From: a virus
Taxonomy: Duplodnaviria > Heunggongvirae > Uroviricota > Caudoviricetes
DNA: 47,890 nt
IMG/VR virus record: IMGVR_UViG_2671180896_000002
Reading direction: 5' to 3' (one strand)
Shown here: piece after piece, positions 1-47,890 of the stretch
How positions within the stretch are numbered: position 1 is the first letter of the stretch
Layout of the letters: every line of letters begins with the position of its first letter
The notes under the pieces: model-generated
What the model was told of the DNA's origin: nothing
The model's input: the letters and a program-made list of their open reading frames with translations, nothing else
The model's database searches: none
Program-made: the position numbers and the translations under genes

Positions 1-1667
1 TTGCCAGGGATATCCGCACCGTTCTTATCTTTCTGCAGACGTTTCTCAGCATTGTCATTGGCTGCTTTTACTGCCTTTGGTGTTGCTGCCAGCGTTTCAG
101 ACGTGCTGTTGGTCGCGCTGCTTAGCTGGACTATCCCTTTCTGTGCTGTCGTTGCATCCTGTGCGGTGTATTTCCCGTCAGCCAGGTCATACGCGGCCTT
201 AACGGCTTTTGGCGTTGCCGCCAGTGACTCGGAAGTGCTGTTGGTCGCACTGCTGAGCTGTACTATCCCCTTTTTCGTCGTGCTCGCATCCTCAAGCGCC
301 ACGGCGGATGCAATATCCTCTGCCCGTTTTGCCGCTGTCTCAGCGCGCGTTGCCGCGGATTCCGCCGTACTTTTGCTCTGTGCTGCCGCCGTCGCACTGC
401 CAGCTGCCTCTGTCGCCTTCGTGGATGCTGTCGTGGCGCTGCCCTTCGCTGCGGACGCTTGTCTGGTCGCCTCATCTTTTGAAGCAGACGCCGATGATGC
501 CGATGACGCCGCCGAACTGGCGGACGATGCGGCAGCCGTTTTTGAGGATTCTGCGCTGGTTTCCGACGCTTTCGCGTTCGTCTCGGATGTCTTCGCTGCG
601 GAAGCAGACCTCGCTGCTGCGCTGGCCTGTTCAGTGGCTTCGCCAGCCTTCGTTGTGGCTGTTGAAGCAGACGATGCGGCACTTTCTGCCGATTTTCCGG
701 CGGCGGTGGCACTGGCTGAGGCCTGCCCGGCACTTGTTGACGCGGCACTGGCAGACGACGCAGCCGCTGTTTTTGAGCCTGCCGCAGCCGAGGCGCTCTG
801 TCCCGCTGCCGTTTCAGAAGACCTGGCGTTTGTCTCAGACGTCTTTGCCGCCTTCGCGGAATTGCCTGCCGCCGTTGCCGAGGAAGCGGCACTACTGGCG
901 CTTGATGATGCGTTCGTTTCTGATGATTTCGCTGCCTCTTTTGAGGCCGCCGCATCCCGGGCTGAGGTGGCTGCTTCTGACGCCTTCGTGGTCGCGGCGG
1001 ATGCAGAAGTGGCTGCTGATTGTTGTGACGCTGCCGCATTCGTTTCTGACGTTTTCGCCGCAGCGGCACTGGTAGCTGCCGCGCTTTTTGAGGACTCTGC
1101 AGCAGCAGCACTTTTCGATGCTTCACTGGCCTTTGTTGATGCCGTTCCTGCGCTGGAAGATGCTGACTGAGCCGACGACGCGGCCTGTCCGGCTGACGTG
1201 CTGGCTGCGCGTGCTGAGCCTGCAGCATCAGTCGCATGGGTTGCCGCCTCACGGGCTGATGTGCTGGCATCGCTGGCTGACTTCTTCGCGACTGCCGTGT
1301 TCTGTGCCACCGCGGACGCGTTACGCGCCACCTCTTCCACCATCAGTTCAAAACGGCGCAGTGCCTCAGGACGGGCATCATCCTCCGTCATGGCACCGAG
1401 AAAATCATTCAGCGTACCGGGTTGAGAATCTTCATACACGGTGATGGTCCCGGCATGTGACGGCGGGAATCCTTCCACCAACAGAATAACGCTGTACTGC
1501 CCGTACTCAACGTCCATGCTGTAACGCCCGGCTTCATCCGGATTTTCTGAGGCCAGCGTGTTCACCACCACCGTGGTGCTGTTACGTTTTGCTTTCAGCT
1601 GGATTGTGCAGTTCTGTACCGGTTTTCCTGTGCCGTCTTTCAGTACACCTGAAATCTTTACTGCCAT
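1..1667 (-). CDS. stf: Side tail fiber protein, N-terminal ~555 aa (3' end of gene lies beyond window start)
   Basis: Reverse complement of 1441-1667 translates MAVKISGVLKDGTGKPVQNCTIQLKA..., the lambda Stf N-terminus; ATG at 1665-1667 (minus). Followed by Ala/Ser-rich repetitive sequence. Position downstream of lom as in lambda/Rac. Confidence 0.85.
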   Translation of the reverse strand, partial: MAVKISGVLKDGTGKPVQNCTIQLKAKRNSTTVVVNTLASENPDEAGRYSMDVEYGQYSVILLVEGFPPSHAGTITVYEDSQPGTLNDFLGAMTEDDARPEALRRFELMVEEVARNASAVAQNTAVAKKSASDASTSAREAATHATDAAGSARAASTSAGQAASSAQSASSSAGTASTKASEASKSAAAAESSKSAAATSAAAAKTSETNAAASQQSAATSASAATTKASEAATSARDAAASKEAAKSSETNASSSASSAASSATAAGNSAKAAKTSETNARSSETAAGQSASAAAGSKTAAASSASAASTSAGQASASATAAGKSAESAASSASTATTKAGEATEQASAAARSASAAKTSETNAKASETSAESSKTAAASSASSAASSASSASASKDEATRQASAAKGSATTASTKATEAAGSATAAAQSKSTAESAATRAETAAKRAEDIASAVALEDASTTKKGIVQLSSATNSTSESLAATPKAVKAAYDLADGKYTAQDATTAQKGIVQLSSATNSTSETLAATPKAVKAANDNAEKRLQKDKNGADIPG

Positions 1668-1678
1668 ATTCACCCCAC

Positions 1679-1705
1679 AAAAAAGCCCGCCTGAACCGGC
1701 GGGCT
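1679..1705 (-). terminator. Rho-independent terminator-like hairpin between lom and stf
   Basis: Minus strand reads AGCCCGCC-GGTTCA-GGCGGGCT followed by TTTTTTG; 8-bp GC-rich stem plus T-run immediately after the lom stop. Confidence 0.6.
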
Positions 1706-1731
1706 GTCATAACACTGTGTTACCTGGCTAA

Positions 1732-2331
1732 TCAGAATTTATAACCAACACCCACGATGAACCCGTCAGTGCGCCAGTCACCACTGCCGGAGCCTTCATA
1801 AGCGACATCAATGGCCACGGATTCGGTCGGGTTAAACTGCACGCCAGCTCCCCACGCCAGAGACGTGTTGCTGTGGCGACCGTCATCACTTCCGGTCAGC
1901 ACATCGTGCGTTTTCCCCTTATTGTCAGTTACGCGGAGATAATCCCCGGAGAAAGTCGACACACGGCTGTAAGCCACACCCGCCATCGCATACGCGCTGA
2001 ACCATTCATTCACGCGTACAGACGGCCCCGCCATCACGCTGAACCAGCGGTTACGCACGGAATCTTCATACCAGCGGGTATCGCTGTAACGGGTCAGCTG
2101 GCGATTCTTGTCTCCTGCATAGCTGAACGACGTCACCATCCCCAGTGTGTCCGTAAACTCATAACGGTATTTCACGTTAATCCCGTTAAGATCATCGCTG
2201 CCGGGAACGTTCGTCGAGGCATGAAGATACCCCGCGCTCAGCGTGGACTGATGTTCAGATGCCCATGCAGGCGCACCGGATACGGCCAGACAAATGGCTG
2301 CGGAAAAAATGGCGGCATAAAGTTTACGCAT
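1732..2331 (-). CDS. lom: Lom/Ail-family outer membrane protein (lysogenic-conversion moron)
   Basis: 199-aa ORF MRKLYAAIFSAAICLAVSGAPAWA... with signal peptide and aromatic C-terminus (GVGYKF) typical of 8-strand OMP beta-barrels; lambda lom position between J and stf. Confidence 0.9.
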   Translation of the reverse strand: MRKLYAAIFSAAICLAVSGAPAWASEHQSTLSAGYLHASTNVPGSDDLNGINVKYRYEFTDTLGMVTSFSYAGDKNRQLTRYSDTRWYEDSVRNRWFSVMAGPSVRVNEWFSAYAMAGVAYSRVSTFSGDYLRVTDNKGKTHDVLTGSDDGRHSNTSLAWGAGVQFNPTESVAIDVAYEGSGSGDWRTDGFIVGVGYKF

Positions 2332-2354
2332 AATTACCTCTCGCTTTTCTGCAA

Positions 2355-2380
2355 TAAAAAAGGCACCATTTCTGGTGCCC
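2355..2380 (-). terminator. Rho-independent terminator after J
   Basis: Minus strand: GGCACCAGAAATGGTGCC stem-loop followed by TTTTTTATT, directly downstream of the J stop. Confidence 0.6.
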
Positions 2381-2400
2381 TTATATGGGTTATAACAATT

Positions 2401-5400
2401 TCAACGAATACTGATGCCGGAAGCGGCTTTTTTGGTCACAATCACCGTACAGTCGGTGATATTGCCTGCCCCCTGATTGCCTTTCTGGAAAATCTTAAAC
2501 TCCAGAGTGACGCTACCACCACCACTAGGCATATCAATAACTGCACTGTAACTACCGGGAATGGCCCCTTTAGTTTCTCTGGATGCGATTAATACGCCGT
2601 TTTTGCGAACTTCAAAACCATAACCCGTGTATCGCGTGCCTCCTGGGTTATTTCCGCTCCCCGGATCGTCATACGCTATACCGTTAAAAATAATGGGCGG
2701 AATAATAATCTGGCGGTCAAAGTTATGATCATCGCTGATGGTGACTGTAACCGTACCGTTTGGTGTTTCCGTGTTACCCCACGTACCGACTTTTTTCGGG
2801 AAGGCTTTTGATACAGCTTTAACGAAATCCCCTCTGACCTGGGTCGCCTCCAGCATGCCCTTAATCGTACAGTTCTGGTTAATCGTGACATTGTTGAGCG
2901 TTCCTGAGTTCGCATTCACACTACCACTGATATCCGCATTTTTAGCGGTCAGCTTTCCGTCTGATGTCAGGGAAAATACCGGAGGACTGCCACCGCTGGT
3001 AATGGTGGGGGCTGTCAGGCGCTTCAGGAACACGTCGTTCATGAATATCTGGTTGCCCTGCGCCACAAACATCGGCGTTTCATTCCCGTTTGCCGGGTCA
3101 ATAAACGCGATACGGTTAGCGGCAACCAGAAACTGGCTCAGCTTGCCTTCCTCCGTGTCCTCCATGCTGAGGCCAATACCCGCGACATAATGTTTGCCGT
3201 CTTTGGTCTGCTCAATTTTGACGCCCCACATGGCATTCCATTTATCGTTAGCGTCCTTCCACTCTTTCGAAAACTCATCCAGTCTGCTGGCGTTATCCTC
3301 CGTCAGATCAACTTTTTCCAGCAGCTCTTTACCGAGATGGGATTCGGTTATCTTGCCTTTGAAAAAATCCAGGTAACCTTCCGCATCATCGCTCGCCCGA
3401 CCGACAGCCTCCACGAATGCCGATTTGCCAACGGTGTTCACACTGCGAACGTAAAAATAATAATCATGGCCCGGTTTGATATTGATACTGGCGGCTATCC
3501 AGTACAGCGCCGTACCAAGATAGCGGGCTGTGGTTTCAACCTGCCTGATATCGGTAATCCGCTTTTCCGAGAACCAGAACTCAAACTGTACCGTCGGGTC
3601 ATAAACAGCAAGATGCGGCGTGGCGGTTATCTGAAAATAGCCCGGCGTCAGCTCAATCCTCGACGGTGCTGCCGGTGCGGCAATCCGGAACGATACCGAC
3701 GCCGGATCACCCTGCTGCCCCCGGGCATTTACCGCCCGGACTGTCAGCCTGTAGTTCCCCAGCGCCAGTTGCGTGAAGCGGTATGTGGTTTCCGTCGTCC
3801 GGGCCGTGCTGACCAGCCGCTCACTGCCGTCGTCCGCTGTTACGGTCAGACGGAGCAGGAAGCTCACGCCCTTCACCACCTTCGGTGTGTCCCATCGAGC
3901 CAGCACCTGGTATTCCCCACTGTCTGCGGTGACTTCTGCGGTCAGGTGCTGCACCGCTGGCGGCGTGACACCATTCACCGTGCCGCTCTGGTCGCCGTCA
4001 AAGTGCGCCCCGTTATCCACGATGGCTTCTTTTTCCGGTACATGCTGCACGGCAGTGATGGCATACGTGCCGTCATCGTTCTCACGGATACTCACACAGC
4101 GGAACAGGCGCTGACGCAACGTCGGCAACTTCAGCCCCCACACACTGTATTCTGCAACGCCGTCAGGAACCCGGTTCACTTTCACCTTAAGTCCGTCGGT
4201 GACGGACTGAACCTCCACGCTGACCGGATTACCACTTCCGTCAACCAGGCTTATCAGCGTGGTACCGGAGGATGGCAGCGTGATTTCACGGTCGAGCGTC
4301 AGCGTCCGGGTCTGGCTGTTCACCGCCAGCACGCGACCACCGGTGCTGATACCGGCATAGTCATCATCGCAGATTTCAATGACATCGCCCGGTACATGGC
4401 GAAGCCCTTCAGCACCCACGCTGAAATCCACGGTCTGCGTTTCCAGCAGTTCCGTTTTAATCAGCCACAGCCCGGCTCGGTGTGCCTGCCCCCGACTGGT
4501 ACAACCAAAGGCATCCATCTTCGTGACATTACGACCGTAACGGGCAATGGCCTGCGTATCTTCAACAAGCTCTGTCGCCGTCTCCCAGCCGTTGTTCGGG
4601 TCAATCCAGTTCACCTCAACGGCATTATGGCGGTCCTTCAGGGCGCTGAAGCTGTAGCGGAACGGCGCGCCATCATCCGGCATCACCACATTACTGCGGT
4701 TATAGGTCCACACCTTATCCGACGGTCGGTCCTGCACGAACGTCAGCGTCTGCCCGTTCCATACCGGCATACAGCGCATCGCCGAGCAGAAATCACTGAG
4801 CACATCCCACGCCTTACGCTGTGTGGTCAGGTACGCATTACAGGTGATGCGCGGCTCCGTGCCGCCAAAGCCGTCCGGCACTGACTGGTCGCAGTACTGG
4901 CCGATGACATACAGCGCCCATTTGTCCACATCCGCCGCACCAAGACGTTTCCCCATGCCGTAGCGTGGATGGCTCAGCATATCCCACAGACACCAGGCCA
5001 TGTTATTGCTGTATGCTGGCTTAAACGTTCCGTCCCAGATACCGCTGTATTGCCGCGTCTGCGGGTTATAGTTCGACGGCACCTGCAGAATACGCCCGCG
5101 CAGATGATAATTACGGCTCACCTGCTGGCTGCCGAACTGCTCCGAATCCACCTGCACGCCGACCAGTGCCGTGTTCGGGTAGCACTGTTTCACATCGATG
5201 ATTTCGGTGTATGACGACCAGAGCGTTTTGTTCTGCAGCTGGTCTGTGGTGCTGTCCGGCGTCATCCTGCGCATCCGGATATTGAACGGGCGCGGCGGCA
5301 GGTTACCCACCACCACCGATGCCAGATACTGTGAGGTGGTTTTGCCTTTAATGGTGATGTCTTTTTCCGTCACCCAGCCACCGTTACGCTGTATCTGAAC

Positions 5401-5814
5401 CAGCAGGCGGACTTCCGACGGATTCCGGTCCCCCTTTGAGGTGGTTTCCACCAGTGCCTGCACACCGAAGGTAAAGCGCAGACGGTCAATGTTTGCCGAC
5501 GTGATGGTCCGGGTAATCGGCGTGTCGTACTTCACTTCCGTACCCAGCACCGTCTCGGAGCCGGAGGATTCAAATCCCTCCGGCGGTGTCTGCTCCTGCT
5601 CACCTGCCCGGAAAACCACCGTGACACCGGAGATATTGGTATTCCCCTCACTGTCCAGCACCGGCGTACTGTTCAGCAGCACACTTTTTAATCCGTCCAC
5701 CGGACCTTCAACCGGCCCTTCACTGATGGCGTCTATCACGCTCAGCATCTGGGATGATTTCAGGTTGTCCTTCGCTTCGCGCGGGGTATGCCCCTTACTG
5801 CTGCCTTTACCCAT
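2401..5814 (-). CDS. J: Host specificity protein J (central tail fiber / tail tip)
   Basis: 1137-aa ORF starting [34 protein letters not shown]..., recognisable as lambda gpJ; gene order I-J-lom. Confidence 0.95.
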
Positions 5815-5874
5815 TCCTCACGCTCCATAAACGACAAAACCGCCCGGAGGCGGTTTCACATAAAACGTTTTTCA

Positions 5875-6522
5875 TCAGCGACCAATCACCACAACCTGAC
5901 CACCATCCCCTTCGTCTGCCGTGCTGATCTCCTGAGAGACCACCCGCGACCCCACGCGCATTTCACCGTACAGAACGGGCAGAACATTGCCCTGGGCAAC
6001 CATGTTATCCAGTGACGAGAAATACGTGTTCTGTTTGCCGTTATCTGTACTGGCTGCCGTGGGCGTCCTGGCTTTCGGTGCCAACATCTGCGCCACACCG
6101 CCCAGGATCATACTGGCCCCTGCCGCATACATACCCGATACAGCCGTGGCCCCCAGCCAGCCCACAGGGTTCCACCATGCAACCGCAATCAGCGCCGCCC
6201 CCAGCACTGCCTGAAAAATACCGCCACTTTTAGCACCCGCCGGACGCGGTACGATGTGGATCACGGCACCATTTTCCAGCGGCTCATTAAGACGGGCAGA
6301 CAATTCAGTTTCACCTGCATCACGCCCGGCAATGCGTACCTGGTACCAGCCGTCGCTCAGTTTCTGACGAAATGCCGGGATCTGCATGGCCAGCGCCCGG
6401 ATGGCTTCGGACCCCGTTTTCACTCGAAGGTCGATGCGGCGGCCAAATCGTTGTAAATCCCCGTAAAGGCAGATGCGTGCCATGCCCGGTGACGCCAGAG
6501 GGAGTGTGTGCGTCGCTGCCAT
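5875..6522 (-). CDS. I: Tail assembly protein I
   Basis: 215-aa ORF MAATHTLPLASPGMARICLYGDLQRFGRRIDL... ending ...TADEGDGGQVVVIGR, lambda gpI-like; precise start uncertain because the ORF overlaps the upstream K ORF by 103 nt. Confidence 0.85.
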   Translation of the reverse strand: MAATHTLPLASPGMARICLYGDLQRFGRRIDLRVKTGSEAIRALAMQIPAFRQKLSDGWYQVRIAGRDAGETELSARLNEPLENGAVIHIVPRPAGAKSGGIFQAVLGAALIAVAWWNPVGWLGATAVSGMYAAGASMILGGVAQMLAPKARTPTAASTDNGKQNTYFSSLDNMVAQGNVLPVLYGEMRVGSRVVSQEISTADEGDGGQVVVIGR

Positions 6523-7163
6523 TTGTCGGTGTACCTCTCTCGTTTGCTCAGTTGTTCAGGAATATGGTGCAGCAGCTCGCTGTCACCACAGTAAATGGCG
6601 GCATGATTCGGCACCGATGAACCAAAACAGCACAGCAGCACATCGCCCGGCTGCGCCGCTGACAACGGCACCTGATACAGCCCTGTGGCCTCCAGATTAT
6701 CCAGATAGAGATTCTGACCGTGACGCCACCAGTTATCCCCGCGATGAAAATCCGGCATCTCAATTCCCGCCAGATGGTAAGCGTCCCGGAACAGCGTGTA
6801 ACAGTCCGTCACCCCGTGCTCAAAGCGCCGCCCGGTGAGATGCGGCACACAGCGGAATTTATGAATCGCCCCCCGGCAGACCAGCCACCACGGCAAATCA
6901 CTCTGTACCTGCAGCCGCCGGTCGGCCTCACTCAGCCAGGGCAGACCACCGGGGTGGCTGTGGACCAGCGCCACAATCTCTCCCTGCATTTCTGCACTCA
7001 GCCAGTCCTCCGGCGACATCCGGAAATACGCCTCCGGCTCACCGGAGATATTCACGCAGGGAAAATATCTTTCCTCCTCCGGCGTTCTCACCACGAAGCC
7101 GCACGACTCCGCTGGCGCACATCGCCGGGCGTGCGCCAGAATCGCTGATTCTGTCTCTGTCAT
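6420..7163 (-). CDS. K: Tail assembly protein K (JAMM/MPN plus NlpC/P60-like domains)
   Basis: 247-aa ORF MTETESAILAHARRCAPAESCGFVV... with HSHP metal-binding motif; lambda gpK-like, between L and I. Confidence 0.85.
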   Translation of the reverse strand: MTETESAILAHARRCAPAESCGFVVRTPEEERYFPCVNISGEPEAYFRMSPEDWLSAEMQGEIVALVHSHPGGLPWLSEADRRLQVQSDLPWWLVCRGAIHKFRCVPHLTGRRFEHGVTDCYTLFRDAYHLAGIEMPDFHRGDNWWRHGQNLYLDNLEATGLYQVPLSAAQPGDVLLCCFGSSVPNHAAIYCGDSELLHHIPEQLSKRERYTDKWQRRTHSLWRHRAWHASAFTGIYNDLAAASTFE

Positions 7164-7168
7164 GGGAT

Positions 7169-7867
7169 TTACTGCGAAAGTTTGTTAATGGAAAGGAAGC
7201 TGCCAAAGTTGCCGACATTATTGCGAAACTTACAGCCACTCAGGCATTTGCTGCATTTATCCTTCGTGATATCGGACGTCGGCTGGTCATATTCATCCGC
7301 GACCGCCGGACCGCTATAACCGCACTCATCGCCGCGATAGGTCCAGGTGCAGGTGTTGGCCAGCATGATACGTCCCGGAAAAACAGCGCCATCCGTTTCA
7401 GTCGGCGTGGACAGTACAAAAGAGGCACTGACCGCGCTCAGTTCGCTGCACTGCTCGATGCGCCAGCGGCTGATCACCTCCTGCTCCGGATCGGCTTCGC
7501 TGTTTCCGTTGACGAAGTTCACCGCATCCAGAAAGCGGGCGTAAACCTTACGCCGGACCACCGTTCCGCCGACCAGACTCTGCAGATCTTCCGCCATCCC
7601 GGTGATCATGCCGTGCAGGTTAGAGACCGTCAGTGTCGGACGGGCAGCACTGCCCTTGCCGTTCATCTCAAATCCACTCCCCTGAATGGGATAGGCCTGA
7701 TACTGCCGACTCTGCCAGGTGACAGACTCACCTTTTTCGTTCTGCTCATTACAGAAAAAGTAGCGATCCCCACCTACCTCGGTCAGGTCGATTTCCCAGA
7801 GCACCACGCTGGCCGACTGCTCCGCACGAATGCATTCATTCAGCGTTTCCTGTTGTATGTCCTGCAT
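7169..7867 (-). CDS. L: Minor tail protein L
   Basis: 232-aa [34 protein letters not shown]... with C-terminal Cys cluster (CTWTYRGDECGY...KCSKCLSGC); lambda gpL-like. Confidence 0.9.
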   Translation of the reverse strand: MQDIQQETLNECIRAEQSASVVLWEIDLTEVGGDRYFFCNEQNEKGESVTWQSRQYQAYPIQGSGFEMNGKGSAARPTLTVSNLHGMITGMAEDLQSLVGGTVVRRKVYARFLDAVNFVNGNSEADPEQEVISRWRIEQCSELSAVSASFVLSTPTETDGAVFPGRIMLANTCTWTYRGDECGYSGPAVADEYDQPTSDITKDKCSKCLSGCKFRNNVGNFGSFLSINKLSQ

Positions 7868-8205
7868 CAGATCACCACTTCGTCAAACTGACACGAAAAA
7901 TCGGTATAGGTGATATGTTCTGTCGCTGACCACGTTCGACACACCACTCTGATTTTTCTGTTAATACCCGGCGGGCGCCAAAAAAAAGATTTATAGCCTT
8001 CATGCCGGGCTAAAAATTTTTCAAATGAATCACGTTCATTCGCCTCAACTTTGAAATCACAGGTGAAAACGCGCAGAGAATGATTAAGTCCATTTGGACT
8101 TCGTTGCTCATAACCATCGCCAAATCTTACAGTTTTTATCGATGGTTTATTTTCTGTTTTCATTCCATCCTCTGGTAACCAGTGAAATTCTTCCGTATTA
8201 GCCAC
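7867..8205 (-). CDS. Minor tail protein M-like (divergent from lambda M)
   Basis: 112-aa ORF between H and L containing the [10 protein letters not shown] motif shared with lambda gpM (VRFGDGYSQR); locally AT-rich DNA, start/stop overlaps with H and L. Confidence 0.7.
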
Positions 8206-11200
8206 TTAACATTCCCCCATCACGTCGCATATTTAACAGATTGCCCTGCACCCGCTGATCAACCATCCCCATAAGTGCTTTTATTGCCTGAGGGCCAATC
8301 TCTCCATTCTGGCCGTCATTTTGAATAGTGATTTGGTATACAGGGGCATAGGTAATATCTCCGCCTCCATTACCACTTTTACTATTAATAGCTCTGACAC
8401 CAAGAGAACCATCGGAAGTTCGTGTTAATGGCATAATGGCTTCCGGACCAGCCTCACCAAAAACACCAGCCCCTCTTGCAAAAGCAAAAAATTGCGGGGA
8501 ATCATAAATACCGTTCGAATACGTGTTCAATGACGGAGACTCATAAACACCGCCCTTTGCATTCGGAATAAATTTACTAATAGCACTCCCGATAGTTCCT
8601 AAAATCCCCCCAGAAGAACTGTTACTAATGCTGTCGAAAATCCCAGTAATTGAAGCCTTTAATGCTATTCGACTAAGATCCGAAATCACGGAAGTAGCGA
8701 AAGAACGAAAATTTGCCTTGCCTGTCGTGACAAAATCACCCAGCGCATCGGTCATTCCATCAAACATCTGAGTCGTGGTTGATTTTATCTGCTCACTGAT
8801 ATCCTTAGTGTCATCCAGCCAGTTATTGAATCCCTGGGAGGCACCACTAACCCAGTCTCCTGCCTGAATATCGAGCTGCTCGTTTTTCTGTCTGACAATT
8901 TCTTTTTCTCGTTCCAGAGCATCATTCAGAGCCTGCATTTTCTCCTGAAAAACATGATTTGACATCCCACGGGATTTATCTGCATAGTCACGTTCAAGTT
9001 GCAGACGCTGATTGTTATATTCACGTTCAATCCGCAGTAATTCCTGCTGGCGTTGCTGATTTTTATCGCCAACCCCATAACCAGCAATCTGAATATCATA
9101 CCCCTGTTGACGATTATCAATCGAAGCCTGCAATGAATCACGCCATGCAGCTATTTCGGCGGATTCCTTGATTAGCCTGTTATTTTTTTCAATCGCAACA
9201 TTTTTCTCCATCAACGCGGTTATTTCTTCCCGGTGTAAGAGAAGCGATTTCTGATCCTGGGTTAATTTCGATGACGGTCGTGACTCCAGGTCGGCAATCT
9301 GCTGACGCCACTTAACCAGTTCCTGTTCAGAGGAACTTAATTTAACGGTTAATTCAGTTTGTGAACTTAGTAACGCATTCTGTTGATTCAGATGATCAAT
9401 CATTCGTTGGGCAGCATCATCCGAATAACCTTTCGCCTTTGGTTGCTTTGGATCTTTATAACGCTCATTTATTTGAGCGATAAAATTATTATATTCTTCC
9501 TTTGAATACTGACTCTTTAGCTTTTCCAGTTTTGCAAGTTCACTAGCTCTCTGCTGCTCCCGGGTCTGATATTGTTTTGAAAAGGCATCTGCTCTCTGTC
9601 TGAGTTCAATTCCTTCCTGTTGTCGCTTGTTGTAATCGTTTATTGATGAATTTAGGACGTCCTGAGCAATTTTTTCTGCTTGAAGTACGCCCAATTGCTG
9701 CTTTAATCGTGCCAGCCTTTTATTTTGAGCTCCGCCATCTCCAATGCCACCTAACCCGAAAACTCCGGGTCGGGTATTTTTTTCTATTTCATCAATTTGA
9801 CGGAGAACATCTGAGATTTTTTGATCAAGGGAGGCCTCACGGCCAATGTCCAGCATGGAATCCCATGCCCATTTTGCGGAGTCTGCGACAGCTTTCCATG
9901 CAGTCTCAAGATAACCAAGATTTTCTTTAATCTGGTTGGTGCGCTGGATCATTGAGGATGAGTATGCTTCTGTCGCAATGCGGGCGGCCTCCTGCTGGTT
10001 CCCTTCATCCTGTAGCGCCTTAATCTGGTTATAAGTCGCAATTGTCAGAAAATGGTACTGATCATTAAGTTTTGATATGGCACTGACAGGATCCTTTGCA
10101 ATTTCATTGAAGTCATTAACCAGTTGTTCGGTTGATATTCCTGTTACTTCGCTCGTTTTTACTATCGCTGTCGTCACTTGCTCCAGCGAACTGCTCGCTA
10201 CCTTTCCCGAACGCACAAGCTGGTTTAATACTGCCGCCGCAGCGCCAGTTGTCGAATCAGCCGCATTCCCGGCACGTTGAGCTATATCGGCCAATTGCCC
10301 GCTGGTTGTCCCCAACTGATTTCCGGTAAGAATAAGAGATTTATTAAATTCGTCCTGCTCCTGAGAGCCTTTATAGTAAGCCAGCCCTAAGACGCCAACG
10401 GCTGCTGCGGCCAGGGTAAAAGGATTAATTAATCCCAGCACATAAGAACCAACACCTTTGATCGCCGGGCCAATCCCACCGAACATATCTTTTAGCTGGC
10501 CGCCCTGCTGCATTAACACCATAAAAGGCGACTGACCAGTGGACAACCCAACAACAATATCCGTCATTTGTGCAGGCAACATGCGCATAGCAAAAGCCGT
10601 TTGTTTTGCCGACATTCCGGTTTTGCTTAATTGAGATTGAGTAACCTCAAGCTCACTCCGCATAGCACGAAGTTTTCCAGAAAGTTCCTCATACATTTCA
10701 GGAGAGAGCATCCCCTTAGCTTTTGCTTCATTGAGCTGTTTCTGTTGTTCTACCAGACGATTAAAAGCAGTTCCGACAGGGTCAAGTTGAGCAATCAGAC
10801 GTTGCAAAGCAGCAACCTGTTCATCATGCGCTTTTGCTGCTTCTCGCTCTGCCTGAGCCTCTCCGGTAAGCTCTCGCCGTGTTTCCTGCATTTTTCGGCT
10901 ATAATTCTCAAACTGAGAACCATTTATTTTCCCGGATGCAAACGCAGCATTAAGTTCATCCTGCTGTTGTTCAAGATTTCTTAGCGCCGCAGCCAGAGGG
11001 TCGATCTTGTCCAGCATTCTTTGAAAGGCCTGAGCCTGCGCTTCCTGCTGGGCGGCAGCAAGTTTTCCGGCCTTCTCGGCTTCTCTCTGCGCTTGCGCAA
11101 CCCCGCTCAATTCCTCTGTGGTTTCATTAAGTTTACGGACAAGAAATTCATATTCTTCTTTATCAATAAGCCCTTTATCGAAAAATTTCTTTAATTCAGA

Positions 11201-11431
11201 ATAGCGTCGACCGACAGTATCAATTGCGGCACCAACTGGATCAATAGCTGCTTTTAATTTTGCGAGCGCGTTCTTCTCATCTTCTGTTGCCTTAGTCACT
11301 TTCCCTGCGCTATTTGCAGCAGTTTCCCCGGCCTGCGTCATTTTGACTAATGAGGAGGTCAGATTGTCAGCATTATTTTTTGCTCCAGTGCTATCAATAA
11401 TTATTGCGAGACGCGAGGTTTGCTCTGCCAT
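8198..11431 (-). CDS. Tail tape measure protein (H-like)
   Basis: 1077-aa ORF, coiled-coil-rich with three tandem ~60-aa repeats near the N-terminus, hydrophobic central segment and glycine-rich C-terminal part; follows the G/G-T chaperone genes. Confidence 0.9.
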
Positions 11432-11452
11432 TTATTAAAACTCCAGACAACA

Positions 11453-11476
11453 AAAAGCCCACCGAAGTGGGTTTCA
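11453..11476 (-). terminator. Terminator-like hairpin between G-T and the tape measure gene
   Basis: Minus strand: GAAACCCAC-TTCG-GTGGGC followed by TTTTTG; lies in the 160-bp gap between the G-T stop and the H start. Confidence 0.4.
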
Positions 11477-11594
11477 GGCGACATAATAGTAGATATAGCG
11501 ATTACGAGGCCACGCAATGCTTTTCTCCAGGAGCATCATCGATTTAATTAAAGACACCATCACATCTCTGTAACAGAGTGTACGTAATTAACAA

Positions 11595-11915
11595 CTACAC
11601 ACACTGCTCCTGAAAATACTGGTCATCCAGTGCAAAGATCACTGCTTCAAACTCATCGCGCTCAATCAATACCGGATGAGTGGCTAAATATTCATTTATC
11701 TCTGTCAGAGATAAAGGCAAAGGCACCCCGGTCATTCCAGCATAACGTCGGGCACGGGATATTACCGAATAGGCGTACAACAATTCCTTAAGCACCGGGT
11801 CTATTTCTGGTTCCGGTATCGGTGGCAACCTGAGTTTTTCTCGCTTCCATCTTGCCTTTTCCCCCCTTTCTCCCCCGAACTCCGATAACCACCGCTGGGC
11901 GGCTATGGCTTTTTT
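11595..11915 (-). CDS. T-like extension of the tail assembly chaperone (expressed as G-T fusion after -1 frameshift)
   Basis: -1 frame relative to G is open from the slippery site through ...RLPPIPEPEIDPVLKELLYAYS... to the stop at 11595; conserved G/G-T arrangement upstream of tape measure genes. Confidence 0.7.
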   Translation of the reverse strand, partial: KKAIAAQRWLSEFGGERGEKARWKREKLRLPPIPEPEIDPVLKELLYAYSVISRARRYAGMTGVPLPLSLTEINEYLATHPVLIERDEFEAVIFALDDQYFQEQCV

Positions 11916-12364
11916 ATCGTATCCTGCTTCTGCTGCTCTTTACCCTGGGCGATGCTGGCTGCTTCTGCAAGGATCTGCCAGTACAACTCTGGATTCTGCT
12001 TAAGCAGCGCGATCCCTCGTTCTGGCGTATATTCCAGTGCAACCTCAGCACCATTAACCAGTTCACCAACCCCTTTCCAGTCTTTCAGCAGATAACGAGC
12101 AGCATTATCAATGAGTAAATCATCAACAGAATCTACCTCGGAAACCTTTGAAATATCAAACTCCTTCGTTCCGACGTGCAAACTGGCATCCATTTTCTCA
12201 ATGTGACGACGGATTAATGCATTACGGGAGCGATACTGATCGTTATCGCTGCTTGCCACCAACAGTTTTAACCCGTCTACAGGTTTTAAGTCCTTCATTG
12301 GCGTAAACCAGCGTTCTCCACCGATGATAATTTTCTGATTAAGAATAAACATCCATAACCTCAT
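11903..12364 (-). CDS. Tail assembly chaperone G
   Basis: 153-aa ORF directly downstream of the major tail gene; AGGGGGA SD 9 nt upstream of ATG at 12364; ends at TAG 11903-11905 immediately after the slippery heptamer. Confidence 0.8.
   Translation of the reverse strand: MRLWMFILNQKIIIGGERWFTPMKDLKPVDGLKLLVASSDNDQYRSRNALIRRHIEKMDASLHVGTKEFDISKVSEVDSVDDLLIDNAARYLLKDWKGVGELVNGAEVALEYTPERGIALLKQNPELYWQILAEAASIAQGKEQQKQDTIKKP
11909..11915 (-). other. Programmed -1 ribosomal frameshift site (slippery heptamer A AAA AAG)
   Basis: Minus-strand codons ATA AAA AAG CCA TAG at the end of G; the -1 frame is open from here to 11595 with no stop codon, and the downstream ORF frame (coordinate mod 3) matches a -1 shift. 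Confidence 0.75.
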
Positions 12365-12412
12365 TCAATGCGTCCCCCTGTAGTGCAGTACCACAGGGGG
12401 AATAACGGAAAA

Positions 12413-13375
12413 TCAACTAATCGCATCAGCACTGGCTTTTGCGATCACGGCAGTCGGGGAGCATTTTTTTCTGGTTATCGTAGGTGCTTCATCTGCTGCG
12501 GTAATGCTCAATTGAACCTGGATAATGTCAGTATTACCCCCATCAGGCCATTCACCTGACACCTGAACCTTCGGGAAACTGAAAGTGTATGCCCCCTCTC
12601 CATTCGAAAGCGTGAAGCTGAACGGAACTGTTTCTCCAGTCAGTGTTTTACTCCAGATTTCCCACGCGGCTTTAGACCATGAAAGCGTCACCGTACCGGA
12701 CGGTGTAAAAGTAGTCGGAATATTTGCTCCTGCATAAGGCGAGCCAGTCCCGATACAACGCTGTGTCTGGAGTTTGTTATCGAACTGAATATCAAAACTG
12801 TCGATACAAAAACCGTTACCTCCGGCAACACCATTCAGGCTTACTGCTGAAACCGCCTTAAACGAATAGCGTAACTTTCCTGCACTATCCACAGGTTCGC
12901 CTTTGATAAAATTCGTATCATCGGCCTTTGATTCCCAGCCCAGCCCGGCAAAGGTTACGGTCGCTGTAATATCGCCGTCGTTAGGGATCTGCATTTTCCA
13001 TGAGCCAACCTGCGCTCCTCTGACGACAGAGGCAATTCCGACATCGGACGCATAGGTCGCCAGAGAAAATGTTATTCGCTCATTCCCCATTGTCAGAGAA
13101 TCGCCTGACCATTCCGCGCCGAAACAGGATGCAAGAAAATCATCATGTTGACCCCAGCGAAATTTGGTACCAACATCACCGCCGACATCCACAGTGCCAG
13201 GCGTCGCCCCCTGAGCCATCCGGGAGCCACCAATCTCATTATTTTCGCCTTTATTCTGGGTGGGTTTTACTCCCCAGCTTGTGCGTTTTAATAAACTCCA
13301 GTCACCACTTGCTGGCGTAGTGCCTGCAACTGTCTCCCGGATAAATGCCGAGATAACCTTTGCACCTGAACTCAC
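12413..13375 (-). CDS. Major tail protein (V-like)
   Basis: 320-aa ORF with GTG start preceded by AGGAGG SD; position between tail terminator-like gene and G; size and Ser/Thr/Gly-rich composition typical of siphovirus major tail subunit with C-terminal extension. Confidence 0.7.
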   Translation of the reverse strand: MSSGAKVISAFIRETVAGTTPASGDWSLLKRTSWGVKPTQNKGENNEIGGSRMAQGATPGTVDVGGDVGTKFRWGQHDDFLASCFGAEWSGDSLTMGNERITFSLATYASDVGIASVVRGAQVGSWKMQIPNDGDITATVTFAGLGWESKADDTNFIKGEPVDSAGKLRYSFKAVSAVSLNGVAGGNGFCIDSFDIQFDNKLQTQRCIGTGSPYAGANIPTTFTPSGTVTLSWSKAAWEIWSKTLTGETVPFSFTLSNGEGAYTFSFPKVQVSGEWPDGGNTDIIQVQLSITAADEAPTITRKKCSPTAVIAKASADAIS

Positions 13376-13401
13376 AGGAGCCTCCTATGTCATTAATTGC
13401 G

Positions 13402-13794
13402 CTAGAGCGCGTGATATGGAATTTGAAGATTAAGCTGGAACCAGCCATTCTTTTCGCCGACGGCTATTGAGGAAACAGCCTGGTAACTGAGACGATCGTC
13501 ATCCTGAAACTCAAACAGTTCCCGCAATTTATCGGCTGTCTCAGTAATGAGTTTTGAACCAGAACCTGCGGGGACAAATAACTGAATAATGATTATCCCC
13601 GTGCGATAAACAACCGGCCCCGCGCCAATTTCATTAACTCCAGCCTGCCCGGGAATATTACTTAACCGCGCCCAGATTAACTTACCGGAAGGATCGAACG
13701 TTGGCGCGTTCGGATACAATACGTCTTTTCCATCAATAATCGTCTGTGCCGTCATTCTGGAAATAACCGTATTTCTGATTTCAGTAAACGTCAT
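13402..13794 (-). CDS. Tail terminator / tail completion protein (U-like, by position)
   Basis: 130-aa ORF immediately upstream of the major tail gene; assignment by gene order only. Confidence 0.5.
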   Translation of the reverse strand: MTFTEIRNTVISRMTAQTIIDGKDVLYPNAPTFDPSGKLIWARLSNIPGQAGVNEIGAGPVVYRTGIIIIQLFVPAGSGSKLITETADKLRELFEFQDDDRLSYQAVSSIAVGEKNGWFQLNLQIPYHAL

Positions 13795-14171
13795 TTGTAA
13801 GCCTGTAAAACACCATGAAAAGCGTTGGCATACACGCCAGTTGGCGCTTGTTGTGAATGACCGTTTTCAAGAGCCTCTGCATAAGGAAGGTTATTCTGGA
13901 TATAAATAACTCCGTAATTTGCAGCTTTCGAAATAACCCCGATCCCACGCTGAACCGCAATCGTACCGTTCGGATCCACGTTATCAGATATACCAAAATC
14001 GGGATGCTGTAACGACACCAGGTTGTTATTTCTGAAACGTCCGGTATCAACCGGAGCAGCAATATCAATAGCAGTAAGAATCTGCATAGCGATGTAGCGA
14101 ATTTTCAGCCCCACATCTTCCTCAATCATCCCGGCAAATATTGACGGTTCTATATCCCATGCCTTTGCCAT
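13791..14171 (-). CDS. Head-tail joining / tail completion protein (Z-like, by position)
   Basis: 126-aa ORF in the head-tail connector block, 4-nt overlap with the downstream gene; assignment by synteny. Confidence 0.5.
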   Translation of the reverse strand: MAKAWDIEPSIFAGMIEEDVGLKIRYIAMQILTAIDIAAPVDTGRFRNNNLVSLQHPDFGISDNVDPNGTIAVQRGIGVISKAANYGVIYIQNNLPYAEALENGHSQQAPTGVYANAFHGVLQAYK

Positions 14172-14555
14172 TTACGCTCTCCTTAACTGGATAGAGTAAA
14201 CTGATGCGGAAGGATCTACACTCGCTGTAATTACCTCGTATCGTTGTAACTGCCTTAATACAGGATCATAAATCTCAATAATATGGTCGACAGCGGGTTT
14301 ATCCGTAACCTCGCATACCAGAGCGGTTAATTTAAGGTCACCATGCAAAATATTAATCCCATCAATTCTGCCCAGCTTATAACGTGTCAACACGCCTCGC
14401 CCGGTATAGATTGCGGTGGATTCGCCGCCAGTTTCCGTCACAGGATCCCAGTGCCGGTGCGTAACGTAAGAACCAGAAAAATCACTCACGGCGTCCGCTA
14501 AATCCTCATCAAAAGCAGCGGCAACCTCTGACTGAATCTCTTCACGAAGCCCCAT
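14172..14555 (-). CDS. Head-tail adaptor / head completion protein (by position)
   Basis: 127-aa ORF between the connector-like gene and tail completion genes; start overlaps upstream stop. Confidence 0.5.
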   Translation of the reverse strand: MGLREEIQSEVAAAFDEDLADAVSDFSGSYVTHRHWDPVTETGGESTAIYTGRGVLTRYKLGRIDGINILHGDLKLTALVCEVTDKPAVDHIIEIYDPVLRQLQRYEVITASVDPSASVYSIQLRRA

Positions 14556-14950
14556 TATCCCCCCCTCACAACCCTGACTTGTGAGCGACTAAGTCCGTAC
14601 GGTTTCAGCAGTGCTATCGCAAGCTGTAAATCGGGTTCAAGCAATGCAGTGCTGTTTGCTGGCAACTCAGAAAATGATTTCGATACACTGACCCCGTCAG
14701 CCGACACGGCTTTACTGATAACAACGCCAGAATCATTTTTCTGCTGAAACAACTTACCGAATGAGGCAATTCTGGCTGCATATGCTCCCGCAAGTTTTAC
14801 CTCTTCCGGAATACGGGATGGGTTAATTTTCAGGTTGAAGCCATTAAGCCAGGCATTAGCCATTAAAACAGCTTTATTTTTAGCGTTCTCACTCGTCCAG
14901 GCGTTCCCAAACGCATTATCAACGTCATCACAGGTCACGTAAGTGATCAT
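14555..14950 (-). CDS. Head-tail connector protein (gp6-like, by position)
   Basis: 131-aa ORF MITYVTCDDVDNAFGNAWTSENAKNKAVLMANAWL...; first gene after capsid gene and terminator, typical location of phage head-tail connector. Confidence 0.5.
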   Translation of the reverse strand: MITYVTCDDVDNAFGNAWTSENAKNKAVLMANAWLNGFNLKINPSRIPEEVKLAGAYAARIASFGKLFQQKNDSGVVISKAVSADGVSVSKSFSELPANSTALLEPDLQLAIALLKPYGLSRSQVRVVRGG

Positions 14951-14953
14951 GTG

Positions 14954-15130
14954 TTACTCCTGAGTTTTCCAGCCCATAGCCTTCCAGTTGTCAACTTCAT
15001 CAGGATGAACATTAGCGATAGTTGGTGCGCCGGGAAACATCTGATAATCGGTCACCATAACCACTAACTCAATTTGCGTTTTTTGTGCGGCTTCACGCTG
15101 TGCTCTTTGCTCTTTAGTTAATCCGGCCAT
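14954..15130 (-). CDS. Small hypothetical protein (58 aa) between capsid and connector genes
   Basis: ORF below the 60-aa cutoff of the supplied track: MAGLTKEQRAQREAAQKTQIELVVMVTDYQMFPGAPTIANVHPDEVDNWKAMGWKTQE; ATG at 15130, TAA at 14954-14956; fills the otherwise empty gap. Confidence 0.4.
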   Translation of the reverse strand: MAGLTKEQRAQREAAQKTQIELVVMVTDYQMFPGAPTIANVHPDEVDNWKAMGWKTQE

Positions 15131-15141
15131 ATGCCCCCCAT

Positions 15142-15166
15142 TAAAAATGGGGCCGAAGCCCCGTTT
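15142..15166 (-). terminator. Rho-independent terminator after the major capsid gene
   Basis: Minus strand: ACGGGGC-TTCG-GCCCC followed by ATTTTTAA, 7 nt downstream of the capsid stop. Confidence 0.6.
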
Positions 15167-15172
15167 GAATGT

Positions 15173-16312
15173 TTAACCAAGAATCAGACAACCATGTGCC
15201 GGCTTCACTGATGAAACACCCCATGCCAGTCCAACTTCATAGCGCACCTGGCGATACTGACGATACAGTGCAATCTGGAACGTAATCCCTGAAATCGGGT
15301 CCGTAACATTCATTACATCATCAGCATTATCGCCACCTTCCGGCATTGCCGGAGTACGGGATGCCAGCAGAAACGCGTTGCGATCAAACGCCATATTTGC
15401 AGTAAAGGCCCCAACAACTGTGATGGCAGTATCATCGGCCAGATCCTGACGCAGTCCGGGCGCTGCAAGAGTAATCAGATTGCTGGTCGCTGCTGCTACA
15501 ACATACTGATTCGGATCACCAGCGAACGTAACAATCTGACCTGCAGAAATACTCCCCGAACCAGTATCAATGGAAATAAGAACATCGCCTTCTTTTTTCT
15601 CTCCATTCACGAGATAACCAGTTGCAGCAACCTTTGGCGCTCGTTTCACACCTGCCGAACTATGAATATTGAATCCCTCCAGACGCCCCAACACGCCCTC
15701 ACGCAGTAGCTGTTCAGTGCCGGATTCATTCACTTTAAACAATACAGACTGTTTTCCGCGCAAATTAGCAATGGCAGTGGAGCCAAGCACCATCTGCAGA
15801 TCGGTTGTCGGTGCGCCGTTATCCTCCAGAACCTGACGAGCCAGAGCAGCATCAGAAAGATCATCTTTAACACCAAACGGCGTTGTCCCTGCGGTTCCCA
15901 CGGCGCGGGAAGCACCGAAATACAACGCACCAAGATCAGCCTCAACCTCGTTTGCAAGGGCGCGAAAAGCCTGCTTGAACTGATCAGCCAGAATGGTGTT
16001 GTAAGTCCCTGAAGGGCCAAGAGCCAGTTGTTCTTCACCATTCCATTTAACCGGTGCCATTTTGGATTTAGTAATTTTTACATCAACAGTGCCAATATTT
16101 TGATCACCGGTATTCGGAGCTGACGGCCCCGGTACGATATCTTCGGTTTTCGCCTCAGGCGCAACTGGCGCGGTTACCGTTTGATCTTTTGCTGCGGCGT
16201 CAGCTTTTGCGTTTTTTGCTACCGCAGGGATAAAACCTACCTGCTCACGGGATACAACATCCAGGGCGGTATAAATAGTCGGGATCAACCCGGTCAGGGT
16301 ATTTCCAGCCAT
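15173..16312 (-). CDS. Major capsid protein
   Basis: ORF open to 16405 but probable start MAGNTLTGLIPTIYTALDVV... at 16312 with AAGGAA SD; ~380 aa, downstream of the scaffold gene and followed by a strong terminator. Confidence 0.75.
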   Translation of the reverse strand: MAGNTLTGLIPTIYTALDVVSREQVGFIPAVAKNAKADAAAKDQTVTAPVAPEAKTEDIVPGPSAPNTGDQNIGTVDVKITKSKMAPVKWNGEEQLALGPSGTYNTILADQFKQAFRALANEVEADLGALYFGASRAVGTAGTTPFGVKDDLSDAALARQVLEDNGAPTTDLQMVLGSTAIANLRGKQSVLFKVNESGTEQLLREGVLGRLEGFNIHSSAGVKRAPKVAATGYLVNGEKKEGDVLISIDTGSGSISAGQIVTFAGDPNQYVVAAATSNLITLAAPGLRQDLADDTAITVVGAFTANMAFDRNAFLLASRTPAMPEGGDNADDVMNVTDPISGITFQIALYRQYRQVRYEVGLAWGVSSVKPAHGCLILG

Positions 16313-16410
16313 AATTAAATATTCCTTAAAAATTTGCGTAATTGTGAATAGATGGAGTAATGAGCTATCCAGCCCTGACACCAGCTCCCATCCGGAAGCT
16401 GACAAATGTG

Positions 16411-17175
16411 TTAATCAACGATTGTGATACCGTCTTTCAATGCGTTTTGCTTACCTGCAACATCCAGTGCATCAAAAGCAGAGCGTTTCATCGTTTTCTG
16501 ACCAATATCATGCTGTGTCGGACGGGAGCCGCCGCCATTGTTGCCACTGGCTTTCAGGATGTAGTCTTTCTGAGGGTAATTTTCGACAAGGAACTCCAGC
16601 GCCTCATCAAACTGCGCCAGTTCGCCAGGCTTCGCGCGGGAATAAATTTTGTTGCCGGAAGCGTCATAAGCAACGATCCTCCCTTCTTCCACTTTGAATG
16701 CCTGCCCGAAGCGGGCTTGTAATAAATCTGCCGGGATCGCAATTTTATCGGCAATATATTTTGAACCCGCAAAACTACCGCCAATCATAGAATCGTAAAG
16801 CTGCTTCTCCAGCATCTGAGAGCGTTGCTTTTCTTCATCTAATTGCTGCTGAAAATTTTTCGTAATTTCTGCCTTAACCTGGTCAACCTGTCCCGCATCG
16901 AGCAGCTTTTTCTGGTCGATTTTTGACAGCATTTCCAGTGCCTCGATCGCCTTCTTCGGGTCTTCGATAGCGGCAAACTTAGCCAGTTTTTCCTCTGCAG
17001 CTTCTTTAGCCAGGCGATGATTTTTTGCCTCGCCATTAAGCTCTGTAATTTTTTTTGTCGCCAGCGGTGCATCGAAGCCAATTTCTTTACCATCGTCGTG
17101 CACATAAACTGGCAGGCCAGCAGTATCAATTTCTGCGTATTGTTTTCCGTTAATCTCGACCGTTTTCAGTTTCAT
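16411..17175 (-). CDS. Head scaffolding protein
   Basis: 254 aa from MKLKTVEINGKQYAEID... (ATG 17175); charged, coiled-coil-rich (EEKQRSQMLEKQLYD) sequence between minor head protein and capsid genes. Confidence 0.65.
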   Translation of the reverse strand: MKLKTVEINGKQYAEIDTAGLPVYVHDDGKEIGFDAPLATKKITELNGEAKNHRLAKEAAEEKLAKFAAIEDPKKAIEALEMLSKIDQKKLLDAGQVDQVKAEITKNFQQQLDEEKQRSQMLEKQLYDSMIGGSFAGSKYIADKIAIPADLLQARFGQAFKVEEGRIVAYDASGNKIYSRAKPGELAQFDEALEFLVENYPQKDYILKASGNNGGGSRPTQHDIGQKTMKRSAFDALDVAGKQNALKDGITIVD

Positions 17176-17234
17176 ATTAGTACCTGGTTTAAGTCTTCCG
17201 ACAGTTACGCTGCTCACCATCCGGATCGCAGCAA

Positions 17235-17259
17235 TAAAAAAGGCCACCCGAAGGTAGCC
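17235..17259 (-). terminator. Terminator-like hairpin between minor head protein and scaffold genes
   Basis: Minus strand: GGCTACC-TTCG-GGTGGCC (one G-U pair) followed by TTTTTT. Confidence 0.5.
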
Positions 17260-17279
17260 TGTTGTAATAAATGATTTAT

Positions 17280-18395
17280 TTAAATCCCTGCTTTTCTGAA
17301 TACCTGTGCATCACGCTCACGGAGCTGCTTCAGCGTCAGCCATTCGCCTTTATCGGTGTAAAATTCATCTGGCGACATACCACCATCCCGAATCAGCTTT
17401 GCTCGGGTTTCCCCCACAATCTGTTTTTGTCTGGTGTAAGGCTGACGCAAAAACCATTCCCTGTAGGTTGTATCTCCGGCCACCACGCCATCCATGCTGG
17501 CCCGCTCAGCCGGGGAAATATCGCGAACATCAATACCCAGTTCCTTCGCTGATTTCAGAATGAACGTTTCCGTTGAGCGGCAGCAGAAATGAATTTTTCC
17601 CGGCCCCTGCAAATAAGGCACGCTGTGACCTACAGGTTTATTATTCAGCGTATATTTGAGGCGATCCCTGATTCGACATTGTGGCGTAGTACGATTATCA
17701 AGCGTTGATAACCATTGCTTACCCTTAATCAAATCATTATTCGCGCTGGCAAAACTCTCACGGGCAGTAGCAGCAAGATGTCCAACCGCTGTTTTTGCAA
17801 TGCTGGCCGCATTAGCCCGGCTCATCTGCAATGCACCATCCTGAAATCCCTTACTGACATGTCCCCGAATTTTTCTTGCGATCTGCTCATTGGTATCCCC
17901 CAGCAAAAAACCCTGACGCACTGTATTTGTTATGCGTCTGAGCCGATCCGCCTCAAGATCTGAGGCCCACTCACTGAGCAGTCGTCCCTGGAATGGTCGC
18001 GCCATTGCAGCGGCATAAAGTGCATCAGGAGAGATACCAACCAGAGGGTGAACATCAGCAACAAAATCAGGTAGCATAGAATCAAACAGACTTAACTGAT
18101 AACCAGCCTCATAAATTGCCAGCTCGTTCAGCTCTCCGGAGAGACTGGTAAACATGCTGTTAATAGCAGTGCGGTTAACCTTTCTGACGCTCGCCAGAAG
18201 TGACTCCAGGCGCTTAACGGTAAAATTACCTGGATCGAGGCTGTCCAGTGCTATCAGCAGGCGAGCAGTAAGTTCCGCATCGCTGTCATTCAGTATTTTC
18301 ACCATTCTGGCAGCCACGCCAGTGCTATAGCGGGATATCCAGACTGCATGAGCAATTGATTCATCACGCAGCCGTTCATTCACGGTTTGCATCAT
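17280..18395 (-). CDS. Minor head protein, Mu gpF / SPP1 gp7-like head morphogenesis protein
   Basis: 371-aa ORF directly downstream of and overlapping the portal gene; the portal then minor-head-protein order is typical of SPP1-like headful packaging modules. Confidence 0.6.
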   Translation of the reverse strand: MMQTVNERLRDESIAHAVWISRYSTGVAARMVKILNDSDAELTARLLIALDSLDPGNFTVKRLESLLASVRKVNRTAINSMFTSLSGELNELAIYEAGYQLSLFDSMLPDFVADVHPLVGISPDALYAAAMARPFQGRLLSEWASDLEADRLRRITNTVRQGFLLGDTNEQIARKIRGHVSKGFQDGALQMSRANAASIAKTAVGHLAATARESFASANNDLIKGKQWLSTLDNRTTPQCRIRDRLKYTLNNKPVGHSVPYLQGPGKIHFCCRSTETFILKSAKELGIDVRDISPAERASMDGVVAGDTTYREWFLRQPYTRQKQIVGETRAKLIRDGGMSPDEFYTDKGEWLTLKQLRERDAQVFRKAGI

Positions 18396-19782
18396 TGATT
18401 TCCATCAGCATTACACTCTGATTTTTTAATTCATCGATCACTTCCTCTGGACGGGAATCCTGATCGATAAATTTCAACGCCTGCAACACCCGAACCGCAT
18501 CAATCTGACGTATATCACCGCCCTGACGCAATGACTGAACAGCCAGCGCGGAGGATGAGTCAAACACCTGGGCAGATACATCCAGTTCAGTGCGCACATC
18601 CACATTGCCACCGCAACTCTCTCCGATCCATTCCGCCATTATCTGGAGAATATTATCGAGGGCATCTTCGAGGGAGTTCGCCATTGTATAAAGCGGCGAG
18701 TTTTCCTGCATTCGCTCTTCATTAGTCTGATCAACAGATTTGGTGGATGTATTTTCAGCACGCAGAAGTTTAGCGCCGGCATGACGCATCTGATTTTCCA
18801 GCTTCTCAAGTGATGTTTCGCCAGATTCTATCGCTGCGCCACTATGTTCAACATATTCGAGGCCATTTTTTATTCTGTCCTCAAAAATCGTAGCGGTGGA
18901 TGCACCAACCGTCAGTTCTTCATTCCTGTCCAGCCCGTAGGCCACCAGCAATGGAACGCGGGCAACATGAAGAATATTGTCCTGCTCGCTCTGGCTTTGC
19001 CAGTGCTTGATATTCAGCAAGCCAAGATTAAGCAATGGCGGTGTACCACGCATAAATCCTGTTTTCTTCGTGTACAGTGTTACCAGAGGAATATCATCAC
19101 GGCTGGTATTCCATGACTCATGAAGCGTCCAGACAGATTCGCCATTAGTGCCTTCGCTACGTCGATAAATTTCAACTCGACGGGGCATAATATGGCGGAT
19201 CTGCTCCACCTTCTTCTGCCCGAAATCATCACCATCAATAATGATGACCTCTTTTATACGCAAATCAGTGAGAACAACTTTCCCTTTTTCAACTTTCGAT
19301 TTCCATCCAATAACCTGGCGTGGATTCAGCATCGTAACGTACGGACGACCACCGGTCGCGTTTTCATCGGCTTTTGTACGAATCTCTTTCATATCCGTTC
19401 GTGGATAGTCCACCAGCGCATGTGCCACACCATACTGAAATGCGAGGCTGAAAAATTGCTGCGCCCACACATCCAGTCGGCTCCCCTCCATGTCGATATT
19501 TTCTGCATATTCCCTGATTTTTGCCGGCGTTTCCTCACTCAATACTGTCGGCTCTGCAAATATGCGCCCAATATTTTGCTTGATGCTTTCTTCATACACA
19601 GGAAGTAGCGTAGCCACAGACAGGCGTTTTTTATAAGCGTCTTCATCTTCGTTAGGCCATTTTGGGAGATAATTTTCCCCCTGCCTGCGCATTTCAAGGG
19701 TACCGCCCATCAGTGCGTCGTTAATATCCCACGCCTCCAGCATATCGTTATAGTCGAGGTTGGGTGTTGATATATCAGCCAT
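18376..19782 (-). CDS. Portal protein
   Basis: 468-aa ORF immediately downstream of the large terminase gene (3-nt gap). Confidence 0.75.
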   Translation of the reverse strand: MADISTPNLDYNDMLEAWDINDALMGGTLEMRRQGENYLPKWPNEDEDAYKKRLSVATLLPVYEESIKQNIGRIFAEPTVLSEETPAKIREYAENIDMEGSRLDVWAQQFFSLAFQYGVAHALVDYPRTDMKEIRTKADENATGGRPYVTMLNPRQVIGWKSKVEKGKVVLTDLRIKEVIIIDGDDFGQKKVEQIRHIMPRRVEIYRRSEGTNGESVWTLHESWNTSRDDIPLVTLYTKKTGFMRGTPPLLNLGLLNIKHWQSQSEQDNILHVARVPLLVAYGLDRNEELTVGASTATIFEDRIKNGLEYVEHSGAAIESGETSLEKLENQMRHAGAKLLRAENTSTKSVDQTNEERMQENSPLYTMANSLEDALDNILQIMAEWIGESCGGNVDVRTELDVSAQVFDSSSALAVQSLRQGGDIRQIDAVRVLQALKFIDQDSRPEEVIDELKNQSVMLMEINDANRE

Positions 19783-19784
19783 AA

Positions 19785-21095
19785 TTAAATCCGAAGTGAT
19801 GTGACTCTTCCGGTCGGTTTGACAATAGGGAATTGCTTAACGATGAAATAACCTCCGGCATCATTCGGGTGATCATTGCCAGATTTTTTATCAGGCTCCC
19901 CCTTCTCATCCCAGACCTGTTGCTCCAGAGATTCGGCATATAACGGGCAACGCTTCACATTAACTTTATAGCGACGCTCACCATTGGCATTGCAGAACAT
20001 TGCATTCATTGAGTTAACGCGATCTTTTACTGGCGGGTTCGAGCTGTTCACCACAACGTTAAAACCAGCCTGCTTAAGCTGGGCTATATCCGTCGTACTT
20101 GCGTTACTTGATTTTCTGGAATCCCCGGAAGCATCTGGATAAATATAAATTTCCCTCACTTTCCGGTAATCATTCCCATCATACAGCCAGAAGCGTTCTT
20201 TAATGATGCGGATCATATCCGGCGTATCGTAGGCATTGATGATTTCAGTTACCGCACATGGAAGCCCCAAACGCAGCACATGGACGATTCCCGCCATCTT
20301 TCCAACGTTAAAATCCATCCCAATATAAATCGGCTCCCCTGGCTGCTCCACTTCTTCGCAATTATTCAGTTTCCGGTCAAACTGATGGTAAACAGTACCA
20401 CTTGTCAGGTTAGTAAACTGTCCTCGAAGATAGGCTTTAATCAGCTCTGGAGGGTATGATTCAAGAAGCGAAGGAATGTAATCTGCTGGCAGGTTCTTTT
20501 CATTATCGAAAGTAGATGCCTGCACCAGACCATACAGTGAGGCCAGCTCTGTTTTTTCACGCACGGCTTTAACAAACTGCTCGTAGACAAATTTGAATCC
20601 TTCCGGCGTGGTTGTAACGTCAATACCGTTGCGAAGTCCATCAATCTTATAACGCATACGTGCAATTATCTTGCGCCACGCCGTTCTGGCTTTTTCCTTC
20701 GGCAAAATGTCCAGTTCATCCACCAACGCATTACCAATTTTGAAACCGACGATCGTTTGTGGCTTCTCCATCGATCTGCAGATAGTGGTTCCCCGATACT
20801 GGCGTCCGTAATAAAAGTGAACCTCTTTATTTCCCTCATTAATTTTTACGTTCAATCCCCAGTCAGCAGCAACTTCTTCCACTGTAGGGTAAAAAATATC
20901 GCGAATTTGGGGATACGTTGGCGCAAAATATCCCTGATTTATACCTGGATGCTCCCAAATCCCCTTGCATATGCCGCCACACCCAACCCATGTTTTGCCC
21001 GAGCCAAAACCAGCAATATAGGCTTTAAATTTATGGGGCATTGAAAGAAATCGCGCCTGAGGCACATTAAGCGTCGGAGAGATCATCTTCATCAC
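19785..21095 (-). CDS. Terminase large subunit
   Basis: 436-aa ORF with Walker A-like motif (AGFGSGKT) near the N-terminus; start overlaps the end of the small-subunit gene. Confidence 0.85.
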   Translation of the reverse strand: MMKMISPTLNVPQARFLSMPHKFKAYIAGFGSGKTWVGCGGICKGIWEHPGINQGYFAPTYPQIRDIFYPTVEEVAADWGLNVKINEGNKEVHFYYGRQYRGTTICRSMEKPQTIVGFKIGNALVDELDILPKEKARTAWRKIIARMRYKIDGLRNGIDVTTTPEGFKFVYEQFVKAVREKTELASLYGLVQASTFDNEKNLPADYIPSLLESYPPELIKAYLRGQFTNLTSGTVYHQFDRKLNNCEEVEQPGEPIYIGMDFNVGKMAGIVHVLRLGLPCAVTEIINAYDTPDMIRIIKERFWLYDGNDYRKVREIYIYPDASGDSRKSSNASTTDIAQLKQAGFNVVVNSSNPPVKDRVNSMNAMFCNANGERRYKVNVKRCPLYAESLEQQVWDEKGEPDKKSGNDHPNDAGGYFIVKQFPIVKPTGRVTSLRI

Positions 21096-22161
21096 TCCTT
21101 ACTCTGGCATCAACCACATTAATATTGATCGCCACAGGCTGGGGATGTTCATTATCTTCCACCGTTTCGATCTCTTTGCGCAGCTTCTGGTTTTCCATTC
21201 TGCGCCGTTCAATTTCCAGTTCCTGTAGCCGTTTATCTGCACATAAAGCCCCGCCAGCAGAAAACAAACGCAACAATTCACGCCGGGCGGCAGCCTTATC
21301 CTCCAGCAGGATCTCAACGCCGAATTTTCCGAATTTTGCCCCTGCATATAATTGCCGCGCATCCCCATCAAGCAGAGTGGTATCAGCCATATAAAGCTGT
21401 CCCGTTCCCTCACCGCAGCACTTCGGGCAGTCCGGATTGGGTATGGCGTTATCAACAAAGCCGAGGCCTCCATATTCCGGTTCGGGTTTGCCATCTCTGG
21501 AAGCCTGCGCCGCTGCCTTGTCGAATTCTGCTATATCGCGCCACTGGTAGAGATGATTCTCGCCCCAGCAATAACGGCAGTTAACACGGCGAAATTGTGC
21601 AAGCTGATTGGGGTCGGCCAGGACAATAGCCATCAACTGACTCACTAGTAAATCCAGGTCTGCGGTATAGCGTTTCTGGTACTGATTGCGGAAGTAGCTG
21701 ATAGCGCGAAAAACCCTGGCATTTCTAAGCATACGACTGGCGTTGCTGTTAGCTGTCGCACCTTGCCCCTCATAACCGGCTAGTCGGTACGCCTCTGTCG
21801 GCTTTTTACCCTGAGCAACAAGCATCGCAAACTTAGCCTGCTGGTCAGAAATGCCGAATTCATCGGGACAGAACGAAAATTCCTCCGCGTCGCCCTCATT
21901 CAGGCCCGCATCGAATACTGGCTTTTTTTCCTGAGATTTTTCGTTCCGCTTTTGTGCAGTCTGCGCAGATTTTTTCTGCGCACTTTTTTGCGCAGTTTTG
22001 CACATTTCTGTCTGCGCATTTTTCGGAGTTTTTTTGATGTAACGACGGGCTGTTGCGTAATTCAGTCCCCTTGCTTCACACCATGCCACCGGAGATATAC
22101 CGGAGCGGGTGTATTCAGCAATATACTCCTGCTGCAACGCCCCCCAGTCCGGTCTGCTCAT
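21067..22161 (-). CDS. Terminase small subunit (Terminase_2-like)
   Basis: 364-aa ORF with N-terminal HTH-like region and the segment FAMLVAQGKKPTEAYRLAGYEGQGATANSNASRMLRNARV typical of terminase small subunits; overlaps TerL start. Confidence 0.7.
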   Translation of the reverse strand: MSRPDWGALQQEYIAEYTRSGISPVAWCEARGLNYATARRYIKKTPKNAQTEMCKTAQKSAQKKSAQTAQKRNEKSQEKKPVFDAGLNEGDAEEFSFCPDEFGISDQQAKFAMLVAQGKKPTEAYRLAGYEGQGATANSNASRMLRNARVFRAISYFRNQYQKRYTADLDLLVSQLMAIVLADPNQLAQFRRVNCRYCWGENHLYQWRDIAEFDKAAAQASRDGKPEPEYGGLGFVDNAIPNPDCPKCCGEGTGQLYMADTTLLDGDARQLYAGAKFGKFGVEILLEDKAAARRELLRLFSAGGALCADKRLQELEIERRRMENQKLRKEIETVEDNEHPQPVAININVVDARVRSDEDDLSDA

Positions 22162-22164
22162 CAG

Positions 22165-22416
22165 TTAGTCCTGATTTTTATCCACCCTGAGTAGTTCGCG
22201 CAGAGCAAAGGCATCCCCTTTTCTGGCAAGCTTAAACAATGCCGCTCGTAACTCGGCTTCACCTTTCGCTCTGCCCTTACGGATGGCCGCATAAAAATCT
22301 GTCATTGCTTCCCGATTTTCTTTCAGTCGGTTCAGATCAACATCCAGAACGTCAGCGATTTGTTGTGCAGTCATCCGGCACGCTGCCAGAGACTCGACTT
22401 TCGAATACGGAATCAT
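22165..22416 (-). CDS. Small putative DNA-binding (HTH) protein
   Basis: 83-aa ORF (possible internal start at MTAQQIADVLDV...) just upstream of TerS; overlaps the 3' end of the upstream ORF. Confidence 0.4.
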   Translation of the reverse strand: MIPYSKVESLAACRMTAQQIADVLDVDLNRLKENREAMTDFYAAIRKGRAKGEAELRAALFKLARKGDAFALRELLRVDKNQD

Positions 22417-23305
22417 TTGTCACCCCCATTGATATGCAGGGTGTCTTCTTCCTGTATTTTTCGTGAAGGATTTTTACTGCAGCGTTGTTCCAGGTGACCT
22501 GATGGTGAATGCGTTTATGGCTGGCACCCATCAGTGAGATTTTTACGCACGACGGCGCATACATGACGGAGTAAAAACTTTTAACGTAGGTTCCGGAATC
22601 CAGATATAGCTCGGTCATTCCGCCGCTGTTTTTCTGCGTCTGTTTCTGCCCTAACTGGACAGCACCGATCGTCATAAACAATTCACCACAGCGACCGAGA
22701 TTCGTGTACGTATTCACATCCTCGTTAATGCGCCCCATGAATGAGAACGGTCGATCAACCGAACAGATAAAGCTGTTCATTGCCTTGCGTTTCACCCACG
22801 AAGCATGGCCGCCATTGTCACCAAGAAAATCCCCGCCCTGCGACATAGCGATGGAAAGAGCAGGTATTGATTCGTAGTACGCCAGCATTTCAGAAAGGAT
22901 CGCATCCAGTTTCCTTATCGGAAAATAGGCCTGGTCATAGTTGCGATCCACCCGAAACTGGAACTCGTGATAATCATCATCGAGCTGAATGAAGTATTTA
23001 CACCCGACCAGTTTTGCCAGGTCGAAACAGGCATTACGGGCGTAAAAAATTGAGCGGCGGTCACAGAAATTATCGGCTTCGTCAAAACGACTGGCGATAT
23101 CGGCTTTGGAAAACACCAGCACCTGTTCACCAAATTCAGCCATGTACTGATTCCGTGTCTTATCTTCATCATCAACAACGATAAAAATTTTCCCGGTATA
23201 GCCAGCACGACGCAACGTCCGGTAAGTCAGAACTTTGTCCGGTCGCCCGTGAGTCAGAATAAAGGCGCAAAAATCATCACGCATATTCCTCCTCCTCACC
23301 ACCAT
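22352..23305 (-). CDS. Hypothetical protein, 317 aa, function unknown (possible nucleotide-binding/transferase-like fold)
   Basis: ORF translationally coupled to the upstream ParB-like gene; contains FIVVDDEDK and LDDDYHEF acidic motifs; no confident family assignment possible by eye. Confidence 0.5.
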   Translation of the reverse strand: MVVRRRNMRDDFCAFILTHGRPDKVLTYRTLRRAGYTGKIFIVVDDEDKTRNQYMAEFGEQVLVFSKADIASRFDEADNFCDRRSIFYARNACFDLAKLVGCKYFIQLDDDYHEFQFRVDRNYDQAYFPIRKLDAILSEMLAYYESIPALSIAMSQGGDFLGDNGGHASWVKRKAMNSFICSVDRPFSFMGRINEDVNTYTNLGRCGELFMTIGAVQLGQKQTQKNSGGMTELYLDSGTYVKSFYSVMYAPSCVKISLMGASHKRIHHQVTWNNAAVKILHEKYRKKTPCISMGVTNDSVFESRVSGSVPDDCTTNR

Positions 23306-24068
23306 GCATGATCTCCACCATGCGCTGCGTCATCCGGACAAATCCATTTTCAATAGCCTGCTGATAATCAATGATCACCAGCGCCGACTCCTCGAAAAAA
23401 CACTGAATTTCAGAGGGGGCGTGAGCGTAATAGTCCGCAATTCTGCTGAAATTAAACACCGTGTGACGTTCTGCCGCACACAGGAGGAATTTCTCAATAT
23501 CAGGCTCAAGGGACGCCGAACGTATCCGGCTGATCAGCTCCTGAGTTTTCGTATCGTCGTACAGTTCACTGATATCCGGTTTACCGCCCGACGGCTCATA
23601 AACAGGCGTATCAATTTTCGTCGTATACGGCTCCTCCTCATTTCCTGTACCGGGCAAAACATCCGTCAACAGTTCATCAATTTCTGTCGGGATGAAGCCT
23701 GTCAGGGAGACATCAAAATCAGCATTGATTAGGTCCGACAGCTCCATCCGCAACAGATCTTCATCCCAGCCAGCATTCATCGGCAGGCGATTATCTGCCA
23801 GGCGGTACGCCTTTTTCTGCTCATCCGTCAGGCCAGACAGAACAATGACCGGAACAGAATCCATTTTGAGCATTTCAGCCGCCATAACACGACCGTGACC
23901 CGCAATAATTTCGCCCTTTTCGTCAATCAGCACCGGATTAGTCCAGCCGAATTGCTTAATACTTTCTACCAGTTGTGCCACCTGCTCAGGGCTGTGCGTC
24001 CTGGCGTTGTGCGCATACGGTGACAATTCTTGTAATGGGCGATAGACTATCTTTAATTTCTCGCTCAT
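23277..24068 (-). CDS. ParB-like nuclease domain protein
   Basis: 263-aa ORF with N-terminal segment LIDEKGEIIAGHGRVMAA resembling the ParB/Srx-fold GxxR box; acidic C-terminus. Confidence 0.6.
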   Translation of the reverse strand: MSEKLKIVYRPLQELSPYAHNARTHSPEQVAQLVESIKQFGWTNPVLIDEKGEIIAGHGRVMAAEMLKMDSVPVIVLSGLTDEQKKAYRLADNRLPMNAGWDEDLLRMELSDLINADFDVSLTGFIPTEIDELLTDVLPGTGNEEEPYTTKIDTPVYEPSGGKPDISELYDDTKTQELISRIRSASLEPDIEKFLLCAAERHTVFNFSRIADYYAHAPSEIQCFFEESALVIIDYQQAIENGFVRMTQRMVEIMHGGEEEEYA

Positions 24069-24205
24069 ACAGCCTTGCTTTATGAATAAAACGCACCCCA
24101 GCAGCCAGTGCTACTGGGGACGGAGGGGTTGCTGGTAAAGTTAGGTATTGGATCAATGAGTGAGTCAACATAATATTAAACTCACAATTATAAATCAGCC
24201 ATATA

Positions 24206-25663
24206 TTAGGAGCGCCAAAAAAAACCTGAAAACAATATAATAACAGGATAAATTTCAAGGCGACCAAGAATCATAGCTATGCACATTAAACATTTTGCAA
24301 TGTCATTAAGCACTCCGAATGACGATGCAGTAGCCCCAAAACCTAATCCCATATTATTAATACATGCAGCCACTGTTGCAAATGATGTAAGAAAATCATA
24401 TCCCATACCATTTAACACCAGTATAAAAAACACCGTGAAGAGAGTATAAAGAAAAAAGAAACTCCATACAGACCTCATTACACGATCTGTAACTATCTTC
24501 CCTCCTACATTTACACTCAACAACGCTCTGGGATGAGAAAGCTGATTTATCTCGTGTTTGCTTTGTTTGAAAAGTATAAGAAATCGAAGTGACTTAATTC
24601 CACCACAAGTTGAACCTATACATCCCCCAAAGAAACTTGACAACAGCAAAAACACTATCGTGTGCGTGGGCCAACTTGCATAATCCTGCGTAGCTAAACC
24701 ATTATCAGTGAGCATGGAGCTGGCAAGAAAAAACGAATGAATAAAACTTCCATGCAAGTCATACATACCTATATGCCAGACCTGGAAAGAGGTAACAATG
24801 ATCACCCCTAAGGCTATTAACAGAAAGAAACGAAGTTCAATATCTCTGATTAAAGGTTTTATCGTTTTCCTGCTAATAACAATATACCAAAGAGTGAAGT
24901 TGAAAGCCGATAGCAGGGAAAAAGAACCAGCCACCAGCTCAACCAAATAGTTATTAAAATATCCGATACTCTCGCTATGAGTTGAGAAACCACCAAGCGA
25001 AACTGTGGAAATCCCGTGACAAATAGCATCAAACAAAGGCATTCCTGCAAGTCTATAACAGACAATACAAGCAATACCTAATAAAGAATAAGTTATCCAC
25101 AGTGTCCGTGACGTATCGGCCAGGCGGGGAGTGAGTTTGTCATCCTTAAATGGCCCCGGCATTTCTGACTGATAAAGCTTTGCACCACCAATACCCAATA
25201 ATGGCAATACAGCAACCGCCAGAACAATAACTCCTAAACCACCTATAAAATTTAACTGTGACCGATAGTACAAATATGCCCGAGGTAATGAACTAACATC
25301 ATCAATTACAGTTGCTCCTGTTGTTGTTATTCCAGAAACCCCTTCAAACAGAGCATCAATGAACGTTAAATTAAGTTCTGAGTCAATCCATAAAGGGAAT
25401 GCACTAATAACAGAAAACAAAATCCAAAACATTACAATTATAATAAACCCATCACGGGTACGTAATTGAATGCCAGATTTCTTAGTTGTATACCACGCTC
25501 CGCCACCAATGCAAAAAAATATAACGAAAGTTATAAAGAAAACGAACAGGCTTTTTTCTTTATAAAACAATGCTACAACCATTGGTGGCAACATTGAAAG
25601 ACTATAGAGCCAAACCAGGAACCCACACATATGAGTAACAACTCTTACATGAGATGTATTCAT
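24206..25663 (-). CDS. trkG: Trk-system potassium uptake protein TrkG (TrkH/KtrB family)
   Basis: 485-aa polytopic membrane protein from MNTSHVRVVTHMCGFLVWLYSL...; recognisable as Rac prophage TrkG; gene is markedly AT-rich. Confidence 0.9.
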   Translation of the reverse strand: MNTSHVRVVTHMCGFLVWLYSLSMLPPMVVALFYKEKSLFVFFITFVIFFCIGGGAWYTTKKSGIQLRTRDGFIIIVMFWILFSVISAFPLWIDSELNLTFIDALFEGVSGITTTGATVIDDVSSLPRAYLYYRSQLNFIGGLGVIVLAVAVLPLLGIGGAKLYQSEMPGPFKDDKLTPRLADTSRTLWITYSLLGIACIVCYRLAGMPLFDAICHGISTVSLGGFSTHSESIGYFNNYLVELVAGSFSLLSAFNFTLWYIVISRKTIKPLIRDIELRFFLLIALGVIIVTSFQVWHIGMYDLHGSFIHSFFLASSMLTDNGLATQDYASWPTHTIVFLLLSSFFGGCIGSTCGGIKSLRFLILFKQSKHEINQLSHPRALLSVNVGGKIVTDRVMRSVWSFFFLYTLFTVFFILVLNGMGYDFLTSFATVAACINNMGLGFGATASSFGVLNDIAKCLMCIAMILGRLEIYPVIILFSGFFWRS

Positions 25664-25800
25664 ATCTAAATATTCTTTCAATTATAACCACCTTGCTGCA
25701 ATATTATGATTATACTGTATAAAATTTAACTCCTCTTAGATCTTACTTCACTGTTCCTTATGAAACAATCATCAAAATGAATCATATTGTAGTTAAGATT

Positions 25801-26265
25801 TTACTTTAAACACTGCTCGGTTATGTATTGCTGAGCACCTTCAAGTTGGGCCTGCATCATTACCAGTCGTTCCCGGAGGGTGAAATAATCCCGTTCAGCG
25901 GTGTCTGCCAGTCGGGGGGAGGCTGCATTATCCACGCCGGAGGCGGTGGTGGCTTCACGCACTGACTGACAGACTGCTTTGATGTGCAACCGACGACGAC
26001 CAGCGGCAACATCATCACGCAGAACATCATTTTCAGCTTTCGCATCAGCTAACTCCTTCGTGTATTTTGCATCGAGCGCAGCAACATCACGCTGACGCAT
26101 CTGCATGTCAGTAATTGCCGCGTTCGCCAGCTTCAGTTCTCTGGCATTTTTGTCGCGCTGTTCTTTGTAGGCGATGGCGTTATCACGGTAATGATTAACA
26201 CCCCATGACAGGCAGACGACGATGCAGATAACCAGAGCGGAGATAATCGCGGTTACTCTGTTCAT
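25801..26265 (-). CDS. Spanin, inner-membrane subunit (Rz)
   Basis: Start [21 protein letters not shown] (N-terminal TM) overlapping the endolysin stop (ATGA); coiled-coil periplasmic domain; last gene of the lysis cassette. Confidence 0.8.
25860..26045 (-). CDS. Spanin, outer-membrane lipoprotein subunit (Rz1), embedded in Rz in another frame
   Basis: 61-aa [27 protein letters not shown]... with lipobox (VVGC) and proline-rich mature part ([15 protein letters not shown]), fully inside Rz. Confidence 0.75.
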
Positions 26266-26759
26266 TGCTGACCCCACAAACAGATTTCACGCTCAATCTC
26301 ACGACGAGTCATGAGACCTTTCCATTGCTTACCGCCAGCATATGTCCAGCGACGTAGCTGATCACATGCGCCTTTGATATCGCCCTGGTTTATTTTGCGA
26401 AGAAGCGTCGATGTTCTGAAATTGCCAGCACCCACGTTGTAAACGAATGAGTAAAGAGCGCCGCGCGTTGTTTCCGGTATATCGACTTTGATGTACGGGT
26501 TAATTTGTCTGGCGACCGTGGCAAGGTCTTTATTCAAGAGTGTTTTGCATTCTGCTTTGGTATACGTTTTACCGAGCATGATGTCTTTTCCTGTATGCCC
26601 GTGACATACAGTCCATACACCAACAATATCTTTGTATGGTATGTAGCTGACACCTTCCAGACCATCGTTACCACTTGGGCCAGTGATTAACACTGATGCT
26701 ATAGCAATTGCTCCGCCACCAATAGCAGCAGCAACGACTTTTCGTAATGATGGAGGCAT
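26262..26759 (-). CDS. SAR endolysin (lysozyme family, N-terminal signal-anchor-release domain)
   Basis: 165-aa ORF with Gly/Ala-rich weakly hydrophobic N-terminus ([20 protein letters not shown]); start overlaps holin stop (TAATG). Confidence 0.8.
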
Positions 26760-26974
26760 TATTCACCTCTCGCAGCCTTGCGCTTATCTTCTTTAATCTT
26801 GAAATAAAGGTTTGTCAGGTACGTCAGCAGGCCAAATACCAGACTACCCAGCACACCGATTGCAGCCCACTGTGACGGAGTTACTCTATCGAGCAACTGT
26901 AAAAACCAGTAGCCAGCACTGCCTGCGGAGGTGCCGTAGGCAATGCCTGTTGAAATTTTGTCCATGGATTTCAT
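26759..26974 (-). CDS. Pinholin (phage 21 S-like) with dual-start motif
   Basis: [71 protein letters not shown]: two TM segments, dual starts MKSM.../MDK... as in S21 antiholin/holin; GGAGGTGAGG SD upstream. Confidence 0.85.
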
Positions 26975-27075
26975 AGCCTCACCTCCGCACGGAACGGATG
27001 GCATAGTTATTATGTGTAGGCTTTCAGACACATCAATCAGAGCCTTAATTGATATATATGCTGGAGACGATGCAA

Positions 27076-27100
27076 TATAAAAAGCTCGCCGTAGCGAGCT
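27076..27100 (-). terminator. Rho-independent terminator between moron lipoprotein genes and the lysis cassette
   Basis: Minus strand: AGCTCGC-TACG-GCGAGCT followed by TTTTTATATT. Confidence 0.55.
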
Positions 27101-27225
27101 AATATAATGTATTTCTCTGATATTATGTTTATTTGTATTAGCTCAGACTTGACATCACAGGTTTCGTATATAGAACATCATCAAATCTGTCAGTTTGCTA
27201 TGAATGAGATATAGTAATTGAAGAG

Positions 27226-27621
27226 CTAACCTCGCATGTCAAAGCCAGATTTCTGAAAATCTCTGTAGACTTCCGGATTGTTGAAGGCCGGAAATTTGGC
27301 TTTATGAGCTGCGGACTTTATCGCTTCGCAATAGGCTTTATCACCGTTACTGGTAGATATTTTTAACGCCGTGCCATCCTGAGAGAATTCCATATGCAAC
27401 CTGCATTTTTTCCCTTTCCAGTTATGCGGCTCATCAAGTTTGGCATTAATTGCAGCTCTGATTCCCCGCGCTTGCGCCCCCCATTCATCCTGATCATCCC
27501 AGCGTCCTGAACTGCAACTACCTGTAGCAGTAGTTTTGTGGCAATCTGAAGGGTGTAAAGGTGTGCATCCCGCAACAAAACCGACCCAAAAAGTCAACAT
27601 AACGATTTTCTTTAATCCCAC
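27226..27621 (-). CDS. Lipoprotein with TolA C-terminal (domain III)-like region, paralog 1
   Basis: 131-aa ORF; signal peptide plus lipobox (FVAGC); C-terminal KGKKCRLHMEFSQDGTALKISTSNGDKAYCEAIKSAAHKAKFPAFNNPEVYRDFQ follows the same pattern as paralog 2 and TolA domain III. Confidence 0.6.
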   Translation of the reverse strand: MGLKKIVMLTFWVGFVAGCTPLHPSDCHKTTATGSCSSGRWDDQDEWGAQARGIRAAINAKLDEPHNWKGKKCRLHMEFSQDGTALKISTSNGDKAYCEAIKSAAHKAKFPAFNNPEVYRDFQKSGFDMRG

Positions 27622-27771
27622 TTCTTGCTCCTCAATCCATTAAAATCTCAGCAATAGTAGTTGTTACGTCCGCCACTGGCTCAGAGCTGACTATCCGCTA
27701 AATTTAGCTCAGTGCCGTAGCTGTGTCAGAACAAACCTAAGCCGAAACCGTTTATTACAAAACAATAAATA

Positions 27772-28200
27772 TCAGGGTTTAAAATCCAGCACCCCATTTT
27801 GAAATACTTTATATACTTCCGGCGAAGGGGGGGCAGGTATATCAGCATTCTTTATCGCATTCATCGCTTCACGACATAAATCGAGGTCTCCACTTTCTCT
27901 TTTAACCTCCAGTAGAAGGCCATTCGGGGCCATATGCATTCTCAGTGTACACTCTTTTCCTGAATACTTACTCGCATCCCCGAACTGTTTTTCGATGGCG
28001 CTCTTGATTTGATGGGCATACAGACGGATATCCTCACTAACATCAGAAGTACGTTCAGATGAACTCACATACTGTGTCTCTATTGCTTTATCGGAGTAAT
28101 ATGATGTACGGTCATGATAATTTGTCGATACAGCATCAGTGCACCCGATAATAATCCCACTAATAATCAACGTAAGAATTGATGCGCTACGAAAACCCAT
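27772..28200 (-). CDS. Lipoprotein with TolA C-terminal (domain III)-like region, paralog 2
   Basis: 142-aa ORF; lipobox (IIGC); C-terminal YAHQIKSAIEKQFGDASKYSGKECTLRMHMAPNGLLLEVKRESGDLDLCREAMNAIKNADIPAPPSPEVYKVFQNGVLDFKP closely resembles the C-terminus of E. coli TolA as I recall it (...YAGQIKSAIESKFYDASSYAGKTCTLRIKLAPDGMLLDIKPEGGDPALCQAALAAAKLAKIPKPPSQAVYEVFKNAPLDFKP). Confidence 0.7.
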   Translation of the reverse strand: MGFRSASILTLIISGIIIGCTDAVSTNYHDRTSYYSDKAIETQYVSSSERTSDVSEDIRLYAHQIKSAIEKQFGDASKYSGKECTLRMHMAPNGLLLEVKRESGDLDLCREAMNAIKNADIPAPPSPEVYKVFQNGVLDFKP

Positions 28201-29138
28201 TTTTCCTCACATATGTCATATAGTAAAGGATTATATATACCGTTGTTTTGGACGCTCAAACAGCGAATCAGATCAAATAAAACGCACATTTGTTAACATT
28301 TACACAAAGTCTGCGTGGGATATTCTGAAAGAATATCCATAATGTGGAGAGAATCTATTGAAGTGCATGGTGCCGGGTGCCTCCCGGTGAACAAAATGTT
28401 CGTGATACCTGTCGGCGACAGAAAAGGTTAATGGTATCACCCCACCGCACAGGGGGATTCACCATGCAGGAGTTTTCTTAGCAAACTCACTGCGCGCCCG
28501 GCAACTCCCAACCACATAAAATGCGGAGTTTGTGGTATTTATGCATATAACTCGCAGGAATTATCTTAAAAAACTGATGTCGATCCGGATTAAAAAGAAG
28601 CAGGTCATCATCAGATGACTGGAAAAAAGGAAAACAAAAAATACTCATCATACAGTTTTGATTGCAGGGATGAGCCTGCTATGCACAATATGCAGAATAT
28701 AAGCAAGATAAAAATATGCAGGCATATTATTTCGGGTTTTGTTATTAACACAACCTTTTTAATAATCATTTGGCATACAATAAACCAGCCCAAAAAGAAC
28801 CGCCTAAACAGGCGGTTGGTCAATACAAAGGATGCTTCGTCTTTATTATAGTAATCTGAGGCGTCGGGTGTCTTGTATCAGACAACATATTGTCCCGCTA
28901 AACAGCGAATTACAAACCACCCTGCAATGATCTCTCATCTCATTTTATATGAGTTGACGACATCAGGATAACGCATCATCAGCCCCTGCCAAGAAATATC
29001 AAAACTCCCGCCAGCAATGTGTTATCACAATATTGTAAAAAAAACACAGCACCGAAACTATAACTGGTCTCTGTTATAATTTGGAGCAGAAAGACCAGTT
29101 GCCCAACTAGCAGCATTCTCCCCTGCTTTCCTGACGTA

Positions 29139-29166
29139 AAAAAACCGCATTAAGCGGTTTTTTTAC
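29139..29166 (-). terminator. Strong hairpin with flanking A and T runs, candidate late terminator (tR'-like) downstream of the Q-like gene
   Basis: AAAAAAACCGC-ATTAA-GCGGTTTTTTTA; on the minus strand the stem is followed by a 7-T run; about 80 nt downstream of the 180-aa gene stop. Confidence 0.55.
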
Positions 29167-29244
29167 GATGTCCATGTCTGCAATCCGCCTCGCGATACAG
29201 CTTTGCGAAGCATAGCAAAATTGAAGCAGTTTATACGTAAGAAA

Positions 29245-29787
29245 TCAAGCCATTTTCTCAGCAAATGATTCACGCATGGGAATATATAGGGCATACTCAG
29301 CAACAGCTAACCAATTAGCAATCCGTTTTTCGCATGTGCTAAAACACCACTCTGGGTGTGCATCATTTAGCAATTCAGCCATTTTGCGCTTAGTCATCCC
29401 CCGCCCTTCATAGCGTTGCCGGAGAATGCAAATCAATCCTGGATGCTCTGCCAGCACCTCACTTATGACTCGATCAATACATAACGCCTCTGCATCAGTA
29501 CAATGCGCCAGCCAGCTCTTTTGCTTGCCGTTGATCATCTCTCGCAAAAACGCTTCCAGCTCAGCTTTCTCTATTCCCGCTTTTTTCATTCTGCGCAGGG
29601 CTTCATTAATGGCTGTTTTCGTCAGTTTTTTGGATGCCAACAACTGATTGAACATATTCCCTGACCTGCCACCGCCAATATACGACCAGCGCCCCCACAT
29701 ACGTAGTTTTCCCTGAATCCAGACACTTTCCAGCGTGGTGAGGCGAAGGTGTTCTCCGCTTTTTCCTGTATTCGTTGGGTAAATCAT
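29245..29787 (-). CDS. Putative late-gene antiterminator (Q-like) by position; family not identified
   Basis: 180-aa ORF with Cys pairs (HCTDAEALC, EWCFSTCEK); last gene of the nin-like block, followed by terminator hairpin, morons and the lysis cassette, the position lambda Q occupies. Not lambda-Q-like in sequence. Confidence 0.4.
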   Translation of the reverse strand: MIYPTNTGKSGEHLRLTTLESVWIQGKLRMWGRWSYIGGGRSGNMFNQLLASKKLTKTAINEALRRMKKAGIEKAELEAFLREMINGKQKSWLAHCTDAEALCIDRVISEVLAEHPGLICILRQRYEGRGMTKRKMAELLNDAHPEWCFSTCEKRIANWLAVAEYALYIPMRESFAEKMA

Positions 29788-30074
29788 AAATGACCTTTCT
29801 TTCTCCAGATTTCTTGTGTGCGAAAAACCCCTTCAGCATGCATCAGGCGCAATTCTTCTTTGGTGTAATCGCTGGTTTTTACCCGCTCGTCGATTAGATC
29901 GTGGCATGAGCTACAGGCTATCGCCGCCTGCATATCGTGTGGTTTTGTCGCTGTTCCGCACGTCCCCGCCAGCCTGTAATGCGCCAGCACAGAGGTTTCG
30001 GGATTGTGATTGCAGTAGCCAGGGATTCTGATCTGGCACATCTGGCCTTTAGCCGCTTTACGTAAATTCACCAT
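29784..30074 (-). CDS. YbcO-like (DUF1364) protein, putative Zn-binding nuclease of lambdoid nin regions
   Basis: 96-aa ORF MVNLRKAAKGQMCQIRIPGYCNHNPETSVLAHYRLAGTCGTATKP...IACSSCHD with four conserved Cys, resembling DLP12 YbcO as recalled. Confidence 0.65.
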   Translation of the reverse strand: MVNLRKAAKGQMCQIRIPGYCNHNPETSVLAHYRLAGTCGTATKPHDMQAAIACSSCHDLIDERVKTSDYTKEELRLMHAEGVFRTQEIWRKKGHL

Positions 30075-30673
30075 TACGCAAACTCCAGTAGTTGTGCGGC
30101 CACATTTTCAACTTCCTCCTGAGAGGAGAATTTACGGAACAGAATCCAGTTCCACAGCACATTCAGTACAGATTTATAAACCTGCTGAAACTCGACTTCG
30201 TCCATATTCGCAAAAGCGATGGATTTTGCCCGACGCCCACGGCTACCGTCCGGATAAATATGCTCGGTGTAAAATCCGGCCTGAATGGTTACCCACTCGC
30301 GGAAAGCCTCAAACGACTTTAGCAACGCCGTATCCCGGGTTCTACGAGTCGCAACGGTGTTAAGGTATTGCTCTGCGGCATCACTCAGGGCTGGCGTGTG
30401 TTCCCGACCAACTGATTCGCACAGGTAATCAACGAAACCAGACAGCAGTTCTCGTTCGCGAGGCGTGATCGCCCCACCGACCGGAGTCCAGTAATCGAAT
30501 CCCAGTTGCAGGAGTTTGAAAAAACGCTTGTGGAATGCGTAGTTACGCACACGCTTAAAGTCTGCGTGTATCCACTCACCTATTTTGATTTGATGCAGAA
30601 AATCGCAACTCTCCGGCGTCGCCGGGAGAAGTAAACCAGAAGAAGTTTGTTTGACCAGTTGTATATGCGCCAT
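30074..30673 (-). CDS. Hypothetical nin-region protein (199 aa)
   Basis: ORF translationally coupled (ATGA overlap) to the YbcO-like gene; no confident family assignment. Confidence 0.5.
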   Translation of the reverse strand: MAHIQLVKQTSSGLLLPATPESCDFLHQIKIGEWIHADFKRVRNYAFHKRFFKLLQLGFDYWTPVGGAITPRERELLSGFVDYLCESVGREHTPALSDAAEQYLNTVATRRTRDTALLKSFEAFREWVTIQAGFYTEHIYPDGSRGRRAKSIAFANMDEVEFQQVYKSVLNVLWNWILFRKFSSQEEVENVAAQLLEFA

Positions 30674-30946
30674 TTCTCAATCTCTCGATGGCGCAGTGCA
30701 GCAGATGCCAGTTGTTCAGGCTGACGTATAAAGTATAAATAAACTGGTTCCAGTGTAAAGCCCCCACCTTAATGGAATAAAAACCAAACAACAGATTGCT
30801 GGGATACAAACAACGCTTATTATTAAAAGCGGTTAAACAAATTAAATTTTAATGTTATGCAAATTTGTCAGATCACCATAATATCTCATTTGAAAACCGC
30901 TGAAATAACAGCCCTATCAGGGTTAATCATATTAAGGTGAGTAAAT

Positions 30947-31033
30947 ATGGAAAACAACAAATCTGTACATTACGTTCCTTTTTTATCTGTAATACTTTTT
31001 GTTTTATGCTGTGCGTGGGCATTATTTTTATAA
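30947..31033 (+). CDS. Small hydrophobic peptide (28 aa), candidate small membrane protein/toxin
   Basis: ATG preceded by AAGGTGAG SD at 6-nt spacing; MENNKSVHYVPFLSVILFVLCCAWALFL, a single predicted TM segment; not in the supplied ORF track (too short). Confidence 0.3.
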   Translation: MENNKSVHYVPFLSVILFVLCCAWALFL

Positions 31034-31124
31034 AAATATTTACAGATGAAGTAAACCCGCCAATCAGGTTAACTGTGGCTGCGTTGAGGATGCATAATAC
31101 ATCAGAGGTTGCGGGGATTTCTCC

Positions 31125-31147
31125 CATAAGCGCTAACTTAAGGGTTG
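31125..31147. repeat. IS186 left terminal inverted repeat
   Basis: CATAAGCGCTAACTTAAGGGTTG; exact reverse complement of 32441-32463. Confidence 0.9.
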
Positions 31148-31173
31148 TGGTATTACGCCTGATATGATTTAAC

Positions 31174-32292
31174 GTGCCGATGAATTACTCTCACGATAAC
31201 TGGTCAGCAATTCTGGCCCATATTGGTAAGCCCGAAGAACTGGATACTTCGGCACGTAATGCCGGGGCTCTAACCCGCCGCCGCGAAATTCGTGATGCTG
31301 CAACTCTGCTACGTCTGGGGCTGGCTTACGGCCCCGGGGGGATGTCATTACGTGAAGTCACTGCATGGGCTCAGCTCCATGACGTTGCAACATTATCTGA
31401 CGTGGCTCTCCTGAAGCGGCTGCGGAATGCCGCCGACTGGTTTGGCATACTTGCCGCACAAACACTTGCTGTACGCGCCGCAGTTACGGGTTGTACAAGC
31501 GGAAAGAGATTGCGTCTTGTCGATGGAACAGCAATCAGTGCGCCCGGGGGCGGCAGCGCTGAATGGCGACTACATATGGGATATGATCCTCATACCTGTC
31601 AGTTCACTGATTTTGAGCTAACCGACAGCAGAGACGCTGAACGGCTGGACCGATTTGCGCAAACGGCAGACGAGATACGCATTGCTGACCGGGGATTCGG
31701 TTCGCGTCCCGAATGTATCCGCTCACTTGCTTTTGGAGAAGCTGATTATATCGTCCGGGTTCACTGGCGAGGATTGCGCTGGTTAACTGTAGAAGGAATG
31801 CGCTTTGACATGATGGGTTTTCTGCGCGGGCTGGATTGCGGTAAGAACGGTGAAACCACTGTAATGATAGGCAATTCAGGTAATAAAAAAGCCGGAGCGC
31901 CCTTTCCGGCACGTCTCATTGCCGTATCACTTCCTCCCGAAAAAGCATTAATCAGTAAAACCCGACTGCTCAGCGAGAATCGTCGAAAAGGACGAGTAGT
32001 TCAGGCGGAAACGCTGGAAGCAGCGGGCCATGTGCTATTGCTAACATCATTACCGGAAGATGAATATTCAGCAGAGCAAGTGGCTGATTGTTACCGTCTG
32101 CGATGGCAAATTGAACTGGCTTTTAAGCGGCTCAAAAGTTTGCTGCACCTGGATGCTTTGCGTGCAAAGGAACCTGAACTCGCGAAAGCGTGGATATTTG
32201 CTAATCTACTCGCCGCATTTTTAATTGACGACATAATCCAGCCATCGCTGGATTTCCCCCCCAGAAGTGCCGGATCCGAAAAGAAGAACTAA
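31174..32292 (+). CDS. insL: IS186 transposase (IS4 family, DDE)
   Basis: 372-aa ORF (M)PMNYSHDNWSAILAHIGKPEELDTSARNAGALTRRREIRDAATLLRLGLAYGPGG..., recognisable as IS186/IS421 transposase; sits inside the inverted repeats. Confidence 0.9.
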   Translation: MPMNYSHDNWSAILAHIGKPEELDTSARNAGALTRRREIRDAATLLRLGLAYGPGGMSLREVTAWAQLHDVATLSDVALLKRLRNAADWFGILAAQTLAVRAAVTGCTSGKRLRLVDGTAISAPGGGSAEWRLHMGYDPHTCQFTDFELTDSRDAERLDRFAQTADEIRIADRGFGSRPECIRSLAFGEADYIVRVHWRGLRWLTVEGMRFDMMGFLRGLDCGKNGETTVMIGNSGNKKAGAPFPARLIAVSLPPEKALISKTRLLSENRRKGRVVQAETLEAAGHVLLLTSLPEDEYSAEQVADCYRLRWQIELAFKRLKSLLHLDALRAKEPELAKAWIFANLLAAFLIDDIIQPSLDFPPRSAGSEKKN

Positions 32293-32440
32293 CTCGTTGT
32301 GGAGAATAACAAAAATGGTCATCTGGAGCTTACAGGTGGCCATTCGTGGGACAGTATCCCTGACAGCCTACAAAACGCAATTGAAGAACGCGAGGCATCG
32401 TCTTAACGAGGCACCGAGGCGTCGCATTCTTCAGATGGTT

Positions 32441-32463
32441 CAACCCTTAAGTTAGCGCTTATG
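32441..32463. repeat. IS186 right terminal inverted repeat
   Basis: CAACCCTTAAGTTAGCGCTTATG; exact reverse complement of 31125-31147. Confidence 0.9.
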
Positions 32464-32485
32464 GGATTTCTCCCCGCCGGTCCTC

Positions 32486-32641
32486 TTACTCCCCAAGTTC
32501 GTAAGCTGTGAAGACAGCGACCTCCGTCTGGTCGGTTCGGATTCGTACCTCGCAGAGGTCTTTCCTCGTTACCAGTACCGTCACTATAACGGTTAAACAG
32601 ATGACGATCAGGGCGACTAACATCGCCTTTTGCTGCTTCAT
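32486..32641 (-). CDS. hok: Hok/Gef-family type I toxin (small membrane toxin)
   Basis: MKQQKAMLVALIVICLTVIVTVLVTRKDLCEVRIRTDQTEVAVFTAYELGE (51 aa), near-identical in pattern to HokD/RelF and HokC; the supplied ORF extends in frame upstream to 32698. Confidence 0.85.
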   Translation of the reverse strand: MKQQKAMLVALIVICLTVIVTVLVTRKDLCEVRIRTDQTEVAVFTAYELGE

Positions 32642-32970
32642 AGCCTGCTTCTCCTTGCCTTTCGGCACGTAAGAGGCTAACCTACATGTGCAAAGCATGA
32701 AATTGGCCTCAGATTAATGTTAAGCGTCTTGCCGGATGCGTAATGTTAACTGGGGCTTTTCTCTATCTGCCTTTGATGTTCATGCCCGAGGCAGATAGCC
32801 TCAAGTATCCGCAGCTATTTGTCTGCTGTTACCACCTACCTGCGCCAATCACTGACTCTACAAAGATCTATCCGCGATAACATTTTGAGTTTAAGAACTT
32901 TTGCGTACGCACCAAAAGATGCATATACTAGACTAGTCATAGTTCTAATCTGCTTGATTATGGAGTCAGG

Positions 32971-34029
32971 ATGAGTTTCCTTTCTGAACAAGACGTACAA
33001 AATTTAGTCATTAATAAAATGATCTTTCACGTTGTAGGTAAGAATCTTGAAGCACCGACACTTCTCAAAGAAATAAAACCAGTTCAGCATGTGGATTTTT
33101 TTCTTGAACGTATCAAATCTTCACTGAAAGGAAATCTTTTCACTTTTCTGGAGAATTCAAATACCGAAAGAATCCTGCGTATCATTAGAGATAAAGCAGA
33201 TGCTGAAGCTAATTGTTTTACAGAACAATCGAAGCTACTGGCCAGTGATTTTCAGTCACACCATTCTAGCGGTAACACGAGTATGGGATGCTTTTTCTTA
33301 TTTGAATTGGTTTCAGATAAGGAAAAATTATATGCAATTATAAAATACGATAATGAAGATGTGGTTCGTTATGTTCTTGACGAAAAGTTATCTGAAGAAC
33401 AAATGCCTACTTTAGAAAGATTTCATGAAACTTTCGTAAAAAAAGCTGAGGCAATGCAAAAAATAGCGTTAATTCAACTTGATCCAAGTGGGAAAGGCGG
33501 GAAAGTTATTGTAAAAGACAGGAGTAAAAGAACCAATATTTCAGGATATTTTAAAGGCTTCTTAAATGTTAAAAGAGTCAACTCTGAAATTGAACTTTGC
33601 AATAAGCTTATTGATGCGCTGAAAATAACCTTCAAAAGGCATAAAGAATTATTACCAGAGTCAATTCAAAAAAGCGGCGTAAATAAAATATATGAAGTTT
33701 TAAGCAGAGCTGATTTCGAATATAATCCTGAAGATGCTTCTCCGTTATTGACCAGCATTTTTGGGCCGTTAGATGAAAAATCACCAATTCTCAACACATT
33801 CAAAACTCAAACAAAAAATGCTGGTATTGAAGGCGAATCCTTTACTGTAAAAGCAGATGGCATTCATAAACCACCAAGACGAAAAATTGAAACTGCAGAA
33901 AGTGTAGTAATTAGTTATAATGAAGATGACCGTCCAGAAATAAGAAACTTAGATGATGGGCGAAAACAAATTATTGTTACTACTGCGAGGATTATTACTG
34001 ATGACATCGATACTTCAAAAAATCGATGA
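32971..34029 (+). CDS. NdpA/YejK (NA37)-like nucleoid-associated-protein-family protein, 352 aa
   Basis: ATG with GGAG SD; motifs NKMIFHVVGKN, MGCFFLFELVSDKEKLYAIIKYD and ISGYFKGFLNVKRV parallel YejK motifs (ALHQLIK, GGFVLFCHYRYLAVEYLL, YLTFLKGRVGRKV) as recalled; AT-rich gene on the strand opposite to flanking phage genes. Confidence 0.55.
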   Translation: MSFLSEQDVQNLVINKMIFHVVGKNLEAPTLLKEIKPVQHVDFFLERIKSSLKGNLFTFLENSNTERILRIIRDKADAEANCFTEQSKLLASDFQSHHSSGNTSMGCFFLFELVSDKEKLYAIIKYDNEDVVRYVLDEKLSEEQMPTLERFHETFVKKAEAMQKIALIQLDPSGKGGKVIVKDRSKRTNISGYFKGFLNVKRVNSEIELCNKLIDALKITFKRHKELLPESIQKSGVNKIYEVLSRADFEYNPEDASPLLTSIFGPLDEKSPILNTFKTQTKNAGIEGESFTVKADGIHKPPRRKIETAESVVISYNEDDRPEIRNLDDGRKQIIVTTARIITDDIDTSKNR

Positions 34030-35434
34030 GTCTATACAGGCGTCAAGGAAAGACCCTGAATTTTTGGCATCAGAATCAATAAAAAATGATTCTGCGCGCG
34101 TTCTAATTTCTGCCAAAATGGACAAAGATGCACTCATTCTTTGGCAGTACGTTTACGAAAACGTACCAAATTGGATTGAAATTACTGTTAAAGATGACTG
34201 TAATGACGAAGTAAAACCATCGTCATGCAGTGAAGGTGATAAACTTAACATTACGCTAAAATGCATTGCATTCGAAAATAACAGGTATATTTTTACGCTC
34301 GAAGGGTGGAATGTTTTTCTACACAATGATGATTTAGTATCAATAACCAATAAAGTGAATATTCTCGGTTTGAAACATGGATTTGAAACTTTAGGATATT
34401 CTGTTGAGCCATGGAACCATGCTCCAGAAAAAATTGAACCTAATGAAACCGTACGAACTTCAATCAATTTACAGAGCTACGTTAAATTCTATTCTAGTGA
34501 GTTCATGCCTGCATCTGATATAGCTCCTTGGGTACTTTATAAAATGCCTGAGGCAGAGGACAACTTTTTCAAAAAATGGTTACAAGTTTCCTGCAATATG
34601 CTTTGTCGCACTCTCGTTAATGAATTATTAGCAGATGAAAAGAAATCAATTTGTTTAACTGGAAAGCCACCAAAAAAATTAATTTATGGAGATCCAGACA
34701 TTCTGCTTTCCGACTATTCAGTTTTACAAACTGTAATAAACTGGATCTTTATTGAGGGCAATGAGATTGAACTCAAACATACTTTCTTCACAAGTGAGTT
34801 AGCACGAGAATGGCCAGAGTATGTATCCTTCTGTGAGGGTTTACCAAAAAAACTCCCTATGGCCTTTGAGTCAGCAAAATTACTATATAAGGCCCACATT
34901 CGCGCTAGCAGCAGAGAGACTATTAAATCTCTGTCCGATCTAAGGAAAACCTTAGCTGAAGACACGCAAAAAATAATAAGTCAGTCTAAAGACATCACAT
35001 CCGCTCTTTGGAAAGATCTGGCTCTGGTTATAAGTCTATTTGCAATAAAATATGCGCTAGACGCATCAAAGATTAATATAACCAATAACATATTCCCATA
35101 TATGTTCTTCGCGTTATCTATATATATTTTTATATCTCAGGTTACAACTCTCTTCATAAATAAAAATTACTTTAAGATACTTGATAATACTAGGCTAGTC
35201 TGGAGAGATAAACTATATGGTTTTCTTGATGATACTGACTATGAGAATCTTGCAGTCACACCATTAAGAGAGGCATACAAAGCTTATCAGATTATAGCCA
35301 CATTCGTTGTGATTCTGACTTTGCTGATTTCATTTATAATGATCATATTAGGATTCTCAATGCTTGATGAACATGCTACGAATGCAATTACCTCTTGGCT
35401 CAGTTCTCACTTAATCAATAGTTACTGTAGTTAA
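34001..35434 (+). CDS. Membrane protein, ~477 aa: N-terminal soluble domain plus three or more C-terminal transmembrane helices
   Basis: Start ATG 34001 (MTSILQKIDESIQ...) overlaps the upstream gene by 29 nt (supplied ORF begins at 33953); C-terminal hydrophobic segments LALVISLFAIKYAL, IFPYMFFALSIYIFISQVTTLFI, IIATFVVILTLLISFIMIILGFSML. Confidence 0.6.
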   Translation: MTSILQKIDESIQASRKDPEFLASESIKNDSARVLISAKMDKDALILWQYVYENVPNWIEITVKDDCNDEVKPSSCSEGDKLNITLKCIAFENNRYIFTLEGWNVFLHNDDLVSITNKVNILGLKHGFETLGYSVEPWNHAPEKIEPNETVRTSINLQSYVKFYSSEFMPASDIAPWVLYKMPEAEDNFFKKWLQVSCNMLCRTLVNELLADEKKSICLTGKPPKKLIYGDPDILLSDYSVLQTVINWIFIEGNEIELKHTFFTSELAREWPEYVSFCEGLPKKLPMAFESAKLLYKAHIRASSRETIKSLSDLRKTLAEDTQKIISQSKDITSALWKDLALVISLFAIKYALDASKINITNNIFPYMFFALSIYIFISQVTTLFINKNYFKILDNTRLVWRDKLYGFLDDTDYENLAVTPLREAYKAYQIIATFVVILTLLISFIMIILGFSMLDEHATNAITSWLSSHLINSYCS

Positions 35435-35464
35435 TTTAAGGCGAGAGAAACTCGCCTTAAAAAA

Positions 35465-35995
35465 TCAACGGTAATAGATACAACCTGCAATAAATCCCAT
35501 TGCCATTTGCATTTTTTTCCTTATTTTACCATCTGAACATTCGTTTATCTTAGCTAAACAACGCAATGAAACTCTCATAACAAAATGAGCGATAATTAAC
35601 TCATAGTCATCTATCCTATATTGTTTAAGCCTCAACATGCAGGTATCAATTATACCCCCTTCATCATTGCTGCACTGACGACGTGATTTTTTACCATGAG
35701 GAACAACATTTTTATATTTATCAGCTATTTCCTGCCAATCAATAGAACTATTTTCAGCTACAGCCCAGGCTCCCCAACCGTCCAAAATATCATATATATT
35801 AGCATTGCTATCTACCTGTTTTTTATATTCTTTTTTGAAGCGCGCAAGAAGCATCCTAGCCATCGTTATTATTTCTATACTTGTAACTGATTCATAAGCA
35901 TCAGGAGAAATAATTCTCCCATCACTTAATGCCCCATCACTAAGATTTGCTATTTCCAATAATCGTTCTTTAGTTATTTCCATTATTATCTCCAC
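35465..35995 (-). CDS. Q-like antitermination protein (QuuD / Phage_antitermQ-like family)
   Basis: Contains DGWGAWAVAEN...KKSRRQCSNDEGGIIDTCMLRLKQ...CLAKINECSDGKIRKKMQMAMGFIAGC matching the WGAWA and Cys-pair pattern of DLP12 QuuD as recalled; start may be an internal Met (MARML..., 35863); AT-rich. Confidence 0.5.
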   Translation of the reverse strand: MEIIMEITKERLLEIANLSDGALSDGRIISPDAYESVTSIEIITMARMLLARFKKEYKKQVDSNANIYDILDGWGAWAVAENSSIDWQEIADKYKNVVPHGKKSRRQCSNDEGGIIDTCMLRLKQYRIDDYELIIAHFVMRVSLRCLAKINECSDGKIRKKMQMAMGFIAGCIYYR

Positions 35996-36143
35996 CGCCT
36001 TTTCGGGCGGCCTCCTGATGATTTGAGAGTGCAGAAATTCCTCCGGTTAAGGACTCTATTTTATTCACAGTGCTGAATTTAATTATTCAGATTTGGATTA
36101 TGCTTTCTCTTTCACTTCACCAAGTTCCGATTATTAATTTGGC

Positions 36144-36566
36144 TCACAACAGCACCTCTTGAAAGTTTCCCCGATAAAACGCCAGTACACGCTGCATAAC
36201 TTCTCTTTTACGGCACTCACTACAAATTATATTATGACGCCTGTCGTAACGACGTATTTCTCCGTCAGATAACGAGCAGATAAGGTCAGGATCAACCATA
36301 ACCGGTTCCTTCGACTTTGCACTCGAGAGTTTTTTGCTGGCGTTTTGCCAGTCTTTACGTGCCTGCTCAGACGGGAATAACCCGTAGCCAGAGTTGTATA
36401 CGTAACCACTCGAAACCAGCTCTTTGGCGAGAATACTTATCAGATATCTGGTTGCCCCTGTTTTAGCTTCCAGTTGTCGTAACGTCTCTCGCTCACTCTG
36501 GCGTACGAGATCAACAATCTGCCCTTTAATTTTTTCTCGCTCTTCCTGTGTTAATACTTTTGCCAT
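36144..36566 (-). CDS. Hypothetical protein (140 aa)
   Basis: ATG at 36566 with GGGGAGGG SD (supplied ORF extends to 36632); Cys pair near C-terminus (CSECRK); between YdaW-like and Q-like genes. Confidence 0.5.
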   Translation of the reverse strand: MAKVLTQEEREKIKGQIVDLVRQSERETLRQLEAKTGATRYLISILAKELVSSGYVYNSGYGLFPSEQARKDWQNASKKLSSAKSKEPVMVDPDLICSLSDGEIRRYDRRHNIICSECRKREVMQRVLAFYRGNFQEVLL

Positions 36567-36582
36567 AAGCCCTCCCCTAGAA

Positions 36583-37332
36583 TCACTTTTCCGACACAAT
36601 ACGACTGGAGGAATCGACAATCTGACGGACAATATCCTGGTGCTTGTTCAGCTCACGCAGCGCGGCGCAGACTCGCTCCCACTTCTGGACATGACTTTTC
36701 GCCCGACGCAGTTCGCGGTTTGCCATATGCAGCGATGGTAAAACCAGGTCATCTGCTCGCGTTTCAGTGAACGATGGCAGCGGCTGCACAATGTCCGCCA
36801 CAGTTTCTGTTTTAATTTCTTCCTGTATTGCAGCCTCCTGTACTGGTAAAACAACACCTGCGGGCTGAGGAAAGGCCTTACCATCAGTTTCCGCTACCGA
36901 TGCTGCTTTCGGCTCTGCTGGTAAATTATCGCCCGGTATGCAGTAACGAAATTTACCGCCCTGATTTACGCGAATCAGACGACCTTTGCTGATTGCCATT
37001 GCCAGCGTTGAAGCCACTTTGCGTGATGTGGTACCAAACAATGTAGCCAGCTCATCAGCCGTTTGTGGTCCGCGTTGTTCAATCGTCGCGGTTAAATCGC
37101 TCTCCGAAATTTTTGTCACTGTTGCCGTAGTAGTTTCTTCCGGCGCTGGCTGTTCCTGCTGAACGTTGTTATCAGCCACACGCCAGGTGTACGCGCTTTT
37201 ATCAACAAAACCAGCCTTTTTCAGTTCCCATAGTTCGTTCAGCACTTCTTCACGACTGATATCAAGTCGCGCAGCAAGTTCTATGGATGTGGCTTTTCCC
37301 ATTGCTTTCAGTGCGTCAAAAACAGTCTCCAT
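36583..37332 (-). CDS. YdaW-like protein, full length (K-12 Rac retains only a pseudogene), probable winged-helix DNA-binding protein
   Basis: Start [43 protein letters not shown]... at 37332 with GGGAGA SD; assigned by synteny downstream of the DnaC-like gene. Confidence 0.5.
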
Positions 37333-37354
37333 TAAATTTTTCTCCCGGTAAAAA

Positions 37355-38101
37355 TTACTTCGCAATTCCTGGCTGGACGACATTCGGACGCCAGCTCTCC
37401 CAGTTAAAATTCACCCAACGCCCGCCGTTCATGGTCATGCGATCCATAATCCTCTCGCCGAGCAATGGTTTCATGGCCTCATAGTTCAGGTTTGTCAGCA
37501 TTCCCACGCTACGCATCGACGCTGTCCGTCGATCAATAATCTGGTGCAGTACCACCTGCTCGTTTTTCGTCTCGCGCTGAATGCCAATTTCATCAAGAAC
37601 CAGCAGATCCACTTCGCACAGCTCCCGCAAAAATTTTTCGCCTGACTGCCCGTCGTCATAGCTGGCGTGCAGGGCGCTCATAACATCAGCCACGGTAACC
37701 ACAATCACTGTCTGACCGTCTTTCAGCAGGCGATTCCCGATAGCTGCCGCTAAGTGATTCTTCCCGGTACCAGGTTTTCCGCTGAACGCAAAATTTGTAC
37801 ACCCGGTCATCAGTTCATCGGCGATGGATTTCGCCTGGCTTAACGCGTATCGCTGCCCTTCGTTCTGCACCTGGTAATTCGCAAACGAGCATTTGCGGTG
37901 CAACGGCTGGATGCCAGAGCGATTCAGGATTTTTTCCACCCGCAACTGACGATTCAGGCGGTTGATCTCCTCGCAACGTTTCTGGCCTTCAGCAAGTTGC
38001 CACTCGCGCCACTCCGCAACCGTTCTGAATGGGGCGGTTACATGTGGTGGGGTCAGTCTGCGGATACGCTCCAGAACGCCTCCTGTCGCAATATTTTTCA
38101 T
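37355..38101 (-). CDS. ydaV: DnaC-like helicase loader / replication protein (IstB-like AAA+ ATPase)
   Basis: 248-aa ORF with Walker A ([15 protein letters not shown]) and Walker B (LLVLDEIG); same size and position as Rac YdaV. Confidence 0.8.
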
Positions 38102-38107
38102 GGCCTG

Positions 38108-38896
38108 TTACCCCCTGAAGCCTGGCGGGATCGCACTATCCGGTAACGAGACGGTGTTAACCTGTCGGAGTAACGTCTCAGGTCGAACACCTTTCGGCGC
38201 GAACAAGCCCTGGTATTCGTTGGCGATGCTGTGTCGAATCACCTGCTCAGGTGAAAAACCCTGCTGGCGGAATTTTTCCAGCTCCCGTATCGCCCCGTTA
38301 GCGCCCTGCTCCGTTCGAATCGGTTTTCGCAATGCCTGCCTGAACTGAACCCACTCATGCCAGAGTGTTTCCGGCAACCAGTCAGGCAGCTCGATAGCCT
38401 CCGGTTCGAATTTTTTAGACGCTCGTTTTTGGCGAGGGGGATTTAGGGGGAGATAAGTATTTATATCTTCCTCTTTCTCTTCCTCTGGTAACGCTTTTTG
38501 ATCCGTTTTTGTAACGCTGGCAGCGTTACCTTTTCGTTTCAGTTCTCGTATTTTTGTTACTCTCTCGTTTGTAACCGCCCGTTTTTTAGAGCTTTTCCCG
38601 TTATGGCGCTCAAAGTTAGGAAGCGACAACACACCATTAGTTTCGACCAGCCATCCAACCTGAATTAACGCATCAGCAAAACCAGCCATAAAAGTGATGC
38701 GATCTATTGCACTTTTTGTAACGCCGCGAGCGTTACACTCTGCGTTACCGTCTATCATTTGTTGATCCGCCCATGCCCAGAAGCGAATGACTTTCCCTAA
38801 TGCGGCATCTGGATCAATATTCAGAATCTCAGCAAGCCTGAATATTTCCGGCTTATCCGGCGTAATAACTTCGAGCTTTATCCAGTTTGAAGCCAT
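38108..38896 (-). CDS. ydaU: Replication-initiation-region protein, YdaU-like (DUF1376-type), putative O-like function
   Basis: 262-aa ORF immediately upstream of the DnaC-like gene; carries two of three 19-bp palindromes inside its coding sequence; named by Rac synteny. Confidence 0.55.
   Translation of the reverse strand: MASNWIKLEVITPDKPEIFRLAEILNIDPDAALGKVIRFWAWADQQMIDGNAECNARGVTKSAIDRITFMAGFADALIQVGWLVETNGVLSLPNFERHNGKSSKKRAVTNERVTKIRELKRKGNAASVTKTDQKALPEEEKEEDINTYLPLNPPRQKRASKKFEPEAIELPDWLPETLWHEWVQFRQALRKPIRTEQGANGAIRELEKFRQQGFSPEQVIRHSIANEYQGLFAPKGVRPETLLRQVNTVSLPDSAIPPGFRG
38511..38529. repeat. 19-bp palindrome GTAACGC-TGGCA-GCGTTAC (copy 1 of 3)
   Basis: Perfect 7-bp inverted arms with 5-bp spacer, inside ydaU-like gene. 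Confidence 0.8.
38718..38736. repeat. 19-bp palindrome GTAACGC-CGCGA-GCGTTAC (copy 2 of 3)
   Basis: Same arms as copy 1, 207 bp away; an extra GCGTTAC half-site follows at 38742-38748. Confidence 0.8.
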
Positions 38897-38909
38897 TTGT
38901 TTTCACCTT

Positions 38910-38928
38910 GTAACGCTCGCAGCGTTAC
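38910..38928. repeat. 19-bp palindrome GTAACGC-TCGCA-GCGTTAC (copy 3 of 3)
   Basis: Same arms, 14 bp upstream of the ydaU-like start codon in the ydaT-ydaU intergenic region. Confidence 0.8.
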
Positions 38929-38973
38929 ATTTAACTGATACCGAACAAAACAGTTCGGTACGATTAATTTCAA

Positions 38974-39396
38974 TCAATGCACTACGACAGAATCGCTAGG
39001 AGAACCGCCGCCGCTGAAATGTGCTTTACGGTAAACGGCCTGGACTGCATCATCATGCGCATCAATTGCCGTACTCAGTGCATCCTGTGCCGCCAGTAAT
39101 GCACGGCGTTCCAGGGTATCGAAGATGCAGAGTCGGTGACGCAGCTCGCGAGGAAGAATTGCCAGAACCGCAGGGATCAGTTTCTGAATTTTTTCCCTTT
39201 GCGCATTCGTTTCACCTTTCAACCAACGATGATAGATATTCTGCTGATTGTTCCAGTCCTTGCCTGGTACCAGGGGCAATTCGCCGCCCCCCTGGCGCAG
39301 ATATTCTTCAGTAATTGCGTTAGCGACCCACGCCTGCCCTTTTTCGGCTGCCAGGGCTAACAACACTGATTCGATGTGCTCATGCTTGATTTTCAT
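38974..39396 (-). CDS. ydaT: YdaT-like protein (Rac immunity-region protein, reported toxic partner of YdaS)
   Basis: 140-aa ORF, 4-nt overlap with the upstream Cro-like gene; size and position match Rac YdaT. Confidence 0.6.
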   Translation of the reverse strand: MKIKHEHIESVLLALAAEKGQAWVANAITEEYLRQGGGELPLVPGKDWNNQQNIYHRWLKGETNAQREKIQKLIPAVLAILPRELRHRLCIFDTLERRALLAAQDALSTAIDAHDDAVQAVYRKAHFSGGGSPSDSVVVH

Positions 39397-39647
39397 GAAT
39401 CAACTCCCATCAGCTTTTTCGTAGTAGTTTTATTTCTGCCAATAGTTAAAATTGCATCGGCAGAAAATAATCCGTTTGATGCATGAGCGATTTTTTCAGC
39501 GTAATTTGTTTCGCCGGTATATTCTGTGCGAGGCAATTTTCCGTTATCCATCCATTTGTAGATTGCTCTTTGGCTGACACCACAAACGTCGGCCACAACA
39601 GAAACGCGAACAGTTTTGATTACATCTTCAAGTGTTTTCTGGTTCAT
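39393..39647 (-). CDS. ydaS: Cro/YdaS-like HTH regulator
   Basis: 84 aa from MNQKTLEDVIKTVRVSVVADVCGVSQRAIYKWMDNGKLP (HTH) with GAGGGTG SD (supplied ORF extends to 39719); divergent from the racR-like gene. Confidence 0.6.
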   Translation of the reverse strand: MNQKTLEDVIKTVRVSVVADVCGVSQRAIYKWMDNGKLPRTEYTGETNYAEKIAHASNGLFSADAILTIGRNKTTTKKLMGVDS

Positions 39648-39726
39648 ATCACCCTCACAATGTGAACTTTGAGTACATGCTATAACAGAACTGACAGTAC
39701 ATTCAAGAGCGAATATCATTGAACTT
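39648..39726. promoter_or_regulatory. OR-like divergent promoter/operator region between ydaS and racR
   Basis: Plus strand CTGACA(39691-39696)-17 bp-TATCAT(39714-39719) ending 7 nt before the racR ATG (leaderless, cI/PRM-like); minus-strand TTGAAT-16 bp-TATAGC toward ydaS; AGTACAT motif at 39672-39678 and 39696-39702 overlapping promoter elements. Confidence 0.5.
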
Positions 39727-40146
39727 ATGGTTCATGAAGATAAAGCGCGTAAAGAGTTCGCCAGTAGGCTTGCGCTAGCCTGTGAAAACGCTGGTTATGA
39801 ACAACATGGAAGGCAGGCAGAAATTGCCCGTCGAATGAAATTAACACCAAAAGCGGTTAGCAAATGGTTTAATGGTGAAACAATTCCTCGCCGAGAGAAA
39901 TTAAGGGAATTAGCAACACTCATTGGAACAACACCAACCTATCTTTTGGGAGAGGATACAGAAGAAAGTGGACAGATACGTTTCTATCAGGAGTTAAATC
40001 CAAGACAAAAAATCATCATTGACCTTCTGGACGAGCTCCCTGACAGTGAGACAGATGAACTTTTAAAAACTCTTGAGGAGAAAAAACAGAAGTACAATGC
40101 AATTTACGAAGAGTTAGCACGAAAGAAAAAACAAAAAGCCTCTTAA
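39727..40146 (+). CDS. racR: Prophage repressor, RacR-like (HTH; no obvious C-terminal peptidase domain)
   Basis: 139-aa ORF with HTH (RQAEIARRMKLTPKAVSKWFNGETIP), divergent from the cro-like gene, no SD; position equivalent to Rac racR. Confidence 0.6.
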   Translation: MVHEDKARKEFASRLALACENAGYEQHGRQAEIARRMKLTPKAVSKWFNGETIPRREKLRELATLIGTTPTYLLGEDTEESGQIRFYQELNPRQKIIIDLLDELPDSETDELLKTLEEKKQKYNAIYEELARKKKQKAS

Positions 40147-40214
40147 ACCAGCATAAATCCGGTAGCGTCCCCCTCCGGGTTTGTGCTTCACTTTATCCCG
40201 TCTCATTTTTTTAT

Positions 40215-40270
40215 ACATAAAATGTACTTAAAGTACTTTACAACGATGAACACAAAGTACATTATATACC
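40215..40270 (+). promoter_or_regulatory. OL/pL-like promoter-operator region for the early-left operon
   Basis: TTTACA(40237-40242)-17 bp-CATTAT(40260-40265) on plus strand; the operator motif recurs here as ATGTACT (40222-40228, inverted), AGTACTT (40232-40238) and AGTACAT (40256-40262). Confidence 0.45.
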
Positions 40271-40433
40271 TACCAACCCACCCCGCCCCACAGAACGCCG
40301 GGCAATACTTCGAGTTACCAGGCAGTGGTCAGGGGTTAAGTAGCCAGCCCGAGGCGTATGAACATGACGGCGGGATTCAAATTTTGCAGTGCAGCAGTTA
40401 GTTCCGCCACCCGGCGTTAAGGGGATAGATAAG

Positions 40434-40568
40434 ATGGTGCATTACGAAGTAGTTCAGTATTTGATGGATTGTTGCGGTATCACTTACAACCAGGCTGTGC
40501 AGGCTTTACGCAGCAACGACTGGGATCTCTGGCAGGCAGAAGTCGCTATACGTAGCAACAAGATGTGA
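40434..40568 (+). CDS. ydaG: Small Rac early protein YdaG (44 aa)
   Basis: Below the track cutoff: MVHYEVVQYLMDCCGITYNQAVQALRSNDWDLWQAEVAIRSNKM; first gene after the pL-like promoter. Confidence 0.7.
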   Translation: MVHYEVVQYLMDCCGITYNQAVQALRSNDWDLWQAEVAIRSNKM

Positions 40569-40578
40569 GGTTCGCAAA

Positions 40579-40734
40579 ATGCAAAAAATCGACCTCGGCA
40601 ACAACGAATCCCTGGTGTGCGGCGTGTTCCCCAACCAGGATGGAACGTTCACTGCCATGACGTATACCAAAAGCAAAACATTTAAAACCGAAACTGGTGC
40701 GCGCCGATGGTTGGAGAAGCACACAGTAAGCTAA
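40579..40734 (+). CDS. ydaF: Small Rac early protein YdaF (51 aa)
   Basis: Below the track cutoff: MQKIDLGNNESLVCGVFPNQDGTFTAMTYTKSKTFKTETGARRWLEKHTVS; stop overlaps the convergent sieB stop. Confidence 0.7.
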   Translation: MQKIDLGNNESLVCGVFPNQDGTFTAMTYTKSKTFKTETGARRWLEKHTVS

Positions 40735-41219
40735 CGATTAAAACGTCTACTCCTGCTGTTCCAGAATAACTTCATAAAATGGGAGTATTTTTCGGTGACG
40801 AGATAATAAGAACAGTTTGCGCTATCACTCTGATGTTGAATGATGCCCTTCCGTTCTAATTTTTTCATAACCGGGTTACGGCAAGGAGAAGTGATAATAA
40901 GATTTCCTGTTTTAAGGAAATCTTTAAATACAGCGATTTCTTTCTCAGATAAACGAAGCAATACTCGTTGCTCTGGCAGTAATGAATAATGCTTTTGAAT
41001 ATGTGCTCGCAATCTTGAGAAGGAAATGGCGACCACGAAAGAAAAGGCAAAAACGATAATCTGAAAGAGCCAAGGTATTTCAGTATAAGCATTGAATGCG
41101 ACAGTAAACTCTTTCGGTATCAGCCAGAGAGTGAGACCAAAAATGATAATCGTATACATAAGTCTTTCGAGTGGCTCGTTAGCAAAAAGTTTCAACAATG
41201 GAGTAAATACATCCAACAT
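40731..41219 (-). CDS. sieB: Superinfection exclusion protein B
   Basis: 162 aa from MLDVFTPLLKLFANEPLERLMYTIIIFGLTLWLIPKEF... with two N-terminal TM helices (supplied ORF extends to 41342); opposite strand within the early operon as in Rac/lambda. Confidence 0.8.
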   Translation of the reverse strand: MLDVFTPLLKLFANEPLERLMYTIIIFGLTLWLIPKEFTVAFNAYTEIPWLFQIIVFAFSFVVAISFSRLRAHIQKHYSLLPEQRVLLRLSEKEIAVFKDFLKTGNLIITSPCRNPVMKKLERKGIIQHQSDSANCSYYLVTEKYSHFMKLFWNSRSRRFNR

Positions 41220-41660
41220 ATCAATAACTCTCAACTGTAAGGGTATTGAAATGTTAACACAAGCTCTCGCTGTAGGGGTATAGCCGAGACCACCGAAGCC
41301 CGGAGGTGGTGAAATAAAACCGGGCACAACACGAAGGCGCATTTCCGATATCCATAAAGAGTCGGTCTTGTCTGTTAAATTTAAATGGTGGGAGTGCGCC
41401 TCCGGTTGTAAATAACGACATTGCTGTGTGTAGTCCTGGCGGCATCAGTTTTTTTCTTGAAGTTCGGCTGATGTCCGCCCTTTTTAAAGTGAATTTTGTG
41501 ATGCGGTGAATGCGGCTAAGCGCACGTGGCACAGTTAAAAGTCATGTTAGTCCTTATTGGTTTGGGTGGGAAAGCCGACTGTAATTGTTAACTGGTTGCA
41601 GTCACCTGGAGGCACCAGGCACCGCATCAACAAAGTTCATTTGTAAAAATGGAGATAATT

Positions 41661-41882
41661 ATGATTGCACATCACTTCGGAACTGATGAAATACCACGTC
41701 AGTGTGTGACTCCTGGCGATTATGTTCTTCATGAAGGCCGGACATATATTGCCTCGGCAAACAATATTAAAAAGCGAAAACTATATATTCGTAACCTGAC
41801 CACAAAAACATGCATTACTGACCGCATGATTAAAGTCTTCCTCGGTCGTGATGGTTTACCTGTAAAGGCGGAGTCATGGTGA
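41661..41882 (+). CDS. kilR: Killing protein KilR (FtsZ-ring inhibitor)
   Basis: 73 aa [73 protein letters not shown]; matches Rac KilR. Confidence 0.85.
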
Positions 41883-42052
41883 TGACTAAGAAAATAAAAT
41901 GTGCTTACCACCTTTGCAAAAAAGACGTTGAAGAAAGCAAAGCTATTGAAAGAATGCTTCACTTCATGCACGGGATTTTATCAAAAGACGAACCGAGAAA
42001 ATATTGCAGTGAAGCTTGTGCCGAAAAAGACCAGATGGCACATGAACTTTAA
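41882..42052 (+). CDS. ydaE: Small Cys-rich protein YdaE (56 aa)
   Basis: Below the track cutoff: [59 protein letters not shown] overlaps the kilR stop (TGATG). Confidence 0.7.
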   Translation: MTKKIKCAYHLCKKDVEESKAIERMLHFMHGILSKDEPRKYCSEACAEKDQMAHEL

Positions 42053-42126
42053 TTAATTGACTATTCGAAACTGAATTTATGCCAGAAATGGCAGGTATTC
42101 GCTCAACCTTAATTAAGGAGAAAAAC

Positions 42127-42402
42127 ATGATTACCAATTATGAAGCCACTGTTGTAACTACCGATGACATTGTTCACGAGGTGAATCTGGAAGGAAAGCG
42201 CATTGGCTACGTAATTAAAACAGAAAATAAAGAAACCCCATTCACTGTGGTTGATATCGATGGTCCATCAGGCAACGTAAAAACACTTGATGAAGGTGTC
42301 AAAAAAATGTGCCTGGTGCATATCGGAAAGAATCTGCCCGCAGAAAAAAAAGCCGAATTTCTGGCAACTCTAATTGCAATGAAATTAAAAGGTGAAATCT
42401 GA
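42127..42402 (+). CDS. racC: RacC protein
   Basis: 91 aa from MITNYEATVVTTDDIVHEVNLEGKRIGYVIK... with AAGGAG SD (supplied ORF starts earlier at 42079); immediately upstream of recE. Confidence 0.8.
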   Translation: MITNYEATVVTTDDIVHEVNLEGKRIGYVIKTENKETPFTVVDIDGPSGNVKTLDEGVKKMCLVHIGKNLPAEKKAEFLATLIAMKLKGEI

Positions 42403-42503
42403 AAGAAATAGCCTGCGTATGGCGCAGGCTATGAACAGTGTGTATCCGGCAAGATCATTCACTGAACAAAACGAATTTTAATCTGAGTTGAGGTTAAAAA
42501 ACA

Positions 42504-45104
42504 ATGAGCACAAAACCACTCTTCCTGTTACGGAAAGCGAAAAAATCATCCGGTGAACCTGACGTCGTCCTGTGGGCAAGCAACGATTTTGAATCGACCT
42601 GTGCCACTCTGGACTACCTGATCGTTAAGTCAGGTAAAAAACTGAGCAGCTATTTTAAAGCTGTTGCCACGAATTTTCCTGTCGTTAATGACCTGCCCGC
42701 TGAAGGTGAGATCGATTTTACCTGGAGTGAACGCTATCAACTCAGCAAAGACTCCATGACATGGGAACTAAAACCGGGAGCAGCACCAGACAACGCTCAC
42801 TATCAAGGCAATACCAACGTCAACGGCGAAGACATGACTGAGATTGAGGAGAATATGCTACTCCCAATTTCTGGCCAGGAACTGCCCATTCGTTGGCTTG
42901 CTCAACACGGCAGCGAAAAACCGGTAACGCACGTTTCACGCGACGGACTCCAGGCATTACACATTGCTCGGGCTGAAGAACTACCGGCTGTTACTGCCCT
43001 GGCTGTTTCCCACAAAACCAGCCTGCTCGACCCGCTGGAAATTCGCGAACTCCACAAACTGGTTCGTGACACTGACAAAGTTTTCCCTAATCCTGGTAAT
43101 TCAAACCTGGGACTGATAACTGCTTTTTTCGAAGCATACCTGAACGCTGACTACACCGATCGAGGACTGCTGACAAAAGAGTGGATGAAGGGTAATCGTG
43201 TTTCACACATCACTCGCACGGCTTCCGGTGCTAATGCTGGCGGCGGAAACCTCACCGATCGCGGCGAAGGTTTCGTACACGATCTGACGTCACTGGCGCG
43301 CGACGTAGCCACTGGCGTACTGGCCCGTTCAATGGATCTGGACATCTATAACCTTCATCCGGCACACGCTAAACGCATTGAGGAAATTATCGCTGAAAAT
43401 AAACCGCCCTTTTCTGTTTTCCGCGACAAATTCATCACCATGCCTGGCGGGCTGGATTATTCCCGCGCCATCGTGGTTGCGTCCGTAAAAGAAGCACCAA
43501 TTGGGATCGAGGTCATCCCCGCGCACGTCACTGAATATCTGAACAAAGTACTGACTGAAACCGATCATGCCAACCCTGATCCGGAAATCGTGGATATTGC
43601 CTGCGGTCGCTCCTCTGCCCCGATGCCGCAGCGAGTAACAGAAGAAGGAAAACAGGATGATGAAGAAAAACCGCAACCATCTGGAACAACGGCAGTTGAA
43701 CAGGGAGAGGCTGAAACAATGGAACCGGACGCAACTGAACATCATCAGGACACGCAGCCGCTGGATGCTCAGTCACAGGTAAATTCTGTTGATGCGAAAT
43801 ATCAGGAACTGCGGGCAGAACTCCATGAAGCCCGGAAAAACATTCCATCAAAAAATCCTGTCGATGCCGATAAATTGCTTGCTGCATCACGTGGTGAATT
43901 TGTTGACGGAATTAGCGACCCGAACGATCCGAAATGGGTAAAGGGGATCCAGACTCGCGATTGTGTGTACCAGAACCAGCCAGAAACGGAAAAAACCAGC
44001 CCAGATATGAATCAACCTGAGCCAGTAGTGCAACAGGAACCGGAAATAGCCTGCAATGCCTGCGGCCAGACTGGCGGGGATAACTGCCCTGACTGTGGTG
44101 CGGTGATGGGCGACGCAACATACCAGGAAACATTCGCTGAAGAGAGTCAGGTTGAAGCTAAGGAAAATGATCCGGAGGAAATGGAAGGCGCTGAACATCC
44201 GCACAATGAGAATGCTGGCAGCGATCCGCATCGCGATTGCAGTGATGAAACTGGCGAAGTCGCAGATCCCGTAATCGTAGAAGACATAGAGCCAGGTATT
44301 TATTACGGAATTTCGAATGAGAATTACCACGCGGGTCCCGGTATCAGTAAGTCTCAGCTCGATGACATTGCTGATACTCCGGCACTATATTTGTGGCGTA
44401 AAAATGCCCCCGTGGACACCACAAAGACAAAAACGCTCGATTTAGGAACTGCTTTCCACTGCCGGGTACTTGAACCGGAAGAATTCAGTAACCGCTTTAT
44501 CGTAGCACCTGAATTTAACCGCCGTACAAACGCCGGAAAAGAAGAAGAGAAAGCGTTTCTGATGGAATGCGCAAGCACAGGAAAAACGGTTATCACTGCG
44601 GAAGAAGGCCGGAAAATTGAACTCATGTATCAAAGCGTTATGGCTTTGCCGCTGGGGCAATGGCTTGTTGAAAGCGCCGGACACGCTGAATCATCAATTT
44701 ACTGGGAAGATCCTGAAACAGGAATTTTGTGTCGGTGCCGTCCGGACAAAATTATCCCTGAATTTCACTGGATCATGGACGTGAAAACTACGGCGGATAT
44801 TCAACGATTCAAAACCGCTTATTACGACTACCGCTATCACGTTCAGGATGCATTCTACAGTGACGGTTATGAAGCACAGTTTGGAGTGCAGCCAACTTTC
44901 GTTTTTCTGGTTGCCAGCACAACTATTGAATGCGGACGTTATCCGGTTGAAATTTTCATGATGGGCGAAGAAGCAAAACTGGCAGGTCAACAGGAATATC
45001 ACCGCAATCTGCGAACCCTGTCTGACTGCCTGAATACCGATGAATGGCCAGCTATTAAGACATTATCACTGCCCCGCTGGGCTAAGGAATATGCAAATGA
45101 CTAA
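42504..45104 (+). CDS. recE: Exodeoxyribonuclease VIII (RecE)
   Basis: 866-aa ORF (same length as K-12 RecE) with acidic central linker and C-terminal nuclease domain; followed by overlapping recT. Confidence 0.9.
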
Positions 45105-45906
45105 GCAACCACCAATCGCAAAAGCCGATCTGCAAAAAACTCAGGGAAATCGTGCACCAGCAGCAGTTAAAAATAGCGACGTGATTAGTTTTATTAACCA
45201 GCCATCAATGAAAGAGCAACTGGCAGCAGCTCTTCCACGCCATATGACGGCTGAACGTATGATCCGTATCGCCACCACAGAAATTCGTAAAGTTCCGGCG
45301 TTAGGAAACTGTGACACTATGAGTTTTGTCAGTGCGATCGTACAGTGTTCACAGCTCGGACTTGAGCCAGGTAGCGCCCTCGGTCATGCATATTTACTGC
45401 CTTTTGGTAATAAAAACGAAAAGAGCGGTAAAAAGAACGTTCAGCTAATCATTGGCTATCGCGGCATGATTGATCTGGCTCGCCGTTCTGGTCAAATCGC
45501 CAGCCTGTCAGCCCGTGTTGTCCGTGAAGGTGACGAGTTTAGCTTCGAATTTGGCCTTGATGAAAAGTTAATACACCGCCCGGGAGAAAACGAAGATGCC
45601 CCGGTTACCCACGTCTATGCTGTCGCAAGACTGAAAGACGGAGGTACTCAGTTTGAAGTTATGACGCGCAAACAGATTGAGCTGGTGCGCAGCCTGAGTA
45701 AAGCTGGTAATAACGGGCCGTGGGTAACTCACTGGGAAGAAATGGCAAAGAAAACGGCTATTCGTCGCCTGTTCAAATATTTGCCCGTATCAATTGAGAT
45801 CCAGCGTGCAGTATCAATGGATGAAAAGGAACCACTGACAATCGATCCTGCAGATTCCTCTGTATTAACCGGGGAATACAGTGTAATCGATAATTCAGAG
45901 GAATAA
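45097..45906 (+). CDS. recT: Single-strand annealing recombinase RecT
   Basis: 269 aa from [28 protein letters not shown]...; start overlaps recE stop by 8 nt (supplied ORF begins upstream at 45040). Confidence 0.9.
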
Positions 45907-45962
45907 TTCAGCCTGGCGGTGTAATGCACCGCCAACTTGAAATATTTTTTATGAGAAAAATT

Positions 45963-46157
45963 ATGAGATATGACAATGTTAAACCATGTCCATTTTGTGG
46001 TTGTCCATCAGTAACGGTGAAAGCCATTTCAGGATATTACCGAGCGAAGTGTAACGGATGCGAATCCCGAACCGGTTATGGTGGAAGTGAAAAAGAAGCA
46101 CTCGAAAGATGGAATAAACGAACCACTGGAAATAATAATGGAGGTGTTCATGTATAA
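45963..46157 (+). CDS. ralR: Restriction alleviation protein Lar/RalR (type I TA toxin, Zn-finger DNase)
   Basis: 64 aa MRYDNVKPCPFCGCPSVTVKAISGYYRAKCNGCESRTGYGGSEKEALERWNKRTTGNNNGGVHV with CxxC...CxxC. Confidence 0.85.
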   Translation: MRYDNVKPCPFCGCPSVTVKAISGYYRAKCNGCESRTGYGGSEKEALERWNKRTTGNNNGGVHV

Positions 46158-46359
46158 AATTACCGCCACTATTGAAAAGGAAGGTGGCACTCCTACTAAC
46201 TGGACAAGATATTCAAAATCTAAACTAACGAAATCAGAATGCGAAAAAATGCTCTCAGGTAAAAAAGAAGCAGGCGTTTCCAGAGAGCAGAAAGTAAAAC
46301 TGATAAATTTTAATTGCGAGAAACTTCAGTCCTCGAGAATTGCATTGTATTCAAATTAA
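46150..46359 (+). CDS. ydaC: YdaC-like small protein
   Basis: 69 aa MYKITATIEKEGGTPTNWTRYSKSKLTKSECEKMLSGKKEAGVSREQKVKLINFNCEKLQSSRIALYSN; ATG overlaps ralR end. Confidence 0.75.
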   Translation: MYKITATIEKEGGTPTNWTRYSKSKLTKSECEKMLSGKKEAGVSREQKVKLINFNCEKLQSSRIALYSN

Positions 46360-46437
46360 AACTTCATAGCTGATTATTAATAATCAACATCGGGCGTCAA
46401 TTTCAGTCTAACATTGGCGCCTGCCAGAGGTGATGCG

Positions 46438-46653
46438 ATGGCACAAGTAATCTTTAATGAAGAGTGGATGGTTGAATACGGCCTGATGCTTCGCACTGGT
46501 CTGGGGGCCAGACAAATTGAAGCATACCGCCAGAACTGTTGGGTGGAGGGCTTCCACTTCAAACGAGTATCTCCTTTAGGTAAGCCAGACAGCAAACGAG
46601 GGATTATCTGGTACAACTATCCAAAGATAAATCAGTTTATCAAAGACTCATGA
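46438..46653 (+). CDS. xisR: Excisionase (XisR)
   Basis: 71 aa [46 protein letters not shown]...; stop abuts the int start. Confidence 0.8.
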
Positions 46654-46654
46654 T

Positions 46655-47890
46655 ATGTCTAAATTACCAACAGGTGTCGAGATTAGAGGTAGATACATTC
46701 GCATCTGGTTCATGTTTCGAGGAAAACGATGTCGGGAAACATTAAAAGGCTGGGAGATTACAAACAGTAATATTAAAAAGGCCGGAAATTTAAGAGCGCT
46801 GATAGTTCATGAAATAAACTCCGGTGAATTTGAGTATTTAAGACGTTTTCCCCAGTCCAGCACTGGGGCAAAAATGGTGACAACGAGAGTCATAAAAACG
46901 TTCGGAGAGCTTTGTGATATCTGGACAAAAATTAAAGAGACAGAGTTAACAACAAACACAATGAAGAAAACGAAATCACAATTAAAAACACTCAGAATAA
47001 TAATTTGTGAAAGTACCCCGATATCACATATTCGTTATAGCGATATCTTAAACTACCGGAATGAACTGCTGCATGGAGAAACGCTTTACCTGGATAATCC
47101 AAGATCCAACAAAAAAGGAAGAACCGTGCGCACAGTTGATAACTATATCGCCCTGCTCTGTTCGCTGTTGCGTTTTGCGTATCAGTCGGGATTTATATCA
47201 ACCAAACCATTTGAAGGAGTAAAAAAATTACAGCGAAACAGAATAAAGCCTGATCCGTTATCTAAAACAGAATTCAATGCATTAATGGAAAGTGAAAAAG
47301 GACAGAGCCAGAACTTGTGGAAATTTGCCATTTACTCAGGACTTCGTCACGGGGAACTGGCAGCTCTGGCGTGGGAGGATGTGGATCTCGAAAAGGGAAT
47401 AGTGAATGTCAGAAGAAACCTGACGATACTTGATATGTTCGGTCCCCCAAAAACAAATGCCGGGATCCGAACAGTAACACTACTGCAGCCTGCTCTTGAA
47501 GCACTGAAGGAGCAATACAAACTGACCGGGCATCATCGCAAAAGCGAAATCACCTTTTATCATCGGGAGTACGGCAGAACCGAAAAGCAAAAACTGCATT
47601 TTGTTTTCATGCCCAGGGTGTGTAACGGAAAACAAAAACCTTATTACTCGGTAAGCAGTTTGGGGGCAAGGTGGAATGCAGCAGTAAAACGTGCTGGTAT
47701 TCGCCGCCGTAATCCGTACCATACGCGGCATACTTTTGCCTGCTGGCTGTTGACGGCAGGAGCGAACCCGGCATTTATAGCCAGCCAAATGGGGCATGAA
47801 ACTGCGCAGATGGTGTATGAAATTTACGGTATGTGGATTGATGACATGAACGACGAACAGATAGCCATGTTGAATGCGCGGTTATCGTAG
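46655..47890 (+). CDS. intR: Tyrosine-type site-specific integrase (IntR)
   Basis: 411-aa ORF with C-terminal catalytic region (...HTRHTFACWLLTAGANPAFIASQMGHETAQMVYEIYGMW...); stop codon is the last triplet of the window. Confidence 0.9.
   Translation: MSKLPTGVEIRGRYIRIWFMFRGKRCRETLKGWEITNSNIKKAGNLRALIVHEINSGEFEYLRRFPQSSTGAKMVTTRVIKTFGELCDIWTKIKETELTTNTMKKTKSQLKTLRIIICESTPISHIRYSDILNYRNELLHGETLYLDNPRSNKKGRTVRTVDNYIALLCSLLRFAYQSGFISTKPFEGVKKLQRNRIKPDPLSKTEFNALMESEKGQSQNLWKFAIYSGLRHGELAALAWEDVDLEKGIVNVRRNLTILDMFGPPKTNAGIRTVTLLQPALEALKEQYKLTGHHRKSEITFYHREYGRTEKQKLHFVFMPRVCNGKQKPYYSVSSLGARWNAAVKRAGIRRRNPYHTRHTFACWLLTAGANPAFIASQMGHETAQMVYEIYGMWIDDMNDEQIAMLNARLS

Follow-up and report, generated by a model that had tools for sequence, protein, structure and literature searches.

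A Rac-lineage prophage at ttcA of Escherichia coli, very probably close to full length, and the three deletions that separate K-12 Rac from it

The Rac prophage that Escherichia coli K-12 carries is a deleted stump of 23 kb (MG1655 1411899-1434958), reported as incomplete relative to the intact element of EDL933 (PMC6379469). IMG/VR record IMGVR_UViG_2671180896_000002, a single stretch of 47,890 nucleotides (hereafter the window), raises the question of whether a Rac-family prophage is preserved intact here, as an earlier note had proposed, and what such an element reveals about the ancestor of K-12 Rac. We find that the window very probably represents most of a full-length, ~52-kb prophage in the Rac lineage, that of a temperate lambdoid siphovirus integrated into the E. 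coli chromosome at the ttcA 5' end (Table 1). The reading stands but brings nothing new: the literature already describes intact or full-size prophages of the Rac type, an active one included (CP-933R/Sp10, Rac-SA53 and the active KingRac), which makes the window ordinary.

Membership of the Rac family was borne out by whole-region alignment to K-12 Rac, in which the early region is Rac-like and window 40271-47890 shares 99.86% DNA identity with MG1655 1412000-1419618, the arm from intR to ydaG. Among the early genes that had been listed for the window, intR, xisR, rcbA (ydaC), ralR, recT, recE, racC, ydaE, kilR, sieB, ydaF and ydaG have products 98.6-100% identical to those of K-12 (protein BLAST), and ydaT (94%) and ydaV (96%) also match; racR and ydaS are missing, and ydaU is matched in its C-terminal half only. 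Because the side tail fibre gene is cut by the left edge of the window and the right edge falls exactly at the intR stop codon, the element must be longer than the window, with both att sites outside it, as are the distal tail-fibre, tfa and pin genes. In the closest genome, CUVET20-1667, which is essentially identical across window 24000-47890, the element measures ~52.1 kb, of which about 4 kb lies outside the window. A check for att sites there found that intR abuts ttcA and that a 26-bp ttcA/ttcC-type repeat stands at the element's far end.

Table 1. Features of the window and the intervals deleted from K-12 Rac.
Feature	Position in window	Strand	Basis or remark
Side tail fibre (stfR-type), N-terminal 555 codons, off left end	1..1667	-	PHROG tail-fibre families from profile position 1
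Lom outer-membrane protein, whole	1732..2331	-	phrog_108 over 1-199/199
K-12 deletion	2127-10497		Tape measure through lom
Lambda-type tail tip J, I, K, L, M	2401..8205	-	PHROG J/I/K/L/M families; 57% G+C block
Tail tape measure protein, 1077 aa	8198..11431	-	phrog_24
Tail assembly chaperone pair, G/GT analogue (K-12 ydaY = G part)	11595..12364	-	phrog_313
K-12 deletion	12254-23815		ParB through tail tube
Tail tube, tail terminator, tail completion, head closure, head-tail adaptor, 58-aa protein	12413..15130	-	PHROGs 290, 179, 169, 161, 493, 1514, near full length
Major capsid (P22-coat type), scaffold, MuF-like head morphogenesis, DUF4055 portal, TerL, TerS, 83-aa protein	15173..22416	-	PHROGs 283, 784/206, 241, 145, 2/10250, 51, 309; PF11651, PF04233, PF13264
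TAGT-family glycosyltransferase, 317 aa	22352-23305	-	phrog_620 (aligned 3-217/217) and PF20691 (E=8e-35), for the pair (22352..24068) jointly
ParB/Srx-like protein, 263 aa	23277-24068	-	As for the glycosyltransferase
trkG potassium transporter, cargo gene	24206..25681	-	100% identity to K-12 TrkG
Lysis cassette: Rz with embedded Rz1, endolysin, holin	25801..27031	-	PHROGs 13, 7, 20/9876
K-12 deletion	26245-36895		Q/nin/holin/endolysin region
TolA-C-terminal-like paralogues, two	27226-27621, 27772-28200	-	phrog_5772 full length twice; TolA C-terminal similarity
STnc100 RNA match	28311-28497	-	Rfam RF02076, 86.6 bits
DUF1133 Q-like antiterminator, DUF1364, DUF1367 (NinB-like) genes	29245..30673	-	phrog_753, 131, 319; PF06576
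IS421 (IS186-like, IS4 family)	31126..32462	+	Terminal inverted repeats, direct repeat
hok/sok toxin-antitoxin locus	32486..32810	-	Rfam sok, 99.4 bits; Hok/Gef annotation
Cargo cassette: NA37 nucleoid-associated-protein homologue (352 aa), overlapping 477-aa protein	32971..35434	+	PF04245
Second Q-family gene (PF06530), DUF977/Ren-like, DUF1627, DnaC-like YdaV, replication initiator	35465..38896	-	Pfam/PHROG and K-12 comparison
Immunity region: cII-like ydaT, Cro-like HTH, DicA-like repressor	38974..40146	.	Not racR/ydaS
Unrelated Cro-like HTH protein	39393-39719	-	At racR/ydaS position
DicA-like HTH repressor	39727-40146	+	At racR/ydaS position
ydaG, ydaF, sieB (-), kilR, ydaE, racC, recE, recT, ralR, rcbA	40389..46359	.	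K-12 protein identity
RalA antitoxin RNA	46156-46334	-	Rfam RalA, 225 bits
Excisionase XisR, integrase IntR	46414..47890	+	100% and 99.8% identity to K-12; PHROG integrase/excisionase families

The full late gene set claimed for the window is present together with trkG: holin, endolysin, Rz/Rz1, TerS, TerL, portal, MuF-like protein, scaffold, capsid, four connectors, tube, G/GT, tape measure, M to J, Lom and the start of Stf. Each late gene is open and spans its PHROG profile essentially end to end, and neither a frameshift, the defect that the earlier note had named as grounds for rejection, nor an internal stop was found in the late genes of the window. M is an open frame of 112 aa, and what is annotated as a "frameshift" of M in CUVET20-1667 comes down to a homopolymer difference, A7 versus A8, from which the window is free; the side tail fibre frame opens with MAVKISGVLKDG at 1667 and is 96% identical to K-12 stfR. 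Judged by its sequence, the programmed -1 frameshift site of the tail chaperone is intact, with a slippery heptamer of the classic kind, A AAA AAG at 11909-11915, at which the -1 frame, free of stops between 11939 and 11595, runs across the end of G. PHROG matches for M, L, K, I and J uphold the proposed lambda-like tail tip. The label "SPP1-like" for packaging and head fits the gene order and the MuF (SPP1 gp7-type) domain only, the Pfam matches being to a DUF4055 portal and a P22-type coat; searched against solved structures, the portal gave three matches, in none of which SPP1 gp6 could be recognised, and searches with TerL and the coat came up empty. The ParB-like and glycosyltransferase genes adjoin terminase genes in distant viruses too. 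Rz1 (25863-26045) is intact and 98.4% identical to K-12 RzoR, trkG is low in G+C (about 0.39), and the TolA-like genes and STnc100 match (27226..28497) sit between the late activator and the holin.

The calls of racR and ydaS were rejected: MG1655 1419619-1420677 has no DNA match in the window by BLAST, a protein search of the window gave no match at E<=1e-3 and tblastn no credible match even at E<=10, and a different, DicA-like immunity module stands in their place, with three operator-like repeats of 17 nt at 39663-39736 as candidate sites. Pfam finds no peptidase (autocleavage) domain in the repressor, so SOS induction may need another factor. The replication initiator is related to YdaU in its C-terminal half only, where 124 aa are common to K-12 and the window at 81% identity, and the immunity and initiator region is swapped relative to both K-12 and strain S42. 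Two Q-family genes, the PF06530 gene and the DUF1133 gene, stand in series, which makes the identity of the true late activator uncertain; a promoter-plus-terminator candidate lies downstream of the DUF1133 gene.

The early-right (rightward) operon contains IS421, with the replication genes to one side of it and the DUF1133 Q gene to the other; the earlier note did not mention this element, whose transposase is annotated in the near-identical genome CUVET20-1667. It is intergenic and its 12-bp target duplication (GGGATTTCTCCC, at 31114-31125 and 32463-32474) is intact, which points to a simple insertion; the target is a GC hairpin (GCGGGGATTTCTCCCCGC) directly 3' of hok, and strain S42 holds the empty site. 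The NA37-based cassette has a G+C content of 35%, its two genes are kept together in 3 of 3 distant contexts, and hydropathy places two C-terminal hydrophobic helices in the 477-aa protein; a confident structure model from the cassette had no fold match in the PDB. The two-gene architecture fits PANGU type II.

Lambdoid organisation suggests how these genes might be deployed. A DicA-like repressor bound at the three operator-like sites, which lie between the repressor gene and the cro-like gene diverging from it, would keep the prophage silent; derepression would release leftward transcription of kilR, recET, ralR, xis and int, and rightward transcription of cro, the cII-like ydaT, the initiator, the DnaC-like loader, genes of the nin type and an antiterminator of the Q type. 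The latter would in turn switch on one long late operon, running from the TolA-like and lysis genes through trkG, the ParB-like/glycosyltransferase pair, terminase, head and connector genes to the tail, within which programmed -1 frameshifting would yield the G/GT chaperone pair.

We consider the chances that this element is inducible and forms particles to be about evenly balanced. The description "intact" holds for the open frames and unbroken late genes, but IS421 intervenes between replication genes and late activator, and function is predicted from sequence. A prophage that is coding-complete yet functionally dead, prevented from completing a lytic cycle by IS421 polarity, by a fault in regulation or in the packaging site, or by a repressor that does not respond to induction, is accordingly a serious contender, its probability falling a little short of even. 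IS421 could exert polarity on the downstream late activator, but it is a simple intergenic insertion, and Q-modified transcription normally ignores terminators. The frameshifted M gene of the closest genome is a sign of ongoing decay in this lineage, whereas in the window about 60 open frames in a row cover the profiles of their families and the programmed frameshift site is kept; across 5426 complete genomes, moreover, at least 80% of window 1-24000 is found in one place in 679, with the late region 99% conserved there. Functional death would also agree with the repressor's lack of an autocleavage domain, with the weak inducibility of the related KingRac, and with our finding no virion-derived sequence of this type, the late-region matches labelled "phage" in GenBank being predicted prophage regions with host flanks rather than virion genomes.

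Whichever holds, the relationship to K-12 is clear from BLAST against MG1655: K-12 Rac is the window element minus three deletions, 30.6 kb in total. Its late remnants are collinear with the window's late region and in the same orientation, at 96-99.7% identity (rzpR/trkG/ynaK 99.7%, ydaY/ynaA 98.6%, lomR/stfR 96-97%). Protein BLAST confirmed the suggestion that several K-12 genes are fragments, ynaK being the first 86 of 263 aa of the ParB-like protein, ynaA (residues 1-312) corresponding to residues 1-312 of the 1077-residue tape measure at 98.7% identity, and ydaW being the first 151 aa of the DUF1627 protein; rzpR, the last 99 aa of Rz, can be added. K-12 lomR is missing its 5' part and has IS5 in it, and K-12 there matches only window 1916-2127 and 186-1920. 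As all three junctions lie inside genes that are whole in the window, deletion in the K-12 lineage is the parsimonious direction; the junctions co-occur in only 338-348 of the 5426 complete genomes, against the 679 that have at least 80% of window 1-24000 in one place. The collinear remnants thus sustain the view of the window as showing an ancestral Rac late region, but not for the immunity region, which is not Rac's, nor for what K-12 has lost of the leftmost 8 kb, which holds stf and the genes from J to M: this segment is set off by a G+C step at about 8 kb, is 96-97% identical to K-12 and 91%, patchily, to CUVET20-1667, and may have undergone recombinational exchange. It is most improbable that the window is a mosaic of recent origin, in which a Rac early arm has been joined to an unrelated lambdoid late region and which is uninformative about the K-12 ancestor, since, although lambdoid prophages are mosaic in general, the immunity/initiator region has been exchanged, G+C shifts at that step and Rac-SA53 and KingRac carry different late or early modules, internal remnants in window order and orientation and junctions that each cut a whole gene are not expected from an unrelated late region, which largely refutes a mosaic for window 10497-12254 and 23815-26245 and leaves it for the interiors of the deleted intervals alone, above all 2127-8200.

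As a Rac-lineage prophage, the window element shares with K-12 Rac int, xis, the early-left arm, trkG, Rz/Rz1, the 5' ends of the ParB-like and tape-measure genes, ydaY, lom, stf and the chromosomal site; K-12 Rac alone has the racR/ydaS immunity, a different N-terminal half of ydaU and IS5 in lomR, and the window alone has IS421, hok/sok, the NA37 cassette, two Q-family genes and the TolA-like genes. KingRac, an active Rac-like prophage at ttcA, forms tailed particles after mitomycin C, though only weakly induced (PMC6731689), and lysogenises K-12 in the mouse gut, replacing K-12 Rac (Frazao et al. 2019, PMC6731689; PMC12251178). The window resembles it as a full-size Rac-like prophage at the same site; at 46.8 kb, and by its published gene list with a shorter recE (1974 nt) and no trkG, KingRac is a distinct mosaic, and of the two it is K-12 Rac to which the window stands nearer. 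Other full-sized Rac-like prophages have been reported (PMC5917428), and both Rac-SA53 (KU052037; Jobling 2016, cited in PMC5917428) and CP-933R/Sp10 of O157:H7 (PMC4632033) lie at ttcA with intR, recET and ydaU/V/W-type genes. The early region of the window is matched by Rac-SA53 over only 50% of its length, at 93% identity, and window 8000-32000 over 9%, at 85%; where TolA-like genes stand in the window, Rac-SA53 has LT-IIa toxin genes, placed between Q and the genes for lysis. With lambda the window shares the temperate lambdoid layout, the M, L, K, I, J tail tip, lom, stf and the G/GT frameshift, whereas its head and packaging genes (DUF4055 portal, MuF-like protein, scaffold, P22-type coat, long TerS) are not lambda's, recET takes the place of red, and replication genes are of the ydaU/ydaV type.

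We compared the Rac region of E. coli K-12 (MG1655, positions 1408000-1438000) with the window by BLAST and recovered eight collinear segments; K-12 therefore lacks three intervals of the window, of 10.6, 11.6 and 8.4 kb (30.6 kb in total), and the window supplies an exact deletion map of K-12 Rac. The early-left operon (kilR, racC, recE, recT, ralR/RalA and rcbA) and sieB are present at 98.6-100% protein identity to K-12, and the RalA RNA is matched at 225 bits (Rfam). The late remnants of K-12, rzpR/rzoR, trkG, ynaK, ydaY, ynaA, lomR and stfR, lie in the same order within full-length genes at 96-99.7% identity, and the three K-12 junctions show an overlap of 0-2 nt.

Coordinates of features in the window, and of related gene pairs in other viruses where a locus is named
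Feature	Position (strand)	Remark
lomR + stfR	186-2127	96-97% DNA identity to K-12 (BLAST)
Interval missing from K-12 (8.4 kb)	2127-10497	
ydaY + ynaA	10497-12254	98.6% DNA identity to K-12 (BLAST)
Interval missing from K-12 (11.6 kb)	12254-23815	
Head genes, TerS to major capsid	22161 to 15173 (-)	SPP1 gene order
ParB-like/glycosyltransferase pair	22352-24068 (-)	
rzpR/rzoR, trkG, ynaK	23815-26245	99.7% DNA identity to K-12 (BLAST)
Interval missing from K-12 (10.6 kb)	26245-36895	
Two TolA-like genes	27226-28200 (-)	
STnc100 sRNA match	28311-28497 (-)	Rfam
Candidate promoter, then hairpin and T-run	28874-28798 (-)	
Q-family gene, DUF1133 type	29245-29787 (-)	
IS421	31126-32462	1337 bp; 31114-32474 with the target duplications
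NA37 cassette	32971-35434 (+)	
Q-family gene, PF06530 type	35465-35995 (-)	
3' half of ydaU, ydaV, 5' part of ydaW	36895-38481	93.3% DNA identity (BLAST)
Segment differing from strain S42	38362-40271	
ydaT	38976-39402	92.5% DNA identity to K-12 (BLAST)
Operator-like repeats	39663-39736	three of 17 nt, intergenic
intR to ydaG (early-left arm)	40271-47890	99.86% DNA identity to K-12 across 7.6 kb (BLAST)
ParB-like/TAGT pair, locus L012	3196-4858	other virus
ParB-like/TAGT pair, locus L013	3274-4849	other virus
ParB-like/TAGT pair, locus L014	3-1720	other virus

Through these matches the orphan genes of K-12, namely ynaK, ydaY, ynaA, ydaW and rzpR, can be assigned to parent genes. By protein BLAST, ynaK (87 aa) corresponds to residues 1-86 of a 263-aa ParB-like protein, ynaA (342 aa) starts with residues 1-312 of a 1077-aa tape measure, and rzpR is the last 99 of the 158 aa of Rz. 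The 186-aa ydaW starts with the first 151 residues of a DUF1627 protein when these are counted from the annotated start (residues 18-164 of its 266-aa longest open frame), and K-12 ydaY is nearly complete relative to the window gene. The sequences of the three K-12 junctions were found in 348, 338 and 345, respectively, of 5426 complete E. coli genomes; their carriers form one consistent minority, and an undeleted late region occurs twice as often. The earlier note had proposed that K-12 Rac is what deletions have left of an element such as this one, and that several of its genes are likely fragments of the ParB-like protein, the tape measure and the parent of ydaW; the collinear remnants, the three junctions and their minority occurrence support the former, and the ynaK, ynaA and ydaW matches, to which rzpR can be added, bear out the latter. 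Its list of Rac early genes holds from intR to ydaG and for ydaV and ydaT, fails for racR and ydaS, and for ydaU extends to the C-terminal half only. The observation is sound, and so in essence is its interpretation, the immunity genes excepted.

For racR and ydaS there is no DNA match by BLAST against MG1655, no protein match, and nothing credible by tblastn at E=10. Their places are held by an HTH_3 protein of 139 aa (39727-40146) that weakly resembles the DicA repressor family, is predicted to be a repressor and carries no cleavage domain (Pfam), and by an unrelated small Cro-like HTH protein; operator-like repeats lie in the same region, and the neighbouring ydaT product is 94% identical to its K-12 counterpart. 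The replication initiator resembles YdaU over its last 124 aa only, and its N-terminal half differs. Strain S42 carries the same element with K-12-type racR, ydaS and ydaU, and the window differs from it only in this one segment, with flanks that are more than 99.8% identical. The difference is therefore a clean module exchange, which makes the element a heteroimmune relative and not one of the K-12 immunity type. Prophages at the Rac site with a K-12 left arm can carry another immunity module, which bears on how ‘toxin’ phenotypes of racR and ydaS are read.

The window holds about 60 consecutive genes, mostly on the minus strand, and no tRNA genes. When it was searched by megablast against the 5426 complete genomes, positions 24000-47890 proved essentially identical to CUVET20-1667, the closest complete genome (L001), and positions 1-24000 found their top match in other strains, at 99.4% identity. 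At least 80% of positions 1-24000 occurs in one place in 679 of these genomes; the same coverage of the right half is reached in only 36, owing to the variable cargo and immunity genes located there. That the window might be CUVET20-1667 itself is ruled out by direct comparison, in which the left part is about 91-99% identical, differences cluster at 3-15 kb, and the leftmost 3.4 kb matches in patches and at only about 91% identity; the annotation of that genome is therefore not simply transferable to the window.

In CUVET20-1667 the element sits between uspF/ompN and ttcA, which is the K-12 Rac site; ttcA follows intR, and a 26-bp core, AAGAAAGAACAATACAACCTGAACAA, is present both where ttcA begins and next to uspF, the two copies being about 52.1 kb apart. 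Rac-type prophages are recognised by genes for an IntR-type integrase and XisR adjoining the 5' end of ttcA, and by a second copy of the ttcA 5' segment (ttcC) at the opposite end. The window encodes IntR and XisR at 99.8% and 100% identity to the K-12 proteins. As its right end is exactly the intR stop codon, ttcA and the att sites fall outside it, and on the left it begins within the gene for the side tail fibre, where a frame stays open from 1667 up to the edge. Beyond the window are thus the att sites and about 4 kb comprising the rest of stf, tfaR, pinR, ydfK/ynaE and ynaM.

Each late gene has an open frame that spans practically the whole of its PHROG profile; the distal part of stf and the tfa gene fall outside the window. 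Such frames were found for M, the G-type chaperone, tail tube, terminator, tail completion, head closure, adaptor, major capsid, scaffold, MuF-like protein, portal, TerL, TerS, the glycosyltransferase, the ParB-like protein, two TolA-like proteins, Rz, endolysin, holin, Lom, I, J, K, L, tape measure, integrase, excisionase and the Stf N-terminus; Rz1 is also intact. Uninterrupted genes are present for repressor/cro, replication, late activation, lysis, terminase, portal, capsid, connectors, tail and tail tip. The tail chaperone is organised in the classic way: its −1 frame, open from 11939, runs across the last part of the G-type gene, with the slippery heptamer A AAA AAG at the overlap.

Three genes flagged as defective by PGAP in CUVET20-1667 are whole in the window. 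M contains a run of A8 at 7980, which keeps its frame open, against A7 in CUVET20-1667 (about 12986 in L001), where the shorter run causes M to be annotated as frameshifted and may represent either a sequencing error in the assembly or real decay. The ‘partial’ ParB/ynaK gene is a 263-aa frame covering phrog_620 at 3-217/217, and the tolA gene called ‘partial’ belongs to phrog_5772 at full length. A full set of lysis, packaging, head and tail genes together with trkG, as first claimed, is therefore borne out by complete open frames; frameshifts in essential late genes, which the earlier note had named as grounds for abandoning its reading, were looked for and none was found, since all late frames are open, M included.

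Intact frames would nonetheless not suffice to claim a working prophage, given an IS421 insertion, two Q-family genes and a putative repressor that lacks a cleavage domain. The phage collection yielded no virion-derived sequence of such an element. Its best ‘phage’ matches, vB_EcoS-683R6, vB_EcoS-666R9 and their relatives and Salmonella phage SPF_0923, might be taken for isolated phages, but they carry host genes at their ends and are predicted prophage regions; they therefore provide no evidence of viability.

The tail tip (M, L, K, I, J, lom and stf) is lambda-type, as had been proposed, and forms a separate block of 57% G+C, with a sharp step at about 8000 from 57-58% in J-I-K-L to 43-49% from the tape measure onward. 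Together with the dissimilarity of the left 3.4 kb to CUVET20-1667, this step suggests that the tail-tip/fibre block may have been exchanged by recombination among Rac-site prophages. The proposal of an SPP1-like packaging and head module fares less evenly. The head genes do follow the SPP1 order (TerS, TerL, portal, gp7/MuF-like, scaffold, major capsid), and a MuF/gp7-type domain is present (PF04233, Phage_Mu_F); Pfam places the portal in DUF4055 and not in the SPP1 Gp6 family, and the capsid in P22_CoatProtein. Sequence searches against solved structures matched the portal to three other phage portals (best E=1e-17), none identifiable as SPP1 gp6, and returned no match for the capsid or TerL. 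These searches gave no support for sequence homology of the portal, capsid and terminase to SPP1 gp6, gp13 and gp2, and ‘SPP1-like’ is acceptable only for the order of the genes.

The IS421 copy, which the earlier note does not mention, has a 12-bp target duplication and a terminal inverted repeat of its own of about 23 nt, CATAAGCGCTAACTTAAGGGTTG; the 37-nt complementary arms around it include the duplicated target. It fits the IS421/IS186 group of the IS4 family (repeats of about 23 bp, a GC-rich target duplication of 10-13 bp, one transposase gene, about 1.34 kb), and the empty site is present in S42. The insertion lies in a GC hairpin, GCGGGGATTTCTCCCCGC, on the 3' side of hok at about 12 nt from its stop codon, in the rightward operon and upstream of the DUF1133 Q-like gene, where it may alter the 3' end of the hok mRNA and exert polarity on the nin and Q genes that follow. 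The chromosomal hok loci of K-12 are reportedly also flanked by IS186/IS150 insertions. The sok RNA is matched in Rfam.

Two different Q-family genes stand in series, separated by convergent cargo, hok/sok and IS421. Downstream of the DUF1133 type is an STnc100 sRNA match, and about 350 nt upstream of that match a candidate consensus promoter is followed by a hairpin and T-run; these elements could represent a Q-dependent late promoter and terminator. Between the late activator and the holin lie two paralogous genes with a TolA C-terminal domain, both full-length members of phrog_5772. At this position the related prophage Rac-SA53 carries LT-II toxin genes, and the relative ON470595 has two tRNA genes between Q and holin.

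The low-G+C NA37 cassette consists of a gene for an NA37/YejK-like nucleoid-associated protein (PF04245 at E=4.8e-13 over the full profile; Pfam) and, overlapping it by 29 nt, a gene for a 477-aa protein with no NCBIfam or PHROGs family match. Some 100 homologues of the latter exist, and in islands of Methylomonas, Sphingomonas and Citrobacter an NA37 gene precedes it with an overlap of about 30 nt, once beside an integrase. Its structural model, a confident one (pLDDT 87.7), combines an alpha/beta arrangement in the N-terminal half with long helices in the C-terminal part and finds no specific fold match; two strongly hydrophobic segments lie near the C-terminus (residues ~364-388 and ~428-452). 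PADLOC 2.0.0 (2023) gave no match for the cassette, sieB, the TolA-like genes or hok. PANGU type II defence, a system described only recently, pairs a nucleoid-protein (NAP) sensor with a membrane effector (bioRxiv 10.64898/2026.04.06.716658). In it, a YejK/NA37-like gene belongs to a two-gene operon with a gap below 40 bp, an arrangement shared by the cassette, and the partner joins an N-terminal soluble to a C-terminal transmembrane domain, as the modelled 477-aa protein would too. In its architecture the cassette matches PANGU type II, of which it may be a member.

The ParB/Srx-like protein and the TAGT-family glycosyltransferase are encoded by two overlapping genes that nearly always lie just ahead of the terminase genes; in the window one small gene separates them from these. 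The pair recurs in Lactobacillus phage phi jlb1, directly before TerS-TerL-portal-minor head protein; in Nocardia phage NTR1, directly before TerL; in the haloarchaeal virus HHTV-2, about 3 kb upstream of the terminase genes; and in L. delbrueckii phages. Its proteins are 33-47% identical among the E. coli prophage, Lactobacillus, Nocardia and haloarchaeal virus versions, and the ParB-like partners can be aligned from end to end, at 33-42% identity, with a C-terminal domain that is conserved as well. Hydroxymethyl-cytosine pathway genes are absent from its vicinity, and a literature search returned no description of the pairing. It is conceivable, though we consider it rather unlikely, that the two genes constitute a system of tailed viruses not yet described, one that glycosylates DNA (or protein) or is linked to packaging and that operates without the hydroxymethyl-cytosine pathway otherwise tied to TAGT.

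Full-size and even infectious Rac-like prophages at ttcA, with K-12 Rac as a remnant, are already established. A review reports K-12 Rac as incomplete, the element as intact in EDL933, and a Rac-site prophage in 69% of 638 strains (PMC6379469); CP-933R and Sp10, both Rac-like and located at ttcA, retain their replication machinery (PMC4632033); and full-sized Rac-like prophages carrying LT-II toxins were described by Jobling, according to the citing text in PMC5917428. The finding therefore repeats known biology, such sequence occurs in hundreds of RefSeq E. coli genomes, and little rests on it; only the cargo and the ParB-like/glycosyltransferase pair might repay more work. KingRac, a 46.8-kb Rac-like prophage, produces particles and took the place of K-12 Rac during growth in the mouse gut (PMC6731689; PMC12251178). 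Compared through its gene table, it has a shorter recE than the window and lacks trkG, and Rac-SA53 has little of its late region in common with the window, which therefore represents the variant closest to K-12 Rac, as a matter of degree.

Follow-up and report, generated by a model that had tools for sequence, protein, structure and literature searches.

One of the closest described counterparts of the locus reported here is the gpG/gpGT pair of phage lambda (Levin, Hendrix & Casjens 1993; Xu, Hendrix & Duda 2004, 2013, 2014), as summarized in a review (PMC5009743). According to that summary, lambda G and GT coat the tape measure protein, the T part recruits the tube protein and neither is present in the virion. 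Slip motifs of E. coli have been catalogued by Sharma et al. (2014), in whose scheme Z_ZZN tetramers constitute one class of −1 motif. In the supplement to that study, a reporter carrying A_AAA_AAG in E. coli gave 0.29% frameshifting without a stimulator; the moderate stimulator of IS911 raised this to 4.3%, and the pseudoknot of IS3 to 39%. ECs1801/ECs1802 from prophage Sp9 of the O157:H7 Sakai strain forms cluster A_AAA_AAG_25 of the same study and is marked 'true' (PMC4066793).

The DNA analysed here, referred to as the window, is a stretch of 47,890 nucleotides from a Caudoviricetes virus (IMG/VR record IMGVR_UViG_2671180896_000002), and the locus lies in a Rac-like E. coli prophage. Sequence comparison makes it very likely that in this Rac-like lambdoid siphophage prophage a programmed −1 ribosomal frameshift yields a G-like protein and a minor GT fusion. 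A 1.2-kb region was 100% identical to E. coli strain 90-1, several hundred further E. coli chromosomes carried it at 98-99.9% identity, and matches were found in 1,075 of the 5,426 complete E. coli genomes; identity was likewise 98-99.9% in ten records of phages or induced prophages. The copy in K-12 is truncated and lies within the defective Rac prophage, where the G ORF is 'ydaY' (119 aa, 5' end missing) and the tape measure gene is represented by the fragment 'ynaA'.

A Pfam scan of the window gave the gene order tube gene, G/T, tape measure gene, followed by homologues of lambda-like M, L, K, I and J, and the same order was obtained in the PGAP annotation. The genes on either side of the locus are as follows.

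12413..13375, minus strand: major tail tube gene, directly upstream of G (PF18906 Phage_tube_2, E 1.9e-32; PGAP 'phage tail tube protein').
8198..11431, minus strand: tape measure gene, downstream of the T frame (TMP_2, PF06791, E 1.1e-81; also Tape_meas_lam_C and TMP_4).

Between these two genes, the G-like ORF ends in the sequence ...CAG GAT ACG ATA AAA AAG CCA TAG, and the elements of the locus were placed as listed.

11903..12364, minus strand: G-like tail assembly chaperone ORF ('YdaY' in RefSeq), 153 codons from ATG 12364, stop TAG 11905-11903.
11915..11909, minus strand: slippery heptamer A_AAA_AAG in X_XXY_YYZ phase, with AAA as the P-site codon and AAG as the A-site codon.
11906..11939, minus strand: 34-nt overlap open in both frames, bounded upstream by TAA 11942-11940 in the −1 frame and downstream by the zero-frame stop at 11905-11903.
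11595..11909, minus strand: T-like extension in the −1 frame, 104 codons (AIAAQRWLSEF...QEQCV) and stop TAG 11597-11595; G 11909 is read twice.

Any shift must fall inside the two-frame overlap 11906..11939, and the zero-frame codons within the heptamer, AAA (11914-11912) and AAG (11911-11909), are in the phase for a tandem −1 slip. A sequence-only reading had already placed A AAA AAG in the last codons of G at 11909-11915, and both the coordinates and the in-phase reading were confirmed; its estimate of ~105 open codons in the −1 frame, running to 11595, agrees with the 104 codons and TAG found. Its description of the slippery site as directly adjacent to the G stop was inexact, as one sense codon (CCA) lies between them. 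The start of G is more likely to be the second ATG, at 12352 (149 aa, MFILNQ...), than the ATG of the longest ORF at 12364, because GAGG lies 6 nt upstream of it, homologues begin with MFIL, MLII or MFVI and the match to the PHROG profile starts from residue 5. Most gene calls likewise start at the second ATG.

In the proposed mechanism, most ribosomes would finish G (149-153 aa) at TAG 11905-11903, while a small fraction would slip back by one base with tRNA-Lys on AAA in the P site and on AAG in the A site. Both tRNAs would re-pair with AAA AAA, reading would resume with GCC ATA GCC..., and a T domain of 104 residues would be added to give a GT of 252-256 aa. The predicted fusion is 256 aa from ATG 12364 and 252 aa from ATG 12352, with the junction ...QDTIKK/AIAAQRW... 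and the predicted junction peptide ...DTIKKAIAAQRWLSE; the residues of the T extension after the slip run AIAAQRWLSEFGGERGEK...DDQYFQEQCV. If the pair works as it does in lambda, the coat on the tape measure protein would consist of G and the G part of GT, the tail tube protein would be brought in by the T domain, and the virion would retain neither G nor GT.

The bare heptamer means little on its own, as AAAAAAG is common in the window (24 copies, 15.6 expected). In-phase A_AAA_AAG occurs twice among the ~12,760 codons of the window's likely genes, and the chance of finding an in-phase high-efficiency heptamer in an overlap of 11 codons was put at ~1%, that of any canonical heptamer at ~5%. 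The strongest case against a chance occurrence is that made by comparison with related sequences.

The comparison set comprised 96 loci, the window included. A search of genome contigs contributed at least seven confirmed loci and a search of viral contigs gave mostly close relatives, so that the distant lineages rest on ~10 loci. An ORF homologous to T was found in the −1 frame relative to G in 95 of the 96. The single exception, L016, carries two homopolymer-length indels inside T, and its change of frame looks like sequencing error or decay. Loci with an E-value of 1e-143 had been suspected of being in-frame fusions, and a check of their frames found only L016 to differ, from its homopolymer indels. 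Some assemblies do contain real indels at the locus (L016 and P0001). Relatives that keep the G/GT features come from Escherichia, Salmonella, Citrobacter, Klebsiella, Mixta, Erwinia, Pseudomonas and Acinetobacter.

The heptamer was invariant in all 30 distinct enterobacterial contexts, over which G identity ranged from 64% to 100% and the G stop lay 3, 21, 75 or 105 nt past the invariant A_AAA_AAG. Upstream of the heptamer in these contexts, third positions of the zero frame varied at 13 of 15 sites (2 of 15 and 4 of 15 in the other two phases); downstream of it, third positions of the −1 frame varied at 22 of 25 sites (9 of 25 and 8 of 25 in the other phases). The heptamer thus marks the exact point at which third-codon-position variability passes from the zero frame to the −1 frame. 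The codon following GCC is ATA, ATC or ATT, all synonymous isoleucine codons in the −1 frame, through which the zero-frame TAG becomes TCG or TTG. Taken together, this switch and the synonymous isoleucine changes indicate purifying selection on the −1 frame that sets in with the first codon past the heptamer, 27 codons before any ATG, GTG or TTG in that frame. The start of T is conserved as protein immediately after the heptamer, reading AIAAQRWLSEFGG in the window, AIEAQKWL.. in Klebsiella, VIEAQEWL.. in Erwinia and AIARFQWE.. in Pseudomonas. In an alignment of six diverged predicted fusions (two from Acinetobacter phages, the others from E. coli, Klebsiella, Erwinia and Pseudomonas), only 16 columns were invariant, and lysine K152 of the slip site was one of them.

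The slip site itself varies outside these enterobacterial contexts. The lambda heptamer G_GGA_AAG occupies the homologous column in the Mixta and Acinetobacter loci, the non-canonical G_GAA_AAG does so in four Pseudomonas loci, and in Erwinia phage Gungnir39 the site is C_GCA_AAG with TAA directly behind it; A_AAG is the core common to all of these sites. This variation bears on the possibility that it is mainly RNA polymerase, rather than the ribosome, that slips, by adding one A within the A6 run. The slip site is indeed a homopolymer run, and an extra A in the mRNA would give exactly ...KKAIAAQ..., the same protein as the ribosomal route. Efficient cases in bacteria have, however, been described for runs of nine A or T (PMC5009743), and the run here is of six. 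The relatives with G_GGA_AAG, G_GAA_AAG and C_GCA_AAG have only three or four A's, which fits tRNA re-pairing and not slippage by polymerase, and the phase of the motif, which is relevant only to a ribosomal slip, is conserved. Transcriptional slippage as the main route is therefore considered very unlikely, and we infer that the slip would be made by the ribosome.

It was also considered that G and T might be separate genes, with T initiated internally at GTG 11795 (66 aa, as called by PGAP) or at TTG 11828 and the heptamer incidental. RefSeq and GenBank present the locus in this manner, split into 'YdaY' and a separate 'hypothetical protein' with no ribosomal slippage annotated, and AAAAAAG is, as stated, frequent in the window. 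On intact prophages PGAP calls YdaY from TTG 12262, a model copied from the truncated K-12 YdaY, and gives the T frame its own 'hypothetical protein' of 66 aa, begun at GTG 11795. However, the T frame contains no ATG, GTG or TTG from the upstream stop (11940) to TTG 11828, 27 codons past the slip site, and over these codons, from the heptamer on, the −1 frame is conserved as protein. The segments that a start at V(11795) would leave out on the N-terminal side include AIAAQR, WLSEFGGER and LPPIPEPEIDPVLK. No Shine-Dalgarno sequence at usable spacing was found in the window before GTG 11795 or TTG 11828, and the internal starts chosen by gene callers differ between relatives. The −1 relation, kept in 95 of the 96 loci, also argues against independent genes, as does the match of the fused sequence to PHROG 313 'tail assembly chaperone' as one stretch (positions 13-246 of 258, E 1.3e-51, 176.7 bits). 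G alone matched positions 13-149 of the 258 in this profile (E 8.2e-47, 161 bits), and the profile was evidently built partly from fused proteins of the same layout. Two separate genes are consequently regarded as extremely improbable. The last explanation, that loss of 1 nt in a defective prophage split an ancestral single chaperone gene, so that T is no longer made, can draw on the K-12 Rac remnant, with its 5'-truncated ydaY and cut tape measure gene, and on the real indels in L016 and P0001, but it is close to negligible given the same two-frame layout across isolated phages and eight or more genera, the purifying selection on the T frame, neighbouring tail and head genes that are intact in the window, unlike those of strain 90-1, and the state of the diverged relatives, in most of which the opposite of a single-frame G+T was found.

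Programmed −1 frameshifting by the ribosome is the reading retained. The G-T-like chaperone frameshift upstream of the tape measure gene that the sequence-only reading proposed is upheld by the conserved frame relation, the switch in codon phase, the PHROG 313 match and the tube/tape-measure context; the stimulatory structure that it suggested looking for in 11860-11905 gained no support. Stimulated −1 signals of the dnaX or IS3 type carry a conserved hairpin or pseudoknot 5-9 nt past the heptamer, a Shine-Dalgarno-like sequence 6-17 nt upstream of it, or both, and two candidate stimulators were considered in the window.

11882..11908, minus strand: hairpin directly 3' of the heptamer (segment 11830-11908, MFE −17.3 kcal/mol, z −0.11 against shuffles).
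11922..11925, minus strand: AGGA, a tetramer weakly resembling a Shine-Dalgarno sequence, 6 nt before the heptamer.

The hairpin was rejected as a conserved stimulator, being no better than shuffled sequence and lacking conservation, and is specific to the lineage of the window and probably not a stimulator. RNAalifold applied to 14 diverse relatives revealed no conserved downstream structure, with a consensus of −7 kcal/mol and covariation almost absent. All 30 enterobacterial contexts keep CAGGA unchanged, even at the G of CAG, a synonymous position; Mixta and Erwinia lack it. AGGA is a possible candidate for an upstream stimulator. Its spacing of 6 nt is at the short end of the 6-17 nt range searched by Sharma et al. 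(2014). With no conserved hairpin or pseudoknot detected downstream, the efficiency of the shift may be low, and the GT:G ratio would probably lie between ~0.3% and a few per cent; the lambda G-T shift is also low-level (PMC5009743).

A more speculative suggestion, which we think rather doubtful, is that the stop one codon past the heptamer in the window might itself stimulate the shift, via a terminating ribosome or slow release, and so would compensate for the missing RNA structure. The stop in the window has the same geometry as that of pea enation mosaic virus, where efficient shifting depends on a stop 3 nt 3' of the shift site (PMC5009743). Across the chaperone family the zero-frame stop lies 0, 3, 21, 75 or 105 nt past the motif. 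If the suggestion were true, the site would provide a natural test of the minimal requirements of a bacterial −1 signal.

Profile searches covered G and T, and fold comparison covered G. The T part matched PHROG 1189, of unknown function (E 1.8e-36), gave a weak match to PHROG 313 positions 174-246 and aligned suggestively with PF23812 Phage_TAC_18 (positions 12-78 of 79, E 6.3e-4) at 20.3 bits, below the 27-bit cut-off. Neither ORF reached the curated threshold of any model in the Pfam and NCBIfam libraries searched. In a Pfam-A scan at E ≤ 0.01 no family was found for G and only PF23812 for T, so that the lambda gpG and gpT families, which we take to be PF06894 and PF06223, were not matched; all G homologues carry the precomputed Pfam tag PF27119.1, a model outside the Pfam set scanned. 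A search of PDB sequences with the family profile returned nothing meaningful. The AlphaFold model of G had a pLDDT of 74 and a pTM of 0.72; its BFVD neighbours were mostly proteins named as tail or tape measure chaperones, and its best fold match in the PDB was the HK97 tail assembly chaperone (2OB9). This predicted fold is consistent with a chaperone, albeit weakly. To our knowledge there is no solved structure of a T domain. It is in position and mechanism alone that the proteins resemble G and T; they do not match the lambda G/T sequence families, and the chaperone roles proposed for both products draw on a functional analogy.

The value of the finding lies mainly in annotation, as 1,075 of 5,426 complete E. 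coli genomes and the related phage records carry the labels 'YdaY' and 'hypothetical protein'. Recognition of the locus as G/GT would give ydaY a function, as the remnant of the Rac tail assembly chaperone, and would supply the correct product of 252-256 aa. In the literature searched, no description of a frameshift in the YdaY/Rac-like lineage and no experimental evidence for the locus were found. The variation in heptamer and stop position across the chaperone family could also serve studies of frameshift efficiency.

Among known systems, the site in the window most resembles lambda G-T. Both are flanked by the major tail gene and the tape measure gene, in both the −1 shift takes place on a heptamer of the form X_XXA_AAG close to where G ends, both have the T domain solely as a C-terminal extension, and neither has a known downstream structure. 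They differ in the heptamer, G_GGA_AAG in lambda and A_AAA_AAG in the window, where the zero-frame stop is one codon past it, and in the tube protein, of the Phage_tube_2 type in the window and gpV in lambda; neither protein of the window shows detectable sequence similarity to the lambda G and T families, with no match in Pfam.

E. coli dnaX (gamma/tau) shares the heptamer A_AAA_AAG, which the only tRNA-Lys of E. coli decodes, and has a strong upstream Shine-Dalgarno sequence, a downstream hairpin, an efficiency of ~50% and a shifted product that is the shorter of the two, whereas the window has a weak AGGA 6 nt upstream, no conserved hairpin and a longer shifted product. ECs1801/ECs1802 is like the window in having A_AAA_AAG at the very end of a chaperone gene of a lambdoid prophage and a −1 product ~100 aa longer, and differs in reading AGA AAA AAG TAG, with the stop directly after the heptamer. 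Cluster A_AAA_AAG_25 was considered as a prior description of the window locus and was rejected, ECs1801 being non-homologous to G (BLASTP E = 1). The fused chaperone of Acinetobacter phage Loki, gp12/gp13 (PMC5313236), was a structural neighbour of the G model at rank 9, but its motif is AAAAAAC and the likeness is at the level of the fold only (TM ~0.5).

A member of the same family, PHROG 313, is TRS1_18/TRS1_19 of Acinetobacter phage vB_AbaS_TRS1 (NC_031098), in which T is 36-39% identical and the column of the slip lysine is homologous. It differs from the window in that G_GGA_AAG lies 78 nt before the G stop, G identity is only ~25% and extra genes separate GT from the tape measure gene. 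In the TRS1 record the chaperone CDS is annotated as a two-piece join, and its length of 746 nt + 1 fits a −1 shift at G_GGA_AAG. The mechanism and the class of gene are textbook, and nothing mechanistically new is added here; the YdaY/Rac-like locus is an unannotated member of a well-known class, of which this distant family member already has the join annotated.

The motif at which the tail assembly chaperone G is predicted to slip into its -1-frame extension T, giving the fusion GT, was found in non-canonical form at the homologous slip column of five relatives:

L005 434..440, G_GAA_AAG, Pseudomonas
L006 1887..1893, G_GAA_AAG, Pseudomonas
L011 2926..2932, G_GAA_AAG, Pseudomonas
L012 2926..2932, G_GAA_AAG, Pseudomonas
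L004 1986..1995, C_GCA_AAG with TAA immediately after, Erwinia phage Gungnir39

T-frame homology begins immediately 3' of the motif in the four Pseudomonas loci and in Gungnir39, and both lineages seem to depend on the A_AAG core only. Genomic variants that break the two-frame layout are rare. A deletion in P0001 (E. coli NB16F79_39920, 240 aa) joins G to T in frame, the junction passing through the -1-frame residues ...AEAGYDKKAIAAQ, and locus L016 carries two homopolymer-length changes within T (2960..3030); these variants represent either decaying prophages or assembly errors. Two other in-phase heptamers of the window each stop a codon short of the end of their ORF, and both are probably chance occurrences:

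25804..25810, minus strand, T_TTA_AAG, in ORF 25801..26277
14558..14564, minus strand, G_GGG_GGA, in ORF 14555..14950

The regions flanking G and T contain the following features:

12373..12401, minus strand, 12-bp GC-rich hairpin, UCCCCCUGUGGU-ACUGC-ACUACAGGGGGA, 3' of the tail tube stop codon and 5' of the G start
11432..11594, minus strand, 163-nt gap from the T stop to the tape measure start, containing a small ORF and a hairpin
11560..11474, minus strand, the small ORF in this gap, 28 aa, MVSLIKSMMLLEKSIAWPRNRYIYYYVA
11471..11458, minus strand, terminator-like hairpin CCCACTTCGGTGGG plus CTTTTTGTTG, directly 3' of the 28-aa ORF

On folding, the 81-nt segment with the hairpin between the tube gene and G gave -25.3 kcal/mol (z -2.87). 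No T-run follows this hairpin in the window; Klebsiella, Citrobacter, Erwinia and Acinetobacter relatives have a GC hairpin at the equivalent position followed by TTTTT, an arrangement which looks like an intrinsic terminator. The hairpin probably either keeps expression of G, GT and the tape measure protein below that of the tube protein or shields the 3' end of the tube mRNA. Between T and the tape measure gene, one to four additional genes are present in Klebsiella locus L003, Pseudomonas phage Aurca01 and Acinetobacter phage TRS1, and the TRS1 slot includes an annotated terminator. The slot downstream of GT and ahead of the tape measure gene looks like a moron insertion site.

The prophage of E. 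coli strain 90-1 (L001) has an internal stop in its C40 peptidase (gpK-like) gene and a frameshifted minor head protein gene, and otherwise matches that of the window, in which both genes are intact:

6420..7163, minus strand, C40 peptidase (gpK-like) gene
17280..18395, minus strand, minor head protein gene

The prophage of the window may therefore be functional.

All G homologues collected carried the precomputed Pfam tag PF27119.1, while a scan of G against a Pfam-A copy that lacked this model gave no match; PF27119.1 therefore seems to be a recent Pfam family covering YdaY-like proteins. PGAP starts 'YdaY', its name for G, at an internal TTG (12262 in the window, 119 aa), in intact prophages too, and the extents compared were:

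Window 11903..12262
L001 6339..6698
L002 2493..2852

The intact gene encodes 149-153 aa, and the internal start appears to arise because the naming model comes from the 5'-truncated remnant in K-12 Rac.

Follow-up and report, generated by a model that had tools for sequence, protein, structure and literature searches.

Here, we propose that two intact, overlapping genes on the minus strand of a Rac-type E. coli prophage, lying between trkG and the terminase genes, encode a late-expressed, two-subunit DNA glycosyltransferase that would modify phage DNA before packaging. We offer this reading tentatively, giving it slightly less than an even chance. The enzyme is a TAGT protein by family membership, fold and motif, its linkage to the C-terminal domain (CTD) of a ParB-like protein is strict in both directions, and the position of the cassette is equally a matter of observation. 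Throughout, the window is the whole 47,890-nucleotide stretch of viral DNA that was analysed.

The first gene (23277..24068, minus strand; 263-aa ORF) encodes a ParB/Srx-CTD protein, the full-length form of K-12 'ynaK', and the second (22352..23284, minus strand; 310 aa) a TAGT-family GT-A glycosyltransferase, whose longest ORF covers 22352-23305 (317 aa). The preliminary description had placed two overlapping ORFs between trkG and TerS/TerL, and these coordinates and the minus strand bear it out. Ahead of the pair stands the trkG moron (24206-25681; PF02386, E 5e-145), with a terminator-like hairpin (24096..24119, minus strand; 10-bp stem, 7 GC pairs, T-rich tail; a consensus match only) lying 3' of it and 28 nt before the ParB-like start codon. 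Directly downstream of the pair, in the same orientation, is a block (18376..22161) of TerS (21067-22161, minus strand), TerL (19785-21095, minus strand) and portal (18376-19782, minus strand) genes, all named by PGAP and the first two also having terminase profile matches (Terminase_2/6N/6C set).

At the gene junction (23277..23297, minus strand), a Shine-Dalgarno-like GAGGAGGAGG (23297-23288) precedes an ATG at 23284 and the ParB stop codon TGA (23279-23277). The overlap is 29 nt if the glycosyltransferase starts at the ATG at 23305, as in the longest ORF, and 8 nt (ATGCGTGA) if it starts at the ATG at 23284 (M8). Judging from the sequence, the latter start, giving 310 aa, is more likely, because GAGGAGGAGG lies just 5' of it and both the homologue starts and the PGAP start coincide with it; the resulting 8-nt overlap would be compatible with translational coupling. 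Both genes are real and not chance ORFs, since 867 of the 5426 complete E. coli genomes (~1 in 6) carry the pair in full and each protein has thousands of homologues. The cassettes of E. coli SE11 and strain M1 are 100% identical to that of the window, and K-12 keeps a remnant.

A small third ORF between the glycosyltransferase and TerS genes (22165..22416, minus strand; 83 aa; PGAP start 22374) had been omitted from the preliminary description. It encodes a TerS-like HTH protein (phrog_309 'terminase small subunit', E 8.3e-23), extends into the glycosyltransferase gene at its non-conserved 3' end, and has counterparts, with similarity judged by eye, at the equivalent position in other loci (for example L067:8844-9293). 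It is probably one of the packaging genes.

The 317-aa protein had been described as belonging to no assignable family; it can now be placed in Pfam TAGT (PF20691), at 121 bits against a cut-off of 27.5 (E 8.4e-35, profile positions 4-205 of 205), and in phrog_842 (E 1.2e-103). Its AF2 model (pLDDT 88, pTM 0.84) is a compact alpha/beta GT-A fold. The protein does not fall into an unrelated structural or packaging family, the outcome that would have counted against the preliminary description. Foldseek matches the model to GT2-type GT-A structures in the PDB and to viral TAGT models in BFVD (TM 0.77-0.86); by sequence, neither the 317-aa protein nor the TAGT and CTD profiles retrieved anything usable from the PDB. 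The motif residues are R21, D44-D45-E46-D47, D109-D110-D111 and N194-E195-D196, and among 51 homologues R21, D109-D110-D111 and N194-E195-D196 are conserved, with D109-D111 nearly invariant and the last ~30 aa showing no conservation. The acidic stretches FIVVDDEDK and LDDDYHEF, thought meaningful at first sight, do occupy conserved positions and are the GT-A catalytic signature. An R…DDD…EDY/F motif is known for phage GT-A DNA glycosyltransferases (bioRxiv 10.1101/2023.12.21.572611), and the third motif of the window enzyme reads EDV versus the ED(Y/F) described. The 310-aa protein is thus a TAGT family member by profile, by its GT-A fold and by its R…DDD…ED motif, which is intact. RefSeq and UniRef call it a 'GREB1-related protein'.

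Among the homologues, tandem TAGTs occur, as do fusions of TAGT to SAM-methyltransferase and sulfotransferase domains, and at some loci a histidine-phosphatase and a cytidylyltransferase, possibly serving donor synthesis, are inserted or fused. These fusions and insertions point to genuine sugar chemistry. In five Firmicutes loci, a radical SAM gene, which matched no particular subfamily, follows the TAGT gene.

The 263-aa protein is very acidic (net charge -25, pI 4.5; homologue median charge -22) and matches PF02195 at 28.9 bits (cut-off 26.3) and phrog_620 at E 8.5e-91; its cluster, P0123, has 1812 member sequences. By both superfamily profile and fold it is a ParB/Srx protein. The N-terminal, NTP-binding-type ParB/Srx domain (aa 1-135; 23664..24068, minus strand) carries box I (N21-x-R23), box II (G57-H-G-R60) and box III (D92-N93), and R23, G57-H-G-R60 and N93 align with the Spo0J QPR, GERR and EN motifs, which predicts nucleotide binding, with the box II arginine being absent in some homologues (GNGV in L012, L022 and L045). 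A linker motif follows, YTxKIxxPxYEP (aa 148-159; 23592..23627, minus strand), which is predicted to be disordered (pLDDT < 50 for aa 137-156) and in which Y148, P155 and Y157 are invariant across 58 partner proteins. Because it is conserved yet unstructured alone, the linker probably folds on a binding partner, as far as the structure prediction can tell; more generally, the most conserved segments of the protein are those predicted to be disordered when alone. The CTD (aa 140-263; 23280..23651, minus strand), comprising a helical core (aa 165-230), the motif SALVIID..AIxNG and an acidic tail, is a very acidic stretch of ~125 aa with no Pfam family and no solved relative in Pfam and PDB searches. 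Pfam also gave no HTH match and no recognisable DNA-binding domain in the partner protein.

Several names attached to these genes are misleading. 'Partitioning protein' is one, because the match to the partition-ParB model TIGR00180 (38.5 bits against a cut-off of 58.45) is below threshold and confined to the N-domain, the protein has no HTH, and the prophage has no parA. The preliminary description took the ParB-like protein for a nuclease, which is only the historical name of the domain; nothing in the data points to a nuclease, and we know of no agreed nuclease catalytic signature for the ParB/Srx fold. PGAP, and likewise RefSeq, annotates only the first 86 codons of the intact partner ORF, as a 'ynaK' pseudogene, and phage pipelines give the enzyme a T-even name.

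The association between the two proteins is strict. Starting from TAGT, the CTD is the immediate upstream neighbour, in the same orientation, at all 77 genome loci with upstream sequence (frame-disrupted in 2 of the 77), and these loci span many phyla. Starting from the CTD in IMG/VR, TAGT lies downstream in 80 of 80 viral loci, immediately so in 75 and after one inserted gene in the other five. Both genes are found together in the same phage records, and the non-redundant pairs number ~115, too small a set for inter-protein covariation. The preliminary description had missed which part of the ParB-like protein is the conserved partner: many phages encode the CTD without ParB_N, and in many homologous cassettes that domain is missing while CTD and TAGT persist. 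The universal partner of TAGT is therefore the CTD and not ParB_N, which is an optional add-on and must be dispensable for the core reaction. Among the proteins retrieved, none is a complete ParB-TAGT fusion: of two candidates, P0081 is a partial CTD+TAGT protein that may be an assembly artefact, and P0221 joins ParB_N to only a short C-terminal TAGT fragment.

The cassette usually stands at the head of the packaging operon. Of 53 non-Escherichia loci scanned, ~40 have a large terminase as the first large same-strand ORF downstream, and phage c5, a cos phage, begins with the pair on the far side of its cos site, as genes one and two. CTD-only cassettes also occur beside DNA polymerase, primase and RecA genes (L085). 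PADLOC returned no defence-system match, bar that of ParB_N to a methyltransferase model.

In light of this arrangement, what might the pair do? In the reading we prefer, the 310-aa protein would be the catalytic GT-A enzyme, using a nucleotide-sugar donor through its DDD/ED site, and the 263-aa protein its obligatory non-catalytic partner. The CTD may bind the enzyme in a physical complex, activating or positioning it, with the YTxKIxxPxYEP linker and the SALVIID segment folding onto the enzyme, where the predicted docking site is the clade-specific C-terminal region of TAGT (aa 230-287). The optional ParB/Srx N-domain may link the enzyme to DNA or place it under nucleotide control, a role suggested by analogy with the ParB-like activators of phage thymine dioxygenases. 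From its place at the head of the late packaging operon, the pair would reach phage DNA that has already been replicated, shortly before it is packaged or while packaging proceeds. Virion DNA carrying sugar adducts would then enter the next host, and restriction or other nucleic-acid-targeting defences would be blunted, giving the cassette an anti-defence role. That DNA is the sugar acceptor is suggested by the ParB_N subtype of the partner, which hundreds of phages carry as a fusion to a DNA methyltransferase, by the ParB-dependent dioxygenases, by the replication-gene neighbours and by the T2/T6 TAGT. Counting against a DNA acceptor are the strongly acidic character of the partner, with no recognisable DNA-binding domain, the many cassettes that lack ParB_N, and the precedent of GREB1, a TAGT-family member that glycosylates a protein (PMC7968844). 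Our literature searches found no experimental work on this TAGT clade, and what such TAGTs do is described as 'yet-to-be defined' in a paper from 2026 (PMC13216743).

The DNA reading also has to accommodate the precursor. No 5mYOX/TET, pyrimidine hydroxymethylase or DNA methyltransferase gene is annotated in the whole prophage or in the complete phages c5 and phi jlb1, and Pfam scans of 16 window ORFs, mostly from the cargo, regulatory and replication region, detected none. Likewise, no 5-hydroxymethyl-pyrimidine source is annotated within 10 kb in L085 and L087. A hidden dioxygenase was considered and none was found by Pfam (16 ORFs) or PGAP names, by which a very divergent one could escape. 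With no precursor-making enzyme annotated, the known TAGT acceptor would be absent; and if no 5-hydroxymethyl-pyrimidine is made, the acceptor, if DNA, must be a canonical or host-methylated base. We know of no precedent for direct GT-A glycosylation of canonical DNA bases. It is unlikely, in our estimation, that the CTD-TAGT pair attaches sugar to canonical DNA, or to DNA bearing only Dam/Dcm methylation, in a direct reaction that bypasses any hydroxymethyl-pyrimidine. If it did, this would be a DNA sugar modification whose chemistry, to our knowledge, has not been described before, carried by hundreds of viral contigs, by thousands of homologues across Bacteria and by at least one haloarchaeal virus, and the acidic ~125-aa CTD would represent a novel type of subunit on which a glycosyltransferase depends.

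The main rival is that the TAGT enzyme glycosylates a protein and not DNA, with the partner being its substrate or adaptor and not a DNA-targeting subunit, which we regard as rather unlikely. The acceptor could be the enzyme's own partner, for example at the invariant Tyr148/Tyr157 of the disordered YTxKIxxPxYEP, or a packaging, virion or host protein. O-GlcNAcylation of ERalpha by GREB1 (PMC7968844) favours this option, as does the lack of an annotated DNA precursor pathway in the prophage, c5 and phi jlb1. Also in its favour, the invariant Tyr/Pro motif lies within a disordered, very acidic protein; against it, Thr149 varies (Ala in L068). Two TAGT paralogues after a single partner gene (L061, L079) would fit chain extension on one acceptor, whereas in L142 the partner is fused to donor-synthesis-like domains, better understood as a scaffold than as a substrate. 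Among the weak fold matches are GT-A enzymes that glycosylate proteins or peptides (SunS/ThuS, collagen GalT, glycogenin), but the matches are generic to GT2-like enzymes (TM ~0.4). Also speaking against a protein acceptor are the sharing of the ParB_N subtype with DNA methyltransferase fusions and the presence of the cassette among replication genes.

A second alternative is TarP/Gtr-like remodelling of a cell-surface glycan (LPS, teichoic acid or capsule), leading to superinfection exclusion or seroconversion. In its favour, the enzyme has a GT2-like GT-A fold that matches TarS, RmlT and K4 chondroitin polymerase. On the other side, the model is compact (alpha/beta, GT-A), and the annotations of the window, c5 and phi jlb1 show neither a flippase nor a Gtr-like membrane partner near the pair. 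Fusions to sugar-tailoring-like methyltransferase and sulfotransferase domains and the cytidylyltransferase-like gene inserted at some loci are also in its favour; against them stands the strict coupling to a ParB/Srx-type partner. The cassette, moreover, sits in the late/packaging operon and not among lysogeny genes, and is found too in c5, whose genome record has no integrase or repressor gene. The hosts include Gram-negative and Gram-positive bacteria, CPR and those of haloarchaeal viruses, and 45-57% identity over such a span implies an acceptor that they all share. We therefore consider a surface glycan quite improbable.

Weakest of all, and very improbable, is the view that the ParB-like protein is a nuclease or a pac/cos-site factor aiding terminase (HNH proteins assist terminase in HK97-like phages), with the second gene incidental: the position directly upstream of TerS/TerL at most loci and the old name 'ParB-like nuclease' favour it, but many cassettes keep CTD and TAGT without ParB_N, the large terminases downstream belong to four different, unrelated families of both cos and headful types, which is unexpected for a site-specific packaging factor, the L085 and L087 cassettes adjoin no terminase, and the conserved enzyme of the pair is a glycosyltransferase. 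Among the three functions first offered for the pair, DNA modification and anti-restriction are thus favoured and a packaging accessory is not.

Glycosylation of phage DNA is a classic counter-defence, so far understood only in cases that begin with synthesis of a hydroxymethyl-pyrimidine. According to recent papers, many phages have 'solitary' TAGT-type enzymes of undefined function, and ParB-like genes accompany DNA-modification clusters. What is added here is the invariable link of one large TAGT clade to a particular partner domain of ~125 aa that had not been described, the optional nature of the ParB domain, and the place of the cassette, first in the packaging operon of small phage genomes with no annotated precursor pathway. 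As the cassette is intact in about one-sixth of complete E. coli genomes, the question of the solitary-TAGT acceptor is testable with two genes in E. coli.

How does the pair compare with known systems? The T2/T6 beta-glucosyl-HMC-alpha-glucosyltransferase, a TAGT enzyme that adds sugar to DNA (PMC13216743), resembles the window enzyme in belonging to PF20691, in its GT-A fold and in its phage origin. The T-even enzyme, however, extends the glucosyl-5hmC provided by a hydroxymethylase and an alpha-glucosyltransferase, neither of which is annotated in the window prophage. The T-even label of PHROG 842 comes by transfer from a remote relative and is rejected for the window enzyme: a tblastn search with it at 1e-5 gave no T-even phage match, and a CTD-seeded search of the phage collection at E 1e-3 gave no T-even record. 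The enzyme of Klebsiella phage PKO111 is similarly remote (13% identity, TM ~0.6). GREB1, the animal TAGT-domain protein, is of the same Pfam family; it differs in being a large eukaryotic protein that modifies ERalpha and has no ParB or CTD partner.

Two further relatives are the GT-A enzymes encoded in phage 5mYOX/TET clusters and the glucosyltransferase that makes base J in trypanosomes, which share with the window enzyme the GT-A fold and the R…DDD…ED(Y/F) motif. With those enzymes DNA is modified after replication, and ParB-like and terminase genes frequently lie close to theirs (bioRxiv 10.1101/2023.12.21.572611; PMC8256090). They use 5hmC or 5hmU from an adjacent dioxygenase, with or without a C5-methyltransferase, whereas the window clade occurs in genomes where no such enzyme is annotated. 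For the partner, a parallel is ParB176, which is experimentally required by the phage thymine dioxygenase 5mYOX176 on dsDNA (PMC13229309). Both proteins combine an NTP-binding-type N-domain with a C-terminal domain (likened by architecture only), have no obvious DNA-binding domain and adjoin a modification-type enzyme. That neighbour is a dioxygenase for ParB176 and a glycosyltransferase here, and in window-type partners, unlike the ParB176 setup, the C-terminal domain alone often suffices. Finally, fusions of ParB_N to DNA methyltransferases occur in phages and prophages (PMC12704722), and those of phrog_498 and PADLOC MTase_II PDLC03229 have the same ParB_N subtype as the window (E 1e-50 and 2e-38; 30-54% identity). 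In the phrog_498 type the effector is fused and is a methyltransferase, whereas in the window ParB_N is fused to a CTD adaptor and the glycosyltransferase is a separate protein.

We propose that the ParB-like gene (23277-24068, minus strand, 263 aa) and the gene that follows it (22352-23284, or from 23305 in its longest form) encode the two subunits of a glycosyltransferase produced late in infection, which is the best-supported reading of the pair. The preliminary description had reported both ORFs and their overlap correctly, but found no family for the 317-aa product, which can in fact be placed with confidence in Pfam PF20691 (TET-associated glycosyltransferases, TAGT; 121 bits, cut-off 27.5) and also matches PHROG 842 (E 1e-103). 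Structure prediction, suggested there as a check, yields a GT-A fold: the AlphaFold2 model (51 aligned homologues) is confident (pLDDT 88, pTM 0.84), close to viral TAGT models (TM 0.77-0.86) and only remotely like solved GT2-type enzymes. The predicted pI of the enzyme is 8.6.

The junction, read directly, is GAGGAGGAGGAAT-ATG-CG-TGA, with a Shine-Dalgarno-like run ending 3 nt ahead of ATG 23284 and the stop of the ParB-like gene at 23279-23277. Because the start at ATG 23284 is common to homologues and the PGAP call, the second protein most likely has 310 aa and the overlap 8 nt; the 317-aa reading, with an overlap of 29 nt, is merely the longest ORF. Of 5426 complete E. coli genomes, 867 carry the whole cassette and 1619 at least part of it, the 'ynaK' of K-12 being a remnant of the first gene. 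In PGAP/RefSeq no more than 86 codons of the intact 263-codon gene are entered, as a pseudogene 'ynaK' flagged 'incomplete; missing C-terminus', a miscall that probably stems from the truncated K-12 YnaK as reference. About 525 nt of its coding sequence are left without annotation, likewise at loci L001 and L082.

The link between the two proteins holds in both directions. A TAGT-seeded scan, limited to a single genome for each species, gave 80 loci of 46-57% identity from Proteobacteria, Bacteroidota, Firmicutes, Planctomycetota, Verrucomicrobiota, CPR and others, and a homologue of the ParB-like partner lies directly upstream on the same strand in all 77 with upstream sequence (frame-disrupted in 2). 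In at least 8 loci the upstream protein is about 130 aa long and corresponds only to residues ~140-263, the C-terminal domain (CTD), without the ParB/Srx N-domain (ParB_N). A CTD profile search found 3501 proteins, the top 120 all being stand-alone ~130-aa proteins without Pfam annotation. In the reverse test, a CTD-seeded scan of IMG/VR gave at least 596 matching stretches, and TAGT is directly downstream of the CTD in 75 of the 80 loci returned for reading. In the other five (L138, L148, L150, L153 and L160, e.g. L160:5208-6173) a single inserted gene codes for a protein that joins a histidine phosphatase to a cytidylyltransferase-like domain, and at L142:6739-8418 these domains are fused to ParB_N-CTD itself; this gene may represent a dedicated nucleotide-activated donor pathway. 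In a curated phage collection the CTD-bearing records are a subset of the TAGT-bearing ones and include prophage-derived phages of E. coli and Salmonella, Lactobacillus phages, 191-kb Vibrio phages, Nocardia phage NTR1 and Haloarcula virus HHTV-2.

The CTD (residues 140-263) has no Pfam family, PDB relative or fold match, and holds every invariant residue of a 58-partner alignment, with the motifs YTxKIxxPxYEP, AAxRHxVFNY and SALVIID..AIxNG followed by an acidic tail. The most conserved segments, aa 137-156 and 234-263, are the very ones that AlphaFold leaves unplaced in the isolated protein, which would fit folding on a partner. The whole protein is very acidic (net charge -25, pI 4.5). ParB_N keeps its putative nucleotide-binding positions (R23, G57-H-G-R60, N93) and belongs to the subtype that many phages carry in fusion with DNA methyltransferases (phrog_498, E 1e-50; PADLOC MTase_II, E 2e-38; 496 phage records, many with methylase annotation). 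A partition ParB was rejected, as the protein falls below the TIGR00180 cut-off and lacks an HTH, and the prophage has no parA.

What, then, might the enzyme glycosylate? We lean tentatively towards DNA, at a little under an even chance, because the known chemistry of the TAGT family is on DNA (PMC13216743; bioRxiv 10.1101/2023.12.21.572611), the ParB_N subtype is common to DNA methyltransferase fusions, and phage thymine dioxygenases require ParB-like activators on dsDNA, as a 2026 study found (PMC13229309). Going by where the cassette lies, the late-made enzyme would glycosylate phage DNA ahead of packaging, and the glycosylated DNA would be better shielded from restriction once in the next host. 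Among non-Escherichia loci, 53 have an ORF of 350 aa or more downstream on the same strand; in about 40 of these it is a large terminase and in several others a portal. The terminases span four families (Terminase_6N, Terminase_3, GpA and TerL_ATPase). The pair forms ORF1 and ORF2 immediately past the cos site of cos phage c5 (31.8 kb) and is upstream of TerS in phi jlb1. Some CTD-only cassettes lie among replication genes (at L085, DNA polymerase A, primase, RecA and helicase), and a minority of cassettes overall adjoin C5 and N6/N4 DNA methyltransferases, SSB or a radical SAM enzyme. In Firmicutes prophages the last, of ~320 aa, lies between TAGT, directly upstream, and TerS (L057:8881-9840, L061:8836-9825, L062:2695-3630, L065:8849-9790, L076:2095-3084); it is MoaA/SPASM-like, yet under every NCBIfam cut-off.

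Several points count against DNA. The known TAGT acceptor is 5-hydroxymethyl-pyrimidine or its glucoside, and neither TET/5mYOX dioxygenases, pyrimidine hydroxymethylases nor DNA methyltransferases are annotated across the complete prophage (by PGAP name, in agreement with a Pfam search of 16 of the window's ORFs), in c5 and phi jlb1, whose genomes are complete, or within 10 kb at L085 and L087; the phages checked would thus appear not to make that acceptor. We know of no precedent for GT-A glycosylation of canonical bases. The acidic partner has no recognisable DNA-binding domain, ParB_N is dispensable, and GREB1, a TAGT-family member, glycosylates protein (PMC7968844). These points temper our confidence in DNA and leave glycosylation of a protein as the next, rather unlikely, alternative. 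Surface-glycan remodelling is distinctly improbable, and a packaging or nuclease role, for all the nearby terminases, most improbable of all. That the pair hides a new DNA modification chemistry is a genuine, if minority, chance. TAGT paralogues are sometimes tandem, or carry an added domain of the class I SAM-methyltransferase or sulfotransferase type, and one partner protein has a weak Methyltransf_23-like region at its N-terminus (P0248, P0249, P0283, P0285, P0267, P0268; L063:3581-5275; L031:189-1739); this hints at decorated or oligomeric glycans.

The window is identical (100%) to NZ_CP115361.1 positions 2543644-2591533, a Rac-type lambdoid prophage of E. coli that has intR at one end and the tail-fibre genes and pinR at the other, with ttcA adjoining the integration site. 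Its minus-strand late order is lysis genes, trkG, the ParB-like gene, the 317-aa ORF, a small TerS-like ORF, TerS, TerL and portal. The trkG moron (24206-25681, minus strand, about 39% GC) ends in a strong terminator-like hairpin (24119-24096, minus strand), 28 nt before the ParB-like start codon, through which late transcription would have to pass. The TerS-like ORF (22165-22416, minus strand, 83 aa) has a match to small terminase subunits in their HTH portion (phrog_309, E 8e-23). It lies directly upstream of the 364-aa TerS, whose N-terminus may therefore be split or duplicated, and it overlaps the glycosyltransferase gene at that gene's non-conserved 3' end. Small proteins similar to it by eye come after TAGT elsewhere, e.g. 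L067:8844-9293. The low-GC island at 32971-35434 (about 34-36% GC) carries two overlapping genes, one for a 352-aa NA37-type nucleoid-associated protein and one for a protein of 477 aa without a match in Pfam or PADLOC; it adjoins genes for an IS421 transposase (31180-32292) and a hok/gef product (32486-32641), and could be a cargo or defence module. The IS and this low-GC insertion part two antiterminator-Q-type genes (29245-29787 and 35465-35983). One product is a DUF1133 protein whose match to Phage_antitermQ is borderline, the other belongs to the Q family, and the late-regulation region may therefore be mosaic or duplicated. Between the late regulators and the genes for lysis stand two paralogous genes of the TolA C-terminal-domain lipoprotein-like kind (27226-27621, 27772-28200), one of them partial according to PGAP. 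A tail protein gene (7866-8205) is frameshifted per PGAP in the identical record, so the prophage tails may not be fully functional.

'Solitary' TAGT homologues of 'yet-to-be defined' function were reported in 288 of 753 GT-encoding phage genomes (PMC13216743), and ParB-like and terminase genes as frequent neighbours of phage GT and 5mYOX genes (bioRxiv 10.1101/2023.12.21.572611). The obligatory ~125-aa partner domain is not described in the literature searched, and neither are its occurrence as a stand-alone protein, the linkage in both directions between it and this TAGT clade, or a consistently unannotated precursor pathway in small complete genomes. The PHROG-derived name 'beta-glucosyl-HMC-alpha-glucosyltransferase' is an over-transfer, as the enzyme is remote from those of T-even phages: these are absent among tblastn matches at 1e-5, and its model matches one T-even-type enzyme in structure with only 13% identity. 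Its columns conserved among 51 homologues include R21, D109-D110-D111 and N194-E195-D196, matching the R…DDD…ED(Y/F) signature of phage GT-A DNA glycosyltransferases (bioRxiv 10.1101/2023.12.21.572611), in which LDDDYHEF, flagged earlier as an acidic DxD-like motif, is the catalytic motif.

Follow-up and report, generated by a model that had tools for sequence, protein, structure and literature searches.

Lipoproteins encoded by mobile elements block the entry of phages or colicins at the cell envelope, examples being Cor (phages phi80, N15 and HK022), Llp (T5) and TraT (F). Two further phenomena perturb the contact between domain III of TolA (TolA-III) and its ligands: engineered periplasmic TolA-III and the g3p immunity of filamentous phages have both been reported to lead to colicin tolerance and Ff resistance. 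In 1993, Levengood-Freyermuth, Click and Webster reportedly obtained group A colicin tolerance, together with leakiness, in E. coli bearing TolA-III alone in the periplasm; in 1997, Riechmann and Holliger are said to have seen soluble TolA-III compete for g3p-N1, and g3p-mediated superinfection immunity of Ff phages is attributed to Boeke, Model and Zinder in 1982. In lambdoid phages, morons such as stx and the bor/lom-type genes occupy the Q-to-S slot, 3' of Q and terminators and 5' of the holin.

E. coli TolA-III covers residues ~330-421 of the 421-aa TolA (PDB 1TOL, 2X9A, 3QDP/3QDR and 1S62). Its beta3 strand (A415-K420) is a site common to g3p-N1, colicin N and the TolB N-terminus, with D418 and K420 critical in the docking (PMC4339652), while the face contacted by colicin A comprises L375-P380 plus K368, K379 and K396 (PMC3365938).

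Here, we describe two genes, A and B, of an intact Rac-family E. coli prophage found in a window of 47,890 nucleotides (the whole stretch of DNA analysed, IMG/VR record IMGVR_UViG_2671180896_000002). Their products have the fold, disulfide pair and beta3 strand of TolA-III but, unlike TolA, display neither the N-terminal transmembrane anchor (domain I) nor the long helical domain II, in whose place stand a lipoprotein signal and a short tether, and their genes lie in the prophage late region rather than in the ybgC-tolQRA-tolB-pal-cpoB operon. Small gene size, a lipobox and accessory status liken them to Cor, Llp and TraT; no homology to these proteins emerged from Pfam, NCBIfam and PHROG scans, which returned TolA/TonB-type and unknown-function families only. 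Whereas Cor and Llp inactivate the outer-membrane receptor FhuA, A and B would mimic a periplasmic co-receptor, a decoy logic of which, as far as we found, there is no description for Cor/Llp/TraT-type systems. The contact that they are proposed to perturb is the one targeted by engineered TolA-III and by g3p immunity; however, the former is a laboratory construct and g3p a phage ligand saturating TolA, whereas A and B occur in nature and copy the receptor domain, with a predicted lipid anchor. With the lambdoid Q-to-S morons they share the slot, and the pair has a terminator and promoter-like sites of its own; the proteins and the presumed benefit differ.

Locus organization

The original prediction had placed two lipoprotein genes at the moron position upstream of a lysis cassette, and the gene order bears this out. 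Both open reading frames are present on the minus strand, 3' of a Q-like antiterminator gene, which marks their position as a late operon, and 5' of a holin/SAR-endolysin/Rz-Rz1 cassette whose lysozyme has a hydrophobic N-terminus. The elements of the locus are as follows:

29245..29787, minus strand: Q-like antiterminator (DUF1133; PF06576, 356 bits; PF06530, 26.1 bits)
28311..28497, minus strand: STnc100-family RNA element upstream of A (Rfam RF02076, 86.6 bits, E=4.6e-18)
28230..28259, minus strand: sigma-70 promoter-like site just 5' of A, TTGAGC-18-TATAAT (consensus match only, 10/12 in a scan)
28204..28208, minus strand: ribosome-binding site of A, GAGGA, 3 nt 5' of the start codon (from the sequence)
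27772..28200, minus strand: gene A, ATG start, 142 aa, predicted lipoprotein with signal peptide, variable linker and TolA-III
27701..27729, minus strand: weaker promoter-like site in the A-B spacer, CTGACA-17-TAAATT (consensus match only, 9/12 in a scan)
27628..27633, minus strand: ribosome-binding site of B, GAGGAG, 6 nt 5' of the GTG (from the sequence), kept in homologues
27226..27621, minus strand: gene B, GTG start, 131 aa, predicted lipoprotein with signal peptide, conserved Cys-loop linker and TolA-III
27075..27100, minus strand: intrinsic terminator in the gap between B and the holin gene (scan; fold -15.3 kcal/mol, z -4.3, followed by a U-tract)
25801..26974, minus strand: downstream lysis cassette, with P21-type holin, lysozyme and Rz with embedded Rz1 (PF04971, PF00959, PF03245, PF06085)

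Phage mEp460 has an identical promoter-like site 5' of A and likewise an STnc100-family element upstream of the gene; conservation of the promoter-like site was sought, and not found, upstream of an A variant at 66% identity. The terminator separates A and B from the holin gene and, together with the promoter-like site 5' of A, gives the layout that expression in a lysogen without lysis would need. As the genes sit in a Q-dependent late operon, expression could also be mainly lytic. Holin, B and A shift jointly among phages (positions 26758-28391 correspond to mEp460 at 99%), and A and B lie between conserved modules while being absent from related phages, as is the case for lambdoid morons.

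This layout bears on the main alternative to the decoy, in which the proteins would be Tol-Pal modulators: the tethered domain would bind the TolB N-terminus (or Pal), compete with TolA and partly uncouple the Tol-Pal system. The outer membrane would then be looser, vesicles more abundant, or the release of phages or toxins at lysis easier, and TolB-dependent colicins could be blocked indirectly. Such a role is favored by the location directly 5' of the holin gene and by the joint travel of the three genes from phage to phage, but the terminator sets A and B apart from the lysis genes, and the known pinholin/SAR-endolysin/spanin pathway works in the absence of such a factor.

Domain and fold assignment

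The translations subdivide the two proteins into the following parts, the B linker being delimited from alignments:

28141..28200, minus strand: A signal peptide and lipobox, residues 1-20, IIGC, with Thr at +2 and Asp at +3
27775..28041, minus strand: A TolA-III domain, residues 54-142, with Cys84/Cys109 and C-terminal beta3 VLDFKP
27565..27621, minus strand: B signal peptide and lipobox, residues 1-19, VAGC, with Thr at +2
27490..27564, minus strand: B linker, residues 20-44, with Cys27, Cys36 and the near-invariant GRWDDQDEWG
27229..27489, minus strand: B TolA-III domain, residues 45-131, with Cys73/Cys98 and beta3 GFDMRG

The A protein begins with MGFRSASILTLIISGIIIGC, which reaches the lipobox Cys20, followed by the mature residues TD; the B protein begins with MGLKKIVMLTFWVGFVAGC, up to the lipobox Cys19, followed by TP. 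The lipoboxes IIGC and VAGC, which had been read in the original prediction, conform to the pattern [LVI][ASTVI][GAS]C, each after a basic n-region and a hydrophobic core, and Cys20 and Cys19 are invariant in the alignments of the A and B families, respectively. Position +2 is Thr in both proteins and A, S, T or G in homologues. Asp at this position, the inner-membrane retention signal, occurs in neither A nor B, from which sorting to the outer membrane is predicted. Linkers of 25-35 residues modeled with low confidence then lead to the C-terminal domain.

Sequence, fold and disulfide pair all identify these C-terminal 85-90 residues as a genuine TolA domain III, as had been proposed for the 142-aa protein. 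Alignment of A to K-12 TolA by BLASTP is gapless over TolA 336-421, with 52 of 86 residues identical (60%), and extends to the C-terminal LDFKP; the domain scores 82.6 bits against Pfam PF06519 (residues 49-140; gathering cut-off 25) and E=5e-28 against TolA-III in the PDB (phmmer). The corresponding values for B are 26 identities over 77 positions (34%, TolA 344-420), 54.6 bits (residues 44-125, same cut-off) and E=5e-9, so that in both proteins the similarity is far beyond chance. Residues C84/C109 of A and C73/C98 of B fall in invariant columns aligned with TolA C363/C388, and the Cys pair expected in the shorter protein is thus present. Modeling with AlphaFold2 (AF2) gave block-mean pLDDT values of 82-95 across residues 51-142 of A and 80-97 across residues 41-131 of B. 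In Foldseek comparisons, the best structural match of A is 2x9a_B, namely TolA-III in complex with If1 g3p (rmsd 0.6 Å, TM 0.96), and B superposes on 3qdp (rmsd 1.0 Å, TM 0.93). The top matches of both proteins are TolA-III throughout, and the models have its alpha/beta fold with a sheet of three strands.

A and B are homologous, with 29% identity (E=2e-18), and both are full-length members of phrog_5772 (E ~1e-62 and ~1e-65, respectively), an entry of 'unknown function' in PHROG. Their description as tandem paralogues holds for shared ancestry and not for local duplication: A is 60% identical to TolA versus 29% to B, and each gene occurs without the other. Neither protein reaches the cut-off of 213 bits set for the TolA equivalog model NF007065 (107.8 for A, 53.7 for B). 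With TIGR02794, A exceeds the cut-off of 59.45 at 75.6 bits through model positions 265-362 solely, while B, at 47.2, stays under it. A wider Enterobacterales family of short proteins made of a lipoprotein signal and TolA-III exists, with a lipobox in 49 of 66 short representatives and L-D-F as the majority residues at the beta3 positions. Its NCBI name, 'cell envelope integrity TolA C-terminal domain-containing protein', is generic and attaches no function. A search of viral structures in BFVD gave no significant match, and PADLOC-DB 2.0, a catalogue of anti-phage defence systems, returned 0 families for A or B at E up to 1.

Ligand-contact sites

The two proteins differ at the sites by which TolA engages its ligands. 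A ends in LDFKP exactly as the beta3 strand of TolA does, and retains LLEVKR, K379 and K396 at the colicin A face. B retains F-D-M-R in beta3 and has lost all three lysines of the colicin A face (K368E, K379S, K396H). Its linker, which is of low pLDDT in the model, carries a Cys27-Cys36 loop and a GRWDDQDEWG motif that are kept across genera and imply a second conserved interaction surface. A and B may accordingly have different ligand sets, A keeping the colicin A face and B having lost it and gained the Cys-loop motif. The B linker was also considered as a TolB box and rejected, as it deviates from the consensus DG(S/T)GWSSE.

The divergence of B, down to 34% identity with its contact lysines gone, and the near-invariance of its linker motif form the case for viewing the TolA/TonB-type fold as a generic beta-strand-capture module, in B especially, for some other partner, with a function unrelated to the classic TolA ligands. 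Candidates for this partner are a further protein of the envelope, a host factor or some other toxin entering the cell. The additional score of A on Pfam TonB_2 points the same way. We nevertheless regard this as quite improbable, given the identity of A to TolA-III up to its exact LDFKP terminus, the top structural matches of B, which are all TolA-III and none TonB, the departure of the B linker from the TolB-box consensus, and the lack of any candidate partner gene beside the solitary copies of B described below.

Distribution and selection

Gene A is present in 898 of 5,426 complete E. coli genomes and the A+B module in 773; of 50,697 sequenced phage records, only 1 carries these genes. A-type genes without B were found in the same slot of other prophages, in Stx-phage-like late regions where the A variants take the position that stx holds; this last location also speaks for the Tol-Pal modulators introduced above. 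A strict peptide-pattern scan of genome contigs with the A domain gave matches in Shigella flexneri only. B-type genes without A reside on plasmids and on the chromosomes of other genera. As a solitary chromosomal gene, B occurs in unrelated neighbourhoods in Citrobacter, Enterobacter, Serratia and Klebsiella, in one case adjoining GmrSD/HEPN genes, and no candidate partner is encoded alongside these copies. Homologues of B start at the same position, the IncI1 and K. oxytoca copies using ATG there, and the prophage protein equals WP_001348108 except for the start codon. A and B are accessory (moron or cargo) genes of mobile elements, B being a strongly conserved roaming gene.

On IncI1, IncK2/Z and IncB/O plasmids, B lies in the nikB-trbC gap inside the transfer region, 67 nt 3' of the relaxase gene nikB and on the same strand. 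This location would suit an accessory factor of IncI-type conjugation, the prophage copy then being incidental. We consider such a role very unlikely: the same gene is found on the non-conjugative pO157 and on chromosomes, and in ColIb-P9, the reference IncI1 plasmid, nikB abuts trbC directly with no B-type gene in between. B as a core IncI transfer gene was rejected on the same ground, and its absence from ColIb-P9 identifies it as cargo that the plasmid can do without, inserted at a hot spot that also receives resistance genes.

RefSeq/PGAP labels A as a tolA pseudogene ('tolA, incomplete, missing N-terminus'), and the two genes could be inert remnants, A a decaying tolA fragment and B a drifting open reading frame. 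This explanation, to which we give almost no credence, is effectively refuted by conservation. An ATG, a ribosome-binding site, a signal peptide and a lipobox all belong to A itself, the 142-aa architecture is intact in its variants at 66-91% identity, and the domain dN/dS is 0.25. At the DNA level, A is only 59% identical to K-12 tolA, synonymous sites being saturated, and blastn against complete E. coli genomes never linked it to the resident tolA. For B, dN/dS is 0.08-0.17, with ~0.1 across genera, indicating strong purifying selection.

A full-text literature search found no study of, or experiment on, the A and B proteins. In a published genome-comparison table, a phage segment of 1,355 bp bears the entry 'TolA protein, hypothetical protein'. 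Another paper links a ciprofloxacin-induced 'tail fiber' gene of EDL933 to TolA, which we did not count as evidence on A or B.

Proposed function

The function that we favor, at somewhat less than an even chance, is that A and B are outer-membrane-tethered decoys which would intercept group A colicins and filamentous-phage g3p by their TolA-binding parts. Group A colicins would depend on the tip of TolA-III, either directly (colicins A, N, K and E1) or via TolB (E2-E9), and g3p of filamentous phages (Ff, If1, IKe) would likewise need the domain III tip of inner-membrane TolA; binding to TolA would couple colicin or g3p to the proton-motive-force motor TolQR. As predicted lipoproteins of the inner leaflet of the outer membrane, A and B would each display a free-standing TolA-III on a tether of 25-35 residues. 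Lacking domains I and II, these copies cannot be energised by TolQR. Located under the outer membrane and unconnected to the motor, they would capture the TolA-binding segments as these emerge and bring import to a halt. This would give a lysogen or plasmid-bearing host tolerance to group A colicins and resistance to these filamentous phages. Residence in the outer membrane, production in the lysogen, binding of the ligands and protection of the host are inferred.

The identity and fold of the TolA-III domain, the kept beta3 strand and the replacement of TolA domains I and II by lipoprotein signals support this decoy function, as do carriage as cargo on mobile elements, purifying selection and the moron anatomy of the locus. 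Other observations weigh against it. The loss of the colicin A contact lysines in B and its invariant Cys-loop motif suggest a partner outside the classic set of ligands. A TolA-III at the outer membrane may, in addition, engage the N-terminus of TolB to the detriment of Tol-Pal, which would be costly for constitutive chromosomal copies unless the affinity is low. The outcomes of the literature and PADLOC searches, the rarity of the genes in phage records, the promoter calls, which are consensus matches with the one 5' of A not conserved upstream of the 66% variant, and the possibility of mainly lytic expression likewise count against a decoy.

The possible contact with TolB leads back to Tol-Pal modulation. 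TolB docks on the strand to which g3p and colicin N also bind, a strand kept in A and B, and the leakiness reportedly caused by periplasmic TolA-III fits with such an effect. Conversely, the affinity of TolA for TolB is weak, at ~40 uM versus ~1 uM for colicin N, and solitary B copies are under strong purifying selection with no phage around them, whereas selection should remove a lasting defect of the envelope. Overall, modulation of Tol-Pal appears unlikely. A function of A and B as decoys or as Tol-Pal modulators would be consistent with all the findings.

If the decoy function is extended to the family, tethered TolA-III might represent a widespread and so far unrecognised class of receptor-mimic exclusion systems in Enterobacterales, in which one gene would confer broad tolerance to Tol-dependent bacteriocins along with resistance to pilus-specific filamentous phages. 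We put this forward tentatively, as a possibility distinctly short of even. It would explain why the gene roams among prophages, IncI/K/Z plasmids, pO157 and chromosomal islets.

Biological significance

The 'tolA pseudogene' label in RefSeq hides A, which is therefore missing from protein-based surveys, and a B-type gene is carried by pO157 and by many IncI-family resistance plasmids. Should A and B be decoys, about one sixth of complete E. coli genomes would encode a barrier of their own to group A colicins and Ff/If1-type phages. This would bear on antimicrobials based on colicins or phages, on the use of plasmid-dependent phages against resistance plasmids, and on the competition that shapes gut E. 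coli populations. The two proteins would also offer a natural tool for studying Tol-Pal, one that parts ligand binding from force transduction, and a clean natural case in which a mobile element has copied a receptor domain from its host and uses it to neutralise other invaders.

Two predicted lipoprotein genes between Q and the lysis genes

Gene order in the window follows that of an intact prophage of the Rac family, inserted beside ttcA: intR, recET, sieB, replication genes, nin region, Q, A, B, lysis genes, trkG, terminase, and head and tail genes. The slot between Q and the lysis genes hosts stx and other morons in lambdoid phages, and A and B, lying between a Q-like gene and the holin gene, do occupy the moron position upstream of the lysis cassette assigned to them in the original prediction.

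Features of the region from the Q-like gene to trkG (window coordinates, strand)
29787-29245, minus: DUF1133 protein, Q-like, also at the Phage_antitermQ cut-off
29168-29140, minus: strong, bidirectional-looking hairpin terminator after the Q-like gene (-19.7 kcal/mol)
28798-28874, minus: promoter-like site AAGACA-18-TATAAT, then ~25 nt on a hairpin and U-tract; ~270 nt past the Q-like hairpin
28497-28311, minus: STnc100-family RNA match (Rfam, 86.6 bits, E=4.6e-18; locus L001 5444-5634)
28259-28230, minus: promoter-like TTGAGC-18-TATAAT 5' of A (consensus match only)
28200-27772, minus: gene A, ATG start, 142 aa; GAGGA ribosome-binding site 3 nt 5'
27621-27226, minus: gene B, GTG start, 131 aa; GAGGAG 6 nt 5'
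27100-27083 plus U-tract, minus: intrinsic terminator between B and holin (-15.3 kcal/mol, z -4.3)
24206-25681, minus: trkG, TrkH-family potassium transporter, directly 3' of Rz/Rz1

The hairpin at 29140-29168 and the site at 28798-28874 are candidates for a late promoter and early terminator. The ~0.9 kb of non-coding DNA between the Q-like terminator and A contains the STnc100-family match, which is also found 5' of A in phage mEp460 and encloses the mosaic joint between the two phages (window 28391); this element may serve the A/B module as a late leader or a regulatory RNA. If the pair is transcribed in the lysogen, a terminator would be needed before the holin gene, and one is present. 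After it come genes for a P21-type holin, a lysozyme whose N-terminus is hydrophobic and Rz/Rz1, then trkG. This last, the known Rac cargo gene, is found here within a complete prophage including terminase and structural genes.

Two Q-like antiterminator genes were observed: the one by the late region (29245-29787, minus) is of the DUF1133 type, the other (35465-35995, minus), 6 kb upstream, of the PF06530 type. What separates them (31174-32292, plus) includes an IS421 transposase gene together with a locus of the hok/sok type, an arrangement suggesting that the nin-Q region is mosaic or disrupted. Also inserted between the two Q genes is an opposite-strand gene pair (32971-35434, plus), possibly further accessory or defence cargo; one gene encodes an NA37-like nucleoid-associated protein of 352 aa, and the other, which overlaps it, a 493-aa protein matching nothing in Pfam or PADLOC.

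Signal peptides and reading frames

Translation located both predicted ORFs and their signal peptides, in each of which a few basic residues precede a hydrophobic core and a lipobox: MGFRSASILTLIISGIIIGC followed by TD in A, and MGLKKIVMLTFWVGFVAGC followed by TP in B. Since the residue after the lipid-acceptor cysteine is threonine in both, A and B are predicted to be outer-membrane lipoproteins under the +2 rule established for Lol sorting in E. coli.

The PGAP annotation (RefSeq NZ_CP115361.1) differs for both genes. B is started at an internal ATG seven codons downstream, giving a 124-aa version whose signal peptide lacks its basic n-region. The GTG start is supported by a start codon at the same position across homologues (GTG for Citrobacter, Serratia and Enterobacter; ATG for IncI1 and Klebsiella oxytoca). 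A is labelled a tolA pseudogene, 'incomplete, missing N-terminus', and is thus absent from protein sets. That A is a pseudogene is poorly supported and exceedingly improbable: variants at 66-91% identity keep the 142-aa architecture unchanged, and comparative sequence data support the 142-aa and 131-aa frames over the PGAP calls.

Similarity to TolA domain III

The C-terminus of A had been likened to domain III of host TolA (TolA-III), and B was said to retain its cysteine pair; the alignment and structure prediction then proposed as checks gave significant TolA-III matches for both. A aligns without gaps to K-12 TolA 336-421 (BLASTP, 52/86 identities), through an identical C-terminal LDFKP, and B to TolA 344-420 (26/77 identities). 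Against Pfam PF06519 (TolA C-terminal; cut-off 25 bits) they score 82.6 and 54.6 bits, and among solved structures their E-values to TolA-III of E. coli are 5e-28 and 5e-9, respectively. The cysteine pair of each lines up with C363/C388 of TolA and does not vary in either family. AlphaFold models combine a confident domain (block-mean pLDDT 82-95 for A 51-142, 80-97 for B 41-131) with a disordered N-terminal tether; by Foldseek, A matches the TolA-III of the If1-g3p complex (2x9a_B; rmsd 0.6 Å, TM 0.96) and B matches 3qdp (rmsd 1.0 Å, TM 0.93). Every detail of the original observation is thus borne out.

Both proteins lack TolA transmembrane domain I and helical domain II, are encoded outside the tol operon and, at 107.8 (A) and 53.7 bits (B), do not reach the 213-bit cut-off of the full-length NCBIfam equivalog NF007065. 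At the DNA level, the A domain and K-12 tolA share just 59% identity, with saturated synonymous sites (pS 0.72), which rules out a recent copy of the resident tolA; sensitive blastn with A never matched chromosomal tolA in 5,426 complete E. coli genomes.

Of the description as tandem paralogues, homology stands (29% identity, E=2e-18; both are full-length members of phrog_5772, labelled 'function unknown' in PHROG), but the pair is not a local duplication, the identity of A to TolA (60%) being far above that to B.

Distribution and selection

A is present in 898 of the 5,426 complete E. coli genomes (16.5%, sensitive blastn) and the A+B module in 773. Among 50,697 phage records, only mEp460_ev081 has A/B genes, 99% identical over holin, B, A and 190 nt more (window 26758-28391). 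An A-type protein at 66% identity is encoded, without B, between the Q gene and nanS-p/holin genes in Stx-phage-like late regions.

B-type proteins ~88% identical to B are encoded on IncI1, IncB/O and IncK2/Z plasmids, 67 nt 3' of the relaxase gene nikB, within the gap preceding trbC. This gap is empty in the reference plasmid ColIb-P9, so the plasmid gene is cargo rather than a core transfer function, and a role in conjugation is poorly supported and very unlikely. On many IncI-family plasmids, the copies in this gap adjoin resistance insertions (IncI1 and IncK2/Z loci L022 and L024). The O157:H7 virulence plasmid carries a B-type gene between toxB and a hok/psiAB remnant (pO157-type NZ_CP062743.1; L023 6003-6434). 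Solitary chromosomal copies, 78-89% identical, occur in Citrobacter amalonaticus, Enterobacter, Serratia marcescens and Klebsiella oxytoca, with non-phage neighbours different in each (GmrSD/HEPN genes in S. marcescens); three of the four, Enterobacter being the exception, have ~190 nt 5' of the gene in common.

The dN/dS of B against homologues is 0.08-0.17; for A against its 66% variant, the domain gives 0.25 and the linker 0.57. With B as query, phmmer run exhaustively gave 130 clusters (50% identity level), mostly of 120-150 aa. A lipobox is found in 49 of 66 short representatives, among which the fold-defining residues and the L-D-F of the C-terminal docking strand (β3) are in the majority. 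Named members, all generically so, come from Erwinia, Klebsiella, Enterobacter, Dryocola and Rahnella. The combination of lipoprotein signal, tether and TolA-III thus marks a family that extends across Enterobacterales.

Docking surfaces and proposed function

TolA-III is a promiscuous β-strand-capture module. Its β3 (A415-K420) is where g3p-N1, colicin N and the N-terminus of TolB all dock, with reported affinities of ~1 µM for colicin N and ~40 µM for TolB; D418P or K420P abolishes all three interactions (PMC4339652). Colicin A binds the opposite edge, L375-P380 plus K368, K379 and K396 (PMC3365938). A has the exact LDFKP in β3 and, on the colicin A face, LLEVKR with K379 and K396 kept and K368 replaced by His. 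B keeps F-D-M-R in β3, with K368, K379 and K396 all substituted (E, S, H).

The linker of A is variable, unlike that of B (residues 20-44, window 27490-27564; C..PLHPS.CHKTTATGSCSSGRWDDQDEWG), which is near-invariant across genera and has two extra cysteines. This motif does not satisfy the TolB box consensus DG(S/T)GWSSE. The invariant Cys27-Cys36 loop and GRWDDQDEWG motif suggest a different partner, mainly for B, which we consider unlikely.

We tentatively favour a decoy model, a plausible account in which the docking domain would be tethered just beneath the outer membrane, where entering colicin T-domains or g3p would meet it ahead of the real TolA and be held without force, neither protein being able to couple to TolQR. 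Favouring it are the docking strand retained in A and B, the predicted outer-membrane tether, the fact that the genes behave as selected cargo, whether on prophages, on plasmids or in chromosomal islets, the terminator insulating A/B from the holin gene, and the colicin tolerance reportedly seen in cells exporting TolA-III to the periplasm. The chief rival, unlikely but compatible with the decoy model, is that the same binding is aimed at TolB, loosening Tol-Pal or blocking TolB-dependent colicins.

A and B sequences were already in databases under uninformative names; full-text literature searches found no study of these proteins, PADLOC holds no model matching them, and BFVD viral structures gave no significant match with their fold. 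The pair is a real feature, well defined in sequence and structure and common in E. coli. In proposed action, A and B come nearest to Cor, Llp and TraT, exclusion lipoproteins with no homology to either. Those proteins mask a surface receptor, whereas A and B, as proposed, would imitate a periplasmic co-receptor.

Follow-up and report, generated by a model that had tools for sequence, protein, structure and literature searches.

Q cassettes of phage 21 and other lambdoid phages

The closest described counterpart of the locus analysed here is the late-gene switch of phage 21. Its Q protein (Q21; PDB 6P18, 6P19 and 6JNX) is itself a member of the Pfam family PF06530, with a score of 67 bits. The phage 21 late promoter, pR', can be written as TTGACA-18-CACTAT-5-TAAGCT; in the GenBank annotation it follows Q at a distance of 5 nt, and an RNA of 50 nt begins one base before TAAGCT. 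The GAGCAA..AGCAA repeats of phage 21 are probably the Q21-binding element. A definition of the Q cassette has been published by Yin et al., who place the pause element downstream of +1 and describe the C-terminal domain of Q21 as sigma-region-4-like.

Gene 23 of P22 also encodes a PF06530-type Q, which shares approximately 78% identity with Q21 across the query fragment. The late promoter of the P22-like phage BTP1 (TTGACA-18-CATAAT-7-TAAGCT-GCCGTT) is followed by a terminator, tRNAs and lysis genes. In phage lambda, pR' is associated with a -10-like pause element at about +1 to +6, a short terminated 6S RNA and tR'. The Stx phages, with the arrangement Q933W/pR'/StxS/stx, carry cargo between pR'/tR' and the lysis genes.

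Gene order in the prophage

The window, which is the whole stretch of 47,890 nucleotides that was analysed, is a full-length Rac-type lambdoid prophage. Every gene of its late-regulation module is carried on the minus strand, in the following order:

30074-30673, minus strand: DUF1367 gene (Pfam PF07105, 326.7 bits; RefSeq annotation)
29784-30074, minus strand: YbcO/DUF1364 putative nuclease gene (Pfam PF07102, 149.9 bits)
29245-29787, minus strand: putative Q-type antiterminator gene, 180 aa, DUF1133 (Pfam, PHROG, profile and fold comparisons)
27226-28200, minus strand: two genes for lipoproteins with a TolA C-terminal domain, at 28200-27772 and 27621-27226 (Pfam PF06519, 82.6 and 54.6 bits)
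25801-27031, minus strand: lysis cassette with P21-type holin, lysozyme and Rz/Rz1 (Pfam PF04971 and PF00959)

The DUF1367 gene is the first of three overlapping genes that make up a nin-like early-right operon, the YbcO gene lies directly upstream of Q and overlaps it, and Q is the last gene, as in phage 21. The order ybcO...quuD in DLP12 matches this YbcO-Q arrangement. The two lipoprotein genes (lipoboxes IIGC and VAGC) are located between the Q module and the holin, lysozyme and Rz genes, and the first-pass annotation had rightly compared their position with that of the Shiga-toxin genes in stx phages. The lysis cassette, whose RefSeq names are essD, rrrD and "lysis protein", starts 2.1 kb beyond the tR'-like terminator described below; it would comprise the first late genes and is the proposed target of antitermination. 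YbcO, Q, morons, holin, lysozyme and Rz genes follow each other in one order in both the window and Rac-SA53, where the moron slot is occupied by LT-II and pertussis-like toxin genes. PADLOC returned zero matches for the morons or the neighbouring insert.

The 180-aa protein is a remote homologue of phage 21 Q

The 180-aa protein had been proposed as a Q candidate from its position only, and had been described as not lambda-Q-like. The latter description is correct, as no match to PF03589, the lambda Q family, was found at E <= 0.01. The proposal itself gains support from sequence and structure comparison. The protein matches Pfam DUF1133 with 356 bits, PHROG 753 ("anti-termination protein Q-like") at 2e-79 and, marginally, PF06530 (26.1 bits against a cutoff of 26.0). 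A bridging protein, P0325, exceeds the Pfam cutoffs of both DUF1133 and PF06530. These two families are the only ones reported by Pfam, a Q82-type model not being among them, and NCBIfam has no model matching the protein.

A single-sequence phmmer search against PDB gave only E 0.27, a signal so weak that profiles were required. When a DUF1133 family profile built from 18 sequences was compared with PDB, phage 21 Q was the sole match (E 2.3e-5), and the same was true for a profile of 94 sequences (E 2.9e-6); the next PDB match for these profiles had E >= 0.4. Direct alignment of DUF1133 and Q21 with hhalign gave 89.4% and E 2e-6. Furthermore, when an AF2 model of the protein was used as a Foldseek query, ranks 1-11 were all Q21 chains with a probability of 1.00 (E 7e-4 to 2e-2, TM 0.50-0.70), followed by a match with E 1.1. 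No entry for lambda Q was among the Foldseek matches examined. The model is moderately confident, with a pLDDT of 64 overall, 80-94 for residues 98-175 and below 50 for residues 1-19, 36-55 and 87-94. An earlier model made from a shallow alignment was discarded as too poor (pLDDT 57).

Profile, profile-profile and fold comparison agree on a remote homology between DUF1133 and phage 21 Q, whose structure is known, and the Q identity of the gene stands on more than its position. The two proteins are only about 15-18% identical in sequence, and DUF1133 is longer than Q21 by approximately 40 residues in the stretch that joins the N-terminal Trp-rich helix to the C-terminal domain. In the HT[loop]H loop, with which Q21 contacts the minor groove of the DNA, DUF1133 is about 13 residues shorter. 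Both the HMM and the hhalign alignments place this gap of about 13 residues opposite ARPRKMLCRGGGRIQ of Q21. DUF1133 thus appears from the alignments to contain a plain helix-turn-helix, rather than the HT[loop]H with a long minor-groove loop. Relative to lambda Q, gene position and logic are alike, but there is no sequence or fold relationship. A literature search found no experiment on any DUF1133 protein, and nothing usable on DUF1133, Rac-SA53 or the Q of Rac prophages.

Putative promoter and pause-like element

A late promoter had been expected between 29170 and 29245. A promoter-plus-pause-like element, TTGATT-17 nt-TTCAAT-5 nt-TATGCT, is recognisable in the sequence at 29248-29209, with a short predicted leader and a hairpin after it. 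The features are:

29243-29248, minus strand: -35-like hexamer TTGATT, overlapping the Q stop codon
29226-29242, minus strand: 17-nt spacer TCTTACGTATAAACTGC, candidate Q-binding element, its 3' end being the conserved TGn
29220-29225, minus strand: hexamer 1, TTCAAT, proposed -10 (consensus TTnAAT after TGn)
29209-29214, minus strand: hexamer 2, TATGCT (TAnGCT in the family), proposed sigma-dependent pause element
29186-29208, minus strand: conserved initially transcribed region TCGCAAAGCTGTATCGCGAGGCG, nearly invariant in the clade of the window
29138-29215, minus strand: predicted short terminated leader RNA of about 75 nt, deduced from the predicted start and the terminator
29138-29164, minus strand: tR'-like intrinsic terminator A7-CCGC-TTAAT-GCGG-T7, recognised by sequence and fold energy

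The stop codon of the 180-aa ORF, TGA, is located at 29247-29245, and a putative promoter would thus follow directly on the Q gene. Phage 21 and the window share a promoter that begins within 5 nt of the Q stop codon, and the succession of -35, a spacer of 17-18 nt, -10, 5 nt and TAnGCT. The variant of the element in Rac-SA53, TAAGATGCCGTT, aligns with TAAGCTGCCGTT of phage 21. The P22-like BTP1 promoter differs in having 7 instead of 5 nt before the pause-like hexamer, and its Q belongs to a different subfamily. A generic promoter scan reported nothing in 29170-29250.

The TTG of the -35-like hexamer is kept in at least 90% of the 35 unique variants of the element, as is hexamer 1, and the distance between the two is fixed at 17 nt even where they are located 600-860 nt away from Q. 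Hexamer 1 takes the position of CACTAT in phage 21 and of CATAAT in BTP1, with TTnAAT as the form of the DUF1133 family. Nearly all variants lack an A at position 2 of this hexamer; since this A is near-universal in -10 hexamers, hexamer 1 is expected to be weak as a -10 on its own. In hexamer 2 the T, the A and the final GCT are invariant. It resembles TAAGCT, the hexamer that in phage 21 and P22 begins one base after the mapped RNA start, and a -10-like pause element would accordingly be present in the first transcribed bases, with a predicted start site at about 29215-29213. The roles assigned to the two hexamers, -10 and pause, follow from this comparison and should be read as probable.

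The spacer may be the Q-binding element, because the GAGCAA..AGCAA repeats of phage 21 occupy the equivalent place. Spacer variants co-vary with variants of the predicted recognition helix. Unlike phage 21, the window has no obvious GAGCAA-type direct repeat in its spacer, and no other clear direct repeat is visible there. Repeats with an 11-nt period are found in other clades (AGTGA...AGTGA and GTTGC...GTGC), there overlapping coding sequence.

Predicted leader and terminator

Exactly 80 nt (29244-29165) separate the Q stop codon from the A run of a hairpin flanked by A7 and T7, as had been noticed earlier. On the minus strand the hairpin consists of A7 (29164-29158), CCGC (29157-29154), the loop TTAAT (29153-29149), GCGG (29148-29145) and T7 (29144-29138). 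A 33-nt fragment containing it folds with -16.9 kcal/mol (z -7.5), and none of 200 shuffled sequences was as stable. Only 4-5 of the pairs are G-C (ACCGC/GCGGT, -7.8 kcal/mol) and the remainder are A:U, a pairing which consumes the U tract needed by the terminator. The short G-C stem and the use of the U tract in pairing explain why a scan with a consensus terminator misses the hairpin. The first-pass annotation had called it a strong terminator hairpin; it holds as a terminator, but with so short a G-C stem it is not demonstrably strong. Phage 21, in contrast to the short-stem A7/T7 hairpin of the window, has a long hairpin (-20.2 kcal/mol). The symmetry of the tR'-like hairpin makes it potentially bidirectional.

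A terminator is located 53-100 nt past hexamer 2 in 40 of the 42 unique variants according to a script, and in the other two by inspection. The family terminators include at least six different, unrelated stems. The terminator is therefore a family feature, whose sequence has been replaced several times. It stands ahead of the late genes, as in a Q cassette, and its universal presence is, like the homology of the protein to Q21, shown by the comparison.

The predicted RNA of about 75 nt compares with 50 nt in phage 21, and would be the counterpart of the phage 21 aRNA, the lambda 6S RNA and StxS. The 86-nt leader folds with -30.4 kcal/mol (z -4.3). A conserved hairpin after hexamer 2 (GCUUCGC/GCGAGGC) was considered and rejected, as RNAalifold finds no consensus structure. 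There is likewise no covariation in the initially transcribed region, where variants break the possible hairpin without compensation. The identification of the leader with IsrJ was also dropped, as Rfam isrJ was not detected in the Salmonella locus L010 and the complement of the IsrJ probe occurs in no locus.

Conservation and linkage of the element

The consensus TTG...TGnTTnAAT...G.TAnGCT was found at fixed spacing and without indels in the 35 unique variants, which represent 104 loci. The Q proteins of these 104 loci are 52-100% identical. In some loci 602-857 nt of other modules are inserted between Q and the element, and the element stays linked. A reverse scan of viral contigs with the DNA pattern located a DUF1133 gene upstream on the same strand in 115 of 116 informative sites, and the window holds a single site of this type. 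By sequence comparison, the cis element is thus conserved, fixed in geometry and exclusively linked to DUF1133 genes. About 1.2 occurrences of the composite motif, defined as a loose pattern, are expected by chance per window. Because of this frequency its weight lies in position and conservation, and statistical rarity was dropped as evidence. Two loci that had been considered cassette-less (L006 and L007) carry an IS3-family insertion, which displaces the cassette past the fetched flank.

In the complete genome of Klebsiella phage KpF5, the DUF1133 gene is the sole Q-family gene; the cassette comes next, and after it a tRNA and the lysis genes. Relatives likewise carry tRNA genes in the cargo slot.

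The IsrK/C4/anti-repressor module known from the Gifsy-1 region antQ-isrK-orf45-anrP-isrJ (PMC4825925) is also found directly after DUF1133 genes: in Salmonella (L010), in E. coli and Shigella (L006 and L007) and in about 17 viral contigs. Its place is between Q and the cassette in every case. The published N-terminus of Gifsy-1 AntQ, MNTQYLQ according to a cloning primer (PMC4825925), is not that of DUF1133 and matches no locus. AntQ, a member of a different family, was consequently rejected as an experimental proxy, and the results obtained with it are not transferable to the DUF1133 family.

Downstream region and cargo

Between tR' and the lysis genes there are at least three more terminator-like hairpins and an sRNA gene of the STnc100 family, including:

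28798-28817, minus strand: second terminator-like hairpin (scan; 8 pairs, 5 of them G-C, then CTTTTTGG; -12.4 kcal/mol)
28311-28497, minus strand: STnc100-family sRNA gene in the late leader region (Rfam RF02076, 86.6 bits against a gathering score of 47)
27083-27100, minus strand: terminator-like hairpin between the morons and the holin gene (scan; -13.0 kcal/mol, z -4.6)

The cargo of the window takes the same place between pR'/tR' and the lysis genes as in the Stx phages, but, in contrast to the Q933W system, its TolA-like lipoprotein genes have a promoter-like site (28259-28230) and a terminator of their own. With such signals, coupling of the morons to late transcription would be an addition to, not a substitute for, their own expression.

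Proposed mechanism and alternative explanations

The locus is very probably the late-gene switch of a Rac-type prophage, consisting of a Q gene, pR', a short leader and tR'. The mechanism proposed here is modelled on phage 21 Q. Host sigma-70 RNA polymerase would start at the promoter that overlaps the end of the Q gene (TTGATT, 17-nt spacer, TGn-TTCAAT), sigma would re-bind the -10-like TATGCT at 29214-29209, and the polymerase would pause a few nucleotides downstream. When Q is absent, the polymerase would terminate at the 29164-29138 hairpin and free the short leader RNA. After induction, the early operon (DUF1367, YbcO, Q) would make the DUF1133 protein, which would bind promoter DNA, probably at the spacer, and engage the paused polymerase, making it terminator-resistant. 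The modified polymerase would then pass tR', the 28817-28798 hairpin, the STnc100 terminator and the 27100-27083 hairpin, and would transcribe the TolA-like morons, followed by the holin, lysozyme and Rz genes and beyond.

The assignment of the hexamers could also be reversed, with TGnTATGCT as the real extended -10, a start at about 29202, and TTG-17-TTnAAT as a platform for Q or sigma region 4. Initiation would then require Q, or Q would be loaded at the promoter, and it would not act at a downstream pause. The invariance of the key -10 positions of hexamer 2 (T, A and last T), a G at -14 kept in at least 90% of the variants, the missing A of hexamer 1 and the sigma-region-4-like domain of Q21 all speak for this arrangement. 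We nevertheless consider it unlikely, as the annotated RNA start of phage 21 precedes the homologous TAAGCT, the pause element of Yin et al. follows +1, and the TTG has the classical -35/-10 distance of 17 nt to hexamer 1 but is 28 nt from hexamer 2. A related thought, to which we assign a similarly small chance, is that the DUF1133 branch differs from Q21 at the loading step. It arises because TTnAAT lacks the critical A while TGnTAnGCT makes a good extended -10, and because the protein lacks the minor-groove loop of Q21 and has the 40-residue insert. In that case the promoter could have hardly any activity in the absence of Q, which would load at initiation and act as an activator resembling sigma region 4. 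As for the leader, it might additionally act in trans as an Hfq-type sRNA, like StxS, which would be compatible with the late-gene switch. The promoter, which looks constitutive, the stable U7-tailed hairpin at the 3' end, the nearly invariant 5' part of the leader within the clade and an Rfam isrK-like score exactly over the leader (RF01394; 29138-29211; 21.6 bits, E 0.036) are consistent with such a role. It is doubtful in view of a score far under the gathering score of 50, a leader middle that varies freely in sequence and length, and a region without covariation or conserved fold past the terminator.

Two further explanations would do without a DUF1133-dependent switch. The hairpin might be a mere early-operon terminator or bidirectional insulator, with no promoter present and the protein a sigma-4-like DNA-binding regulator that does not act in antitermination. 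Symmetric A7/T7 hairpins are typical of bidirectional terminators, the generic scan lists no promoter, and the composite motif alone is not rare. A plain terminator would, however, stay with the gene end, whereas in loci L010 and L014 the terminator stays with the motif; the fixed-geometry element is conserved across genera, moves with Q away from the gene end and matches the late promoters of phage 21 and P22. Several terminators moreover precede the lysis genes, and the DUF1133 gene is the sole Q of KpF5. This makes the insulator explanation highly improbable. The functional antiterminator could instead be encoded by a second Q-family gene at 35465-35983, a strong PF06530 member (113 bits), with some other role for DUF1133; the TAnGCT pause-like element of the cassette also occurs in phages with PF06530 Q proteins. 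Neither the other 110 DUF1133 loci (3-kb flanks) nor KpF5 contain that gene, yet they have the cassette, and the linkage of the cassette is to DUF1133, as the 115 sites indicate. The second gene lies 5.7 kb upstream, with a hairpin and a convergent insertion after it, and the window contains no matching cassette for it. We regard its action on this cassette as scarcely credible. A two-step cascade formed by the two Q-family genes is a further idea, with a small chance.

Occurrence and implications

The late-gene switch proposed here is ordinary for a lambdoid prophage, and the general picture of Q-mediated antitermination is unchanged by it. It involves a protein family that is labelled as of unknown function by Pfam and RefSeq, which file its members as "DUF1133 family protein"; the family is here placed in the Q21 lineage. 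As a natural variant of Q21 without the HT[loop]H loop, DUF1133 is useful for structural comparison.

Part of the 3.7-kb region is matched in 2112 of 5426 complete E. coli genomes, and 445 carry most of it. DUF1133 proteins are also present in prophages of Salmonella, Klebsiella, Citrobacter and Enterobacter. The combination of the cis element TTG-17-TGnTTnAAT-5-TAnGCT with a leader and a terminator provides predicted late start sites in these prophages. Furthermore, the model predicts the expression timing of the cargo located past the terminator, which in relatives includes LT-II and pertussis-like toxin genes, tRNAs, sRNAs and anti-repressor modules.

The probable Q gene module of the Rac prophage

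E. coli CUVET20-1667 carries an identical copy of the window in its chromosome. The window constitutes a full-length Rac prophage. The intR, xisR, ralR/RalA, recET, kilR, sieB and ydaS/T-like genes are followed by replication genes, a gene of the Q family PF06530 (the Q21/Q933W type), a convergent two-gene insert, hok/sok and an IS4-like element. Then come DUF1367, YbcO and DUF1133, two TolA-like genes, essD/rrrD/Rz and trkG, and the terminase, head and tail genes. The module around the DUF1133 gene is very probably a canonical late switch, consisting of antiterminator Q, late promoter pR' and terminator tR', on a divergent branch of the Q21 family (Q of phage 21).

Features of the Q module
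30074-30673, minus, DUF1367 gene, overlapping the YbcO/DUF1364 gene
29784-30074, minus, YbcO/DUF1364 gene, overlapping the DUF1133 gene
29245-29787, minus, DUF1133 gene (ORF, 180 aa; stop codon 29247-29245)
29248-29243, minus, -35-like TTGATT of the conserved fixed-spacing pattern
29225-29220, minus, hexamer 1, TTCAAT, same pattern
29214-29209, minus, hexamer 2, TATGCT, same pattern
29164-29138, minus, tR' hairpin A7-CCGC-TTAAT-GCGG-T7, 80 nt past the DUF1133 stop codon

The first-pass annotation let the 180-aa gene end 80 nt before an A7/T7 hairpin, which is accurate by the coordinates 29245 and 29164-29138. It also called the hairpin strong, which agrees with its fold (-16.9 kcal/mol, z -7.5) but less well with its stem, where G-C pairs number only 4-5. 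A generic terminator scan of the window made no call at this hairpin, because the stem uses up the T run.

Among 5426 complete E. coli genomes, 2112 contain a part of the 3.7-kb region around the DUF1133 gene and 445 contain most of it. The DUF1133 family is small and restricted to Enterobacteriaceae, with ~950 clusters at 90% identity and 88 representatives at 50%, the latter mostly fragments. RefSeq labels the 180-aa protein 'DUF1133 family protein'; a Q-like label is already present in phage GenBank records and in PHROG 753. A literature search for DUF1133 found no paper mentioning the family. The IS4-like element (IS421 or IS186-type; 31174-32292, plus strand) is an insertion that separates the promoter region of the DUF1367-YbcO-Q operon from hok/sok (32486-32810, minus strand; Rfam sok 99.4 bits), and it may affect early transcription reaching Q.

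The DUF1133 protein as a relative of Q21

Pfam assigns the protein to DUF1133 with 356 bits, PF06530 being borderline (26.1 versus a cutoff of 26.0). A PDB search with the single sequence ranked Q21 first with a weak E of 0.27, and family profiles gave E values of 2.3e-5 (18 diverse homologues) and 2.9e-6 (94 homologues). Q21 (6P18, 6JNX) was the sole PDB match below E 0.4 in the profile searches, with two collinear aligned segments, and hhalign of DUF1133 versus Q21 gave 89.4%. Q21 itself matches PF06530 with 67 bits and DUF1133 below threshold, and one protein (P0325) is above the cutoff for both models. An AF2 model based on the 94-sequence alignment has a pLDDT of 64 overall and of 80-94 across residues 98-175; Foldseek placed Q21 chains at ranks 1-11 (TM 0.50-0.70), with a clear gap to the next match (E 1.1). 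Compared to Q21, the DUF1133 protein has ~40 additional residues past the N-terminal Trp-rich helix, and ~13 residues are deleted at the HT[loop]H loop of Q21. Profiles and structural model together argue that the 180-aa protein is a remote Q21 relative, representing a divergent, formally uncharacterised branch of that family.

Predicted promoter, pause-like element and terminator

Among 111 homologous loci, with DUF1133 proteins 52-100% identical, the same fixed-spacing pattern always lies 3' of the DUF1133 genes: TTG (-35-like), 17 nt, TGn-TTnAAT (hexamer 1), 5 nt and TAnGCT (hexamer 2), followed by clade-specific ~25 nt, a variable linker and an intrinsic terminator. There are zero indels over ~55 nt of this element among 35 unique variants. 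All variants have a terminator 53-100 nt 3' of hexamer 2, and no fewer than six unrelated stems are used to form it; such persistence of a feature while its sequence is exchanged is the hallmark of a functional terminator.

We propose that hexamer 1 would act as the -10 and hexamer 2 as a pause element; transcription would then begin at ~29215-29213 and give a terminated RNA of ~75 nt. This reading draws on known layouts and on the cassette definition of Yin et al., comprising a Q gene, pR', a -10-like sigma-dependent pause element, a terminator and the late genes, where the pause element of phage 21 is positioned downstream of +1. Phage 21 (GenBank AJ237660) has an annotated promoter 5 nt past Q and a 50-nt 'aRNA'; its late promoter reads TTGACA-18-CACTAT-5-TAAGCT, the RNA starting one base ahead of TAAGCT. 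That of P22-like BTP1 reads TTGACA-18-CATAAT-7-TAAGCT. Rac-SA53, encoding a DUF1133 protein 76% identical to that of the window, has TTGATT-17-TATCTT-5-TAAGAT-GCCGTT, and its TAAGAT-GCCGTT aligns with TAAGCT-GCCGTT of phage 21. An alternative wiring, with hexamer 2 as an extended -10 promoter, is kept as a rival since hexamer 1 is without the usual A at position 2 and hexamer 2 resembles a good extended -10; we regard it as unlikely. Our confidence in the precise register of the promoter and in the start is fair.

The predicted leader scores 21.6 bits with Rfam isrK (E 0.036; match at 29138-29211, minus strand), below the gathering score of 50, and the complement of a published IsrJ probe (GCTTCAATCGTCGACC) starts with GCTTCAAT, the same as the hexamer 1 context; both likenesses may be coincidence. 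A possible 5' hairpin in the leader had no covariation.

Linkage of the element to DUF1133 genes

The element lies 857 nt past Q in a Salmonella locus (L010), behind an IsrK/C4/anti-repressor module, and 602 nt past Q in a Pantoea locus (L014), behind hok/sok; in both, the whole -35/hexamer 1/hexamer 2 block is kept in a non-coding context. A reverse DNA-pattern scan of viral contigs with the hexamer 2 core gave 121 sites, 116 of them informative (at least 650 nt available upstream). All informative sites except one have a same-strand DUF1133 gene upstream (115/116), 92 within 60 nt and the others at 69-1463 nt. Two seeming exceptions among the homologous loci, L006 and L007, both contain an IS3-family insertion. 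The window has no composite site of this type besides that at 29214; ~1.2 chance occurrences of the loose composite pattern are expected per window, so the weight rests on position and conservation, not on the count. The complete genome of Klebsiella phage KpF5 has no Q-family gene besides the DUF1133 gene, after which come the cassette, a tRNA and the lysis genes. Q21 homology, the conserved linked element and the terminator in all variants thus support, at the sequence level, the layout of Q gene, late promoter and terminator suggested by the first-pass annotation. The DUF1133 cassette is ordinary in kind, and its main value lies in annotation and in serving as a test bed.

The spacers fall into three types, which go with variants of the predicted recognition helix.

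Recognition-helix variants and spacers
TCEKRIANW, spacer TTACG(T/C)AT..AAACTGC
TCE(S/T/N)RID, spacer GTTGCGCGG
TCRRRID, spacer AGTGAGC(C/A)A

Such a correspondence would fit binding of Q to the spacer, as known from lambda and phage 21. Shared descent is a confounder, as is, for the 192-aa clade, overlap with the Q coding tail. In that clade (L011, L015-L028) the -35 and the entire spacer lie within the final ~30 nt of Q, encoding C-terminal tails ...LQSEPESD or ...LQSCAESA, and the bases thus double as protein code and promoter or binding site.

In L010 (3575-3768), L006 (3575-3776) and ~17 of the 116 viral-contig sites (gap 860-1460 nt), an insert is placed exactly between the DUF1133 Q gene and the cassette: a P1 immI-like module made up of IsrK with c4 targets, C4 antisense RNA and an anti-repressor ORF. 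The IsrK module is common to DUF1133 loci and Gifsy-1 antQ despite the different Q families, and therefore behaves as a mobile unit targeting the Q/pR' junction. Gifsy-1 IsrJ follows anrP, the slot held by the cassette in L010. Interference with termination by AntQ has experimental support (PMC4825925); its identity with the DUF1133 protein was ruled out, as the antQ cloning primer encodes MNTQYLQ and AntQ thus belongs to another Q family.

A second Q-family gene

The product of the gene at 35465-35983 (minus strand, 172 aa) matches PF06530 strongly, with 113 bits. Over residues 62-172 it shares ~58% identity with Stx-phage Q proteins; no phage match was obtained for its N-terminal 61 aa. Directly 3' are a hairpin without a T tract (35436-35457) and the convergent insert (32971-35434, plus strand), encoding an NA37-like nucleoid-associated protein and a 477-aa protein with no match in Pfam or PADLOC. 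No TAnGCT-type cassette for this gene was found in the window, and neither KpF5 nor any of the other 110 DUF1133 loci has the gene. It may encode an early antiterminator or may be an orphan or relic Q.

Downstream path and cargo

Features between tR' and the holin gene
28817-28798, minus, hairpin after tR' (-12.4 kcal/mol)
28497-28311, minus, STnc100-family sRNA gene (Rfam 86.6 bits) with its own 3' hairpin
28200-27772 and 27621-27226, minus, two TolA-C-terminal-domain lipoprotein genes (PF06519); promoter-like site 28259-28230
27100-27083, minus, hairpin before the holin gene (-13.0 kcal/mol)

To reach the holin gene at 27031 from tR', a late transcript would have to cover 2.1 kb and pass three or more additional terminator-like sites. 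Such a path is the problem that processive antitermination exists to solve. The two lipoprotein genes (morons) occupy the stx slot of Stx phages, as the first-pass annotation had noted, and the same slot is filled by LT-II and pertussis-like toxin genes in Rac-SA53. Since the morons carry their own signals, late read-through would supplement, not fully explain, their expression. The encoded lipoproteins are paralogues with lipoboxes IIGC and VAGC and little beyond the TolA C-terminal domain. The first is annotated in RefSeq as a truncated tolA pseudogene, yet has the appearance of an intact moron. A role as decoy for TolA-dependent colicins or filamentous phages is plausible.

A hydrophobic 45-aa ORF (MLLVGQLVFLLQIITETSYSFGAVFFLQYCDNTLLAGVLIFLGRG; 28979-29116, minus strand) lies between tR' and the second terminator, and ~28500-29138 (640 nt) had no match in the phage collection. 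The part of the late leader region that separates tR' from the morons also contains the STnc100-family gene. Sequence matching the 42-nt core of this gene (28437-28478) occurs immediately after stx1 in H-19B and many Stx1 phages, and a 2026 preprint links STnc100 to PasD sRNAs, which occur near Q genes.

Follow-up and report, generated by a model that had tools for sequence, protein, structure and literature searches.

Morons are autonomous units of promoter, gene and terminator that lie between the conserved genes of HK97, lambda and related phages. In the classical case they usually point the same way as the operon around them, and their proteins are larger. Another group of comparable genes encodes the small inner-membrane proteins of E. 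coli that were found by ribosome profiling or tagging, e.g., YohP, YnhF, MgtS and AcrZ. Small membrane peptides are also the toxins of type I toxin-antitoxin pairs, in which an antisense RNA acts as the antitoxin. In tisB/istR-1, zorO/orzO, shoB/ohsC and dinQ/agrB, the toxin and antitoxin genes are divergent and overlap at their 5′ ends (described in part in PMC3919570).

We analyzed a stretch of viral DNA of 47,890 nt (IMGVR_UViG_2671180896_000002), referred to here as the window. The window carries a lambda-like prophage with its early-right and late-regulator genes on the minus strand. On the plus strand there is a 28-codon open reading frame (ORF), which diverges from the NinB-like gene and converges with hok. 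The ORF is part of a conserved module with the following features.

30698–31035, no strand assigned: the whole conserved module, a divergent promoter region plus the small ORF (alignments)
30732–30759, minus strand: promoter-like TTTACA-16-TATACT, directed at the DUF1367/NinB-like gene (10/12 matches)
30813–30860, no strand assigned: conserved AT-rich block 5′ of the −10 region, UP-element-like, AAATTAAATTTTAATG (conservation)
30855–30884, plus strand: candidate sigma-70 promoter (hexamers and conservation pattern)
30889–30946, plus strand: predicted 5′ UTR of about 56–58 nt (from the predicted start)
30926–30953, minus strand: antisense promoter-like TTTCCA-16-TATGAT (9/12 matches)
30934–30941, plus strand: Shine-Dalgarno (SD) sequence AAGGTGAG (sequence read)
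30947–31033, plus strand: 28-codon ORF and TAA stop codon (sequence read and ORF list)

The unit resembles phage morons in several respects. It has its own promoter signature, a 3′ hairpin and a GC content below that of its surroundings, and its orientation suits expression in a lysogen. The location between conserved phage genes, deviant GC content and variable presence among related phages that mark a moron were all found here. The module lies between a cargo slot and the DUF1367 gene. Its GC content (33% versus 47% for the window) and its absence from the DUF1367 phages of other genera (Salmonella and Klebsiella) are expected for a moron. Unlike classical morons, the unit runs antisense to the early operon, and a promoter serving that operon is physically fused to it. 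A hairpin lies 3′ of the ORF in both the hok and the IteAS contexts. In the IteAS context a plus-strand terminator was found; in the hok context the hairpin is the one shared with hok and has no U-tract. The scan of the divergent clade returned no plus-strand terminator. The ORF is similar to yohP, ynhF, mgtS and acrZ in the size and single helix of its product, in its strong SD and in having been missed by gene callers. It differs from them in lacking homology to them, in being prophage-borne and in varying between strains. It is likely that the ORF is a real coding gene, whether its product is a toxin or not. The reading that we favor, tentatively, is an unannotated moron-type gene for a small accessory membrane peptide and not for a classical antisense-controlled toxin. 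The non-toxin part of this reading comes solely from the absence of typical type I features.

The ORF begins with an ATG at 30947 and ends with a TAA at 31031–31033, and its 28-aa product is MENNKSVHYVPFLSVILFVLCCAWALFL (ORF list). The frame cannot extend further 5′, as it has a TGA at 30938. A polar N-terminus (MENNKSVHYV) makes up the first 10 residues of the peptide, and a hydrophobic C-terminal segment, PFLSVILFVLCCAWALFL, the other 18. These 18 residues run to the C-terminus and, judged by composition, would suffice for one membrane-spanning helix, which would be tail-anchored. The mean Kyte-Doolittle hydropathy of residues 12–28 is 2.6–2.9 in four clades. The hydrophobicity rule of Fozo et al. 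(2010) calls for at least 10 of 15 residues from a defined hydrophobic set, and 13 of the 15 residues of FLSVILFVLCCAWAL belong to that set. With 28 aa and a predicted transmembrane stretch, the peptide also falls within the size and membrane limits used for type I toxins (up to 70 aa, predicted transmembrane stretch). The C-terminus reads ...CAWALFL. No charged or polar residue follows S14, only W24 and F27. There are 52 ORFs of at least 20 aa within 3 kb (ORF list), and a length of 28 codons is not significant by itself. The comparative pattern described below, unlike ORF size, is beyond what chance would be expected to give.

Profile searches against Pfam, NCBIfam, PHROGs, PADLOC (E up to 10) and PDB profiles identified no family to which the peptide belongs. 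The only matches were faint and signal-peptide-like. They cover residues 9–22, are far below threshold, and are to Lp6.6 (E 0.03–0.75) and to an Rz-like spanin PHROG (E 0.009–0.24). The same databases gave no membership in the known toxin families (Hok, Ldr, Ibs, TisB, ShoB, DinQ, ZorO and others), and Rfam at E up to 10 returned only sok. We also considered whether the peptide could be a lipoprotein, using a lipobox of [LVI][ASTVI][GAS]C followed by a mature protein. The main variants (FVLCC and FVFCC) have L, F or C before the Cys, and minority clades have FAGC or LFAC. The lipobox is thus not conserved in the common variants and a lipoprotein was rejected; its "mature" part would be 7–8 hydrophobic residues. 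The peptide probably represents a new family of small membrane proteins of E. coli prophages that has no relatives in current databases.

The module is about 340 bp long and AT-rich. Homology between clades ends 2–3 nt past the stop codon, and aligned copies differ by 25% or less. Of 5426 complete E. coli genomes, 1177 (about one fifth) carry the segment containing the promoter and ORF (30840–31036), in one or two places per genome and in separate prophages. E. coli SE11 is one carrier, with the module at 1492492–1492982 of NC_011415.1. A scan of the genome collection with the promoter pattern identified it outside E. coli only in Shigella flexneri and Escherichia ruysiae, besides chance matches to AT-rich DNA. 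The module is also carried by four induced E. coli phages and by about 200 IMG/VR prophage contigs. Among K-12 prophages, DLP12, Rac and Qin lack it; the 3′ segment of hokD is all that matches there (31053–31115 of the window). In the DUF1367 phages of Salmonella and Klebsiella, the corresponding position is taken up by co-directional genes and the intergenic module is missing; a synteny search 5′ of the DUF1367 genes in these phages gave no distant homologs. A tblastn search of phages and plasmids resulted only in the same Escherichia copies. An exact look-up of seven peptide variants in a collection of 15 billion proteins found none of them, and the peptide strings are absent from the full-text literature searched. 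A literature search on IteAS and lambdoid hotspots returned nothing relevant. At 87 nt including the stop codon, the ORF is too short for annotation pipelines to call. The initial annotation had described the ORF as unannotated, and this agrees with the RefSeq records listed, none of which has a feature under the region.

The sequences to the left of the module fall into two clusters. One is the DUF1367 gene (93 non-redundant contexts) and the other is a 92-aa gene followed by DUF968 (30 contexts). To the right there are seven sequence clusters with at least five kinds of cargo. Three of these clusters contain hok/sok (one intact and two with IS186 after the ORF), one contains the IteAS anti-phage pair, and the others contain a DUF1971 gene, a P-loop NTPase and one more type. 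The module has been mobile as a unit across two left and at least five right contexts. The DNA to the right of 31035 is an exchangeable cargo slot of which the small-ORF module is the fixed left edge. Hok/sok, IteA/IteS, DUF1971 and the P-loop NTPase have all been seen as cargo in this slot, as has an OLD-like ATP-dependent nuclease together with a Dcm methyltransferase (slot seen in L005–L011, L002 and L004).

For the comparison of the ORF, copies were retrieved with a 20-nt pattern from the upstream promoter block and not with the ORF itself, which avoids circularity. All 128 true copies anchored on the promoter in this way have an intact 28-codon ORF. The only retrievals that failed were two copies truncated at contig ends and chance matches to the AT-rich DNA of unrelated organisms. 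Among 200 loci overall and 70 distinct modules, none has a disrupted ORF, and its length is the same in all 200 loci. There are 17 distinct nucleotide versions of the ORF that encode 14 distinct peptides. In an alignment of seven representative variants, 17 of the 28 residues are invariant (M1, E2, N3, N4, H8, P11, F12, L13, S14, I16, L17, F18, C21, W24, A25, F27 and L28). The variability of the segments, computed over the 70 distinct modules, is as follows.

30813–30860, upstream block: 23% variable columns, no gap columns
30861–30876, −35/−10 spacer: 71% variable columns, 1 gap column
30877–30888, −10 region: 25% variable columns, no gap columns
30889–30933, 5′ UTR: 76% variable columns, 5 gap columns
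30934–30946, SD to ATG: 46% variable columns, of low diversity, no gap columns
30947–31033, ORF: 31% variable columns, no gap columns

Comparison with the most divergent clade gives differences at 19 of the 87 ORF positions, at 26 of 46 in the 5′ UTR and at 27 of 55 in the stretch 30766–30812. Of all possible single-base changes, 11.5% would destroy the ORF. When 19 substitutions were placed at random, the ORF stayed intact in 17–21% of simulations, and only 3–8% of these intact ORFs kept a tail as hydrophobic as the one observed. At least 31 separate substitution events have occurred in the ORF and none is disruptive; by our own arithmetic, 0.885^31 is about 0.02. Codon positions 1, 2 and 3 have 5, 9 and 13 variable sites, respectively. 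Between representatives of distant clades, dN/dS (Nei-Gojobori) is 0.16–0.45, but one other forward and two reverse frames have a similar pN/pS, and dN/dS can therefore not prove the frame. The family is confined to Escherichia/Shigella and ORF divergence is at most 22%, so it is shallow and comparative tests have low power. Even between clades whose ORFs differ at 22% of positions, two parts show no change at all, synonymous sites included: 30977–30987 (CCT TTT TTA TC, codons 11–14) and 31016–31036 (TGG GCA TTA TTT TTA TAA). This invariance may reflect constraint at the level of DNA or RNA, or a recombination junction. On balance, the preservation of start codon, stop codon, SD and frame is moderate evidence for a coding gene.

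These results bear on several points of the initial annotation, which had named conservation of the peptide and its SD across related prophages, together with the synonymous/nonsynonymous pattern, as ways of checking the ORF. Conservation came out in its favor: both the ORF and the SD segment are gap-free, the −10 region is also conserved while the spacer and 5′ UTR are not, and the tail remains hydrophobic, as is plausible for a small hydrophobic protein gene. The substitution pattern helped in one respect, the low dN/dS, and not in another, the similar values in other frames. The annotation had considered the ORF a weak call that resembled a small membrane toxin or another small membrane protein. 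Its caution can be relaxed as to the existence of the gene, which is now probable, and is retained as to function. Likewise, a gene for a membrane peptide agrees with our results, and the type I toxin part of the suggestion agrees in size and transmembrane segment, with a geometry that would allow a divergent antisense RNA.

The promoter, SD and ORF that had been described initially are present in the sequence at the positions claimed. The candidate plus-strand promoter has a −35-like TTATGC (30855–30860), a 16-nt spacer and a −10 of either CATAAT (30877–30882) or TAAYAT (30879–30884). TTATGC matches TTGACA at only 2/6 positions, and the consensus promoter scan accordingly did not return this site. 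The candidate is weak by consensus and is supported by conserved hexamers around a variable spacer. Transcription is predicted to start near 30889. The conserved AT-rich block contains an inverted repeat, CGCTT-N8-AAGCG, at 30814–30831, and on the minus strand this block gives a 5-bp hairpin with a T-rich tail. In the alignment with the most divergent clade, two changed pairs of this stem remain G-U on the minus strand only. A 7-bp inverted repeat (AGCGGTT/AACCGCT) around the promoter was rejected as a structure, as the alignment has no covariation between clades.

The 5′ UTR is poorly conserved across the 70 modules until the SD. From the last base of the SD to the ATG there are 5 nt, and from its AAGG core there are 9 nt. 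Most clades have AAGGTG as their SD, and the L007/L012 clade has AAAGTG. Folding of ten variants predicted a probability of 0.19–0.43 that the SD is unpaired, i.e., it would be partly sequestered. The consensus fold has the AAGG of this SD paired to a CCUU in codons 11–12. A short hairpin, CAGCCCTATCAGGGTTA, lies directly 5′ of the SD at 30909–30925. This hairpin is present in the window and in the IteAS clades and is absent in L012 and the divergent clades. In L008 its minus-strand sequence, TAACCCTGATAGGGTTG followed by TTATTTCAGC, is scored as resembling a terminator.

The reading that we favor can be spelled out as follows. The ORF would be a protein-coding gene in an autonomous "moron" unit of Escherichia lambda-like prophages. 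A sigma-70 promoter, made up of the AT-rich block, the weak −35 and the −10 CATAAT/TAAYAT, would produce an mRNA with an unconserved leader of about 57 nt. The good SD would then allow translation of the 28-residue peptide. The last 18 residues may form a single hydrophobic helix and insert into the inner membrane as a tail anchor, leaving the polar 10-residue N-terminus in the cytoplasm. The ORF is transcribed against the phage early/late-regulator operon, and hence the peptide would be made in the lysogen and not during lytic growth. It would most likely bind or perturb a target in the membrane, to the benefit of the lysogen or the prophage.

The initial annotation had also proposed a search for an overlapping antisense RNA, and the outcome was mixed. 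The antisense promoter-like site has its −35 on the ATG-GAA-A of the ORF. A candidate minus-strand transcript from near 30919 would be complementary to the predicted mRNA over the latter's first ~30 nt. All 70 distinct modules retain a −10-like hexamer that has A in position 2 and T in position 6, as TATGAT (46), CATAAT (14), AATAAT (7), TATTCT (2) or TATTAT (1). Against this, the site fails the criteria of the promoter scan in the most divergent clade, and RNAalifold gave no conserved structure for the putative antisense RNA or the mRNA on either strand, the folds being weak and the covariation terms unfavorable. Folding of single sequences gave z-scores of −2.2 and −1.7. Only a 5-bp hairpin with a U-rich tail, at 30831–30805, could end an antisense RNA.

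Compared with TisB/IstR-1, ZorO/OrzO, ShoB/OhsC and DinQ/AgrB, the locus encodes a peptide of the same size (26–29 aa) and fixed length that has a single hydrophobic helix. It is similar to these divergent pairs in being a stand-alone gene in a long intergenic region, possibly with a divergent antisense promoter that overlaps the 5′ end of the mRNA, and to zorO in its absence from K-12. It differs from them in that the peptide has no sequence similarity to theirs and its C-terminal end is neither polar nor charged. The leader is short and unconserved, whereas those of the known pairs are long, structured and processed. There is no convincing terminator or structure for an sRNA and no tandem copy, and its status as a toxin is putative. 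In their search for type I toxins, Fozo et al. (2010) used as hallmarks a C-terminal cluster of polar, charged or bulky residues and tandem duplication, the latter frequent and not universal. The 28-aa peptide has no such cluster and the module is present as a single copy in the window. Hok/sok, which neighbors the ORF in the window and in most copies, is also a prophage-borne gene for a small membrane peptide. The two are arranged tail to tail, with the stop codon of the small ORF within a few nt of the inferred U-tract of the hok terminator. Hok is 50–51 aa and belongs to a recognized family with mok, fbi and an Rfam-detected sok. The new peptide is unrelated to it in sequence, and the ORF also occurs where there is no hok, beside IteAS, DUF1971 or P-loop NTPase cargo.

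We regard it as doubtful that the locus is a type I toxin-antitoxin module, in which the peptide would be a membrane-damaging toxin and a minus-strand RNA its antitoxin. Such an RNA would start near 30919, end at the weak hairpin/U-tract at 30831–30805 and pair with the 5′ ~30 nt of the toxin mRNA, and its promoter would also occlude that of the toxin. The toxin would stay off until the antisense RNA decays upon prophage loss, phage attack or stress. A small hydrophobic peptide of invariant length with a single transmembrane segment is what known toxin families encode, and other occupants of the slot are hok/sok and anti-phage systems. The divergent arrangement with overlap at the 5′ ends, the partly sequestered SD and the stem at 30814–30831, whose substitutions stay paired as G-U on the minus strand only, also fit this model. 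With 9/12 matches the antisense site is better than the sense promoter, and its −10 is retained in 70/70 modules within a stretch that is otherwise 76% variable. The −35 of that site, however, is confounded with the conserved start codon region, and no antisense promoter is returned by the scan in the divergent clade, where the 5-bp terminator is weaker still. The C-terminus, the single copy, the short (~57 nt) and unconserved leader, and the lack of conserved RNA structure on either strand all speak against the model, as does the lack of a match to a toxin family in Pfam, NCBIfam, PHROGs or PADLOC, or to Rfam. That the locus is a new, Escherichia-specific type I family at the fixed edge of the defense/cargo slot of lambdoid prophages is unlikely.

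We also think it unlikely that the locus is non-coding, with regulatory DNA or RNA bordering the cargo slot and an open frame that is a by-product of T-rich sequence. Its role could then be that of a divergent promoter, of a terminator, or of a transcriptional-interference element shielding the ninB-like..Q operon from read-through. A promoter region for the minus-strand operon, with invariant TTTACA and TATACT, plainly occupies the left half of the module, and a plus-strand promoter directed against early-operon transcription just 5′ of Q could work without any peptide. The invariant synonymous positions in two parts of the ORF, the dN/dS that is not specific to the frame and the roughly one-in-five chance that an ORF would survive the observed divergence fit this idea as well. 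They have to be set against a conserved SD at the correct spacing with conserved ATG and TAA, 87 nt with no indels between flanks that both have them, and a hydrophobicity retained in only 3–8% of cases by chance, with none of 128 unbiased loci disrupted; a promoter or terminator element alone would not be expected to show these features. The ORF, moreover, has no conserved RNA structure and no Rfam family, and the frames on the reverse strand are closed or lack a conserved start. An overlapping gene on the minus strand was rejected: the start of the 66-aa reverse ORF falls within the hok 3′ region, by the IS186 junction, and an internal reverse ATG is lost in the B clade. Very improbable is a relic, the N-terminal signal peptide of a formerly longer gene for a lipoprotein or secreted protein that was truncated by cargo exchange. 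Homology ends just past the stop codon, divergent clades carry the lipobox-like LFAGC and LFAC, and the only database matches are to lipoprotein signal peptides (Lp6.6 and the Rz-like spanin PHROG). All of these matches are far below threshold, though, and the commonest variants (VLCC and VFCC) have no acceptable residue before the Cys. The C-terminal WALFL and stop codon are conserved in all clades, and the ORF changes more slowly than the sequence on either side, contrary to what a dead relic should do.

Provided that the peptide is made, roughly one fifth of sequenced E. coli strains have a membrane protein gene that has gone unrecorded. Its position at the conserved boundary of the hok/sok-IteAS-cargo slot means that it could matter for prophage maintenance, lysogen fitness or defense. 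The module is also a convenient landmark for locating the slot. Should the peptide be a toxin with an antisense partner, it would represent a new type I family restricted to non-K-12 strains, as is zorO-orzO. Such a family could stabilize the prophage or its cargo, or trigger abortive infection alongside hok/sok. In the hok context, the transcript of the small ORF may then read into the 3′ end of hok and influence the processing of hok mRNA. If it is not a toxin, it would be one more small membrane protein without an assigned partner.

The genes and elements on either side of the module in the window are as follows.

29245–29787, minus strand: Q antiterminator gene (DUF1133)
29784–30074, minus strand: DUF1364 gene
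30074–30673, minus strand: DUF1367/NinB-like gene, start at 30673
31036–31124, minus strand: 3′ untranslated end of the hok transcript, cut from hok by IS186
31125–32463, plus strand: IS186/IS421 copy of 1339 bp
32486–32641, minus strand: hok

The location of the ORF next to the IS186/hok region, as given in the initial annotation, is correct; the Rfam match to sok beside hok scores 99 bits. The nearest end of IS186 is 91 nt past the stop codon of the small ORF, which is untouched. The IS element is flanked by a 10-bp target duplication, GGATTTCTCC, at 31115–31124 and 32464–32473. It inserted into a GC hairpin, GCGGGGATTTCTCCCCGC, directly after the hok stop codon. The sequence at 31053–31115 matches DNA directly 3′ of hok genes, including K-12 hokD, and thus 31036–31124 is the hok 3′ end. 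The insertion has therefore separated hok from its own 3′ UTR and terminator. In the intact homolog L007, the hok terminator on the minus strand is AACCCGCTTCGGCGGGTT followed by TATTTTATCT. This terminal hairpin is degenerate in the window, which suggests that the hok locus is decaying.

The left part of the module contains the promoter-like TTTACA-16-TATACT, ~50 nt 5′ of the start of the DUF1367/NinB-like gene. Its two hexamers are invariant among the 70 distinct modules and its spacer is variable. The same block also precedes the different 92-aa gene in L007-type prophages. Its counterparts are at 2535–2562 in L007, 3053–3080 in L004 and 2553–2580 in L008. An internal promoter in front of the ninB-like..Q antiterminator operon would be relevant to the control of the prophage. 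In the otherwise identical prophage of E. coli Ec1120 (L001, 3366–5108), the Q (DUF1133) gene is split by the IS5-like element ISKpn26. Unlike in that prophage, Q is intact in the window.
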